A stretch of 64,000 nucleotides of DNA from Malacoraja senta. Taxonomy: Eukaryota. Under the pieces are notes generated by a model, which saw only the letters and a list, made by a program, of their open reading frames with translations, made no database searches and was not told where the DNA came from. The translations under genes and the position numbers were made by a program. The stretch is taken from contig CM075996.1 in the NCBI GenBank assembly GCA_038087875.1, positions 2,482,001 to 2,546,000 of the forward strand, read 5' to 3'. Position 1 is the stretch's first letter; every line of letters begins with the position of its first letter. Below are positions 1 to 64,000 of this stretch, in pieces.

Positions 1-452
1 TACACGTCCTTGCAATCTGAGTGGATGAGAGCGGAACCTGAGGGAGCATGAACATTGTCATCACACCTTTGTGGTAAATGAAGTCATTTATATTGGGGAG
101 TAACAAGATGGTCAGACAATCTTGTTCTCTACAGCTACACTGATAAAATCCCCAGGAATGCAAGGCTTGTCCAGCGCCAGAGTTAAGGGCAGCTTTTTGA
201 GACTGTATCAGAGGGAGGAGTGAAAGACCCAGTTGTCCACTTGTGAAACGGCAACACAGGTAGAAGAAAGGCAGAGTAAAAGCAGCTATGGTTTAAATAA
301 AAAAACAGAACTGTATTGGATTGAGCATGAGCCGCACCAAACTGGCTCAGGGTGAAGAACAGCCAGGGTGTGAAAGTGTGCCTCAAAGATTGGCCTGGGG
401 GAAGAAAAGCTGTAGATTCAGAAACCAGAAATGAAAACACCAAATACCTGAA

Positions 453-648
453 GGTAGATAAAAATGCTGGTGAAACTCAGCGGGTGAGGCAGCATCAATG
501 GAGCGAAGGAATAAGTGACGTTTCGGGTCTGAAGAAGGGTCTCGAAACATCATCTATTCCTTCGCTCCATTGATGCTGCCTCACCCGCTGAGTTTGTCCA
601 GCATTTTTATCTACCTTCGATCTTTCCAGCATCTGCAGTTCCTTCTTA
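453..648. mobile_element. Fold-back (inverted-arm) short Penelope-derived element
   Basis: Two inverted copies of the PLE 3' terminal sequence. Flanked by ACCAAAT(A/G)CCTGAA at 439-452 and 649-662. Confidence 0.85.
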
Positions 649-1062
649 ACCAAATGCCTGAAATACTCAGCAGGTCCGATGACCGATTATCAACCTTAAA
701 ATTTAACTCCATCTCAAATGCTTCCTGAGCTGAATAATTTCAGCATTTTCCATTTATATTTTTGCTGTGCTGGGGACTCCAGTGCTGGAAAAGGGCTGTT
801 CCATTGGGGTGGGCTTTGTGTGTCAGGGTTGGGGGGGGGGGGGGGTAGTGTCTTAGCGAAATGAATGATTGTGGCTGTGGATAAAAGTTTTAAATGGGAA
901 GTGGTAAAGGGTTATCTCAATGGGAAATTAGAAAATTAAAAAGAAGGCGTATAAGTTAGCAAAGTGGAAATTGGTAACTAAAGTATTTTGGCAAAGGGCA
1001 CCAGGGATAAATAGTAAAGAGGCAAAACATGATTTTTTTTTTTTTCAAATGCATGTGGCGTT

Positions 1063-1184
1063 CTTCCTCTTCTTGCGTATGGCGTGCACAGCCTAAAGTT
1101 GTAGGACAACTTGTTCGATTTGATCTTATTTGATTGTGCACACCGGGTTGATTGCATTCGTCGAAAGTTGCAATCTCCCACCCC
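1063..1184 (-). mobile_element. ~120-bp non-autonomous retroelement with (GAA) tail, possibly Ingi/Vingi-dependent
   Basis: Minus strand starts GGGGTGGGAGATTGCA and ends CATACGCAAGAAGAGGAAG. TSD CATGTGGC(G/A)TT at 1052-1062 and 1185-1195. Confidence 0.7.
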
Positions 1185-1429
1185 CATGTGGCATTGATAC
1201 TGAGGTACAGGTCCTCCCCAGTTACAGCCAGATCCCGTCCTGTGAACTATTCGTAACCCGGGCAGTTTCCAAGTGGGAAATGCTGCTGCAAATTGAGCTC
1301 CCGTGCGGCAGAAGACTTCTGCGACCAAACAACAGCTAACGAATCGATACCGTCGGCCTACCAAGCACTCAGACATCTGCGTAGCTGTCAACACGTCGGG
1401 GATTCATAAGCTGCTGAAGTCTTGCAGAT

Positions 1430-2030
1430 GAATATAGATAGAGTTTATTACGCTGTGACTATAAGTTGCTGCAAAAAAGTAGAAATCACTGGATATTGCG
1501 CAATAGAGGCAAGATTGGAAATACGAGCTCCGATAATAACGAATGGAATAAAGGCAGGAGTGAAAAAGGATCTTAGCTTGGAAATAGAAGTAGGATCGGT
1601 TGAATGGAGCAGCAAGAACTCCAAATTGAGTTTGATACTGGGGTTTGGTTTGAAACAATGCCAATGTAAGGCACAGCATAAATTCTGAAAATTAGAGGTG
1701 AATGTAGTGAGGATAAAACAACATCAGGAGATTTAATTTACTCATACCAACCAAACCGTACAAACCAAATTAAATATAATATGAGGAGAATGGATTTGTC
1801 GAATGCATTAGATATGTTTTTTCTAGATCGGTAAACTCATCCTGAGAACAAACATTTTTCCTTTGAATGGGTTCTTTGTTAAGGAGTTTTAGGGAAAAGT
1901 GATGACAATATGGTAGAATTTCATAAACATTGAAACCAGAATCTCAAATGTAAACAGAATATAATGGTACAAAGAATTGCCAATGGTCAATTGGGAAATT
2001 GTATATAAATGTCAGTAAACAAGTAGTGGT
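1430..2030 (+). mobile_element. Highly decayed CR1-like ORF2 (endonuclease region) remnant
   Basis: Traces of GDFN (ggagatttaat) and LGKSD-NMVEF (ttagggaaaagtgatgacaatatggtagaattt). Appears to resume at ~4700-5230. Confidence 0.5.
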
Positions 2031-2063
2031 TAACCTTTGAAGGATGAATATATAGTTTACAAC

Positions 2064-3578
2064 AAAAGGTAGATATAAATGCTGGAGAAACTCAGCGGGT
2101 GCAGCAGCATCTATGGAGCGAAGGAAATAGGCAACGTTTCGGGCCGAAACCCTTCTTCAGACTGATAGGGGGTCGGGAGAAGAAAGGAAAAAATACGGAG
2201 GAGGAGCCCGAGGGCTGGGGGATGGGAGGAGACAACCAGAGGGCTGATGAAGGGGAGGGGACAGCAAGGGCTAGCAGAGTTGGGAGAATTCAATGTTCAT
2301 GCCCCCAGGATGTAGACTGCCCAAGCGGAATATGAGGTGCATTTCCTCCAATTTCTGGTGTTGCTCGCTGTGGCCATGGAGGAGACCCAGGACAGAGAGG
2401 TCAGATACGGAATGGGAGGGGGAGTTGAAGCGCTGAGCCACCGGGAGGTCAGGTTGGTTATTGCGGACCGACCGGAGGTGTTCGGCGAAACGATCGCCAA
2501 GCCTCCGCTTGGTCTCACCGATGTAGATCAGCTGGCATCTAGAGCAGCGGATGCAATACATGAGGTTCGAGGAGATGCAGGTGAACCTCTGTCGCACCTG
2601 GAACGACTGCTTAGGTCCTTGAATGGAGTCGAGGGGGGAGGTGAAGGGACAAGTGTTGCATCTCTTGCGATTGCAAGGGAAAGTACCCGGGGAGGGGGTG
2701 GTACGGGAGGGAAGGGAAGAATTGACAAGGGAGTTACGGAGGGAGTGGTCTTTGCGGAAGGCAGACATGGGGGGAGATGGGAATATGTGGCGAGTGGTGG
2801 GATCACGTTGGAGGTGGCGAAACTGACGGACGATCACTTGTTGTATGTGACGGCTGGTGGGTGAAAGGTGAGGACTAGGGGGACTCTGCCCTTGTTGTGA
2901 GTGGGGGAATGGGGAGAGAGAGCAGTGTTGCGGGGTATGGCAGAGACCCTGGTGCGAGCCTCATCTATGGTGGAGGAGGGGAACCCCCGTTCCCTGAAGA
3001 ATGAGGACATTTCGGATGCCCTGGTGTGGAACGCCTCATCCTGGGAGCAGGTGCGGCGTAGACGGAGGAATTGGGAGTGGGGGATAGAGTCCTTACAGGA
3101 AGCAGGGTGGGAAGAAGTGTAGTCCAGATAGCCACGGGAGTCGGTAGGTTTGTAATGGATGTCGGTAAGAAGTCTATCACCTGCGATGGAGATAGTGAGG
3201 TCAAGGAATGGTAGGGAAGTGTCGGAAATGGTCCAGGTGTATTTGAGTGCCGGATGGAAGTTGGTGGTGAAGCGGATGAAGTCAGTCAGTTGTGTGTGGG
3301 TGCAGGACGTGGCACCAAAACAGTCATCGATGCAGCGGAGGTCGGGGATGGGGCCCAGGTACGTATTGAACAAGGATTGTTCTACGTACCCGACAAAGAG
3401 GCAGGCGTAGCTGGGGCCCATGCGTGTGCCCATAGCTACGCCTTGTATTTGGAGGAAATAGGAGGAGTCAAATGAGAAGTTATTGAGGTAAGGACCAGCT
3501 CCGCTAGGCAGAGGAGGGTGTCAGTGGCCGGGTATAGGTTGCTTCTCTGGTTGAGGAAAAACCGGAGGGCTTTGACTA
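2064..3578 (-). mobile_element. 5'-truncated Penelope-like element (RT C-half plus GIY-YIG endonuclease), decayed
   Basis: ORF 2834-3433 has MGTRMGPSYACLF, RCIDD and LPFLD (PLE RT). ORF 2271-2837 has CNRKRCNTC and YCIRC..C..IYIGETKRRLGDRFAEH (GIY-YIG). A single frameshift at ~2860 separates them. TSD AGTTTACAAC at 2054-2063 and 3579-3588. Confidence 0.92.
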
Positions 3579-3744
3579 AGTTTACAACTAAGTTGTGCAG
3601 GAAGGGACTGCAGATGTTGGTTTAAACCGAAGATACACAAAATGCTTGAGTAACTCAGCGGGCAGGCAGCATCTCTGGAGAGAAGGAATGGGTGACGTTT
3701 CGGGTCGAGACCCTTCAGGCTGAATAGCCTAATTCTACTCCTAT

Positions 3745-4074
3745 AAGCCCTGTCTCACGGTACGAGTTCATTCCAAGAGCTCTCCAGAGTTTAAAAAAAA
3801 TCAAACTCGTGGTAAGCACGGAGAATGAACGTAGCGGGTACGTCGGAGCTCGAGGACGTCTCTTAGCGGCTCGTAACGCTAACGGCAGGTACTTGGGAAG
3901 ACTCGCTAACGGCAGGTAAGCACGGGAAGACTCGTGAAGATTTTTCAACACGTTGAAAAATGTCCACGAGAGCCCCGAGTACTGACGAGTGGCCATTGCC
4001 GTAAATCTCCAAGTTCGAATCAGGGCAAACTCGGGATAACTCTTGGAATGAACTCGTACCGTGAGACAGGGCTT
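3745..4074. mobile_element. MITE with terminal inverted repeats (Harbinger-like)
   Basis: AAGCCCTGTCTCACGGTACGAGTTCATTCCAAGAG and its exact reverse complement at the other end. Confidence 0.8.
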
Positions 4075-5567
4075 TTAGTCTCATAGTCTAATCTAGCAGT
4101 TATGAATACCGCCCAACCAAATGTTAATAATTTTTGGAACTTCAACCATGTTATTGGAGATAATGTCCCTCACTCTGGCCAACAAAAATTATTACTGATA
4201 GACACAAAATGCTGGAGTTACTATCCCAGTCTGAAGAAGGGTCTAGATCTGAAAAGTCACTCATTCCTTCTCTCCAGAGATGCTGCCTGTCCTGCTGAGT
4301 AATTCCAGCATTTTGTGTCTATCTTCGGTTACAGCAAAGTTATACTAATTTAACCAACAGAAGAAATGATCTGGCTATGGCAAACAATGAAAGTATTAAA
4401 ATGTCCTAAAAAGGAACTACAGTTGCTGGTTTCAACCAAAGATAGACACAAAATGCTGGAGTATCTCAACAGGTCAGGAGTATCTCTGGAGGAAATGGAC
4501 AGGTGACGACCCTACTTTAGACTGATTGTAGTGGGGTGGGATTGGAGGTGGGGTCGGGACAGCATGCGAGGGGCGAAAAACAGGACAAATCGGGTCGGGC
4601 AGATGACCTCGGGCAAGGAGGTTCCCTGATAGGCTGATTGTTGGCAAGAGGCTGTGTGAGCCCAAGATAAAATCAGTATTAGATCAAAAGATTTTTTTTT
4701 TTTTACATTGCCAAAATGTGCAGTAAATCTGAGGATTACTGGATTTCAGGCCACAGTAAAGAGAGGGTAAAAGATTGATAAGGGAAAGTGGAATGTGAGT
4801 AATCTAGTGGGAAACATAAAGACCATGAAAGCTTCAAAATGTGAAAAGGAAAGATTAGCTAAAGTTGATGCAAATTCATTCAGGAAGGTTTATTGATGAA
4901 TAAAGATATGGCAGAAAAATCAAATAAATAATTTATAACCAGTCTTCAATGAAGCTAAAATAAGGTGGTAAAATAAATTAGCATTTTTTAAAATTTATTT
5001 TGGTCCAATTAATTTCTCCAATTAAATCTCAAGACCTGATAACTTGTATCCCAAGGTTCTGAAAAAGCTATCTTCAGAAATACAGAATGCACTGAAAATC
5101 AATTTCCGAAACTATTATTCAAGTACAAAGTTAGCAAATATAATCTCGCTATTTGAGAAGAATGTGGAGAGAAAACTAGAAGCTGCCAGTTTATGGAGTG
5201 TTAACAGTTTTAAGTGGTGGCTATGCTTTGACTTCGCAATGCTTTGATGAACCATGCTAGGAATTATACTTTAAAAATATAGTTGAGATGGAAACTCGAG
5301 ATCCTAAAGGCAATATGTCTAGGGTGCTTATTGTTTTCAATGTGGCCGAATCAATGGCATCTAGAAACCTATGTTAATGCAAAGTGAAATAAAGACTGGT
5401 TATAGATTAAGCCAGAGTATTGCTTCAGAACTATGAAGAGAAAATGAGATGGAAAGGTGTTGGTCAAATTGGATTATTGTTACGTGCACCAAATTGCTGC
5501 CAAAAAATATTTTTTTGTGTACTATGTGGTCAAATCATGCCATACATGAGTGCAATCCAATAGGCAT

Positions 5568-5983
5568 AGACAATAGGTGCAGGAGTAGGCCATTTGGCCC
5601 TTCAAGCCAGCACCGCCATTCAATGTGATCATGGCTGATCATCCCCAATCAGTACCCTGTTCCTGCCTTCTCCCCATATTCCTTGAATCCGCTATCTTTA
5701 AGAGCACCATCCAGCTCTCTCTTGAAAGTATCCAGAGAACCTGCCTCCACTGCCCTCTGAGGCAGAGAATTCCACAGATTCACCACTCTCTGTGAGAAAA
5801 AGTGTTTCCTCGTCTCCGTTCTAAATGGCTTACTCCTTATTCTTAAACTGTGGCCCCTGGTTCTGGAATCCCCCAACACCGGGAACATGTTTCCTGCCTC
5901 CAGCGTGTCCAAACCCTTAACAATCTTATATGTTTCAATAAGATCCCCTCTCATCCTTCTAAACTCCAGAGTGTACAAGCCCA
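5568..5983 (-). mobile_element. CR1 LINE 3' fragment
   Basis: GLYTLEFRRMRGDLIETYKI...TRGHSLR...FSQRVVNLWNSLP, followed by the cctattgtcta tail. Confidence 0.9.
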
Positions 5984-6509
5984 CTCCAATCCAATCATAC
6001 ACATGTATGACAAATAGTGCCACAGAGGAAAATAAATAGTGTGGAATATTGTGTTGCAGCGACGGAGAGAATGCAATTTAAAAACAAAAATGCAATGGCT
6101 GCTATGAGGTGTGTTGGATGATCGGGAATATACCCGTAGCTTGAGAGAGGTCCGTTGCATCGCCTGATAATAGTGGGGAGAAATGTTGTTTCTGAATCAA
6201 GTGGGACGTGCTTTCAAACATTTGCATCTTCTGCACAATGGGAGAGGGAGGAGGAGGAGAAAATGTCCATAAAACACGTGAGTAGAATTGGGCTGTTCAC
6301 ATCATCAAGTCTACTCTGAATGGACCTTGATTATGTGGGCCACTTTCCCTAGGCAGCATGAAGTGTAGATGGAGTCGGTTTGGGGAGGGGGAGGCGTGGA
6401 TTGTAAAAGATGTGACAGGAAAAGTGCCTCCTTCATAATGTGCAGTTAGAATAATCTAAATTGGAGTTAAATATTCAAAATTCACACTCCCTATATGAGA
6501 GTTAATATG

Positions 6510-6988
6510 GTCAAGAAGGAACTGCAGATGCTGGAAAATCGAAAGTAGACAAAAGTGCTGGAGAAACTCAGCGGGTGCGGCAGCATCTATGGAGCAAAGG
6601 AAATAGGAAACGTTTCGGGCCGAAACCCTTCTTCAGACTGGTGGGGGGGGGGTGTTGGGAAGAAGAAAGGAAGAGGAGGTGCCAGAGGGCTGAGGGAGAG
6701 CTGTGAAGGGGAGGAGACAGCAAGGGCTACCTGGAAATTGGAGAAGTCAATGTTCATGCCGTTGGGGTGTAAACTGCCCAAGCGGAATATGAGGTGCTGC
6801 TCCTCCAATTTCCAGTGGTGCTCACTCTGGCCATGGAGGAGGCCCAGGACAGAAAGGTCGGATTCGGAATGGGAGGGGGAGTTTAGGTGCTGAGCCACCG
6901 GGAGATCAGGTTGGTTATTGCGGACCGAGTGGAGGTGTTTGGCGAAACGATCGCCAAGCCTACGCTTGGTCTCACCTATGTAGAGTGG
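6510..6988 (-). mobile_element. Penelope-like element 3' fragment
   Basis: GIY-YIG C-terminus (KLEEQHLIFRLGSLHPNGMN) plus terminal repeat. TSD GAGAGTTAATATG at 6497-6509 and 6989-7001. Confidence 0.9.
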
Positions 6989-8334
6989 GAGAGTTAATAT
7001 GTTAGGAGCATCCCGTTGAATGGAATCTGACCTCTTTTGTTAATCAGCTGCAGAAACCATTGGGATTAGAGGTGGGAACCATGTGGTTGCCGTTCTATCT
7101 AGGGATTTGTGGTTGGGTAAGGGTGTGGTATGGTGGTAGTAGGAATATATTTGCCTGAGTAGCCGAAAAAATCTGGTTGCTAGTATATGTGACATTCACA
7201 AATGCGTTATGCTCGCGCTATGGTTACTATAGTCAAATTTCATCAAGCTCATGATGCCAAAATCCTGTTAATAAGCCTGGATTAATTGGTTTCAACCTGT
7301 GGTGAAAACTTTCACCCTCCCCATAACTGCCCATACTGACCCAGCTAAATTGACTTTAAACAGCCGTTCTGCCGTGAGGAAATGTTTTTTTAATTTCTGT
7401 CCTAGAGCCAGTGTTCCCAAGTCTCATAGAATTACATACGGTGCATGACACAGAAATGAACCATTCAGCCGGACCAGTCTTATTGGCATTTATGTTTTAC
7501 TTCAGCTGCTTCCTGTCTTTCTGCATTGAAATCTTTCAGCATAATACTCCTTAATTAGTTTATTCATCCTCCCTCTTAAATGCATCCAGACTTTGCTTCC
7601 CTGTGGTAGCAGGTTGTACATTCTCATGTCTCTTGTACAAATCGAGTGCGACGCCCCACTTTGGATTCCCCTTGAAATGAGAGCATTTCCTTGCTTAGCT
7701 GCATCACCGGAGAGAGGCAGTCAGTCTTGCAGAGACTTGTATGTGATATCTACTTCCTCTTTGTTAAGAATGTTGTGCTGTCACTTCCCCTGCTTTATCC
7801 TTGTGCTTCCAGTTCGGAGGCTGTATTCTGCACCATCAACCCTCCTCCACGATGTTCTGTACTTTGCATTTTTTGTTGTGCCATTCCAAATGGGAGCATG
7901 AAAAGATTTTCGTATCCAAAATTGCGTCAGTCATGATTGTGCTTTCTTCTTCCTCCCTTCTTGCCGATTTGCTTCCATGATCATTTCCTGTTCTCTCATT
8001 CAAAATCTGACGTTATTACCTAAACCCTGGGGCCTTTATCTGCTCCCCCTGTTCCTTCCGGCTCATGTTTCCGTTCTGAGTGTGGTTGGTGACATTATCA
8101 GCTGTCTTTGATAAAATCTCTACCACCATAAAAATACAACAATTCAAAATAATCGTGAACCTTGCTCTCTTAATGCTCTATATAATCTGCCTTTTCTACA
8201 CTTTAGCACAATTGTTGCTCGGCACCGTCATGCCATTGGCCCCTGAAAGATTTTCTTCCTCTTGTGGCTGCAAATATGTGATCTTTCATTTTCAATTTAA
8301 AGATTAAATATTAAAAAGCAATAACTGCGACAGC

Positions 8335-8575
8335 TGGCACAGTGGTGCAGCGGTAGAGTTACTTCCTTACAGCACCAGAGACCTGGGTTCGATCGTGACT
8401 AAGGATGCTGTCTGTACGTTCTCCCTGTGACCAGTGTGCTCTGGTTTCCTCCCACTCTCCAAAAACGTACCAGTTTGTAGGTTAATTGGCTAGTAAATTG
8501 TACATTTTCCCTCGTGGGCGCTGGTCAGCGCGGACTCAAGGGCCTGTTTCCACACCCTATCTGGAAAGTCGAAAG
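8335..8575 (+). mobile_element. tRNA-derived V-SINE (HE1-like), decayed
   Basis: A box TGGTGCAGCGG, B box GGGTTCGATC, V-domain-like ggtttcctccca, and gggcctgtttcc tail. Confidence 0.8.
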
Positions 8576-9421
8576 TTAAGGCTGTATTGACTGGATGTGG
8601 AAGCTTGGAGTTTGCCCACGTCTCGCTGTCACCCAGCTTGCCTTCCTGCTCCATCTTGAAACCAAGACATACTCGGCTCCAACTGTTCTTTCCAACTCTA
8701 AGATGAATTAAAATTTCCAGTTCAAGGTCGGAACTCCAGCCCTAACAACCCCCCCTATACGTCTTTCCACTTGATCTAAAGCTCTGATCCCCTCTCAGCA
8801 AAGTTCACTAATACAAAGCCCGGAGTTGTCCTCCTGTTGAGTCTTTATAGTCGTACAGCACAGTAACAGCTTGCTGCACACTGACCATTCTCACCATATT
8901 CTCCTCAGCTCTCCCCACGTTCACCCACTCATCTGCACACTAGGGGCAATTTACCTAGCTGGGAGGAAACTGCAGCACCCAAATGGAACCTATGTAGTCA
9001 CAGGGAGTGGATGCGAATTCCTTGCAGGCCAGGATTCAACCTGGGTCGCAGGAAATGCAGGGTCCATGAGTTGCACCACTGTGTCTGGATAGTGGCACAA
9101 CCTGCTGTGTTGCCTGCATGGTGCTGTCTGTTCCATCCTTACCATGTTGAAACCTCAGTGTCTAAACTTTCCTCTACCACATTGTGGGCATGGCTCTTAA
9201 TTCAGGATGACAGAAATATATTGTAGTTTTCTGAAATGCTATCCAGCTATAATTATTGATAATTTGGAGCATAATCCCCATGCCGTGTCGATTTTCATCA
9301 CCAATTTAAACCCCTGAGATGCCTTCAGCCCTATTCCTGCTTGAAATTGGTTGTTCATTGGCTTAATTTCCATGTTTCTGCATTTCAACTGGGTTATCTC
9401 TGACTATGATTCATATTGATG

Positions 9422-9645
9422 TTTAAGAAAGAGCTGCAGATGCTGGAAAAATCGAAGGTAGACAAAAATGCTGGAGAAACTCAGCGGGTGAGGCAGCATC
9501 TATGGAGAGAAGGAATAGGTGACGTTGTGGGTCATTGTGCACTACACAGTCTGAAGAAGGGTGTCGACCCGAAACGTCGCCTATTCCTTCGCTTCATAGA
9601 TGCTGCCTCACCCGCTGAGTTTTTCCAGCTTTTTTGTCTACCTTT
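9422..9645. mobile_element. Fold-back short Penelope-derived element
   Basis: Inverted arms. Intact core CTGAAGAAGGGTGTCGACCCGAAACGTC at 9551-9578. Confidence 0.85.
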
Positions 9646-10393
9646 GATTTTGAAATGTTCAGCAGCATTAGTTGCTGTTGTGGATATGATAATCAGTAAC
9701 TCCTGCTTGACTTGGTGTTTTCTGCAATGTTACTGGGATAGAAGGTACAAATGGGCTGAAAAGTTTGGTTGAAGTACATGAGCCGGTGTTATTTGGAGTG
9801 GGTGGCTGAGGTTGTAAAGTAGCTCAAAACATTTTCAAAGCAGGATGTGGGAGAGAGTTTAAAAAGGTGACAGAATGAAGATGCTGAACAAATGTATGCA
9901 CCAAGTTAAGCTTAATGTTGGTAACATTTCTGGATATTTTGCATGCTGCTAACTTCGGTTAAATTGCAATGCTCTGCAAAAAATTGAATACAAAATGTGA
10001 TTGAGTTAACAGTAAAGAGTAAAATGATTGTAACAAAATGGCTTCCAAAGATTTTCCTATTCATTGGCTTTAAGGAAAGTTAAATGATTTGCGTGTTGTC
10101 TGCACCATCACGAAACTATTTGAATGAGTTTTCCTTCCAAGCTTGTGGTTCAATCTTAGAACCCTGCCTAATATGGTTGAGGTTGAAGCAGTAGGGTTAG
10201 GCCTTGACTGGTCACATTTCTCCTAGACTCGTCAAATATCTACAGCTTATCTGTAGTTATGGTTGTCAAAGGCATTGCTTGCTTGAATACAGGGTGGAGG
10301 GAAAACATTCAGCAGCTCTGATTGCTGCAATTGATGGGAATAGGCTCAGGATGAAATTGGGATTTTAATTGCTGCTCTAGTTAATCTTCCTAA

Positions 10394-10878
10394 AGGGCCT
10401 GTCTCACGAGCATGCGACTGCATGCGGCTAGCGTGACCTAACGTGGTCGCGCTAGCCGTGCGGCCTCGCGGGGCCGGTCCCACTTCGATCGCCGGAGCCG
10501 CATGGAGCTGGTCTCGACATCGTGCGGGGCTCTGAAAAACTGACACTGTTCAAAAATTCCGCGCGGCAAAGGCCTGCCGGCCTTCTGCCGCATGGAGGCC
10601 GCACGCACCGCCTCAACGCCGTACGCAGCGTCTTGGCGGCGTAAGCCTAGTGCGTGGCGTTGCGCGATGACGTCACCGCCCGGCGTGCCGTTGCATGATG
10701 ACGTAACCGCCCGACGCCTCCTGCCCAGCTGATTGAGTTTGATGTCGGGACCAGCTCCGCAGAACTCCAGACGGCTCTGCGGTTGGAAGTGGGACCGGCC
10801 CCGCGAGGCCGTACGGCTCAAGCCACCACGTTTGGTCGCGCTAGACGCATGCAGTCGCATGCTGGTGGGACAGGCCCT
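10394..10878. mobile_element. GC-rich palindromic MITE (PIF/Harbinger-like)
   Basis: TIR AGGGCCTGTC(T/C)CAC, long imperfect inverted arms, TAA/TTA flanks. Confidence 0.82.
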
Positions 10879-11380
10879 TTACTCTTTGCTCGGCTCACCT
10901 CCCGAATAATCAGTAGTGTGACATTTTGGGAGAAGAACATTGTTTCTATCTTAATGCTCCAATAACTCACTGGGTCAGGCAGCATTTCTGGAGAACATCA
11001 ACTTTGTGAGATGTGGTTACAGGAGGAAAGATAACATGATGAAAAGGAGGATCAGAAAGGAAATTTGACAACGCAGCAAAGTTGCCAGTTTCTCTTCTCT
11101 TTTGCAGATGGTGTTTGAGACAATGCTAGACTGGGGTATTTGTGTTGGTAGTGCAAGTGTGGGTTTTGGAACATGTATGTGCTTGGTTATTAGTGTGAGT
11201 AGAATACCAACCAAATGACTCAACCAAATGTTTTAGAAAACTGCAGATTGACGTCACCTATTCCTTCGCTCCATAGATGCTGCCTCACCCGCTGAGTTTC
11301 TCCAGCATTTTTGTCAACCAAATGTTTCCGTATTTTGTGGCTCCGTCTAAAGCACCTTGTCTAATAGTGTTGGATTAACA

Positions 11381-11690
11381 AGCGGCATGGTGGTGCAGCG
11401 GTAGAGTTGTTGCCTTACAGTGCTTGCAGCACCGGAGACCCGGGTTCGATCCTGGCTACGGGTGCTTGTCTGTACGGAGTTTGTACGTTCTCCCCATAAC
11501 CTGCATGGGTTTTCTACGAGAACTTCGATTTCCTCCCACACTCCATAAGAAGTACAGGTTTGTAGGTTAATTGGCTTGGTATAAATGTAAAAATTGTCCC
11601 ATGTGTAGGATAGTGTTAATTTGTGGAGATCGCTGGTCGGTGTGGATGCGGTGGGCCAAAGGCCCTGTTTCCGCGCTGTAACTCTAAAAA
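11381..11690 (+). mobile_element. tRNA-derived V-SINE (HE1-like)
   Basis: A and B boxes, V-domain, CR1-like tail. Confidence 0.88.
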
Positions 11691-13017
11691 ATCAAAAATT
11701 GTATGGTTATCATATCCATTTGTTGAGTCTTCACTGAGGATAATTACAGATAGGTTACAGTTTACACATGACCAAGTCCATTTTTTTTTGAGGTAGAGAC
11801 AACGAACTGAAAATGCTAGAATCTTGAGGGAAGTACAAAATGCTCCAGTAACTTAGTGGGTCAGGCAGCATTTCTGGAGAACATAGATAGGTGATGTTTT
11901 GGGTTGGGACCCTTCCTCAGCGGGTTGGGACCTTCAACATCTGAAGAAGGGCCCTGATCTGAAACGTCACCTATCCATGTTCTGCAGAGATGCTGCCTGA
12001 CCTGCTGAGTTACTCCAACACTTTGCGTATTTTTCTGAGGTGTCTGATTGAGGTAAGAAATATTAAGCTAGATGTTCCTTTCCTCAATTAGATACATCAA
12101 AAAAAGTTATGAATCAAGGGGGCAGCTAGTTGAGCATAAGATGAGTGGATTCAAACTTGGGAATTGCAGGGACCAGAGGAATAGGGGGAGGAATGGGATG
12201 GGAGAAAGCAAGGGCTTAGGTTCCAGTCAATAAAACACAGTGCCACCAAACAGTAGTTCAAGGAATGGGTTGACGTTTGATCCACGAGGGACCCACTGAT
12301 GTCACACTTCTTTTACAACACACCACACCTAGTGAATGCCAGAAGAAAGGACAATATGTACATTGGCAGGTTTTCTTGGTCTCAGTTTTTATATGCTTTG
12401 TAGACGATCATGAGTATTTTATTGTGAAGGTCATCCTTCGTTCATTAGAAAAAATGGTAAGCATTGACATGTTCTGATGAGTTTATCTTTTCCATTGGGC
12501 AGATAAAAGTACTCCATAACCATAATATTGTTTTACTTACTGACCATCCCTAATGTGGTCAATGCTACAGGTGAGGGTTTGGCTTTGATAAGCAAATCGT
12601 TGGACAAAGGCCAGACATGAAAAGACAAAAAGTGGTGGCATAAGAATAGAAGTCTGAAGAAGGGTCCTGACATATAGCATCACCTATCCATGTTTCAAGA
12701 AATGCTGCCTGACCTGCTGAGTTGGTCCAGCACTTTGTGTCTTTTTTTGTAAACCGGCATCTGCAATTCCTTGCTTATACGTATGTTTATATATTTTAAG
12801 AGAGGAACTGTAGATAGACTCAAGGAGCTGGTGTAACTCAGCGTGACGGGCGGCATCTCTGGAGAGAAGGAATGGGTGAGAACCTCTTCAGACTGGTGGT
12901 TGACCAGAAACGTCACCCATTCCTTCTCTCCAGAGATGCTGCCTGTCCCACTGAGTTACTCCAGCATTTTGTGTCTATCTTTGGTTTAAACCAGCATCTG
13001 CAGTTCCTTCCAACACG

Positions 13018-13298
13018 TGATAAGGGGTAAGCCATTTAAAACGGAGACGAGGAAACACTTTTCCTCGCAGAGAGTTGTGAATCTGTGGAATTCTCTGCCT
13101 CAGAGGGCGGTGGAGGCCAGTTCGCTGGATACTTTCAAGAGAGAGCTAGATAGGGTTCTTAAAGACAGTGGAGTCAGGGGATATGGGGAGAAGGCAGGAA
13201 CGGGGTACTGATTGGGGATGATCAGCCATGATCACATTGAATGGCGGTGCTGGCTCAAAGGGCCGAATGGCCTACTCCTGCACCTATTGTCTATTGTC
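13018..13298 (+). mobile_element. CR1 LINE 3' fragment
   Basis: SQRVVNLWNSLPQ...GYGEKAGTGY plus tail. Confidence 0.9.
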
Positions 13299-16200
13299 TG
13301 ATGAATGTCTTTGGCAGATTAGCTGAGTTGCCATAGATTAAGGTGGAATGTTGGACCTTGTGATCATCGTGGTTCAAAACTACACTCGAGTCATGAGGCG
13401 AGTTGTTTGTGCCACTTGTAAAAATAACGCACCCACCTCAGTGGCCCGCTGATAATCATGCTTTGTATTGCTGCGTGAAGTGAGCTCACTGTTGGGACAG
13501 TGACAGATCATGACGTTTAATACTTGCAAATATGCAGATAAGCACCAAGTTGCAAAAAGGCTGGTGATGGGTGCATTGGCTCTTGTCACGGAAGTGGCTG
13601 CCTATTTACTCTCTAGATTATTCGTGAACAAAAGCTTCTTGTGTGAAATCCCTGGAATGTAGTTAATCACCCCAAGACCTGATGGTGTGTGTGTGTGTGT
13701 TTTTTTTTAAAGGGAATTAATATAATGCATTCTGTTTCAGATGGCAGATGAAGCTTATTTTAGCATGCCTGTCACTTTCTACAATAGGATATGAAATTAA
13801 TTATTGAATTTGCTCCTACACCTTAGTTTGTGACTTCTTTTGAATACTGTAGCCAAGAAGGCCTTATGTGCAGGTGTACTAGACTGGAACTACATGCGGT
13901 AAATAATCATCAGATCTTTGAGCACTAGCTCTGGAGGGAATTGCCAGTATTTTAGTTTTCTATTTACTAACTTTTCAGATTGTGAAAGAATACAGAGAAC
14001 CCTTCCGAGTTCTGCTGAATACTGACTAGAATAGCGGATTACATTATAAACATGATTACACATTTAACCTCTGGATTTTGGCCTGGAAGGTGAAGGTACT
14101 GTGGAAGGAAGGGATCCATCTGTTAGATGGACTGAATCAGATCACTGTCGCTTAAAGACTCTTAAGAGTAAAGTAAAGTATCCTTTATTGTCATTCAGAC
14201 ATTTCAGTCTGAACGAAATTGTATACCTTGCAGTCATAACATAGAATAAATTAACAAAACACACACTTAACACAGTTTAACATCCACCACAGTGAGTCCA
14301 TCAGGCACCTCCTCACTGTGATGGAAGGCAAAAGTCTTCAAGTCCTTGTCTCTTCCCTCCTCTTGATCGGATAGATTCAGGAGGAGGAAATACTTGATCG
14401 GATAGATACAGGGATGATCTATCATTAAAAAACCTCTCCTGTGTTCACCCATTAGTAGGCATACTCTGTCCCGCCCCTCCTCTCTTCCAGCTTTCTTTCC
14501 CACACCCTCTCCATCATTCCGTCTGAAGAAGGGTCCTGACCCTAAATGTCACCTATCCATATTCTCCAGCAATGTTGCCTAACCTGCTGAGTTACTCCAG
14601 CAGCATTTTGTGTCTTTCTTTGACCACTCTTCTCTTTGGTTGGGGAGTTTAGAACCAGGGACCCAGTCCAAACTCGGGGATAGACCATTTACGGGTGGGG
14701 ATAAGAAGAAATTTCTTCACCCAAAATGTGGCCATTTTGTAGACTTCTCTACCTAAGAGGACTGTGGCGTCATAGGCAGAGAGTGATACAGTGTGGAAAC
14801 AGGCCCTTCAGCCCAACCTGCCAACATGGGCCAACATGTCCTGGCTACGCTAGTCCCATCTGCCTGTGTTTGGTCCATATCCCTCCAAACCTGTCCTATC
14901 CATGTACCAGTCTAACTGTTTCTTAAACGTTGGGATAGTCCCTGCTTCAACTACCTCCTCTGGCAGCTTGTTTCACACACCCACCACCCTCTGTGTGGAA
15001 AAGGTACCCCCCAGATTCCCAGTAAATCTTTCCCCCTTCTCCTTAAACCTATGACCTATGGAGGTGCAACATGTTTGAGAGGGAGCGAGTGTGCGGTTAT
15101 TTGGTTATTCAGAGAAATCGGGATATATAGGGGTTAACACAGGAGAAGTGTGCAGAAATATAACGCCAACCATGCCCCAATCAAATGGAATAGCAGGTGA
15201 GATGGGCTGATATTCACCGGATTCTCTTTTACAGGGTGTATTAATGGTCATTCGTCCACATATAAAGTGTAAACACTATCCAGCTGTACCATTTGTTTAT
15301 AGAACTGTGCACTTCCAAACTTGGATTTGATCTGGAGGGTATTTTTAGCTCGAATAAAATGCTGGTGACATCATCAGAGTGCAGTATTAGTCAAAAATTA
15401 AGAGTATTACCAGAATATTAGAATTTAATTCCTTTACCGTAACTCTTGTTTCATCTCTTTCTGACTATTTGTGCAAACAAATATATACGGCAGTATTGTA
15501 TTTCTTTTGTGGAGAATTTCTGTTATATGGCTATCATTTGTGCTTAAATGCAATATGATTGAGCATATATATAGTTAAGTTCAGTAAGTTCTGTAGCAAA
15601 TTGAGAATGAATGTGGGAAATGTCTGCTTTTGATCATTCACTTAGCAGGACAGTGTTTGCTAAATAAAAAGTCTCCCACAATTTATAAGACTCCTTTTTT
15701 TTTTTAAAACTTGTGTGAGGCTAGTTTTTGATATTAAATGTAAAACAGTGTTGAGGAACATGGGATTGAAGAGTGCAATTGCCTTAGTTGCTGTTTCATT
15801 CCTTGAAGGATTTTCTTCAAGTTCTCCGGTTTCCTCCCGCATCCCAAAAGACGTGCGGGGTTGTCGGTTAATTGGTCATCTGTGAATTACCCTTAGTGTG
15901 TGGGGAGTGGATGAGAAAGTGGGGTAACATAGAACTAGCATGGAGGGGTGATCGATGGTCAGCATGGACACAGTGGGCCGAAGGGCCTGTTCCCATGCTG
16001 TATCTCTAAACTGAACGAAATGCACAGGGCAAACAGGTGAGAAGGTTAGATTGAGTTTGGGTGAGTAGATGTTTGAATTCAGATGATGAATCCCTTGGTC
16101 GAACAGAAATTCAGTGAAGGCTGCCCAACCGATGAGAAGATTACATTTGATTACTGTTAATTTCAGTGTGCTACTGACCCTGGTTGAATAGACAGTTGAT

Positions 16201-17964
16201 TTATTTTCATGTCAGTAGCCACATCTCTGCGGTACAAGGTGCAAATATGGAAACCCTATCCAGTAAGAACTTAGTCATTGCCTTAAACTGACAGCCAAAT
16301 GTTTCACAGTGAGCATCATTGAAGTTGAGAGGAAGAAAAGATATTTGTTAAATGTACGTTTGATGTCAAATCTTATTTATTTTGGGTATAAAGGGTATTG
16401 TTTACAGCGTACTATGTTTACATATTCTGTTATGCTGCAGCAAGGAAGAATTTCATTGTTCTATCTGGGACATATGACAATAAAACACTCTTGAATCTAT
16501 TGAAGGGGGGAGACCCAACATGGCAGGGGGGTTGAGGTACAAGATAGGACTGTTCGGTGAACTTTTGTAACTTTGTCAGCACCAGAAACGTGGCGACTGG
16601 TGTACTGCCTAGGTGAGGTCAGCTGTTTGATTTTACCGGGTTGCATTTCGCTGTACCTATAGGTACATTTGACAATAACGTATCACTGGAAAAAAAAAGT
16701 TGGAGCAAGAACAGTGTTATTTCAAAGATACAGCAGGACTCTAAATGAAGGCACTGTGTTGCAATTTTTAGTTTTGGATTTCGGACCTATTCCAGTAGGC
16801 TATCTGATCCACCACAGCTCTGAAACTGGAGAGCACAATCTTTTTAAACTCCAGCAAATACATCCCTAACTGTAATCAGTCTTCGTGCAACCTCAGCGTA
16901 GCTATTTATTTCAAAACCAATATTGCAGGGTTGCCTGTTTATGACTTCCTTTTTATAGTGCTGGCGACGAATGGTGGAATAAATTTCAAGGCGCTCGTGC
17001 AGTCTTGGCACTCTGTTGTAAAACCCTAAAACTCTGACCCCCCCGCCTCCATTTTACATGGGATGTTGCCAGCTGCAGGTAGCTTTGGTCAGTTGGCTGC
17101 TCTTATTGGAAGAGGCAGATGGTGATTCGATCAAACTGAAACAGATTCCAATTTTCATTGTGTGTGCAGAATCACGAGCGTATTTTTAAAATTACTTTTT
17201 GCAAGCGATCATAGTTCCCTTTAGTTTTATTGATGCCCGCCTCATCTGTGTTCAGAAATACTGGACTGTTTTGCCCCTCCTTTTTCCTTGTGGTTTTCTT
17301 GTTCCCATCAAGCAATATGTAGCTCGATTAACGTCTTCATAGATAATGTGTGTGATTGAATATGGGCACGCTGTGGATATCAGGTGTGGGGGATTTGCAG
17401 CAGAATTTATGCATGACATATTAACAGGGTATATGCACTTTACAATAAGAAAAAGAAAAGTTGATTTATCTCTGCATTGTACTTCGCAATCTCCAGTCAG
17501 TCATAACTCCAGAGCTACCGATGGTGGCTTTGTAGTTGATGCATGGCTGTCAACTTGCATATAACCAGCTCCCTCAAATGATACGAGTAGAATAAAAGCA
17601 GCAACACTGATAATATAAATGGGAAGATGTTGATTTTTCAACAAGACTTTGGTGTCCTTGCACACGTCGCAGGAAGCTAACGTCCCCGAAAGCTAACTTG
17701 CTGCTTTTGGAAGAAAATAGTATTTTTTTCCTTTATGGATGGAATATTTGAGTGCGGTGGCGAAGACATCTTAACGTTGCAAAGGGCCCTGGTGAGACCA
17801 CAGATTTGGTTTCCTTACAAAACCTAAAGGGATATGATACACATGCTGCAGAAAACAAATGCAGCAAAGTTTCACCCAAACTAATTTCTGGTATGGAGGT
17901 AAAAATGAGTAGGCCTGGATTTAAAAAAAAGAAGAGAGGTTACTGTTGAAACCTAAGGAATCTT

Positions 17965-18548
17965 TTAGACTTTAGTGATACAGTGCGGAAATAGGCTCTT
18001 CGGCCCACAGAGTCCGCGCCGACCAACGATCACCCTGTACGCTACCCTCTATCCTACACATTGTGGACAATTTTATAACTTGTGTACAACTTTACAAAGC
18101 TGCCACAGCCAGACATAAATACAGTTTTTATCCACGAGTAGTTGCTCTACTCAACAGCCAAAAATCTGTAGCCTCCCTTTGATCTGGTATTTTGTTGGTT
18201 CACATGCTTGATCAATGGTGTTTTATCATTAATGTTTTATTATTATTAATGTTTAGTGTTTTCTGAGTCATTCGTAACTGTCACTGTATGTCATGTTGTT
18301 ACTTGTGGGCAGAGCACCAAGGCAAATTCCTTGTATGTGAATACTTGGCCAATAAGCTTACTTACTTACAATTAACCTACAAACCTGTACGCTTTGGAGT
18401 GTGGGAGGAAACCGGAGCACACAGGGAAAACTCAAGTGGTCACGGGGAGAACGTACAAACTCTGTACAGACAACACTTCGTAGTCAGGACCGAAACTGTA
18501 TTTTTGGCGATGTAAGGCAGCAACTCGACTGCTGCCCCACTGTGTCGC
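17965..18548 (-). mobile_element. HE1-like SINE interrupted by a plus-strand Rex/Babar 3' end (~18095-18370)
   Basis: SINE halves flank a SFYPRVVALLN C-terminus plus 3' UTR ending in (ACTT)n. Confidence 0.78.
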
Positions 18549-19237
18549 CCAATTCTTAGCAGGCTTGATAGGGTGGATGAGGGCAGAAGTTTGTAACTGC
18601 AGGTTGCAGTGTCATTCCGGGATAGACCATTTAGATCTGAACTGAGGAGAAATTTCCTTGGGGGATTGGAAGCTCTGTCACGGATTAGTTCAAAAAAGAT
18701 ATTGATAGATGTCTTAATGTTAAAGGAATTGGGAGATAAGGTCAGAGTGTTATTTTTTTTTTCTGAACTAGAAAAGCAGCATGTTCTTGTTGAATTCCGA
18801 GCACAGGCCGAATGGTCTTGCCATGTTATTTTGCATGTTCTTGTATGCACTGATTCCTCCTCAGGAAAGTGGTGCATTTCAAGAAACCACTGAACAAAAA
18901 TTAAAAAATCAAAAGGGGTGAGTGAAATGCATTCAGGGAATTTCGATAGAAGCACAGAGTTCGTGCAGGTCATTGTAGCGAGAAATGGCTTCATAAATCA
19001 AATATTGTTTACCCGTGTAGATGGTGCCATTATAGAAGGTGCATAAATCAAATGCTGATAATCTAAAACTGATGTTTGTTGAGAGAAGTATTGCCACATT
19101 GGGAGATGATCCACATGGAGGTTTTGTTTCTTCTCTCGCTCATTTTAAATTGAAATTTAATGGCCTACATTTCCTCTTGGTATTCCTGTCTCTACCTAGG
19201 TGGTGTGATTTTTCCAGTATAAAACAATGATAGATTC

Positions 19238-19752
<515 letters not shown>

Positions 19753-19818
19753 CGCTGAATGGTAACGGCCTTTTATATATTCGGCATGCATAAGCAACTG
19801 ATTGAGATGTGAATATTG

Positions 19819-19979
19819 TGTAGGAAGGAACTGCAGATGCTGGTTTAAACCAAAGTTAGACACAAAAAGCTGGAGTAACTCAGCGGGTCAGACAGCATCT
19901 GTGGAGACAAGGATTATTCCTTTTCTCCAGAGATGCTGTCTGACTTGCTGAGTTACTCCAGCTTTTTGTGTGTATCTTC
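19819..19979. mobile_element. Fold-back short Penelope-derived element
   Basis: Inverted arms. Perfect 15-bp TSD GAGATGTGAATATTG at 19804-19818 and 19980-19994. Confidence 0.88.
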
Positions 19980-21113
19980 GAGATGTGAATATTGATTTAT
20001 GTTAATTGTTTGCCTTGGGTTGTTGCATTCGACTTGCTGCCGGTATCTTCCCATTTAGACAAACTCATCATTCTCGTATAGGTCTTTCTCACTCCCGTCT
20101 TCATTCACGAACCTCTTTTTAAATTATGTAATGTTATTTATCTCAGGAAATGGTAAGTTATTGTTTCTGTCTCCATTAAGATAACTTAATTTTGGTTCCC
20201 TGCAGCTCATCCAAAGATCTTGCCTCGTACTTCCACTGATTCCAATTTTGAGTACCTTGCCCCAAACATCTCGGTTAGGGGTGAGTTCAGACTTGGCTTT
20301 TGAGGTGGTGACGATTAAATAATCTGTCATCTTCAGTAGATACAAATGCAGATTTCTTTTCTGAATAAGTGTATGGCATGGTTCACCAGTTTGAATGAAC
20401 CAGGGAACATCTCCAATTACCAAGATAGTATCTCACTCCAGATTATTTTCTCTGCCCATTCTCTAATCCTAATTTGGATAGAGGTCAAGGTTCTGAATAC
20501 AGCTGTTTAACTATTTGAACATTCTGCCTTTAATTGATCCCTTTAATCATTCTCGGGATATGGCCATTATTTATCGCCCTTCTCATAACAACAATGAAGA
20601 TGAGGGTGAACCACCAATTTGAACAATTGCAGCCCTTGTGTAAAGTATGGTTGGGGTATTGTTACATGACTTGACTCTGAGAATGAATGGACAGCAGCAT
20701 GTGGCAGTGTAGGAGATGGTCGTGTAGTAGTGAAGGTTGGAGACCAGGGAACTGCAAATGCTGAAATCTGGAGCAAAACACAAGGTGCTGAAGAAACTCA
20801 GCGGGTCAGGCACCATCTGTGGAGGAAATGGATAGGTGATGTTTCAAGTTGGGTTTAGTCTGAGGAAGGATTCCGACCCAAAACGTCGCCTATCCATTCC
20901 CTCCACCAATGCTGCCCGACCCGCTGGAGAGTTACTCCAGCACTTTGTGTTTTTGCTCCTTGTGAAGATGATAGATTTGGGTGGTGCTGTGAGCGTTGAG
21001 CACGATAAAATGTTGAAGGTGCAGTCTGTGTATGACACACGCACGCACACATTTGCATTGTGTTATGTGGCCAGTTATAACGGTGCTTTATTCTTGGTGT
21101 TCTGCAGCACATC

Positions 21114-21341
21114 ATGTTTTGGAAGTTTGACCTTCACACAACATCGCACATTGACACGCTTTTAGAACGTGAGGATGTCACGCTTTTCGAGCTCATGGAA
21201 GAGGAGGACATCCTTCAGGAGTGCAAGGCCAACAACCGCAAAACTGGTGGAGTTTTTAACACGGCTGCAAAACATGGAGGCACTTGTCACCTGCATCACG
21301 GTGGAACCATCAGAAGATATGGACGAGAAAGTTCGATACAA
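21114..21341 (+). CDS. PPP6R1: PPP6R1 coding exon 1 (exon starts 21108; contains a +1 frameshift at AAAA 21240-21243)
   Basis: Acceptor ttctgcag|cacatcATG. Reads [43 protein letters not shown], then in the shifted frame [33 protein letters not shown]. Donor AA|gtaaga. Typical PPP6R N-terminus. Confidence 0.95.
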
Positions 21342-22169
21342 GTAAGAATTTATTATACATGGTTATACTTCAGGTGTTTTGTGCAACATTTCTCCAGTGA
21401 TCTTGCAATATTTAAGGTAGATAAAAATGCTGGAGAAACTCAGCGGGTGAGGCAGCATCTATGGAGCGAAGGAATAGGTGACATTTCGGGTCGAGACCCT
21501 TCTTCAGACTGGTTAACATTGGTTTATAAGTGGTGTTCCTTTATTTGAGTTTGAAGAACGGTTTGGACCCGAAACGTCACCCGTTCCTTTTTTTCCAGAG
21601 ATGCTGCAAGTTGTACTCCTTTAAGTTTGTAGAAGGGTTCTGACCCGAAGCGTCACCTGTTCCTTTTTTTCCAGAGATGCTGTAAGTTGTATTCCTTTAA
21701 GTTTGTAGGAGGGTTCTGACCCGAAGCGTCACCTGTTCCTTTCCCCCAGAGATGCTGCCTGACCTGCTGAGTTACTACAGCAGTTTTTGTCTATCTTCGG
21801 CATATACCAGCACCTGCAGTTTCCTTCTTGCATTTATTTAATCTCTCTTATACTGTATTTCCTGAGACGTATAGAAGTGAAGTACTCAACACGTTCGGTG
21901 ACTATTTTTCAATGATTGGTCTGTAATTTGTAAGCTGTATAATTGTGTCATCATTAACCTCAATCGCTGCTCCTCCAGTGTTGATGAGTTGGAGCACGTC
22001 AGAGATGTGCTGATAAACAACATAACAATGAATGAGATGTTTCATCCCCAGCCGGGACTTTCACCACTGTTTTAAGTGTGCTTTGTTTATACCACAGAGA
22101 AAGATCATATCTTGAGCTTCCTTAGTCTATTTCTCTCAGATACACTGGAGGCAATCCTGAGCACTAAGA

Positions 22170-22558
22170 CTTTTTTTGTTTGTTTTTTTGAATTTAATTT
22201 ATTAGAAGCGATTGTACAAGGATAAGGCGATCGACATAAGAGTTATACAATTATTGTACAGCTTCATTTTTAACATTAGAACCTAAATATTTTTTAAAAA
22301 TTAAAAAAGGGAAAAAATGAAAGAAAGAGAGAAAAAAGAAGAGAAGTAAAATAGGAAAAAGCAAGAAAAAGACCCCTAAGCTACCAAAGAAGTGCAAAAG
22401 AAAAGAAAAGATGGAGACATCCCCCCTCCCCCACCCCCCCCCCCCCCCCCCCTCCTCACCCATCCCTGGCATCGGGTTTAAATTTGTGTTTAACCATTCT
22501 GTTGTTGCAGAAATTCAGTAAAAGGGAACCATGTCTTAAGAAATTGATCTGCTTGTAA
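22170..22558 (-). mobile_element. 5'-truncated L1-like LINE end
   Basis: ADQFLKTWFPFTEFL C-terminus, G-rich 3' UTR and poly(A) (T-run at 22171-22189). TSD GAGCACTAAGA at 22159-22169 and 22559-22569. Confidence 0.75.
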
Positions 22559-24420
22559 GAGCACTAAGATGACGAGCATAATAATTTTTCTTCCCAGTTT
22601 GCAAGATTTATTTGCCACTTGAACTGGGACGACAGGGAAGATTGTGGAATTGTGGCTCTCTGCAAATGAATCTTTATAAAACATTTTTATCTGTAAACTC
22701 TAATTTCCGTACAGGCGTCCTGAGGTTATCCCGCTGCATCTTCTTTGCCCTTTATGCCTAACTTCAAATTATCACTTGCATTTGGATACAAGGAACGGCG
22801 GATGCTCACTTACCAAAAAAAAGACACAAAGTGCTGGAGTAACTCAGCGGGTCAGGTCACATCTCTGGAGAACGTGTATGGGTGACGTTTTGGCTCGGGC
22901 GAAGAACGGTCCTGGTACGAAACGTCACCTTGTTCCCTGAGATGCAGCCTGACTCGCTGAGTTGCTCCAGCACTTTGTATTGCTTACATTTGAACGAATG
23001 TTTTTCTTTTTGACCATCAATTTTCTCCATACCCATTTCCTTTTTATCTCCCTTGGAACTTGCTGATTGCTTGAGATTGATTATATCTTCCCCAAGCTTG
23101 CTGGAATTTCTTTGGGTGGAGACAGACACATTAGAGGCATTTAAGAGGCTTTTGGATAGGCATGTGGATATTGAAGGGGTATGGATCACATACAGGCAGA
23201 GGAGATTAATTTAACGCCATATATGTTTGGCACACAAATTGTGGGCTGAAGGGCCTGTACCTGTACTGTTCTATGGTTGATAAATACCAGCACGTGCAGA
23301 TTCATCTCCATGGTGTCCACCATTCTGATTTAGAAATGGATCGCTGGGTTTAAATTCTGGAACTCCCTACCTAAAGAACTGTGGGACAGCCTTCATCACA
23401 ACCTTCTCAGGGGCAATTAGTGGCACACATGGAATGCTGGCAGAAATATTCGCACGCTGGAATAAGCATAAAAACTGTCTTCATGGTCACCTTGTCTTTA
23501 TAATTTGAGATCATTTATGGGATTTTGATTTCTTCTCTCTCTCTGAATTTCAATCCTCCTTTTTCTTTGTTATTGCCAGGTAAGATTTCACTGACATTAA
23601 ATTATCTGCTTTTTAAAATGTCCAGCAATGGGATATCCGAGGTAAACAAAATGCTGGAGGAACTCGGTGGGTCAGGCGGCATCTGTGGAGGAAACGGACG
23701 GGTGACTTTTAGGATCGGGATCTACTTTGGAATGTGGTCTATTTCCCATCTGCTTACGGATCAAAGCGCTGCTTAATTGTAAAACCTGTGTGTAATAACG
23801 AATTCAACTTAAGATAGAAACTAAATTGATGATATTTCTGGCTTATGTTGACGATATTAGGCTGGCAATAGATTTGTTTTGGAACAGCTTTGATAATATG
23901 TTTACCTCCCTGCCTCTTTACTTCCCGATGCTGCTCTCCCCCTCATCTCCCCATCTCGTCATCCTTCAATTATGAAATGAAGCAATCGGAGGAGTGACTT
24001 ATTTTGATTTCAATGTGGAAAGATGCTATAAATAAGACTTTGTTTTTCCTTGGTTTCGATTTGAATAATCAAAAATGATGCATATTGGATTTGCTATTTA
24101 TTCCTGGTTGTACACAATTAAATAGGACTAATCTGAATCATTGTGTTCTATTTTGTACGTGTAATGAATAATTATTATATGCTCCAATTTCCCATATGTT
24201 TTATTTTGTCTCCATGTTTGTAATCACAAACTGTCTTCTGTTCCCATGCCCGAGTGGAGGAATTTGACAATTCGGGTGCTACTTGCCCTGAGTCAACAGT
24301 ATTGTACATGTGCACCCTGACTTTAGGTTGCCACCAATTCACTATAGGGGTTAACATAGCCAAGGTCACTTATTCACATTGAGCATTTAGACATATCGGG
24401 AATAGCACATCTTGTTTGTT

Positions 24421-24562
24421 CGAGATCCTTCGAGTCTGAAGAAGGGTCCCGACCCAAAACGTCACCCATTCCTTCTCTCCAGAGTTGCTGCCTGCCCCGC
24501 TGAGTTACTCCAGCATTTAGTATCTATCTTCAGTTTAAACCAGCATATGCAGTTTCTTCCTA
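24421..24562 (+). mobile_element. Single-arm short Penelope-derived element
   Basis: Begins just before CTGAAGAAGGG. TSD CACATCTTGTTTGTT at 24406-24420 and 24563-24577. Confidence 0.85.
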
Positions 24563-25232
24563 CACATCTTGTTTGTTGTTGATTAATACATTAAAATGTG
24601 GAATTCATTGCCACAGACTTCACTGTGGAGGCCAAAAACAGTTTTAAGGCACAGATCGTAAGGTTCTTGATTAGAAAAGGCGTCAAAGGTTAAGGGTAGA
24701 AGGCAAGTGAATGGGGTTGAGGGAAAAATAGATAGACACGATGGGCTGAATGGCCTAATTCTGCTCTTATGTCTTAATAAACTTTTAAAAGGAGAAAATG
24801 TTGTTACATCTCTTTGACATCCTTGTCCTAGTTCATAACTCGAACTTCCAATGCAGAAAATCTACCCTTATGTGATACTTTTTGGGTATCTTTGCTTCCT
24901 GGTCATGTTGACAAATAGAGAAGCCTTTTTATATGCAACAGGGTATTATAAACAACAAACCTATACTTAACCAAGCAAGCTGAGGCTTTGATAATCAAAG
25001 TTCACCAGAGGGCTGTCCGTGCCTTTGTGCGGCATTGTGTTCATTATTTGATTAAATATCAAGCACAATTCCAGGTCAGGGATTTTTCTGGCAATGCTGT
25101 CATTTATAATCCAACCCTCTTTGCCCCTGAACTAGGGAAGCAAGTAAAAATAATTTTAAAAATCGTTGCATCAGGATTCAACCAGCTTCGTAGGAGAGCG
25201 ATTTTGCAGCATCGGACACTTAGCACATGGCG

Positions 25233-26040
25233 TAATAATAATAATAATAATAGATTTTATTTTAAGGGCGCCTAATACCGAGGTCTCTAGGACACCTTAC
25301 AATTTAAGAAACATATAAACATATAATCAGAGTAAAAGAAGTTATAAAGACATCACAAATACACAAATTAAAAACAGAAATTCGATCCAAAAAAAGACAA
25401 CAACAAAATTCAGAAAACACAACATGAAGGGAGAGCAGCGGCAGCCAAACCGCGCCAGCGTACACTCTCCCTTCCGCCCGCCATGTTGGACATAGACTAA
25501 CACAGACACACAAAATCATCCCCCCACAATGGTTACCACTGTGGGGGAAGGCACAATGTCCAGTCCCCAACCCAGTTCTCCCCAGAGTCAGGCCCATCGA
25601 GGCCGCCACAGTTGCCTCTACGGAGGCCCGATGTTCCTGGCCGTCGGGAGAGTCCTCGCAGCGGCTGGAACGGCCGGTTTCCCAGCGGAGTCTATGGCAC
25701 CTGAAGCCGACAGGGCCGCGCCAAGTTGGAGCCACGAGGCTCCCGATGTTAAAGTCGGCGCCGGCGCCCGCGGCTGGTCGCTCCACAGCCCGGAGGTGTT
25801 GATCTCGGCGGTCACTGCATACCGGAGCTCCAGCGCGTTGATCCAGCGCGGCGACCCAGGCAAGGCATCGCCCGCTACGCTCCCCGATAGCGCTCCAGCG
25901 CTGTGCCGCCGACCGAAGCTGAAGGTGCTGGGCGGTCCCCGTCAGGAAACGGCGCTCCATGCCCGCTGGTAGGCCACGAGGCAGCCCGGAAAAAAAGCTG
26001 CCTCACCGACCAGGTAGGGACCTAGAATAAAATTACCCCC
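25233..26040 (-). mobile_element. Unclassified GC-rich interspersed repeat
   Basis: Shares GACTTTAACATCGGGAGCC and GACTGGAC...GCCTTCC...CACAGTGG.AACCATTGTGGGG with the plus-strand copy at ~34210-34660. (AAT)n at the left end. Confidence 0.6.
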
Positions 26041-27239
26041 ATTCACCTTACACTTAAAAGTAGATTAGATGATAAGACAGGTGGCCGAAAGCTCGTCAGA
26101 GATAGTTTCTAGATTGGAGAGGGAGGATTTAGTAAGATAATTCTAATGAATCAAGATTAAGCAGTTGATGGCCATCAGTGATGCACTTGTAAACAAAGGC
26201 TGAATGGATGGATTTTTGGGAATAAAGAGATGGATGATAAAGAGAGTGAGCCAAATGCCTGTGGATAAAAATATGAGCACGTGGATAAAAATATTAAATT
26301 CAGTGTTTCTAAACTAAGAGTTTGTGTAAACCAGAGCCTGGTTGAGTGGGATGTAGTTCAAGTTAGGAAAGTGGGGCAGTTTTTTGGTTAACTTTGTTTT
26401 GATGAATGAATGAACATTCAGTGTGAAATTCTTTGCTTGCACACCCAAGGTATGCAAATATTCGCCACATAACGGGCGCTGACAAAGTTCAAAAGTATTC
26501 CGCGCCGGGTTTTTTACAGAGAGTGTCAGGTTGGAGATTGAAATAGTCTGGAGCTCGCAATCTTTCTTCTGCCCACTCCCATTGGGAGAATGATAAAGAA
26601 ACTTGAAAGTGTGCACCACCAGACTCTGAATAGCTACTTCCCCTCTGTTATCAATCAGGCTTCTGAACAATCCTTCCATAAGCCCGGGTAGTATCTGATT
26701 CACCTCTACCCCATTGGACTTTGTCTCTGGAACTGATGCGCTACAATGCTGAGAACTATATTCTGCACTCTGTATCTTCCCCTTTGCTCTACCTATTGTA
26801 CTGGAGTTTGGTTTGATTGTATTTATGTACAGTGTATTTGATTGGAAGGCTTGCAAAACAATTTTTTTCCCCAATACCTCGGTATACGTGATGATAATAA
26901 TGAACATAAACCTTTGGGATCGCTGGTCGGTGCGGACTCGGTGGGCCGAAGGGCCTGTTTCCATGCTGTATCCTGAGATACAGCATGGTAAACAAGTTGT
27001 TTGCCAGTTATCCAAAGTATCTTCAGATATCAAACCAAATTTAGGACATTTCTCCAATAATCTGAGGAGCAAAATGAGATTTAATGCTTGGGATATCTGA
27101 TCTGATTAACTTGAACTGAGCGTTTGAATTGAGAATATTGTGTTGCTAGATTTTGCTCACTAATGATGCTTTATTGCATTTTAACAAATCTTTCATATTT
27201 TCTGATGAGACTAATTAAAATTTAGAATTGGCAGCTTTA

Positions 27240-27425
27240 CACATTGCCCTCCATAATGTTTGGGACAAAGACCCATATTTATTTATTTGCCTTTGTACTC
27301 CACAATTTGAGATTTGTAATAGAAAAAAAGCACATGTGCACAAAAATCACAAAGGGCACATTGTCAGATTTTAATAAAGGGCATTTTTACACATTTTGGT
27401 TTCACCATGTAGAAATTGCAGCAGA
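27240..27425 (+). mobile_element. Probable Tc1-like terminal repeat fragment
   Basis: TGCCCTCCATAATGTTTGGGACA resembles Tc1 TIR starts; recognised from memory only. Confidence 0.5.
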
Positions 27426-27982
27426 GTAAAATTGCATTGCATAATCCCCGGCGAAACAAGCAATTAAATCCCAGGCATTACAACTGTTCATCTAAATAAC
27501 TTGAATGATCGAAACTTAATTATAAACGGGCAGGATTATAGAATGTGATCCCAAAAAGCTAGTTAAAGACCCTGTAACAAAAGATTGAGTTTTGGATTTG
27601 CAGAGAAAGAAATAACAATTTACATTGGATTTTATTTACCGCATGTCAGTTCCCCCCCCCCCCCCCCCCCCCCCCCACGGGAGATTTCAATTTGTGTATT
27701 AATGTTACAACAGACAAGAATGATGCTTCTGGAGTTGACGTTATAGCAATCGTAATATTTCATTTGTGAGCAATTTTCTATCTAGGTCAGATGATTATGC
27801 ATTTTGAGCCGTATACCAAGGATTCAGCTCATAATCTGTAGGGAACCATGCTGAGGGAAAGCTGCATTTGTTACAAGTCCCATTTGCATGCATGTTTGTG
27901 TGAATCAGTTTGACATTTATGCCTCAAATGATGGAGCCGAGAGTTCTTGTGGCATATCGGCCATTCCTCCTCCACTATTTCA

Positions 27983-28322
27983 TAGAAACATAGAAAATAG
28001 GTGCAGGAGTAGGACATTTGGCCCTTCGAGCCTGCACCGCCATTCAATATCATGGCTGATCATCCAACTCAGTATCCTGTACCTGCCTTCTCTCCATACC
28101 CCCTGATCCCTTTAGCCACAAGGGCCACATCTAACTCCCTCTTAAATATAGCCAATGAACTGGCCTCAACTACCTTCTGTGGGAGAGAATTCCACAGATT
28201 CACCACTCTCTGTGTGAAAAATGTTTTTCTCATCTCGGTCCTAAAATACTTCCCCCTTATCCTTAAACTGTGACCCCTTGTTCTGGACATCCCCAACATC
28301 GGGAACAATCTTCCTGCATCTT
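27983..28322 (-). mobile_element. CR1 LINE 3' fragment
   Basis: TRGHSLRIRG...FFTQRVVNLWNSLP with a (TTTCTATG) tail. Confidence 0.9.
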
Positions 28323-28852
28323 CCTGCTATTTCCCACCAAATAGACATGTAAGCGGGTCCTTCCAGTGGCAATTGTTGGATTTTCAAGCAGATTGGGATT
28401 CGAATGCCTGGGCTGCAGGGAGAGGTTGATGATGATGAAGATGATACGTTATTGTCACTTGTACCTAGCTAGATGCAGTAAAATTCTTTGTTTTTGCATA
28501 CAAAGTAGACAAAAGAGCTGCCACAAAGGTGCTGACAAAGTCACAAAAGTACTCATCCCTTCTACAGATGCCCCTTTGTTCTTGTTGGTCTCCTCTCCCA
28601 TGCCGGCTTCCCCTTAGATTGTGGTGCCCCCACCCACCCCGGTCCCCCTGAGTTCTCGGCAGGACCCCCCCCCCCCACCGGGTTCCCTTTAGATCTCAGC
28701 CCCCCACGTTGGGCCCCTCATCCATCTCGGCAACCCCCCCCCCCCCCCACCCCCAACGCTGGGTCTCCCTGAATTATGCAGCCTGGGACTTTATTCCTTG
28801 CTTATAGTCAAACAAATACATTTTGAAATTAAGCTGTATTGAAATTGTCCGA

Positions 28853-29180
28853 CTTTAGAGATACAGCACGGAAACAGGCCCTTCAGCCCACTGAGTCCAC
28901 GCTGACCAGCGATCACCCCGCACACTGACAATATCCTACACACTTGGGGCAATTTACAAATTTATCAAAGCCAATTAACCCAATAAACCAAATAAGTCCT
29001 TGGCGTGTGGGAGGAAACCGGGGCGTGTGGGAGGAAACCGGAGCATCTGGAGAAAAGCGACGCGGTCCCAGGGAGAACGTACAAACTCCGTGCAAACAGC
29101 ACCCGTAGCGAGGATTGAACCCGGATCTCTGGCGCTATAAGTCTCTACTGCGGCGCAATAAGGCAGCAGCTCTACCGCTG
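28853..29180 (-). mobile_element. HE1-like SINE
   Basis: Reverse complement of the SINE seen at 51681-52010. Confidence 0.8.
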
Positions 29181-29811
29181 AGCTGGCGCTTTTCGTTAGG
29201 ACTGTTACACGGGCATTTGGAACTGGCTATTCAATTCCTGGTCACATTCCTATACAGGGTTGGAGGAGGAGGAAGCAAAGAAAATAAATGTTTCCTTTTT
29301 AACTGGGGAGAAGGGATAGACCCGGGCAGGAAATAGAAAAGTTGTTTACCTTCCCCATACAAATACATTCAAAGCAGCAAAGGTCTGCTGCTGATGAAAA
29401 AGTGCGGAAGAGAGTGTGGAACCAAGCCAATATCACAGAGCGTCAGACACAGTAGTGGCCCAGTAAAGCATTTCACAATCATTGACCTTCTTCTGACTTG
29501 TTGCATCTCTGGCTATGTAAAAATGTAGCAATGAAGCATAGTGCCAAATTAACAGTTGTATTCTTAATGAGGATGGAGGTTTATTTGCTTCCTTATAAGC
29601 CCATGTAGTCGTGGAACATTAGTTATTAATTGACATTTACATTTACCAGATATAACCGTTTGATGCACAGCTAGTGATAATCTTCACGTTGGCTATGAAT
29701 TGCGATCCATTGCCTTTAAATGTGGTGGGAACGTTCAGTGATAACTTGAGTGATAAGGGGGAGGGGGAATATTTACCAGTCAACTGATAAATAACAGTAA
29801 AGTTCATAATT

Positions 29812-30280
29812 TATCGGAGCATAATTAGGCCATTCGTCTATCAAGTCCACTCCGTCATTCAATCATGGCTGATCTATCTCTCCCTCTCAGCTCCATTCTC
29901 CTGCCTTCTCCCCATAATCCCTGACACCCAACTAATCACAAATCTGTCAATCTCCGCCTTAGAAATATCTATTGACTTGGCCTCCAAAGCCGTCTGTGGC
30001 GATGAATTCCACCAATTCACCACCCTTTGACTAAAGAAATTCCTCCCCATCTCCTTTCTAAATGTACGTCCTTTTATTCTAAGGCTGTACGCAATGGTCC
30101 TAGACTCTCTCTCTAGTGGAAACATCCTCTCCACATCCACTCTATCCAGGGTTAGGTTATAAAAAAATATCCCAAGCTTTGAACATCTCATGGAGCACTG
30201 TTCCAATGAGTCCCCTCCCCCCCTTACCGTTGTAATCTCCAGCGAGCACAGGCCCAGGCCGTCAAACACTCGTCCTATGT
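29812..30280 (-). mobile_element. CR1 LINE fragment containing a 57-bp Tc1 patch
   Basis: LDRVDVERMFPL...FFSQRVVNWWNS; see finding. Confidence 0.82.
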
Positions 30281-30377
30281 TGAAGTGGAACACTGGATAG
30301 ATCTACTCCAAAGAATCTGCACAGACTTGATGGGCTGAATGGCCACCCCTTCTCTGTGTAACTCTAGCAGGTTACAT

Positions 30378-30685
30378 TTAGTTTAGTTTAGAGATACAGC
30401 CCGAAGCAGGTTCTTCGGCCCACTGAGTCCACACTGATCAGCGATCACCACACATTAACACTATTACACACACTAGGGGCAATTTTTACATTTATACAAG
30501 TCAATTAACCTACAAACCTGTACGTCTTTGGAGTGTGGGAGTAAACCGAAGATCTCGGAGAAAAACCTACGCAAGTCACGGGGAGAACGTAGAAACTCCG
30601 TACAGACAGCACCCGTAGTCAGGAGCGAACCCAGATCTCTGGCGCTGCATGTGCTGTAAGGCAGCAACTCTACCGCTGTGCCACA
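30378..30685 (-). mobile_element. HE1-like SINE
   Basis: (TTTAG)n tail, V-domain, tRNA-like head. Confidence 0.85.
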
Positions 30686-30982
30686 TGACGGTATCGCACT
30701 GAGTTGAGTAGTTTGACTGCTCCAATTGCAGAGGGATATCTACCCTCTCTCCATACCTGGACTTTGTCAGGCGGGGGAAGCTCCTCAATGAACGACAACA
30801 ATTGAGGTTTGCTGTATCGTGTGACTAACATAGCGGGTAGAATCCACTACTTGTTGAACCCTCAGGCTGGAAGGAGGCAACTTGCTCCTCGAACCTAGAG
30901 TGGGAATCTTGTTGGAGTCTGGTGGATACATACTTAACCAACGCAGCCCTTCATTTTTCAATTGGGTGTAGTATGGTTAAGG

Positions 30983-31082
30983 TATGGTCTGAAGAAGGGT
31001 TTCGGGCCGAAACGTTGCCTATTTCCTTCGCTCCATAGATGCTGCCTCACCCGCTGAGTTTCTCCAGCACTTTTGTCTACCT
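30983..31082 (+). mobile_element. Single-arm short Penelope-derived element
   Basis: Starts at the CTGAAGA core. TSD TGTAGTATGGTTAAGG at 30967-30982 and 31083-31098. Confidence 0.88.
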
Positions 31083-31664
31083 TGTAGTATGGTTAAGGCA
31101 GTCCGTGAATCAGGGTGGAAAAGCTGCTCAGCACATTTGAGCTACATTGGCTCTGACCTTTGGGTGCTTGTTGAGCATGAGAGAAAAGTCTACTCGTCGA
31201 GTAATTTATAACATGCCCGAGAGTGCCTGTCGCAGCAGTGCAATGAAAACTTTATTTTAAAATATGCACACCCCATCCTCTGCAGGCCACAAGGCCCCCT
31301 TGATGCATGGCCACCCCTGCACTGTTGGTGTGCTTTACGTAATATCATGCGGTCAGCCGAAGTGGAAGTACCTGGTGCTGACACTAAATAAATTAGGAAC
31401 TATTCCTCTTCCATTTGCCACGAGCAAAATGCTAAAATTTCATCTCACTAGTGAGTTAAACAGAAGATAGACACACAATGCTGGAGTAATGCAGCGGGAC
31501 AGGCAGCATCTCTGGAGAGAAGGAATGGGTGACGTTTCGGATCGAGACCCGTCCTCAAACGCCACCCATTCCTTCTCTCCAGAGATGCTGCCTGTCCTGC
31601 CGAGTTACTCCAGTCTATCCCCTGTTTAAACCAGCATCTGCAGTATCTTCCTACATGTGATTTA

Positions 31665-32706
31665 CAGTGGCTTGCAAAAGTTTTCATACCCCTTGAACTT
31701 TTCCACGTTTTGTCACGTTACAACCACAAACGTAAATGTATTTTATTGGGATTTTATGTGATAGACCAACACAAAGTGGTGCATAATTGTGAAGTGGAAG
31801 GAAAATGATACATGGTTTTCAAATTTTTTTACAAATAAAATACTGAAAAGTGTCGCATGCAAAAGTATTCAGCCCCCTTTACTCTTATACTCCTAAATAA
31901 AATCCAGTGCAACCAATTGCCTTCAGAAGTCACCTAATTAGTAAATAGAGTCCACTTGTGCATAATCTAATCTCAGTATAAATACAGCTGTTCTGTGAAG
32001 GCCTCAGAGGTTTGTTAGAGAACATTAGTGAACAAACAGCATCATGAAGCCCAAGGAACACACCAGACAGGTCAGGGATAAAGTTGTGGAGAAGTTTAAA
32101 GCAGGGATAGGTTATAAAAAAATATCCCAAGCTTTGAACATCTCATGGAGCACTGTTCAATCCATCATCCGAAAATGGAAAGAGTATGGCACAACTGCAA
32201 ACCTACCAAGACATGGCCGTCCACCTAAACTGACAGGCCGGGCAAGGAGAGCATTGATCAGAGAAGCAGCCAAGAGGCCCATGGTAACTCTGGAGGAGCT
32301 GCAGAGATCCACAGCTCAGGTGGGAGAATCTGTCCACAGGACAACTATTAGTCGTGCACTCCACAAATCGGGCCTTTATGGAAGAGTGGCAAGAAGAAAG
32401 CCATTGTTGAAAAAAAGCCACAAGAAGTCCCGTTTGCAGTTTGCCACAAGCCATGTGGGGGTCACAGCAAACATGTGGAGGAAGGTGCTCTGGTCAGATG
32501 AGACCAAAATTGAAGTTTTGGGCCTAAATGCAAAACGCTATGTGTGGCGGAATCCTAACACTGCACATCACCCTGAACACACCATCCCCCCTGTGAAACA
32601 TGGTGGTGGCAGCATCATGCTGTGGGGATGCTTTTCTTCAGCAGGGACAGGGAAGCTGGTCAGAGTTGATGGGAAGATGGATGGAGCCAAATACAGGGCA
32701 ATCTTG
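31665..32706 (+). mobile_element. Tc1-family DNA transposon, left end plus truncated transposase
   Basis: TA|CAGTGGCTTGCAAAAG terminus with an inner direct repeat GCAAAAGTATTCAGCCCC (~31859; IR/DR type). ORF from 32044 has the paired-like HTH, GRPPK, RVARRKPLL, VLWSDETK and VKHGGGSIMLWGCF, and breaks off before the second D and E. Confidence 0.93.
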
Positions 32707-32823
32707 TGGAATTGTGGAATACATCTATTCTAATTCCGAAAGTCAAAGTCAATTTTATTCATCACATGCACCCGAAGGTGCAGTGAAATGAATTTGCAGA
32801 AAGCATTACAGGTATATTGTTTG

Positions 32824-33012
32824 TAGACAAAAATGCTGGAGAAACTCAGCGGGCGAGGCAGCATCTATGGAGCGAAGGAAACAGGTGACGTTTCAGGTCA
32901 AGACCCGAAACGTCGCCTATTCCTTCCCTCCATAGATGCTGCCTCGCCCGCTGTGTTTCTCCAGCATTTTTGTCTACCTTTGATTTTTCCAGCATCTGCA
33001 GTTCTTTCTTAA
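32824..33012. mobile_element. Fold-back short Penelope-derived element
   Basis: Inverted arms. Imperfect direct repeat ACAGGTAT(A/G)TTGT at 32808 and 33013. Confidence 0.85.
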
Positions 33013-33510
33013 ACAGGTATGTTGTCTTGTACTGTATATACGAGTCATTTTTTTAAATCAAGTGAAATATCTATGATATGATGACAATGTTTGTTTAGGG
33101 TCAGAGGTCAAATAGGACTGGTCACGCGTGTGACCTCACACGGACACATTTTTTTCATAACTCAGTTTTATCTTACAAAAACTTGTGAATTTTAAAAAGC
33201 TAGAATGTTCATATCTTTAGCAGACATGCATTATAGTTCTGTAGGTAGGAAAATAGCAATGAATAAGATTAATCTCACACAATAATTTTTTCATGTATTA
33301 CTTTATGTGACTCTATTTGGTAACGTGTGTGACATTTTTGTTCACTTTCCAAAGAATGGCCCTATTGCTATTTTTTTTTTTGTTTTGAACTCTGCCCTTT
33401 ATTTTTCTTCCACCAAAATGGATGACTTAATGATCCCTGTCCGAAGAAGGGTCTCGACCCGAAATGTCGCCTATTCCTTCGCTCCATAGGTGCTGCCTCA
33501 CCTGCTGAGT

Positions 33511-33898
33511 GAGGCAGCACACTGGATAGCCACCAAGTGGTCACAGGAGTGGAAGGCAACCTCATCTCCATTACACAGCTACATCTCTTCACCAGATAAA
33601 AGCTGTCCAGGGTCTGACCTCCCCAGAGGAGCATGGGTGAAGCTCAACAGACTTGGTACTGGAGTTGGGCGTTTCAATGCCAGCGTGTGGAGATGGGGGC
33701 TCCACCAGAGCCCAGCCTGTGAATGCGGAGCAGAACAACAGACAGCCAACCATGTCATCTCTGGGTGCCCGCTCTACCACCCACCATATGGAGCTCAAGG
33801 CCTGGCAGACATTGATGCAGAGACAACAACCTGGCTGCTCAACACCCAGCTTGAGATCTGACTATTCCTTTGGTTTATGTTTCATTCGCAAGAAGAAG
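33511..33898 (+). mobile_element. 5'-truncated LINE (Ingi/Vingi- or RTE-X-like) nested in a PLE-derived repeat
   Basis: LPRGAWVKLNRLGTGVGRF...CECGAEQQTANHVISGC (C-terminal CCHC), tail CGCAAGAAGAAG. TSD ACC(T/C)GCTGAGT at 33500-33510 and 33899-33909. Confidence 0.82.
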
Positions 33899-34940
33899 AC
33901 CCGCTGAGTTTCTCCAGCATTTTTGTTTACCTTCATGTTACTTCTGCGATTATTTTGTCCGCTCACTTAAGCTGTCTATATCCCCATGAAGCCTCGCTGC
34001 ATCCTCCTCGCAGCCTGCTCCACACCATAGTTTTATTTCATAGTTCACAAGTTATAGGAGTAGAATTAGGCCATTCGGCCCATCTACTCGGCCATTCAAT
34101 GCGCCGTTCATCAATGGTATTGGCACTGAGTGGTAGAGAGGGTGAAGCGGTTGGGCGTGGAATGTTGAACTTTATCCAACACCGTTCAATATTAGTACAT
34201 ATTATACTCTTGTGGAGCGGCCAGCCGCGGACGGCGGCGCTGACTTTAACATCGGGAGCCTGGGATCTCTCACCGAGATCACCAGTGGTGGAGCTCCGTC
34301 CAGCGCGGCCTGTCGGCTTCGGAAGCCGCGGTCTCTGGTAAGGAAGCGGCCGTTCCAGGCGTCCCAAGCCGCTGAGAGGGTTCTCCTGACGCCATCACCC
34401 GGCGAGAAGGGCCTGAAACATCGGGCCCCGTAAAGGCGACCGTGGAGGCCCCAATAGGCCCGACTATGGGTGGACAAGGGGATGGGGACTGGACTTTGAG
34501 CCTTCCCTCACAGTGGGAACCATTGTGGGGGGGGGGTGTTTTTATGTTTTATGTTAAATTTCTTTAAAATGTTATGTTGTATTCTTATTAATGTGCTGCA
34601 ATGGCAACTTGAATGGAACTACACCAATTGGTGTACGTGACAATAAATCAACCTTTGAACCTTTGTTCATTTGCTGTACTGAATTGTTAGCATCTGTACT
34701 GGTGTCAACTTCAGACTTATAATCGCTAAACTTTGTCTCATGTAGCACGATGCTCTCTCTCCAGTTGGGGAGACGAGGTATATAATGGTACTGCTCTCTG
34801 TAGTCAATCTAAACTTTCACACTGTACTGAAACTCTGGTATCGCGAAGGAATTTGTCGACTTGGAAATTGCACATTATTACCCGGTGAATGTCTTCGACT
34901 GGGAATGTTCCACTCACCGTTTAAATCTTATCTTGCCCAG

Positions 34941-35127
34941 GTACCCGAATATATCCTGTGAGATCCTGACAGCCGACGTGACTCAGGTTAACGATGCGTT
35001 AGGCGAGGATGAGTCGCTGTTGAGCCGCCTCTATGCCTTTCTGCAGAATGACAATGTTCTTAATCCGTTGTTGGCAAGCTTCTTCAGTAAGGTCATGGGC
35101 ATCCTCATCAACAGGAAGAGCGAACAG
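34941..35127 (+). CDS. PPP6R1: PPP6R1 coding exon 2
   Basis: cccag|G TAC...CAG|gtaggt, 187 nt. [71 protein letters not shown] matches PPP6R1 rather than PPP6R3 (VLSILISRK), as recalled. Confidence 0.96.
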
Positions 35128-36096
35128 GTAGGTCGCTGGATTTTATTTCATCATCTGAATGTTCCTCTCGTGTGCTGGAAGCTGCCGGGTTGGATGTACC
35201 AGTGTTTGTATTTAATAGTGCATTTGCAACTAATAGCATCAACTAATAGCGTGTTCAGGCCGTAGTTCACCTGGAATTTGTACAGAGGCAAGGAAATGGA
35301 TGTTAATATAGGTGAGCAAACATTGTGTAGGATGGAACTGTTGGTGCTGGTTTATACTGAAGATAGATACAGTGCTGGAGTAACAGGTCGGGCAGCATCT
35401 CGGGAGAAAAAGGATGGTTGATGTTTCGGGTCTGGTCTGAAGAAGGGTTCCCTTCAGACCTGAAACGTCACTTATCAATGTTCTCCAGAGATGCTGCCTG
35501 ACCCGCTGAGTGACTCCAGCACTTTGAGTCTATCGCTGGTGAGCAAACATTTTTGGCATTGTCCTTTTAGTACTGTGCGTTGGGAAGGTTCAGCTTTGCA
35601 GGTCACCAAGTACGGGAGAGATGGTGAGAGGGACCATGTGAGTGTCAATGCAAGCAACAGAACTGTGATAAGATGGAGTCAAAATGCTGGAGCAACTCAG
35701 TGGGTCAGGCAGCATCCCTGGAGAACAAGTGACGTTTCAGGTCGGGTCCCTTCTTGTAGGGGGGTTGGGAAAGAAAGCTGAGAGTATGTAGGGGCAGGAC
35801 AGAGCATATATTATGTTATTATATTGGGGACATTATGCTCTGCCCTGTCCCCCTCTCTTAGCTTTCTTTCCTGCCCCCTAAATTAGTCTGACTCGTAATG
35901 TTGTCCATCCAAGTTCTCTAGGGATGCTGCCTGACTCGCTGAGTTACTTCAGCATTTTGGTTCTATCTTTGGTATAAAGCAGCATCTTCAATTCCTTGTT
36001 ATTAGAATTGTATTAAACCCTGGTCTATGGCAGTGGAAGAAGACGAAAGTCCTGTCACAATTTGCTTGTCAATAAAAGCAATCAGGAGTTTGTGGT

Positions 36097-36187
36097 AGAC
36101 AAAATGCTGGAGAAACTCAGCGGGTGAGGCAGCATCTATGGAGCGAAGGAAATAGGCAACGTTTCGGGCCGAAACCCTTCTTCTTCA
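36097..36187 (-). mobile_element. Single-arm short Penelope-derived element
   Basis: TSD AATCAGGAGTTTGTGGT at 36080-36096 and 36188-36204. The 5' end lies at the TGAAGA core. Confidence 0.88.
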
Positions 36188-36497
36188 AATCAGGAGTTTG
36201 TGGTTACATTTCAAGAAGGGTCTGGGTCCAAAAAGATGCCTATTCATTCCCTCCACAGATGCTGCTTGACCCACCGAGTTCCTCCAGCACTTTGTGTTTT
36301 GCTCAAGACTCCAGCATCTGCAGTTCCTTGTGTCTACTGAAGAAAAATAGTCTGTTTATTATTGTGCTTTCTGATGGGGGTGCTCATTGTTTAAGGTGCA
36401 TGTTATCCCATTACTGCACCAGACTGTTGTTTCTCATGGAGACACTGTTTTTTATGAGAGGCACCAGAAAAAAAAGTTTTTAAAATAGTTTGTACAG

Positions 36498-36498
<1 letters not shown>

Positions 36499-36533
<35 letters not shown>
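36499..36533. repeat. (TTA)n microsatellite, probably a retroelement tail
   Basis: Directly visible. Confidence 0.9.
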
Positions 36534-36535
<2 letters not shown>

Positions 36536-37300
36536 ACTTTATTTCAGACTCACCATCCAGACAAGAGACGACATTACATAAAATACAGTGCATATAAAAA
36601 CACCATAAAATACATATAGAATATACATATACGTAAAAGACATTAAGTTTACTTCTGGTTTTGATTCTTGAGGGATTTTCAGTTAATTGCTGGGAGTAAA
36701 TTGTGAACCTTTTGTAAAATGTGATCATTAACATTATTTTTAACGTTGCAGCAAGCCACATCATAGACACAAAATGCTGGAGTAACTCAGTGGGGCAGGC
36801 AGCATCTCTGGAGAGAAGGAATGGGTGGCGTTTCAGGTCGAGACCCTTCTTCAATCTGTCGAATTCTGAAGAAGTTCTTCAGTCTGAAGAAGGGTCTCGA
36901 CCGGAAACGTCACCCATCCCTTTTCTCCAGAGATGCTGCCTGTCCCGCTGAGTTACTCCAGCATATTGTATCTTATCTTCGGTTTAAACCAGCATCTGCA
37001 GTTCCTTCCTACGCACTATATCGGCATAATGTTTTGAGCTTTCAATTATCTCCAATTGTTATCCTTTGAAATCTAATCTTAATATTTGATTTTAGAATTG
37101 AATAAAACAAAATCCGAAACGCCAGACATGGTTAGGTTCAAATCTGGAGGCAGTGCTGAAAATTGGATTGTGTAGCAAAAAAAATGGGAGCTGCGTTCTG
37201 TTATTGGTTATTACCTTCCTGGAAGTATAAATAACTTTAAAGTATAAACCCTAACTAAAATGATAATGCATTACCTTCTGTAATTTCTTCTGCTTGACAG

Positions 37301-37438
37301 ATAGTGGATTTTCTACGGAAGAAGGATGATTTTGTAGGCTTGCTGTTGAAACATATAGGGACTTCGGCCATTATGGACCTCCTACTGCGGCTTCTGACTT
37401 GTGTGGAGCAGCCTCATCTCAGGCAGGATGTTTTGAAT
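37301..37438 (+). CDS. PPP6R1: PPP6R1 coding exon 3
   Basis: gacag|...AAT|gtaagt, 138 nt. [46 protein letters not shown]. Confidence 0.96.
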
Positions 37439-38737
37439 GTAAGTTGAGTTGTCCAGGTATTTTATGCTGCCTTCACCCATCTCAAGCAGCCTCCCCGTTG
37501 CTTTTGGGACCCAGCGCTCGCGAAGCACATCCCCTGAGTTGGCACGTGGGATTGGAAACTTTGCCTTCGAGAGTCAAGAGAGAGTCAAGAGTGTTTTATT
37601 GTCATATGTCCCGGATGGGACAATGAAATTCTTACTTGTTGCAGCGCAACAGAATATGTGAATATGTACACATTGTACATAACAGGAAAAAAAAGAAAAA
37701 GTTCAATAAATATCAAATATAGTGCAGATAACAAATAATAATATAGTCTTTTGCAGTTCGGAGCTCAGAGCTTATTTGTTGTTGTGTTTAATAGCCTGAT
37801 GGCTATAGGGAAGAAGCTGTTCCTGAACCTGGACGTTACAGTTTTCAGGCTCCTGTACCTTCTTCCCGATGGCAAGCCCCCTAGCAGCCACCTGTGATAT
37901 TTCTACATGGTGTGTCTCGGTCCTCGTGAAAAGTAAAATGCAGTGTGTGCGTTGGGCAGGCATAATTAAAAATTGCAAAAATGTGGAGAATGTTCAGCAG
38001 GTAAGCTTAAAAAACAAAAACAGCCAGATTTTTAAGACTTTGGTTTGCTATCCTTCATTGCGACTGGAAATTGCCAGATGAAACGAGTGTTAAGCAGATA
38101 GCGGACAGGGAAGGGAAGGACAGAACAAAGGGCAAGGACTGTGCAAGGGTTCTCTCCACCCTTCACCCTTCCCTGCATCTTCAGTGTTCTTTTATTTCTA
38201 ACTTTTCCTAATTCTGATTGAAGACGATTCAATGCTAAGTACTTTTCTCACCTCAGGTGCTGCCTGATCTTGAGCGTTTCCAGCATTTTCTGCTTGCTTA
38301 TGAGAGAGTAGTTTTATGCTCTTCCCTTCTTTCCCCCCACCCCCCCCCCCCCACTAGTATTATTATTATAATAACAAACATTGACTCACATTTTTTTTTG
38401 GACTGTACAGTCCTAGCATCCCTGCTCCCTCTTTTGATAACAGAAGGTTAATATTTGTGGGGAAGATCGCAGTTGTGCGGGGTTTTGGAGACTTTCTGTG
38501 GAATGTGATTCATTTTATGGGTCATCCAGAGAGTTAGCATGGGCTTGGTGGGATGAATGGCCTCCTCTAATGCTTTAATCCTCTAAATAGAAGTTGCCAA
38601 TGTGGAAAATGCACAGCTTGGTGCCCAGACTGTGATTCCAGTTTCCCCATGGGTTGCCTGCTGGGATGAATTCACTTTGACTCTGTGCCAGGAGCTGCAT
38701 TTATTCTTCATCTCTAACCACTTCTGTGTTCCCACAG

Positions 38738-38803
38738 TGGCTAAACGAGGAGAAAATTATCCAGAGACTCATCGAGATGATCTACCATTCCAAAGATGAG
38801 GAT
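38738..38803 (+). CDS. PPP6R1: PPP6R1 coding exon 4
   Basis: cacag|TGG...GAT|gtaagt, 66 nt. WLNEEKIIQRLIEMIYHSKDED. Confidence 0.95.
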
Positions 38804-39957
38804 GTAAGTGCCAGCATCCCATAAAGCCCAGGAAATGTAGAATAAGCTGACCAGCTAATTCATTCAAGTGACCTAACTGGTGTCGAGTTACTGCTAAATT
38901 GCGCAGAGACGATTTACTGCTCAGCCCATTATCATGTCAATATTTTTGCTGGAAATCAGATCGTTGATATATCACACTGTAATTGGCTTCCTGTTTGACT
39001 AGAAATTGATCTAGCACAGGGTGCTGCTTGTCTCAGAGACAATGGCATTCACCCAAGGCCGAGGATGATCATTAAACTGAACTGTTAGCTCTGTAGATAA
39101 ATCCCCCCCTTTTTTTAATAACAAATCTTTACAAATTATTCAAATTAAGCCCTCCTTATGCGTTCTCTACGCTTTTTGGCAATCCAAGGTTCTCTGAACA
39201 TGCAAATCATTAAAAAATATAAAAGCTACAAATATTTAACAATAATTCTAAAATAAAGCCACCAGTGTGAAATTTTACAAAGGTAAAAAGTTCACATGCT
39301 CTATCGTCCTTGGGTAAAGGAATTGATTACAATATTCTAGTAGCAGATATCGGTTTATTCTGCACCATTAAGAATCCATGCTTAAACATGCAGGGATTCG
39401 GCACAATTTAAAGCTTTTAAGCAGGTGATTGTTTAACTGAAGGGAATGATGCTAGTGCTGACGTCGTCATGCCAAGGCAGACATCTGTGTGCTACTTTCA
39501 AACTTCTGTGTACTATTTTGAAAATCCCGCACCCAATATCCATGCCCGCTGATGCAAGATTGCAACATGGTTGAGGTGTGGCAGAATGCTACTTTCTTCA
39601 GACAAGCAGGATCAGATAGAGTGATACAGTGTGGAAACAAGCCACTGGTTCCAACCTGCCCACATCGTCCAACGTGTGTGTCCCATCTACACTAGTCCCA
39701 CATGCCTATGTTTGGCCCATATCCCTCTAAACCTGTCCGATCCGTGTACCTGTCTAAATGTTTCTTAAACATTGCCTCAACTACCTCCACCGGCAGCTCG
39801 TTCCATACATTCACCACAATTTGGGTAAAAAAGTCACCCCTCGGGTTCCTATTAAATCTTTTCCCCCCTCACGTTAAACCTATGTCCTCTGGTTCTCGAT
39901 TCCCCTACTCTGGGCAAGAGACTCTGTGCATTGACCCGATCTATTCCTCTCCTGATT

Positions 39958-40228
39958 TTAGTTTAGTTTAGAGATACAGCGCGGAAACAGGCCCTTCGGC
40001 CCACCGGGTCCGTGCTGACCAGCGATCCCCGCACATTAACACTATTCTACACCCACTAGGGACAATCTTTACATTTACCAAGCCAATTCACCTACAAACC
40101 TGTACGTCTTTGGAGTGTGGGAGGAAACCGAAGATCTCGGAGAAAACCCATGCAGGTCACAGGGAGAAGGTACAAACTCCGTACAGACAGCACCTGTAGT
40201 CGGGATCGAACCCGGGTCCCCGGCGCTG
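39958..40228 (-). mobile_element. HE1-like SINE nested in a CR1 fragment (~39615-40375)
   Basis: SINE body with (TTTAG)n tail; CR1 sequence on both sides. Confidence 0.85.
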
Positions 40229-40704
40229 CATTCACCTGCATTGACCCAATCTATTCCCCTCATTATTTTGTACACCTCGATAAGATCACCCCTTATCCTC
40301 CTTCACTCCTGGGAATAGAATTCTAGCCTGCCCAACCTCTCCCTATGGCTCAGACCCTCGAGTCTTGGCAACCTCGGAAATCTTCTCTGTACCGATTCCA
40401 GCTTGAAATGGGCAGTGACCTCTTCAAATTGTGCCGCCTTAAGTCAAAGAACCACCAGAAACACGAGGGAGTTGTACTCTGTTCAAAATGCTTTTCTTGT
40501 GGTTGAGACAATAATGCGAGGTATAAACTGGCCGCTGCACTTCTATGTACAAAAGATCCCATGGCATTATTTATTTTTAGAAGCTCCAGGACTTCTGCAA
40601 AGAAATTATTTAATATTTATAATGCTCTTCATAATCCTTAGACTTCCTAAAGAGTTTTGGAAGCCTGTAAAATAATTCTTGAAGTGTAATCCCTGTATAG
40701 TTGA

Positions 40705-40970
40705 TGTAAAAACACACACACGCACGCGTGTGTCTGTATAAATCGTAGTTTTTGTAATCCATGTATAGCCGATTAAAAAAATATATATATATATACACAT
40801 ATTAATGCATATATACACATGCGCGCACACACGTGTGTGCGTGTGTATATATATGCATGTATATGTGTGTATATATATATTTATAATATATGTATGTATA
40901 TGTGGTGTATGTATATATGTGTGGTGTATGTATATGTGTGTGTATGAATGATGTGCGTATGTATGTATAT
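40705..40970. repeat. Degenerate (CA)/(TA)/(TG) low-complexity tract
   Basis: Directly visible. Confidence 0.9.
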
Positions 40971-42595
40971 AGCACAACTTCCTGTAATATTGAGAAATTA
41001 ATATTTTTCATAGCGTCAGAACTAACTCTGATTTAAAAAATGACAACTTGGGATCAATTATGTCAAGAGTGTTTTATTGACATATGTCCCAGGTAGAACA
41101 ATGACATTCTTACTTCCAGCAGCAAGTTTGTGCTGCAGAGTGAGTAGATGAGACTTGTGTGAATTGGATGATAGGATCTCCACAATGCAGGACGCCCACA
41201 GTACTACGACAGTGTAGCAATCTATATTTTTCTACTGATCACTGGAGTCCTAGGCAATATTTTTTTTTTCTGGCAACATTACCAAACATGTTATTTAGTC
41301 ATTATGATATTATTGTTTATGGGAGCTTGCTTTGCAAACCAGCTGGTGTGCTTGTGTCGTTAGATCAGTGACACCACGGGGAGGTTCTTAATTAGATAGA
41401 AAAGTGCTCCGCACTTAATGACATTAAGTTAAATGCTAGCCTTTATATTCTTTAATATGATTTTAACCAATTCAACACAAACAAAATCCAAGTGTTGAAT
41501 TTGTACACTATCAGTCAGGAGACTTGCTTTTTATAAAGCGCAGTGATTAAATGAATCTTTTGAAGAGATTTTCATGACTAAGGATGTGTGGCTGCATTGC
41601 CCATTTGTCGAGAAATATCTTTTCCACAAGATAACTGAGACCTGTTTGCGTGTTTTTTGAATCCTGAAGTTGCTTGACTGGACCTACCCTTATTCTCGGT
41701 AGCTTCACTAGCTCCAGCCAAATCTTCTTCCCACGGTCCAGGCAAAATTTGGGTATTCACCGCGTGTGTGTGGACGGTCTGTTCAGAGACCCCATATACG
41801 AACATCAATGTGGGGGGTTCATCTTGCCAGCATATGTGTTACTCTAGTCCCATATTCTGCATTGGTCCCGTTTTCATTTTGGAACAATTTTCTGAAGAAA
41901 GTCTCGACTCGAAACGTCACCTATTCCTTTCTCCCAGAGATGCTGCCTGACCCGCTGAGTTACTCCAGCATTTTTGTCTGCCTTCCACCATTCTGTGTGT
42001 TATCTTAATATTTTCTTGATCCATTAATTCTGTAAATGGTGCCTCCTAATTGGTTTTGATTTTTATTTCCCCCCTTTCCATTATTGATGTTAAAGCTTAA
42101 TTATCATAACAATATATTGTTTTGTTTATTTGTTGGGGGAACCTTCGATTTTGGTGTTTGGTGAAAAATTATTCAAGGTCTGTAGCGTAAGTGAGAAGTC
42201 CCCACTGGAGCTGTCCCATTGAACTGGGCCATAGCTTCAAGATCCCTCTGCAGATTTGAGTTAATCATTTGAATCTTCTGAACTAATATTGCTTTGACAG
42301 ATGTTAACTTGCATCTTTAAGGCTCCAGCTGTCTATTTAGGTGAACATTGAATTATATGCTGTGCTAAAAGAGGAAGCAGAAAATGAGCCCCTTTCCCTG
42401 GCTCAAATGCCGACCTCATTTCTCAGAGCTAAGGCAAATTTCAGTTATCGGCAAACTAGTAGCTATATTTACTCCTAATCACCCAGTGAGTGCACTTTAA
42501 CAGCATTCATTGTTCATGAAGCTTTCGAATATCCTTTGCAGTTATTTATTTGTTCATGGCATGCGGTCACTGCTGGCATGAATTGCTGCTGAGAA

Positions 42596-43188
42596 CAGAG
42601 GCAGAGATAGATAGATTCTTGATTAGTACAAGTGTCAGAGGTTTCTGGGGAGAAGGCAGGAGAATGGGGTTAGGAGGGAGAGATAGATCAGCCATGATTG
42701 AATGGCGGAGTAGACTTGATGGGCCGAGTGGACTAATTCTACTATTCCTTATGACAATAGAGAATAGGTGCAGGAGTAGGCCCTTCGAGCACATTCAATG
42801 TGATCATGGCTGATCATCCCCAATCAGTACCCCGTTCCTGCCTTCTCCCCAGATTCCCTGACTCCGCTATCTTTAAGACCCCTATCAAGCTCTCTCTTGA
42901 AAGTATCCAGAGAACCGGCCTCCACACCCTCTGAGGCAGAGAATTCCACAGACTCACCACTCTCTGTGAGAAAAAGTGTTTCCTCGTCTCCGTTCTAAAT
43001 GGCTTACCCCTTATTCATAAACTGTGGCCCCTGGTTCTGGACCCTCAACATCGGGAACATGTTTCCTGCCTCTAGCGTGTCCAAACCCCTAACAATCTTA
43101 TATGTTTTAATAAGATTCCCTCTCATCCTTCTAAACTCCAGAGTGTACAAGCCCAGCCGCTCCATTCTCTCAGCATATGACCTTATGA
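42596..43188. mobile_element. Plus-strand CR1 tail with a minus-strand CR1 (42755-43180) inserted into it
   Basis: CCTTATGA is duplicated at 42747-42754 and 43181-43188. Confidence 0.8.
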
Positions 43189-43810
43189 ACTGGGGAGGAA
43201 TTAAGAGTTAACACCATCCATGGCGATCCAAGATGGGGCCTAAGTCAGGCTACTCTTTGTGTGTTAGTCAGAGAAGTGGATCTGCAATCATACATTACAA
43301 TGGCTCCACTCTAAATCTGTACTATCTGTGCACTGTGGACGGCTCGATTGTAATCATGTATTGTCTTTCCACTCATTGGTTAGCATGCAACGAAAGCTTT
43401 ATAGTGTATCTCGGTAATAGACAATAGGTGCAGGAGTAGGCCATTCGGCCCTTCGAGCCAGCACTGCCATTCAATGTGATCATCGCTGACAATAAAGTGA
43501 CAATAAACTAAACTCAAAACTCATTGGTAAATCTAGAGTCAGATATAAGCTAAAAACAGCAGACTTCCTTCTCATGAAGCAGGTGAACAATCTGATAGAT
43601 TAAAAAAAAAATATCACTGTTACTGAAACATTTTTTAACATGGATTTACATTCCCCAGCTGTTAAAGGGATCCGAACACTTCCTACTGAATCAGTGGTCC
43701 AGGCCTCGCCGACCGCAGGGCATTGTAGAAGTGTAACCTTGATAGCAGTACGGTGTGAATCGGTGAAATTGCACCTCCTAATTTCTCTGTCTCTGCCTCC
43801 CTCTACTCAG

Positions 43811-43923
43811 CAACACTCTAACGCGTCCCAGTCTCTCTGTGACATCATCCGACTAAGCCGAGAGCAAATGATCCAAATTCAGGACAGTCCCGAACCAGAC
43901 CAGCTGCTCGCTACACTTGAGAA
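43811..43923 (+). CDS. PPP6R1: PPP6R1 coding exon 5
   Basis: ctcag|CAA...AA|gtaagc, 113 nt. [38 protein letters not shown], a PPP6R1-type sequence. Confidence 0.96.
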
Positions 43924-44601
43924 GTAAGCTTCATGATTTTTGTTTCAATTTGAGGCTGTGGTATCGCTTTTGAGATTGTGTTCTTCACTGGGTTAGTATG
44001 TCCTTAATGAACAGCGTCGTTGCTGAACATAAAATCTCAGCAAACAGGGTAATCATTTTGCTTTCATTGATGGGATGTCACAAGCTTTGTCCATCTTTAC
44101 GAAGGTGGTGCTGTAGTTTTCCTGAACTGCTGCAATCTATGTGTTCGAAGTTGGATGGTGCTCTTGGATCTAGATCAAATGACTGAAGAAATAGCTGTAT
44201 ATGTTCCAGTTTGGAGAGAAACCACGGGTTTGGGAGCCTCTGAAAGAAGCCGAGATAAGAAACTGCAAATACTTTCATAGGATAGGCAAAAATAAGCTTT
44301 GTGGCTTCAGCCTATTCCTTTTTTCGGTCACTGATTATGTGAACGTTGTGTGAAATGGATACAGTGTTGGTTCATATTCACACAGATTGTAAAGTTTTGT
44401 TCTTTTTAATGTATAACCAAAATAAACCATTCATTCATTCAGATGGTTTAGTGGTGGATCTGCAGTTCCTTGTGTCCCAACTGAGAATTCGGCACGAGTG
44501 CTGCAAATTTGGAGCAGTGTTTTTCCGGACCTAGCTGCTATGTTTCTGCAGTGTTAGATTTTTTTTTAACATCACAACCTCTATTTGATTTGCCTCCTCA
44601 G

Positions 44602-44715
44602 GCAGGAGACTATCAAACAGCTGCTAGGCAACATGTTTGAGGGCGAGAAGAATGAATCGGTGATTGTTAACGGGATCCAGGTATTGCTGACGCTGTTGGA
44701 AACACGCAGACCCCG
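44602..44715 (+). CDS. PPP6R1: PPP6R1 coding exon 6
   Basis: ctcag|G CAG...CG|gtatgt, 114 nt. [38 protein letters not shown]. Confidence 0.95.
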
Positions 44716-45036
44716 GTATGTATGTTGAAAACCAGGCGCGGCGCGTAAATTCACATCGCTCTGAAACTCCTGCTGCTTCCGTGAATTTTGATGTTTCAAA
44801 TTTTGTGGTTTTTAACATATAAAACTATGCGCGTGGGCAGAAGCAGTGGGCGTTAGTGTCCCCCGTCCCATGAATTTTAGATGAACAAAGTTCAAGTTTG
44901 ACCACCTAAGGGAAGCCAGTCATTGTAACACCCTGGGGCGCCGCGCGATGGCAGCCTCGCCAACAGTTTGTCTGTCTTTTCGTCTTTTTTTTGTTATTTT
45001 CAGTGTGTTTTAAAAGTGTCAATATGTCTTCCCTAG

Positions 45037-45202
45037 GTCTGATCTGGGTGGTATGAGTGGGCTTTTCTGCAATATCGATGGGCAGATGGATCTGTGCCCC
45101 CCAGGAATGGACCATGCCTGTAGCCAGGTTAGCACGGGAACCCTCCAGGCCATCAAGCTGAGGCTGCAAGACTTCCATCAGCTCCTCCTTGACCCACCAA
45201 AG
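45037..45202 (+). CDS. PPP6R1: PPP6R1 coding exon 7
   Basis: cctag|G TCT...AAG|gtaggc, 166 nt. SDLGGMSGLFCNIDGQMDLCPPGMDHACSQVSTGTLQAIKLRLQDFHQLLLDPPK. Confidence 0.92.
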
Positions 45203-46600
45203 GTAGGCCGGAAGATAATTTTATGACGAGGTCCAGAGCTTTATTTCTACATTTCCAGATTACCTTATCATCATCTGCTTTGATCTGTCGTTTTCCCACC
45301 TTGCCCTTCCATACCTCTAGACTCACTCTTCCCTGACTCTCAGTCTGAAGAAGGGTCCCGACCTGAAACGTCGCCCATTCCTTCTCTCCAGAGATGCTGC
45401 CTGTCCCGCTGAGTTACTCCAGCTATTTGTGTTTATCTCCAGAGCTCTTCAACTTGTGCGTGCATAATAGACAATAGACAATAGGTGCAGGAGTAGGCCA
45501 TTTGGCCCTTTGAGCCAGTACCCCCATTCTATGTGATCATGGCTGATCATCCCCAATCAGTACCTCGTTCCTGCCTTCTCCCCATATCCCCTGACTCCGC
45601 TATTTTTAAGATCCCTATCTAGCTCTCTCTTGAAAACATCCAGCTAACCGGCCTCCACCGCCCTCTGAGGCAGAGTAGACTGTTATGTGGCCGTGAAGAA
45701 CTGGAAAAGCCCATTGTGCACCCCATCCTGTCTTGATTTCATCTTGATTCCATAATCCTTGACGCTCTTGATTCAAGACCAAGCGATACGCTGGAGATTA
45801 AGGACAGAGGTTGACGAGAGACTTGATAGAAGTACATAAAATTACGAGAGGCGTAGGTAGGGTCGACGGTCAGTATATCTCCAAAGACCTACAGTTTGTA
45901 GGTTAATTGGCTTGGTGTAAATGTAAATTGTCCCTAGTGTGTGTAGGAGAGTGTTAGTGTGTGGGGATCGCTGGTCGGCGCAGACTCGGTGGGCCGAAGG
46001 GCCTGATTCCGCGCTGTATCTCTAAACTAAACTAAATCTTTTTCCCTGGGTGGAAATGTCCAACACTAAAAATGCATGGCTATAATGTGAGTGGGGAAAG
46101 TTTAATGGAGATGTGTGGGGCAAGATTTTTACACAGAGAGTGGTGAGGCCTGGGACGCGTTGCTCGGGGTGGTGGTGGAGGCAGATACCACAGTGACGTT
46201 CAAGAGGCTTTTATATAGGCACAGATCTTTAGCATTTCCACACTGGGGATAAAGTTCTGACTGTCTACCATCTTTCTCCCTCTTGAATGAATGAATGAAT
46301 AAGTTTATTGGCCAAGTATATTCACATACAAGGAATTTGCCTTGGTGCTCCACCCGCAAGTGACAACATGACATACAGTGATAGTGAGTGTATGTAGTTC
46401 TATCAGATTTCCCCTCAAACCCTGGCATCTCAACAGGACCTATTGACTAATAACAGTTTGAGAGCAATGGGCTCCCTCCTCTCCCTTTCATGCAGAGGGC
46501 ATGAAAAAGTCTCATAATTGGACTCTAAAGGATGGTGGGTGTTTGGAATAAGCAGCCAGAGGAGGTGTTTGAGGCAAGGGCAATCCCATCATTTAAGAAA

Positions 46601-47150
46601 CAATAGACGATAGGTGCAGGAGTAGGCCATTCGGCCCTTCGAGCCAGCACCGCCATTCAATCTGATCATGCCCAATCAGTACCCCGTTCCTGCCCTCTCT
46701 CCATATCCCCTGACTCCGCTATTTTTAAGAGCCCTATCTAGCTCTCTCTTGAAAGCATCCAGAGAACCTGCCTCCACCGCCCTCTGAGGCAGAGAATTCC
46801 ACAGACTCACCACTTGCTGTGAGAAAAAGTGTTTCCTCGTCTCCGTTCTAAATGGCTTACTCCTTATTCTTAAACTGTAGCCCCTGGTTCTGGACCCCCA
46901 ACATCGGGAACAGGTTTCCTGCCTCTAGCATGTCCAAGCCCTTAACAATCTTATATGTTTCAATAAGATTCCCTCTCATCCTTCTAAACTCCAGAGTGTA
47001 CAAGCCCAGCTGCTCCATTCTCTCAGCATATGACAGTCCCGCCATCCAGGGAATTAACCTTGTAAACCTACGCTGCACTTCCTCAATAGCAAGAATGTCC
47101 TTCCTCAAATTAGCGGACCAAAACTGCACACAATACTCCAGGTGTGGTCT
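46601..47150 (-). mobile_element. CR1 LINE 3' fragment nested in another CR1
   Basis: QFWSANLRKDILAIEEVQRRFTRLIP...LEFRRMRG. Confidence 0.9.
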
Positions 47151-47399
47151 CAGTTAGACAGGTACATGGATAGGACAGGTTTGGAGTGATATGCACCAAG
47201 CGCAGCCAGCTGGGACATGTTGGCCGGTGTGGGCAAGTTGGGCCGAAGGGCCTGTTTCCATGCTGTATCACTCTATAACTCTAATTACTAACGGACACTT
47301 GGAAAAAAAACAGCTTCTGAATGGAGACAACGCAGGTTTTATTTTGTGGCCTCATTCTTGCCTCAGCATATATATTTTTTCTATTTCTTCTTTTCGTAG

Positions 47400-47551
47400 A
47401 AAAATAAAATGGTGACGACCTGGGGCACCCTGGATCCACCACTGGGAAACACACGGCTTCATGTGGTCAAACTCGTCACTAGCATCTTGCAGGTGAACAA
47501 CGGCATTGTGAATCAAGAGTTGATGGAGTTAACACACTGGACGTTCTTCTG
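47400..47551 (+). CDS. PPP6R1: PPP6R1 coding exon 8 (1 nt short; -1 frameshift at ~47531)
   Basis: cgtag|AAA...TG|gtgagt, 152 nt. KNKMVTTWGTLDPPLGNTRLHVVKLVTSILQVNNGIVNQELMEL, then TTA AC ACA CTG GAC GTT CTT CTG, which gives (N)TLDVLL only if one A is restored. Confidence 0.93.
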
Positions 47552-48407
47552 GTGAGTATGAGGTGGTCTCTCCTGTACTGCCCATTGCAGAAACAAGTAA
47601 TCGAATGAAACTAATCCATGTTCTAACATAAGCAGAGAGTGTACTGCATAAGTTCCATAAAATACCATCTTTGGGACTGAGTAAAATCAATTTCCCTGTT
47701 GAAGAAGGACCCGTGTAGCATTTTCAAAAAAAGCTGGATGATTTCTTGAAAAGGAGAACATTACAAAGCCATGATATGTATTATCTATTCAAGGCACAAG
47801 AAACTGATGAATAATACAGTGACACTAGTGTAGTTCTCATTGTGTACAAAATCATGAGAGGAATAGATCGGGTCTCTTGCCCAGAGTAGGGGAATCGAGG
47901 ACCAGAGGACACGGGTTCAAGGTGAAGGGGAAAAGATTTAATAGGAATCTGAGGGGTAACTTGTTCACACAAAGGGTGGTGGGTGTATGGAACAAGCTGC
48001 CAGAGGAGGTAGTTGAGGCTGGGACTATCCCATCGTTTAAGAAACAGTTAGACAGGTACAGGTGCTGCCTGAGTTGCCCCATCTAAGCTCATACTATTTT
48101 CCTGTATTTGGCCATATTCCTCTAAACCTTTCTTGTACATGTACCTGCCCAAATATCTTTTAATTGTTGTTATAGTACCTGCCTCAATCACCTCCTCTGG
48201 CAGCTCGCTCCATATACCTACCACCCTCTGTGTGAAAAAGTTATCCCTCAGGTTCATATTAAAACTTTCCCCTCTTATGTTAAAATTATGCCCTCTAGTT
48301 CTTGATCCCCCTACCCTGGTTAAGGACTACATTCACCTATCTATTCCCCTCAAGATTTTATACACCTCTATGAGATCAACCCCACCCCCCACCCTGTGTC
48401 AGTCTAA

Positions 48408-48611
48408 TGGGCCTGTCCCACTTAGGCGATTTTTCAGGCGACTGTCAAGTTGAAAAATTCATGGCGACCATAATGAGGCCGCAACTAGTTCCCAGAATGC
48501 GGGAACTCCTCACGACCATGAAGGCAACTCCCCTGCAACCACCCGCGAACATGTGGCGACCACATAGTCTCCTGCAGTCGCCTAAAAAGTCGCCTAAGTG
48601 GGACAGGCCCT
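48408..48611. mobile_element. Harbinger-like MITE inside a CR1 fragment
   Basis: TIR GGGCCTGTCCCACTTAGGCGA and its reverse complement; TAA/CAA flanks. Confidence 0.82.
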
Positions 48612-49219
48612 CAAGGAATGAAGTAGCAGCCTGCCCAACCTCCCCCTTATAGCTCAGGGCAAGTTTAGTGTTGTTTAGTTTATCATTGTCATGTGTACTG
48701 AGATACAACAAGAAGCTTTTGTTTGAATGCTATCCAGTCAAAGAAAAGACTATACAACCAAGCCGTCCACAGTGCAAGGATAGAGGATAAAGGGTAACAC
48801 CCAGTGTAAGATATAACAATGAAGTCCAATGAAGTCTGATTAAAGATGGTTCAAAGTCTCCAATGAGTTAGGTGGGAGGTCAGGACTGCTCTCCACTGAT
48901 CACAGGACCGTTCTGATGTCTGATAAAAGCTGGGACGAAACTCTCTGAATCTGAAAGGTGTGCCTTTTCAAATTTCTGTATCTCTTGCCTAATGGGAGAG
49001 GGGAGAAGTGGGAGTTACCAGGGGTGAGACTGGTCCTTGATTATGGCCTTGCCGAGACAGCGTGAAGTGTAGATGTGGTCAATGGAAGGGAGGTTGGTTC
49101 GTGCGACTGGTCTGGGAAACACTCCGCAATTTCTTGACCAGTTGACCGGTTGTCATAATCCTACCTTTGTGTGTTTTCTTTCCACTCTACACCCATATTC
49201 GTTATTTTTCTGTCACCAG

Positions 49220-49388
49220 GATCTCTTCTTCAAATACGTTTGGAATAACTTCCTTCACTTGCAAGTGGAGCTGTGTATCAGCACGGCACTGGGCAACCCT
49301 CCAGCAGAAGATAGCACTGAAAGTAACATGGAAAAGCACACTGAGAACAACTTTTGAGTCCACTCAAGATAACACACTCATCAGACAT
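49220..49388 (+). CDS. PPP6R1: PPP6R1 coding exon 9 (1 nt long; +1 frameshift, probably at TTTT 49352-49355)
   Basis: accag|GAT...CAT|gtatgt, 169 nt. DLFFKYVWNNFLHLQVELCISTALGNPPAEDSTESNMEKHTENNF reaches TGA; the shifted frame gives ESTQDNTLIRH up to the donor. Confidence 0.92.
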
Positions 49389-50503
49389 GTATGTAAACTG
49401 TGATTAACCAAGAGGCGTGCGTTTATTAAATGCATAATAATCAGACTGCTGCGAAGCTTGTGTTGGAAGGGACTGCAGATGCTGAAGATGGACACAAAAA
49501 TGATGGAGTAACTCAGCGGGACAGGCAGCATCTCTGGACAGAAGGAATGGGCGAGACCCTTCTTCAGACAGAGTCAGGGGAGAGGGAGATAAGGAAGTTA
49601 AGGTGTGAGAACGAGACGTCAAAGGCAATGAAGGTCTAGGAAAATGTAGATCATTGTGGAATTCTCTGCCTGTCTGTGGAATTCTCTGCCTCAGAGGGCG
49701 GTGGAGGGCGGCGGTTCTCTGGATGCTTTCAAGAGAGAGCTAGATAGGGCTCTTAAAGATAGCGGAGTCAGGGGATATGGGGAGAAGGCAGGAACGGGGT
49801 GCTGATTGGGGATGATCAGCCATGATCACATTGAATGGCGGTCGAAGGGCCAAATGGCCTACTCCGGCACCTATTGTCTATTGTTAACTAGGAGAAGGTG
49901 ACAACAAAGCAAACAGATCAAATGTAATCAGGGGGACAGTCGGACTGGTCGGAGAACTGGGGAGGGATGGAGATTTTCAGTGGGGATTAACCAGAGATGG
50001 TGGCTCAGGATGGGGCAGGCCTGGCATTGGTGGCAAGGGTATGTTTTTGTGGGAGAACCAAAGTCTTTGTGTGACGTTTCACTTGAGGCATGTGTGGTCC
50101 ACGTGGGTATGTCAGAAAGGCCAGGCAGATACCCCAGAGGCAGCAACAGGATCAGTAGAGCAGGTGGTCAAGTCAAGTCAAGTGAGTTTATTGTCATGTG
50201 TCCCTGGTAGGACAATGAAATTCTTGCTTTGCTTGAGCACAACAGAACATAGTAGGCATTTACTACAAGGCATTCTATAAATATATACACAATGGTCAAT
50301 ATACTGATAAAGTGCAAATAACAGTATTGGCTAGTAAAGTTCAGTGTTATGTCCGAGCCAGGTTTAATAGCCTGATGGCTGTGGGGAAGTAGCTGTTCCT
50401 GAACCTGGTCGTTGCAGGTGGTGAAGTAGAGTTGGGTGTTCTCAGCGTACATGCGCACCTCGAGTTTCTGATCTTTAATCCATTTTTTTCTTTTCCACGT
50501 CAG

Positions 50504-50568
50504 CTCTTCGAGAAGTGCCAGTTGATGCACAGAGTAGTGTCCGCCTGGGAGGAAAATGAAAAAATCCA
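50504..50568 (+). CDS. PPP6R1: PPP6R1 coding exon 10
   Basis: gtcag|CTC...CA|gtaagt, 65 nt. LFEKCQLMHRVVSAWEENEKIQ. Confidence 0.93.
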
Positions 50569-50582
50569 GTAAGTATCCAGTA

Positions 50583-50870
50583 ACGGGCCATTCGGCCCAA
50601 CGAGTCCATGCCAACCAGCGATCACCCCTTTACACTAACACTATCGTACATGCTGAGGACTTTTTTTAAAACAATTTTTACCGAAGCCAATCTGCAAACA
50701 ATTTTTACCAAAGCCAATCTACAAACCTGCACGTCTTTGGAGTGTTGGAGGAAACCGGAGCACCCGGAGAAAACCCACCTGGTCACAGGGAGAACTCTGT
50801 ACATGCAGCATCTGTAGTCAGGATGGAACCCGGGTCTCTGCCGCTGTAAGGCGGCTGCCGCTGTGCCGCC
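50583..50870 (-). mobile_element. HE1-like SINE starting 15 nt after the exon 10 donor
   Basis: Reverse-complement SINE body. Confidence 0.78.
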
Positions 50871-51680
50871 CAAAGTTGTTTCCATTTGTGCTCGCTCAGG
50901 CTTTTGGTTGCATTGCCAACATCACGCTGGGAGTGGTGTACGGGCGAAATGAAGAGCGCAGAAAGCAGAAAATTACAGTGTACTTAAAATGGATCAATTA
51001 AGTAAAACCACTTGCAATGATGCACGTTCTGGGAAGAAATAAAAATTGCCTTTGCATCTGTTTTATATGGAAATCTAAAAATAGGATCACGTGAAAGTTG
51101 CTAATTTAGATCCATGGAATAAATTGCAAAGAGGACTTGGGTATGTTGAACCCTATGACAGATGGTTAATCTGCTTGAGTTTGAATTGCTCCATCCACTC
51201 AGAACTGCCCCAAGGACTGTTGGCTCTCTGTAGCATCTGGCAACTGAATCATCCTACCACAACCAGAGAGCAGTCCTAAACTATTATCTACCTCAGCAGA
51301 GACCCTTGAACTATCCTTGGTCGGACTTTGCTGGCTTTGCCTTGCACTAAACGTTATTCCCTTATGTATCTACACACGGTAATAGCTCGATTGTAATCAT
51401 GTATTGTCTTGCCGCTGACTGGATAGCACACAACAAGTGCTTTTCACTGTACCTCGGTAAACTTGACAATAAACTAAACTGAAACTGAAATCTGAAACAT
51501 TCAAGGTGCCATTCTGGTCCATAGCCACTCTTTGAAGGGGCTGCCTAGTTAATGCAGTCACGGCATTGCTCGTCACTACCGTGCCCCTCCCTCCCCCCCT
51601 TCCCTCTCTCCATCTCCCTCCCCCCTCTCTCCACCCCCCCCCCTCCCTCCCGGAAAGATTTTGGCCATCTCTTTAATTTT

Positions 51681-52010
51681 GGGTGGCACAGGGCGGTCAC
51701 AGTGGCGCAGCGGTAGAGTTGCTGCCTTACAGCAAATGCAGCGCCAGAGACCCGGGTTTGATCCCGACTACGGGTGCTGCCTGTACGGAGTTTGTACCTT
51801 CTCCCCGTGACCTGCGAGGGTTTTCTCCGAGATCTTCGGTTTCCTCCCACACTCCAAAGACGTACAGGTTTGTAGGTTAATTGGCTTGGTAAATGTAAAA
51901 ATTGTCCCTACTGGGTGTAGCGGAGTGTTAATGTGTGGGGATCGCTGGTCGGCGCGGACCCGTTGGGCCGAAGGGCCTGTTTCCATGCTGTACCTCTAAA
52001 CTAAACTAAA
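51681..52010 (+). mobile_element. Near full-length HE1-like V-SINE
   Basis: A box TGGCGCAGCGG at 51703, B box GGGTTTGATCC at 51754, V-domain, (CTAAA)n tail. Confidence 0.9.
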
Positions 52011-52205
52011 ATTCCCTTTTGAATGTTGTCATTAAATCCACTTCCTCTGTCCTTTCGGGAAGCGCAACCCATGTTGCAATGTCGAAGATTTCTTCTCATC
52101 CCCATTCGCATTAGCGTGGGAGGAAGCAAGAACTCGGGTTGCTTCATAGAAGTATTTGAGTTAATAATCTGTCTCATTTGTATTCTGCTTGCCTTTGCTC
52201 TTTAG

Positions 52206-52321
52206 GTCAGAAGGTGGTAGGCGGAAAGGGTACATGGGCCATTTAACAAGAATAGCAAATGCCATGGCACAGAACTCGGAAAATGGTCCTAACCAAACTT
52301 CGATAGCACAGCTGATCAAAG
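52206..52321 (+). CDS. PPP6R1: PPP6R1 coding exon 11
   Basis: tttag|G TCA...AAA G|gtaatt, 116 nt. SEGGRRKGYMGHLTRIANAMAQNSENGPNQTSIAQLIK, containing the conserved SAPS GYMGHLT motif. Confidence 0.96.
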
Positions 52322-52569
52322 GTAATTCATAATCGGTCGTCTGACGGTAGAAATCAATATCCAAACTGAGAATCTGTTGATAGACACGGAGTGCTGGAGG
52401 AACTCAGCGGGTCAGACACCATCTCTGGAGAAAAGTGATAGGCGACGTTTCGGGTCGAGACTCTTCTTCAGACTGTCTGTCGTTAATTTGTGCTCCTTCC
52501 ACCTGTTCTACACTTGAGTTCATCAGCTCCTTGCCTCAACAGTAACTACTTTAATTCTAGAGCACTTAT

Positions 52570-53072
52570 CATAGAAACATAGAAATTAGGTGCAGGAGTA
52601 GGCCATTCGGCCCTTCGAGCCTGCACCGCCATTCAATATGATCATGGCTGATCATCCAACTCAGTATCCCGTACCTGCCTTCTCTCCATACCCTCTGATC
52701 CCTTTAGCCACAAGTGCCACATCTAACTCCCTCTTAAATATAGCCAATGAACTGGCCTCGACTACCCTCTGTGGCAGAGAGTTCCAGAGATTCACCACTC
52801 TCTGTGTGAAAAAAGTTCTTCTCATCTCGGTTTTAAAGGATTTCCCCCTTATCCTTAAGCTGTGACCCCTTGTCCTGGACTTCCCCAACATCGGGAGCAA
52901 TCTTCCTGCATCTAGCCTGTCCAACCCCTTAAGAATTTTGTACGTTTCTATAAGATCCCCTCTCAATCTCCTAAATTCTAGAGAGTATAAACCAAGTCTA
53001 TCCAGTCTTTCTTCATAAGACAGTCCAGACATCCCAGGAATCAGTCTGGTGAACCTTCTCTGCACTCCCTCA
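52570..53072 (-). mobile_element. CR1 LINE 3' fragment
   Basis: IEGVQRRFTRLIPGMSGLSYEERLDRLGLYSLEFRRLRGDLIETYKIL. Confidence 0.92.
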
Positions 53073-54289
53073 ATTGAAGGTGAATAGTTATTTCTATTGT
53101 CCATTGCTGAAGGTTAGCAATGCTACCACCTCTTGGAGAAGTTACTGAAACGGAAACCTTGCTATCACATTGTACTCCTAATAGACAATGTGACATGGTC
53201 TAAAATTTGTTTATAATTAAACATTGGGCATCTATGAGGCTGCAGGTGACAGAGAGTTTATGGGGAGACACACAAAGCTCAACCAATAAAACTCATCCAA
53301 AAATTGATTTAGGGCATTGGTTCTTAACCTGGGGGTCGTTTGGGGCTTTGCCAGGGGGCATGAAGAGGACACAAATAGCATATTAATTTGTTGAGGCCAT
53401 GTTTAGGAACCTAACAAAGGTACATACCACATACAGTATTTTGTTCGAGTACTGTTATCAAAAAGTTTAAGAATCACTGATTTAGGGGAAATGGTTATAT
53501 CTAACAAAATGCCTAAAGTAGCTGAAAAAGCCTGAGGATGGGGTATTTTAGAGTTTGGCCAAGGATGATCAAGAAATGAAATTCTATACACTCTCGAACC
53601 GTTCTTGAAGATTGGAGTGTAGCAAATGTGACGTTAATTCAGAAAGAGAAAGCCAACTGCTAGCACAATAGCAGTTTAAAAGAAAGATAGGCATAAAGTG
53701 CTGGAGGAACTCAGCGGGTCAAGCAGCATCTCTGGAGAAAAAGGACAGGTGATGTTTCTGGTCGGAACCCTTTGTCAGACTGAAGAAAGGTCCGATCTGA
53801 AACGTCACCCGTCCTTTTTCTCCAGAGATGCTGCCTGATCCTATTGTCTATTGTCTATTTAGGGCTCTTAAAAATAGCGGAGTCAGGGGATATGGGGAGA
53901 AGGTAGGAATGGGGTACTGATTGGGGATGATCAGCCATGATCACATTGAATGGCGGTGCTGGCTCGAGGGGCCGAATGGCCTACTCCTGCACCTATTGTC
54001 TATTGTCTATTGACCCGCTGAGTTACTCCAGCACTTTATGTCTATCTTTGGTATAAACCAGCATCTGCAGTTCTTTGTTTGCACAGCAGTTTAAAAAAAA
54101 ATGCTGGAAGCAGCAAAATAAAATTGTTATCGTTGTTTTCTTAAGTGGCTAAATTTCTCAGTATTGTTGCAAACAGTCAGCGGTGACAATATCCATGATA
54201 GAGGCTGGAAATAAGAACGGGCAGATTTCCTTGAAAGTGCAACTAACTGATAGACTTAATTTGTGAAGCAAGCTATGGATAGGATGTTA

Positions 54290-54820
54290 CAGAGGTTCAC
54301 CTGCATCTCCTCCAACCTCATCTATTGCATTCGCTGCTCTAGATGCCAGCTGATCTACATCGGTGAGACCAAGCGGAGGCTTGGCGATCGTTTCGCCGAA
54401 CACCTCCGGTCGGTCCGCAATAACCAACCTGACCTCCCGGTGGCTCAGCACTTCAACTCCCCCTCCCATTCCGTATCTGACCTCTCTGTCCTGGGTCTCC
54501 TCCATGGCCACAGCGAGCAACACCGTAAATTGGAGGAAATGCACCTCATATTCCGCTTGGGCAGTCTACATCCTGGGGGCTTGAACATTGAATTCTCCCA
54601 ACTCTGCTAGCCCTTGCTGTCCCCTCCCCTTCATCAGCCCTCTGGTTGTCTCCTCCCCTCCCCCAGCCCTCGGGCTCCTCCTCCGCCTTTTTCCTTTTTT
54701 CCTTTCTTCTCCCCACCCCCTATCAGTCTGAAGAAGGGTTTCGGCCCGAAACGTTGCCTATTTCCTTCGCTCCATAGATGCTGCTGCACCCGCTGAGTTT
54801 CTCCAGCATTTTTGTGTACC
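54290..54820 (+). mobile_element. Penelope-like element 3' fragment (GIY-YIG plus terminal repeat)
   Basis: Near-identical to the 3' part of the 2064-3578 copy. Perfect TSD ATGGATAGGATGTTA at 54275-54289 and 54821-54835. Confidence 0.93.
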
Positions 54821-55697
54821 ATGGATAGGATGTTAATTGATTAAGATGGTACAGCTAACCCTCCTTATAACAGTTTAAAAGAAAGATAGGCATAAAGTGC
54901 TGGAGTAACTCAGCCGGTCAATCGGTGTGGGGAGAGTGGTGTCCATTATTTCCAATTGTCCACTATAACCGAGTAAGGGATTTGCGCCAACTCCCTACCT
55001 GGTAAAGCCACAAGTTGCTTTCAAATGCAAAGTTCCTTTTCACAGCTAAAAATTTATTTTTGTTACTGCAAGCTCAAAATACTAAAGGCCGTTTGTTACA
55101 TTATTCAATAGCGTATCTTTGCACAAGTGCCGATCGAAGCAATCGCTTGCCAATTTCATTGACCTCCCAGTGTAACTAGCAGCCTGTGTTCTTAAAGAGG
55201 CAGTGGTGTCTGATTACTGCAGGGATGTTCCGTCAACTATAACTGACATCCGTTATATCCGATCTGAAGAAGGGTCTCAACCTGAACTGATTCCTTTTTC
55301 TCCAGAGATGATGCCTAACCCATTGAATTACTCCAACATTTTGTGTCCATATCTGTTATTTCCAGTTTGAACTTTTTTTCGCCTTCCATCACAGTGAGGA
55401 ATGTGGAGGAGTCACTGTGGTGGATGTTTGTGTGTTTTTATTTATATGACTGACTTGGCAAATGAAATTCCTCGTATGTTACAAAACATACTTGGCTAAT
55501 AAAGTATTATTGTGATTGATTATATCCAGTCTGAAGAAGTCCAGCATTTTGTGTCCATATCTGTTACATCCAGTCTGAAGAAGGGTCTCGACCTGAAATG
55601 TTACCGATTCCTCATCTCCAGAGATGCTGCCTGACCCACTGAGTTGGTCCAGCATTTGGTGTCCATATCGTTATTAAGAGGGCCGCAGTAACGAGGG

Positions 55698-55983
55698 TAG
55701 ACAATAGACAATAGATGCAGGAGTAGGCCATTCGGCCCTTCGAGCCAGCACCACCATTCAATGTGATCATGGCTGATCATCCCCAATCAGTACCCCGTTC
55801 CTGCCTTCTCCCCATATCCCCTGACTCCGCTATCTTTAACACCCCTATCAAGCTCTCTCTTGAAAGCATCCAGAGAACCGGCCTCCACGCCCTCTGAGGC
55901 AGAGAATTCCACAGACTCACCACTCTCTGTGAGAAAAAGTGTTTCCTCGTCTGCGTTGTAAATGGCTTACCCCTTATTCTTAA
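55698..55983 (-). mobile_element. CR1 LINE 3' fragment
   Basis: KHFFSQRVVSLWNSLPQ plus tail. Confidence 0.88.
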
Positions 55984-56118
55984 AAGGTAGACTGATATTA
56001 ATGAGTGTTTGCAGGAAGAAGAGTTTATGGACAATAGGATGACATTGCTGTCACAATATATGGATGTACACTATACGCCACTTTCATGGTTCACATCACT
56101 GATGCTTATCATTTTCAG

Positions 56119-56204
56119 AGCTGCCAGATGAAGATCGGGAGCGGTGGGATAAGTTTGTGCTGGGGTCACTGACTGACATGAACAAGAAGAACACTGTTGA
56201 TTTG
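56119..56204 (+). CDS. PPP6R1: PPP6R1 coding exon 12
   Basis: ttcag|AG CTG...TTG|gtgagt, 86 nt. ELPDEDRERWDKFVLGSLTDMNKKNTVDL. Confidence 0.95.
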
Positions 56205-56389
56205 GTGAGTTTGACTGGGTGACTGGGAGGTGCTGCTGCCTGGACAGTCAGTGCCACCTCTTGTGGCTGATCATCATTGTCCATTTAACTTCGCTGAAGA
56301 TTCTGTGTGACACAAGATGAATTTGTTTTGACCAATTGCTCCACAAAGTGCTAACTCGACAGTGTACAGTTCACCACCTCGCCAAACGT

Positions 56390-56870
56390 CATAGAACATA
56401 GTACATGTACAGACACAGGATACAGGGAATGTGGTTTAGTGCGCGATAAACTCCAGTCCAGTCCAATTAAAGATAGCCCGAGGGTTTCCATTGAGGTAGA
56501 TCAGGATCGCACTCTCGTTGGTGATAGGACGGTTCAGTTGCCTGATCGCAGCTGGGAGGAAACTGTCCCTGAATCTGGATGTGTGTGTGTTTTCACACTT
56601 CTGTGCCTCTTGCCTGATCGGAGTGGGAAGAAGAGGAAGTAACCAGGGTCCTTGATTGTGCTGCTGGCCTAGCCGAGGCAGCGTGAAGTGTAGATGGATG
56701 CCAATGGGAGGGAGGTTGGGTTGGGCGATGGTCTGGGCTGCATCCATAATTCTCTGCAATTTCTTGCGGGTCTTGGATGAAGCTGTTCCCAAACCGTGTT
56801 CTGATGCATCCCGATAAAATACTTTCCATGGCGCATCTGTAGAAGTTGGTGAGAGTTATTGGGGACATGC
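56390..56870 (-). mobile_element. Rex/Babar-type LINE 3' fragment
   Basis: LTNFYRCAMESILSGCI...RKKLQRIMDAAQTI...TSRFRDSFLPAAIRQLN. Confidence 0.8.
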
Positions 56871-57036
56871 TATGCAGATGGAACCTTGTGCACCTGGAGT
56901 CACACAGCGTGGAAACAGACCCTTCGGCCCCACTTGCCCACATCTGCCAACATGTCCCAGCTACATTATTCCCACCTGCCCACGTTTGTCCCATGTCCCT
57001 CCAAACCTGCCCTATCCTGTCTAACTGTTTCTTAAA

Positions 57037-57470
57037 TTCAGATTCAGATTCAGATTCAGATTCAACTTTATTGTCATTGTGCAGTGTACAGTACAGAGAC
57101 AACGAAATGCAGTTAGCATCTCCCTAGAAGAGCGACATAAATATGAGCAGTAAATAAATAAATCTAATAAATCCTGGTGGGAGGAGTGTCCGGGGGGGGG
57201 GGGGGGGTGTGATTGGCAGTCACCGAGGTACAGTGTTGAGTAGTGTAACCGCCGCAGGGAAGAAGCTGTTCCTGGACCTGCTGGTCCGGCAACGGAGAGA
57301 CCTGTAGCGCCTCCCGGATGGTAGGAGGGTAAACAGTCTGTGGTTGGGGTGAGAGCAGTCCTTGGCGATGCTGAGCGCCCTTCGCAGACAACGCTTGCTT
57401 TGGACAGACTCAATGGTGGGGAGTGAGGAACCGGTGATGCGTTGGGCAATTTTCACCACCCTCTGCAGTG
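57037..57470 (-). mobile_element. Rex/Babar-type LINE 3' end nested in a CR1 fragment (~56897-57782)
   Basis: ALQRVVKIAQRITG...HPNHRLFTLLPSGRRYRSLRCRTSRSRNSFFPAAVTLLN with a (TGAATC)n tail. Confidence 0.88.
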
Positions 57471-58112
57471 CTAAATGTTGGGATAGTCCCAGCCTCAACT
57501 ACCTCCTCTGGCAGCTCGTTCCATACACCCACTGTCCTTTGTGTGAAAAAGTTACCCCTCAGCTTCCTATTAAATCTTTTCCCCTTCACCTTAAACCTAT
57601 GTCCTCTGGTCCTCAATTCCCCTACTCTGGGCAATAGACTCTGCCCGATCTATTCCTCTCATGATTTTATACACCTCTATAAGACCACCCCTCATCCTCC
57701 TGCGCTCTGAGGAATAGAGTCCCAGTCTACTCAACCTCTCCCTGTAGCTCACACACTCTAGTCCTGGCAACATCCTCGTAAACCTTGTCCATGTACTTCT
57801 GCGTGGACCTGTTTGAAGCTGGTCCTTACTTCCGATTACACAATTAGGAGGCGTTACTCCCCCTCCAATGTTGTCAGCAACGTTTCCTTCTATTTTCAGC
57901 TTTGCCAGGATAAACTGTCCTCTCTGACATTGAGAGTAGCTTCAGCCATTCGGAGCTCAGTTGCTGTGAGTCATTGTCATTGACAGCCTTGTGATTCTAG
58001 AACAAACACAAATATTTAGTGCCCTAATATTTCTGGAATATATTTTTTGGTTTACTGAAAGGGTTTGGCTCGTTAGTTTCACTGCGAATAGCGTCTGGTG
58101 TTTATTACTCAG

Positions 58113-58202
58113 GTGAATATGCGGAACCTACACTCCTCGAGCGATGACGATGAGAATGATCTGAAAGAATTCAGCTTCCCTCAGGAGGCTGTCCTGCAGC
58201 AG
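58113..58202 (+). CDS. PPP6R1: PPP6R1 coding exon 13
   Basis: ctcag|GTG...CAG|gtaaga, 90 nt. VNMRNLHSSSDDDENDLKEFSFPQEAVLQQ. Confidence 0.95.
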
Positions 58203-58476
58203 GTAAGAACCAGGAGCGAAATGGGCTGCATCTCATCATATTAACACATGAAGTCTGTAGGTTCGAGAGCATCTTTGGAGAGAGAAATATTATGTCCTTT
58301 TATCAGTTCATATCTTTTCCGATTCCCTTACCAATTCTCTTTTCTTTGCTCTGTCTTTTCTTTATTTCTTGCCCTCAATTTCTTGCTCTACTCAATAACC
58401 AAAAATCTGTAGCCTCCGTTTGCTCTGGTATTTTATTTAATTCACATGTTTAATCAATAATGTTTTATTATTAATG

Positions 58477-59516
58477 TAGGTATGTTACAAAACTTACCTT
58501 CAGTCGCGCTGTAATTCTGCCACTGGCCGTGTGCGCGATTTTGGCGCCTTTAAGGGGGGGGCGGGGTTAAAACGCGGTTTCTCCTTCCTTGTCCTGGAAA
58601 TATTTTGTTGGAGTACAAAACTTCGCTGACAAAATCGTTCCTACCAGCGATTTGTGAATTTTTTTTTTAAATTAAATCGTCAATGTCAGCGCTACAGTAG
58701 TTTTAAAAGCAGCTCCTGAAGCGTCAACGCCAATAACGGGGACGGATTTCACACAATGGATAGGTAAACAAAAGTGCTTTCTTTAAATGTATAAAAGTGC
58801 TTCTTAAGAAGCCTTTAATTCACATTTTGTCATGCGACACGGTGATTTTATTCCCCGAATTAACGGCAGTATTTTTCATGCCAATACGGGGTTAAATTCA
58901 CCGCAAATTAACGTTCCAAATGATCGCGTTCCAGAAATTCTCACTCGCAAAATGAATTAAATCCCCATTAATTTACAGGTATTAAACATTCAATTCCTTC
59001 CATTTGGCCTGTAAATTCATGAAAATTAGATTTAAAAATTATGTTATATTGTGAATTATTGTGTGAATGTTATTTGGACACTTAGGCTATTTAAAAATGT
59101 TAATCTATTCTTAAGAAAATGATAGATGTTTAGATCTAGTAATTGAATTTTGTAATTAGCTACAATTAGGTAACTAACTAATTATATGCTTTACTTTCAT
59201 GTCTTCGAAGTAAGATTGTTTCATATTTGTTTCAGAATGCTTCAATCTATAATACCTGAAAATTTCTTTCAGTTACCATAATTTTTAAGAAAGTTATGGG
59301 CTTTTAACTGTCCTCGATCACAGCTTTTGTGTTAAGTCAATGGAAAAGCAATAGGGAACAAGGTGCTAATTTCTGAGTATGATAATGGCCATAACTTTTT
59401 AATACTGAAGATATGAAAGTGAATTAAGTGTCAAATTAAACTTCTTTTTATGCTTTATCTGATGGGATAAATTGCAGACTTTATTTTTTAAATCTAAAAA
59501 TTTTGTAACATTGCTA
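58477..59516. mobile_element. 1.04-kb non-autonomous TIR element (hAT-like) nested in a Rex/Babar 3' UTR
   Basis: Left TIR TAGGTATGTTACAAAA; right TIR (reverse complement) TAGCAATGTTACAAAA. ATTAATG is duplicated at 58470-58476 and 59517-59523. Confidence 0.8.
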
Positions 59517-60060
59517 ATTAATGTTTAATGTTTTATGTGTCATTCCTAACTGTCACTGTATATCACGTTGTCACTTGCGGGTGGAGCACCAAGGCAAATT
59601 CCTTGTATGTGAATACTTGGCCAATAAACTTATTCATTCATTCTAGTTATGCCGAGAATTGGACATGTTAGCTCAGTCCCAACTGGAGTGGTGGGTTTTT
59701 TTGGTGTCATTTTTAAATACATTTTGTGGCTCTTTTTTTAAACTTTGTCCCTCTGTTTACTCAGCCTGTGATCTCTTGTGCTTTGTGCAGCTTCATTACC
59801 CTATCACAGATTTGCCACCTTCAGAGATTTGCCTCCCTAAGTTTTGCATCCTTTTTACGAAGTTTGTATTGCGTCTCTTCATTCATCCTAGTAAAATGAA
59901 GAAAGTTTCCCCCTCATGAAACTTCATCTCCGAAGGGTCTCCATTCCACCAGCCTCTTGAGGCCAATTATACAAAAAGTAGGCTTTCTCGTGCTACCTCA
60001 GTGCTGTCATAATCGTTGTGTGATATCTGTTCTGGTGCTTTGGCGATCATTTGTGTAATG

Positions 60061-60247
60061 GGAGGTAGACAAAAATGCTGGAGAAACTCAGTGGGTGAGG
60101 CAGCATCTATGGAGCGAAGGAATAGGTGACGTCTCGACCCGAAACGTCACCTATTCCTTCGCTCCATAGATGCTGCCTCACCCGCCGAGTTTCTCCAGCA
60201 TTTTTGTCTACCTTCGATTTTTCCAGCATCTGCAGTTCTTTCTTAAA
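60061..60247. mobile_element. Fold-back short Penelope-derived element
   Basis: Inverted arms. TSD CATTTGTGT(A/G)ATG at 60048-60060 and 60248-60260. Confidence 0.86.
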
Positions 60248-60421
60248 CATTTGTGTGATGTGTGTCGGGGGTTATGGGGAGAAGGCAGGAAAATGGGGTT
60301 TGGAGGAAGAGATAGGTCAGCCATGATTGAATGGCGGAGTAGACTTGATGGGCCGAATGGCCTATTTCTGCTGCTAACACTCATGACCTTATGACCTCAT
60401 CTCCCTACTCTGACCTTTCAG

Positions 60422-60519
60422 GCGTTCTCCGACTACCAGATTCAACAGATGACCTCAAACTTCATCGACCAGTTTGGCTTCAATGATGAGGAATTTGCCG
60501 AGCAGGAAGAAAGTGTCAA
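60422..60519 (+). CDS. PPP6R1: PPP6R1 coding exon 14
   Basis: ttcag|GCG...AA|gtgagt, 98 nt. [33 protein letters not shown]. Confidence 0.96.
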
Positions 60520-60743
60520 GTGAGTTTTACTCTTTGCTGTGACTACCTTCACAGAAGAATAACCCGGGCAGACGCCGGCCGGAAATTATTAGAAGAAACG
60601 CACATGATATCCAGCACTTTAGAAATGAGGCGCGGAAACAGACCCTACGGCCCCACCGAGTCCGCGCCGACCAGTGATCACCCCTTACACTGGCGCTATC
60701 CTACACACTAGGGATCATTTACAATTTTACTGAAGTTAATTAA

Positions 60744-60981
60744 AGGGCCTGTCCCACTTGGCGATTTTTTTCGGCGGCTGCCGGCATCATTGACTGACGT
60801 ATCAGGTCACCAAAAAAGTCGCGGCGCGACGACGAATCGACGTGCTGCGTTTCCTCAAGTATCGCAACATTTTTTTAGTCGCCGCTGGATTTTGAATTAT
60901 TCAAAATCTTTCGGCGACCCTGATATGTCAGTCACTGATGCCGGCAGTCGCCGAAAAAAATCGCCAAGTGGGACAGGCCCT
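60744..60981. mobile_element. PIF/Harbinger-like MITE nested in a minus-strand SINE (~60617-61130)
   Basis: TIR AGGGCCTGTCCCACTTGGCGATTTTTTTCGGCG; perfect TAA TSD. Confidence 0.88.
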
Positions 60982-61353
60982 TAACCGACTATTCTGTACG
61001 TCTTTGGCGTGTGTGGAGGAAATGCACGCGGTGACAGGGAGAACATACCAACTCCGTACAGACAGAACCCGTAGTCAGGATCAAACTCTGATCTCTGGCG
61101 CTGTAAGGCAACAACTCTACCGCCGTGCCACCCCAAATGGACAGGTCGAGATCAAATCCTGGCATTTACCGGTGGGGCAATTGCAGGTGATTATGAGGTG
61201 TTGATTGTTGGAGGTTGGTTGGAACGTAGAAGCAGATGTTAAATAGTACGTCTATATCTATGACATTATGCAAGTAGCCAGTTGGAATCTTATGGAAAGC
61301 AGAAGGTGGTAAACGGTGTTTAATTGATGATTTGTTTTCTATTTGATCAACAG

Positions 61354-61411
61354 CTCCCCATTTGAGAGAGCAGCTAATATCAGCTTTGTGTTCGACGCCA
61401 ACAGTGACAGT
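61354..61411 (+). CDS. PPP6R1: PPP6R1 coding exon 15 (gene continues beyond the window)
   Basis: aacag|C TCC...AGT|gtgagt, 58 nt. SPFERAANISFVFDANSDS; phase matches exon 14. Confidence 0.9.
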
Positions 61412-61528
61412 GTGAGTATCGCCTGTTAATGCTGTCGATAATGCCCTTATATAATGTACACTTACTTACATCTGCAGTGGATAATATGACGACTAATATA
61501 TATGACGACACATCTTAATATCTTTTAG

Positions 61529-62108
61529 GTAGACAATAGGTGCAGGAGTAGGCCATTCGGCCCTTCGAGCCAGCACCGCCATTCACTGTGATCATGGCTG
61601 ATCATCCACAATCAGTACCCCATTCCTGCCTTCTCCCCATATCCCCTGACTCCGCTACCTTTAAGAGCTCTATCTAACTCTCTCTTGAAAACATCCAGAG
61701 AATTGGCCTTCACTGGAATTTAGAAGGATGAGAAGGAATTTAAAAGAATTTAGAGGGGATCTTATTGAAACATATAAGGTTATTAAGGGTTTGGACACGC
61801 TAGAGGCAGGAAACATGTCCCCGATGTTGGGGGAGTCCAGAACCAGGGGCCACAGTTTAAGAATAAGGGTACGGCCATTTAGAACGGAGATGAGGAAAAA
61901 CGTTTTCACCCAGAGAGTTGTGACTGTGGAATTCTCTGGATGATTTCAAGAGAGAGTCAGACAGAGCTCTTAAAGATAGCGGAGTCAGGGGATATGGGGA
62001 GATGGCAGGAACGGGGTACTAATTGTGGATGATCAGCCATTTTCACATTGAATGGCGTTGCTGGCTCGAAGGGCCGAATGGCCTACTCCTGCACCTATTG
62101 TCTATTGA
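61529..62108. mobile_element. Back-to-back pair of CR1 3' ends (minus then plus)
   Basis: Both tails point outward; junction at ~61712. Confidence 0.85.
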
Positions 62109-63499
62109 TGTGCCAAATAGCCTAATTCTGCTCCTAGAAGTTATGAACATGTCTACAGTTTAATTCATTGTCACGTGTACCGAGGTACAGTGAAAAGCTC
62201 TTGTTGCGTGCTATCCAGTCAGCGGAGAGCCAATGCATGATTACAATCGAGCCATTTACGGTGTACAGATACATGTTAAGGGAATAACGTTTAGTGCAAG
62301 GTAAAGCCAGTAAAGTCTGATCAAGGATAGTCTGAGGGTCACCAGTGAGGTAGATAGTAGTTCAGCACTGCTCTCTGGTTGTGGTAGAATGGTTCAGCTG
62401 CTTGATAACATGATAGAAGGAATAACGTTGGGTGCAAGGTAACGTCCACACTGATCAATGCAAGGGTATATTTCCTCAGCTGCATCGTAGGCCCTCCCCC
62501 TCCCCCTAACCCTCCCCTTGGTCATGACTGACCATGGGTGATGCATCCTAGTTGTTGGCTGCTTGCTCCAAACCTCGGCTGGAGCAGCCTCGCTTGTGGC
62601 TGAAGAGACCAATGCAGTTGCTTGTGGCAGAAGAGACTCAGCTGCAAGTGCTTTGTAAATGATCACTGCATGACTGCAAGCCCTGGATGATGAAAGGCTT
62701 CAGGTCGTTCAACCACAGAGGCTTTCGTTAAGCTTTGATGATGTCTCCATAGCAATCAAGAGGATCAAAGTCATTTGTCTCCTATCCTCATTAACCAAGA
62801 AGTAGTTTTCAATTTAGTTCCAGCATCTACATTGAAACTGCAGCAGAAGCTTAATTAGTTACTGGGGGCAGGTTGGTGCGTTGATTCATCAGCGAGGGTG
62901 ATGTGGTCTGAAATCAATTAGCAAGTGTTAGCGTTTATCCAAGTAATAAACAGCAGCCTCACTGCTTCATTAAAAGACTTTTGCAAAGTAATACTGGAGT
63001 GCAGGAACGATCTGCTTTACAACAGAGCACAAAGTGCTGGAGTAACTAAACGGGCCAGGCAGCATCTCTGGCCAATCTGAAACATCACCTATCCATGTTC
63101 TCCAGAGATGCTGCCTGACCCGCTGAGTTTACAGAGTTTCGTTGAGAGACACAGTGTGGAAACAGGCCCTTCGGCCCACCGAGTCCACGCCTAACATCGT
63201 TCACCCATACACAAGTTGTTTGTTACCCCATCCTACCCGCTAGGGCCAATTAACCTACTCTGAGTTACTCCAGCACTTTGTGTCTCAACTAATTAAGATA
63301 ATCCATTCACTCAATATTACCTTTATTTTGCATATTATAACTGGAATTTGCCAGCCAATGCGACAAGTTCCGAATCCCTCCCCCACTTTTTTCCTCTTGC
63401 TGTCGCTGAAAACCTATTCCCAACAGTCGCCCATCCACGTTCTCCAGAGATGCTGCCTGACCCGCTGATTTACTCTGAGACCCTCTTGATGTCAGGGAT

Positions 63500-63940
63500 T
63501 GATGGGTGTCAGGGGTTACGGGGAGAAGGCAGGAGAATGGGGTTTGGGAGGGAGAGATAGATCAGATCATGATTGAATGGCGGAGTAGACTTGATGGGCC
63601 GAGTGGCCCAATTCTACTCCTATTCCTTATGACAATAGACAATAGGTGCAGGAGTAGGCCATTTGGCCCTTCGAGCCAGCACCGCCATTCAATGTGATCA
63701 TGGCTGATCATCCCCAATCAGTACCCCGTTCCTGCCTTCTCCCCATATCCCCTGACTCCGCTATCTTTAAGAGCCCTATCTAGCTCTCTCTTGAAAGTAT
63801 CCAGAGAACCGGCCTCCACCGCCCTCTGAGGCAGAGAATTCCACAGACTCACCACTCTCTGTGAGAAAAAGTGTTTCCTCGTCTCCATTCTAAATGGCTT
63901 ACTCCTTATTCTTAAACTGTGGCCCCTGTGCTCCTATGAA
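63500..63940. mobile_element. Plus-strand CR1 tail joined to a minus-strand CR1 (63633-63927)
   Basis: Same junction sequence as at ~42750. Confidence 0.8.
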
Positions 63941-64000
63941 CTCTTTTGTGTCCTTCCGTGTGTTAACTAGCATCTGCAGTTGCTTTTTTTTCAACGGTTT

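Follow-up and report, generated by a model that had tools for sequence, protein, structure and literature searches.

A stretch of 64,000 nucleotides from the skate Malacoraja senta, here called the window, carries many short repeats within and around a host gene. An initial annotation had recognized in these repeats, and in the ends of coding copies of Penelope-like elements (PLEs), the core of a minimal type I hammerhead ribozyme. The locus raises the question of whether this motif is a hammerhead belonging to a PLE and how its many short copies were made.

The motif and the elements that carry it

The window was searched for the hammerhead pattern with up to three mismatches, and 17 matches were found, versus 0 in each of 100 shuffles. 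All seven core sites cited in the initial annotation matched the pattern, and the core was present in 3/3 coding PLE copies. Coding copy 3 (54290..54820, plus strand) is a 5'-truncated PLE that retains the end of the GIY-YIG region, the UTR, the hammerhead, and a short tail end. Its core (54728..54755, plus strand) is made up of CUGAAGA, an extra A, a 4-bp stem II with a UUCG loop, GAAA, the palindromic ACGU, and U as H17, with the predicted cut on the same strand between 54755 and 54756. Together with the 2-bp helix I, in which 54726-54727 pairs with 54756-54757, the motif spans 54726..54757 (plus strand). The consensus for minimal hammerheads (min-HHRs), in the part of PMC4209133 considered here (supplement Fig. 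S3), reads NNN CUGANGAH, a G...C stem II, GAAAN, a palindrome, NUH, and NNN. The CUGANGA core, the extra residue after A9, GAAA, the palindromic helix III, and NUH were all present in the skate motif. As judged from sequence, the proposed minimal type I hammerhead in PLE termini fits the published consensus.

A profile search recovered 63 hammerhead-plus-tail arms on both strands (447..63475), including 18 head-to-head neighbours. These arms make up 9.1% of the window, and none was found in the reversed window. Only 5/63 arms (C3 at 2160, 6636, 9551, 21507, and 54728) had a complete core whose 4-bp stem II is closed by G10.1-C11.1, and four of these kept both helix I pairs. Most of the examples first cited do have intact cores, but the one at 30989 has a G/G mismatch in stem II and the one at 52444-52471 an A/C mismatch. 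Across 23 copies, 91.3% of the stem II cells were paired. Helix I had been described as only 2 bp long, which proved correct: its two pairs were formed in 26/29 and 27/27 arms, and no extended helix I was found, a third pair being present in 1/20 arms and absent in 19/20. The 15.2-16.2 palindrome, which allows a dimeric helix III, was C-G in 19/29 arms, and 9 of the remaining 10 had CpG-type transitions.

The Rfam check proposed with the annotation was negative: none of the 48 matches with an E of up to 1 was a hammerhead. This result and the shortness of the motif would fit a mere chance resemblance to a hammerhead. We consider chance highly improbable, given the lack of matches in the shuffles and the location in a PLE terminal repeat, as published for such motifs. 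Moreover, 13 unrelated metagenome loci with the core-only pattern, none of them window-like and all taken as chance matches, formed at most 2/4 stem II pairs, whereas the window copies pair at 91%. Viral contigs searched for the motif gave 0 matches. The Rfam matches to miRNAs were below the cut-off and lay mostly on inverted pairs and microsatellites.

In all three coding copies, the hammerhead lies within the 3' terminal repeat (pLTR), downstream of the PLE ORF. Coding copy 1 (2067..3578, minus strand) is a 5'-truncated, frameshifted PLE with the C-terminal part of the RT, a CX4CxxC linker, GIY-YIG, the UTR, and a short tail end; its core (2133-2160, minus strand) is intact, and its target duplication is 13 bp with one mismatch. 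Coding copy 2 (6510..6988, with its core at 6609-6636, both minus strand) belongs to a different subfamily from copy 3 and has a long tail and a 13-bp duplication. Copy 3 is flanked by a 15-bp duplication (54275-54289 and 54821-54835), and its pyrimidine-rich 3' UTR (54611..54727, plus strand) ends in CAG directly before helix I. By consensus motifs, we take this stretch to resemble both a splice-acceptor-like and an initiator-like site. No full-length PLE was seen in the window. The GIY-YIG match in copy 1 was weak (E 0.0011, below the cut-off); in its homologue P0022, RVT_1 and GIY-YIG were both above the cut-off. As in endonuclease-positive PLEs, RT is followed by a C-terminal GIY-YIG in one ORF, and the optional tail, the inverted 5' copy, and the target duplication were all found. 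The linker before the endonuclease in copy 1 fits the CX2-5CxxC form, a Neptune or Nematis trait that is absent in Penelope/Poseidon (PMC8557442). The skate element is likely a PLE of the Neptune type, and an assignment to the Poseidon clade was dropped because of the cysteine linker. An ATG frame is open in several long tails, and the tail was considered as a possible N terminus of the ORF; this gained no support, the best profile score being 5.5 bits and the sole library match an unrelated repeat protein.

The repeats had been placed inside PPP6R1 introns. The host gene encodes a SAPS-domain PP6 regulatory subunit, with coding exons at 21114..61411 (plus strand), most of them 90-100% identical to Amblyraja radiata protein P0106 (residues 1-615 mapped). 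Homologues carry the label 'subunit 3-like' in rays and sharks, and those of chimaera, coelacanth, and tetrapods are called 'subunit 1'; PPP6R1 is a plausible identity from these similarities. The intronic location is supported for 37/63 arms, which lie between host coding exons (21342-61355); 22 arms, including those at 2133, 6609, and 9551, lie upstream of the first coding exon (21114), and 4 lie beyond the last mapped exon.

Conservation and predicted activity

Coding copies 2 and 3 were compared region by region. Identity was 215/249 (86%) in the ORF and 64/113 (57%) in the UTR, and it reached 31/32 in the core plus helix I and 58/63 in the tail. Among the 31 core-spanning arms, which are not independent copies, the majority base was found in 307/328 of the cells at catalytic positions, in 80/111 of those in loop II, and in 366/459 of those immediately past the cut. 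The tail, at 1248/1396 in copies that are likewise not independent, was conserved nearly to the level of the core. All catalytic positions kept the majority base, while N7, H17, and loop II were among the variable positions. Stem pairs held in 92.5% of cells versus 3.8-49.6% when the pairing was slid. The proposed test of stem II covariation found none among the 23 window copies, as the score was reached by 231/500 shuffles. Two-sided changes occurred in 1/133 cells, not above shuffles, and the others were one-sided U-G/U-A changes only. Covariation across genome copies is a weak test, since copies decay once they have inserted. The comparison between subfamilies is the informative one, and it was positive for sequence conservation. 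Given how close the tail comes to the core, this conservation may reflect protein binding and not catalysis.

The min-HHRs of metazoan PLE pLTRs, in the part of Cervera and De la Pena (2014, PMC4209133) considered here, resemble the skate motif in CUGANGA with the extra residue, G10.1-C11.1, GAAA, the palindromic 15.2-16.2, NUH, a short helix I, the U-rich upstream flank, and the terminal-repeat location. They also occur as thousands of solo motifs from truncated copies and as nearby opposite-strand pairs. With a 4-bp stem II and a 2-bp helix I, the skate motif is at the short end of their range; a 2-bp helix I is found in the rows for D. virilis, Culex, and Oikopleura in that part of the alignment. 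The skate core is near-invariant across subfamilies, whereas the same part of the paper stresses high within-genome variability. No cartilaginous fish was among the portion of its Table S1 and Fig. S3 rows covered. The skate motif is a further instance of an already described kind of hammerhead and extends PLE hammerheads to a skate.

Compared by eye, PAc, a Poseidon element of Anolis carolinensis (Frangieh et al. 2024, PMC11167929), shares with the skate the CUGANGA-H core, the GAAACGUC junction, and a short helix I. Two of its stem II pairs are flipped, with C-G for G-C, and such flips were seen only in this comparison. PAc also has two tail end points and insertion from uncleaved RNA, as in our reading of the skate copies. 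It differs in belonging to the Penelope/Poseidon clade, with a start codon at stem II, while the skate element has the CX2-5CxxC linker.

In 11/11 copies, the hammerhead-compatible monomer fold was 2.1-13.7 kcal/mol above the minimum, and in 4/4 copies the active dimer fold was far above the dimer minimum (e.g., -7.1 versus -24.8). RNAalifold favored a rival stem in which GGGU is paired with the four bases after the cut. Given the disfavored active fold and the negative covariation and Rfam results in the window, self-cleavage stays a prediction. Cleavage by the skate hammerhead would require a dimer or the help of the element protein, and most copies in the genome have decayed and are probably inert. 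The motif could also be the descendant of a hammerhead that no longer cleaves and is kept in a protein-binding module for priming. Such a loss would fit the short helices (2 bp in helix I and 4 bp in stem II) with their disfavored active folds, the probable derivation of the copies from uncut RNA, and the behavior of PAc, whose cleavage is dispensable for in vitro insertion and at whose cut site no RNA-seq reads end (PMC11167929). However, every catalytic position keeps its majority base, N7, H17, and loop II vary as they do in working hammerheads, and the similarly built PAc motif cleaves once protein is added; we therefore find a non-cleaving descendant unlikely.

Short copies and their upstream edge

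Only 3/63 arms bear an ORF. The tails stop at either of two points, about 93 or about 126 nt from C3. In 15/18 head-to-head neighbours a long tail was combined with a short one, and two long tails were found in none; when one pair consisting of two separate insertions was dropped, the count was 14/17, again with none having two long tails. In the head-to-head pair at 9425..9642 (both strands), the plus arm has an intact motif (9551-9578) and the minus arm a long tail. At 21416..21827 (both strands), a short minus arm (core 21480-21507) faces three tandem plus heads, the last with a long tail. These plus heads (21548-21827) form the sole head-to-tail tandem in the window, and their cores are degenerate. 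Non-LTR retrozymes (Li, Clavereau and Pollet 2026, bioRxiv 10.64898/2026.07.22.740005), reported in the one chondrichthyan sampled, are likewise non-coding, pLTR-derived, hammerhead-bearing repeats, but their definition calls for at least two tandem units arranged head to tail, every one of them with a full motif. Skate copies are solo or inverted, and no such array was found in the window. PLE insertion units, in which the pLTR is inverted and a tail of 30-40 bp is optional (Arkhipova et al. 2013, PMC3846280; Craig et al. 2021, PMC8557442), resemble the skate copies in head-to-head inverted repeats, junction palindromes, a tail at only one end, target duplications, and solo pLTRs. Unlike these units, most skate units measure just 90-250 bp and terminate at the hammerhead edge, and their target duplications are 12-17 bp versus 8-10 bp in the rotifer examples.

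Target duplications of 13-17 bp had been claimed. A flanking direct repeat scoring at least 9 was found in 15/35 hand-delimited units versus 1.5% of mismatched flank pairs. The repeat at 55571 was a local tandem duplication and not a target duplication, which leaves 14/35 units; the duplications are real, but their range is 12-17 bp. A single short copy at 30987..31081 (plus strand) starts at the helix I 5' strand and has a 16-bp target duplication and one stem II mismatch. Another at 36094..36186 (minus strand) starts inside CUGA and has a 17-bp target duplication. A short copy with a long tail at 24421..24562 (plus strand) has a 12-nt inverted remnant before its head and a 15-bp target duplication.

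The short arms had also been proposed to form a distinct non-autonomous PLE family. They are of several sequence types, and window copies that are short share types with those that bear the UTR, which bears on whether the short ones are a lineage of their own. At least three types (45342, 49569, and 14521) occur both short and with upstream UTR, and the short copies at 30987 and 36094 fall in with the coding-copy type. Furthermore, 6/32 head-reaching arms run on into pyrimidine-rich UTR-like sequence, 3 of these 6 without an ORF in the window. With several subfamilies seen in both forms, the short copies can be explained without a separate non-autonomous family, and that proposal was not supported. 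The short copies look like end fragments of several PLE subfamilies, which may be re-mobilized in trans. They could instead be a SINE-like family with its own masters and an internal promoter, mobilized in trans by PLE protein: they far outnumber the ORF-bearing arms and have a sharp common 5' edge and 12-17 bp duplications. In addition, D. virilis Penelope has an internal TATA-less promoter, according to the part of PMC2377424 considered, which could let a short copy with a long tail act as a transcription unit. We regard such a family as quite unlikely, because the same edge recurs across several sequence types, including the coding-copy type and those also seen with upstream UTR, and because no tRNA-, 5S-, or 7SL-derived head, as in SINEs, was present among the 48 Rfam matches at E up to 1.

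The upstream motif edge (model positions 1-5) was reached by 32/63 arms, most of which stop there, and 0/63 arms started at the cut site (model positions 31-35). The 5' edge of short copies lies 1-4 nt before CUGA, and their 5' ends map to 54725-54727 of copy 3. As the arm profile begins at CAGU, hit starts pile up there by construction, and the edge rests on the upstream-sequence check, the duplication-bounded units, and the run contigs. Loose ends with unlike flanks (agreement 0.33-0.38) pile up before 54725-54727 in the contigs of three runs (X1, X11, and X21), and in all four runs the summed contig depth increases at about 54729; these data are contigs only, which cannot show RNA ends, and the RNA label of X19 and X21 is a guess. 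No cut-site start was among the 24 loose ends listed from the run contigs, and no ORF-end-to-CAG spliced joint was among the 15 joints listed, which does not mean that spliced copies are absent. The likely cause of this pattern is internally primed reverse transcription of uncleaved RNA; short copies stop just before the motif because they were likely copied from uncut RNA. Clustering of 5' ends at the hammerhead edge was seen in the skate copies; the part of the PAc paper's text considered (PMC11167929) contains no report of it.

The edge could also mark an RT stop or template switch instead of an RNA end, whether at the border of a module that is bound or folded, at a splice acceptor occupied by a factor, or by cDNA annealing at the self-complementary CAGnCTG. 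One pair overlaps exactly at CAGnCTG (53777-53781), and others join at stem II. In the parts of PMC4209133 and PMC2377424 considered, an intron of D. virilis Penelope ends at helix I, and the skate element has its pyrimidine tract and CAG at the same place. However, partnerless single arms with their own duplication (30987 and 36094) end at the same edge, the dissimilar flanks of the loose ends argue against a common upstream exon, and the joints listed lack the expected ORF-end-to-CAG junction. An RT stop is possible, with the balance somewhat against it.

A proposed route of insertion

Our preferred reading, which we hold with a probability of about 0.7, is that a skate PLE, likely of the Neptune type, has a minimal type I hammerhead sequence in its 3' terminal repeat and that the short copies are likely end fragments made by reverse transcription of uncleaved RNA. 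By analogy with Anolis PAc, the RT-endonuclease would bind the hammerhead-plus-tail RNA, nick both target strands, and prime internally at one of the two tail sites. Each cut strand would tend to use a different start site, which would give head-to-head pairs whose two tails differ, one being long and the other short. The cDNA would end at the upstream edge since the 5' end of its RNA template lies there, a step to which we give about even odds. This 5' end could be the transcription start or could result from trimming back to the protein-bound part. In a more specific and doubtful version, the initiator-like site 3 nt before CUGA would serve as the start of transcription, and the message would open with a hammerhead whose helix I is at most 2-3 bp. 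A protein dimer would then prime the two strands at different tail sites and copy back to the cap, leaving ribozyme modules of about 100-130 bp over roughly a tenth of the genome. If transcription does start at this site, the copies would be a genome-wide record of the PLE transcription start and of two-strand priming.

As a ribozyme find, the motif is ordinary, since PLE repeats have been known to carry minimal hammerheads since 2014, and the skate form is among the most reduced of them. Its useful side is mechanistic and concerns PLE integration and the role of the hammerhead. The very many copies that end at the edge, never start at the cut site, and are paired long with short make two ideas testable from genome data alone, namely, that the template is uncleaved RNA and that each of the two target strands is primed at a site of its own.

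The hammerhead motif and its coding carriers

To summarize its standing at the outset, the motif is, judging from sequence, a real feature of a kind already known, with ribozyme activity that is only predicted. The hammerhead pattern was present at all seven sites cited in the initial annotation, although the stem was mismatched at 30989 and at 52444-52471; there were 17 matches with no more than three mismatches, and none in 100 shuffles. A profile of the hammerhead-plus-tail module recovered 63 copies (here called arms), which made up 9.1% of the window, and none in the reversed window. In the best copies, written as RNA, C3-U4-G5-A6-A7-G8-A9 and an extra A are followed by a 4-bp stem II with a 4-nt loop, G12-A13-A14, the palindrome A15.1-C-G-U16.1, and H17. 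Helix I was as short as had been noted (2 bp in these copies). The full core and stem were intact in only 5 of the 63 arms, 4 of which had both helix I pairs. The Rfam check proposed earlier was negative, with no hammerhead among the 48 matches at E ≤ 1 in the window.

Three coding copies of a Penelope-like element (PLE), at 2067-3578 (copy 1), 6510-6988 (copy 2), and 54290-54820 (copy 3), were all 5'-truncated, each with a 13- to 15-bp duplication. Their best protein matches came from sharks and rays, and their homologues are about 890 aa at full length, with RT and GIY-YIG domains. A CX4CxxC linker was found in copy 1; according to the available text of Craig et al. (PMC8557442), Neptune and Nematis have such a cysteine linker and Penelope/Poseidon lack it.

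The host gene and neighboring elements

The host gene lies on the + strand and encodes a PP6 regulatory subunit with a SAPS domain. Its coding exons start at 21114 and extend to at least 61411, and most are 90 to 100% identical to an Amblyraja radiata protein, which marks the DNA as that of a skate. For its putative orthologues, databases use the label "subunit 3-like" when the species is a ray or shark and "subunit 1" for chimaera, coelacanth, and tetrapods. In the first coding exon, a short run of A residues (21241-21244) is one base too long, which shifts the frame relative to the A. radiata protein and is possibly an assembly error. The description of a family inside introns held for 37 of the 63 arms, which lie between coding exons, but 22 were upstream of the first exon and 4 after the last one mapped. 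Among the five intact motifs, 54728 is the only one that runs in the sense direction with coding exons on both sides.

The window also holds a Tc1-like transposase fragment (32032-32733, +; HTH_Tnp_Tc3_2, HTH_SB) and long inverted-repeat elements unrelated to the module (61530-62104, 47876-48324, 10391-10881, 60743-60982, and 3741-4078). Three alike ORF ends (5649-6077, 29874-30302, and 52661-53113, −) are, by their look, presumably 3' fragments of CR1/L2 LINEs; Pfam gave no hit in the one scanned. Long CA/TA microsatellite runs (19200-19800 and 40780-40980) produced spurious ORFs and miRNA matches.

Constraint and predicted folding

Both conservation and covariation of the core had been proposed as checks. 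The core was conserved between coding subfamilies, but no covariation was seen in an alignment of 23 copies chosen by hand from the 63 arms. Between copies 3 and 2, identity was 215/249 in the ORF, 64/113 in the UTR, 31/32 in the core plus helix I, and 58/63 in the tail. In contigs from three other coded organisms, matching at 85% likeness nearly missed the UTR but covered the ORF, core, and tail. Across 31 core-spanning arms, the majority base was kept in 307 of 328 cells at catalytic positions and in 80 of 111 in loop II, and many of the base changes were of CpG type. Between coding subfamilies the motif is under constraint; against constraint for catalysis, the tail was conserved nearly as well as the core.

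Folding energies also counted against it. In each of 11 copies, a hammerhead-compatible fold was 2.1 to 13.7 kcal/mol less stable than the minimum, and in each of 4 the energy of the active dimer was much higher than the dimer minimum. The consensus fold was a rival stem employing the four bases just 3' of the cut; at 54756-54759 and equivalent positions, these bases resemble the strand on the 3' side of stem II, giving the preferred rival stem. As modeled, this stem could be an off state relieved by protein binding. For the min-HHR class, the accessible parts of Cervera and De la Pena (PMC4209133) and of Frangieh et al. (PMC11167929) describe low activity that calls for dimers or protein; dimer cleavage was the subject of Lunse et al., as cited in part of a review (PMC6765202).

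Short copies and their 5' edge

The short copies were single arms of 90 to 130 bp or head-to-head pairs of 150 to 250 bp. Target duplications of 12 to 17 bp, close to the 13 to 17 bp first reported, flanked 14 of the 35 units delimited by hand; a fifteenth unit also scored but was set aside as a tandem duplication, and the null rate was 1.5%. Tails ended at two points, about 93 and 126 nt from C3, the first base of CUGA. One long and one short tail were found in 15 of 18 head-to-head neighbors, and two long tails in none; dropping one pair that represented two separate insertions left 14 of 17 (p = 0.006 in a binomial test against one half). Inverted PLE units with a tail at one end are already known (Arkhipova et al. 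2013, PMC3846280), and two tail ends have been tied to two internal RT start sites, with the protein nicking both strands (Frangieh et al., PMC11167929), both as given in the available portions of these papers. Each target strand would tend to prime at a different tail start site. Very small inverted remnants (11237-11250, 24421-24432, and 4197-4222), which separate the main arm from the target duplication or the flank, suggest aborted second-strand priming. At 21416-21827, the opposed arms come from two different subfamilies; this unit has three tandem heads and a flanking direct repeat too weak to pass the threshold (score 7). If it arose in a single event, that event drew on two different RNAs.

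Model positions 1 to 5 were reached by 32 of the 63 arms, of which 6 (7 with one borderline) run on into pyrimidine-rich sequence, the others ending no more than a few bases from CUGA. In contigs from public sequencing runs, loose ends with unlike flanks gathered before 54725-54727, numbering, among the matches listed, 163 in X1, 233 and 292 in X11, and 32 and 25 in X21. Summed depth, which is not copy number, increased near 54729 in each of the four runs; in X1 it went from 2-7 million up to 16-27 million. Because arms end at this 5' edge, no arm in the window (0/63) starts at the predicted cut site, and loose ends in the run contigs pile up at the edge, the inserted copies likely derive from RNA uncut at GUH.

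We favor an RNA 5' end as the cause of the edge, at about even odds, and the site fits the initiator consensus. A splice acceptor also fits, with a pyrimidine tract and CAG at the place given for the end of the D. virilis intron in the accessible text of Cervera (PMC4209133) and Schostak et al. 2008 (PMC2377424); yet the loose ends shared no upstream exon, which makes it less likely that a spliced message was simply copied. Stopping or switching of the RT at the self-complementary CAGnCTG fits as well. Supplementary Fig. S2 of Frangieh et al. (PMC11167929), a paper available in part, may bear on the edge. No published description of the skate motif or of this clustering was found in the literature listings searched, which cover few subscription papers.

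A separate non-autonomous family, as originally proposed, is not required. The short arms span several sequence types; two of these arms match coding copies, and other types occur also with upstream UTR. No tRNA-like head was found among the Rfam matches in the window, and the short copies lacked the tandem arrangement of complete motifs by which retrozymes are defined in the available part of the Li et al. 2026 preprint. Long-tailed short copies may be re-mobilized in trans.
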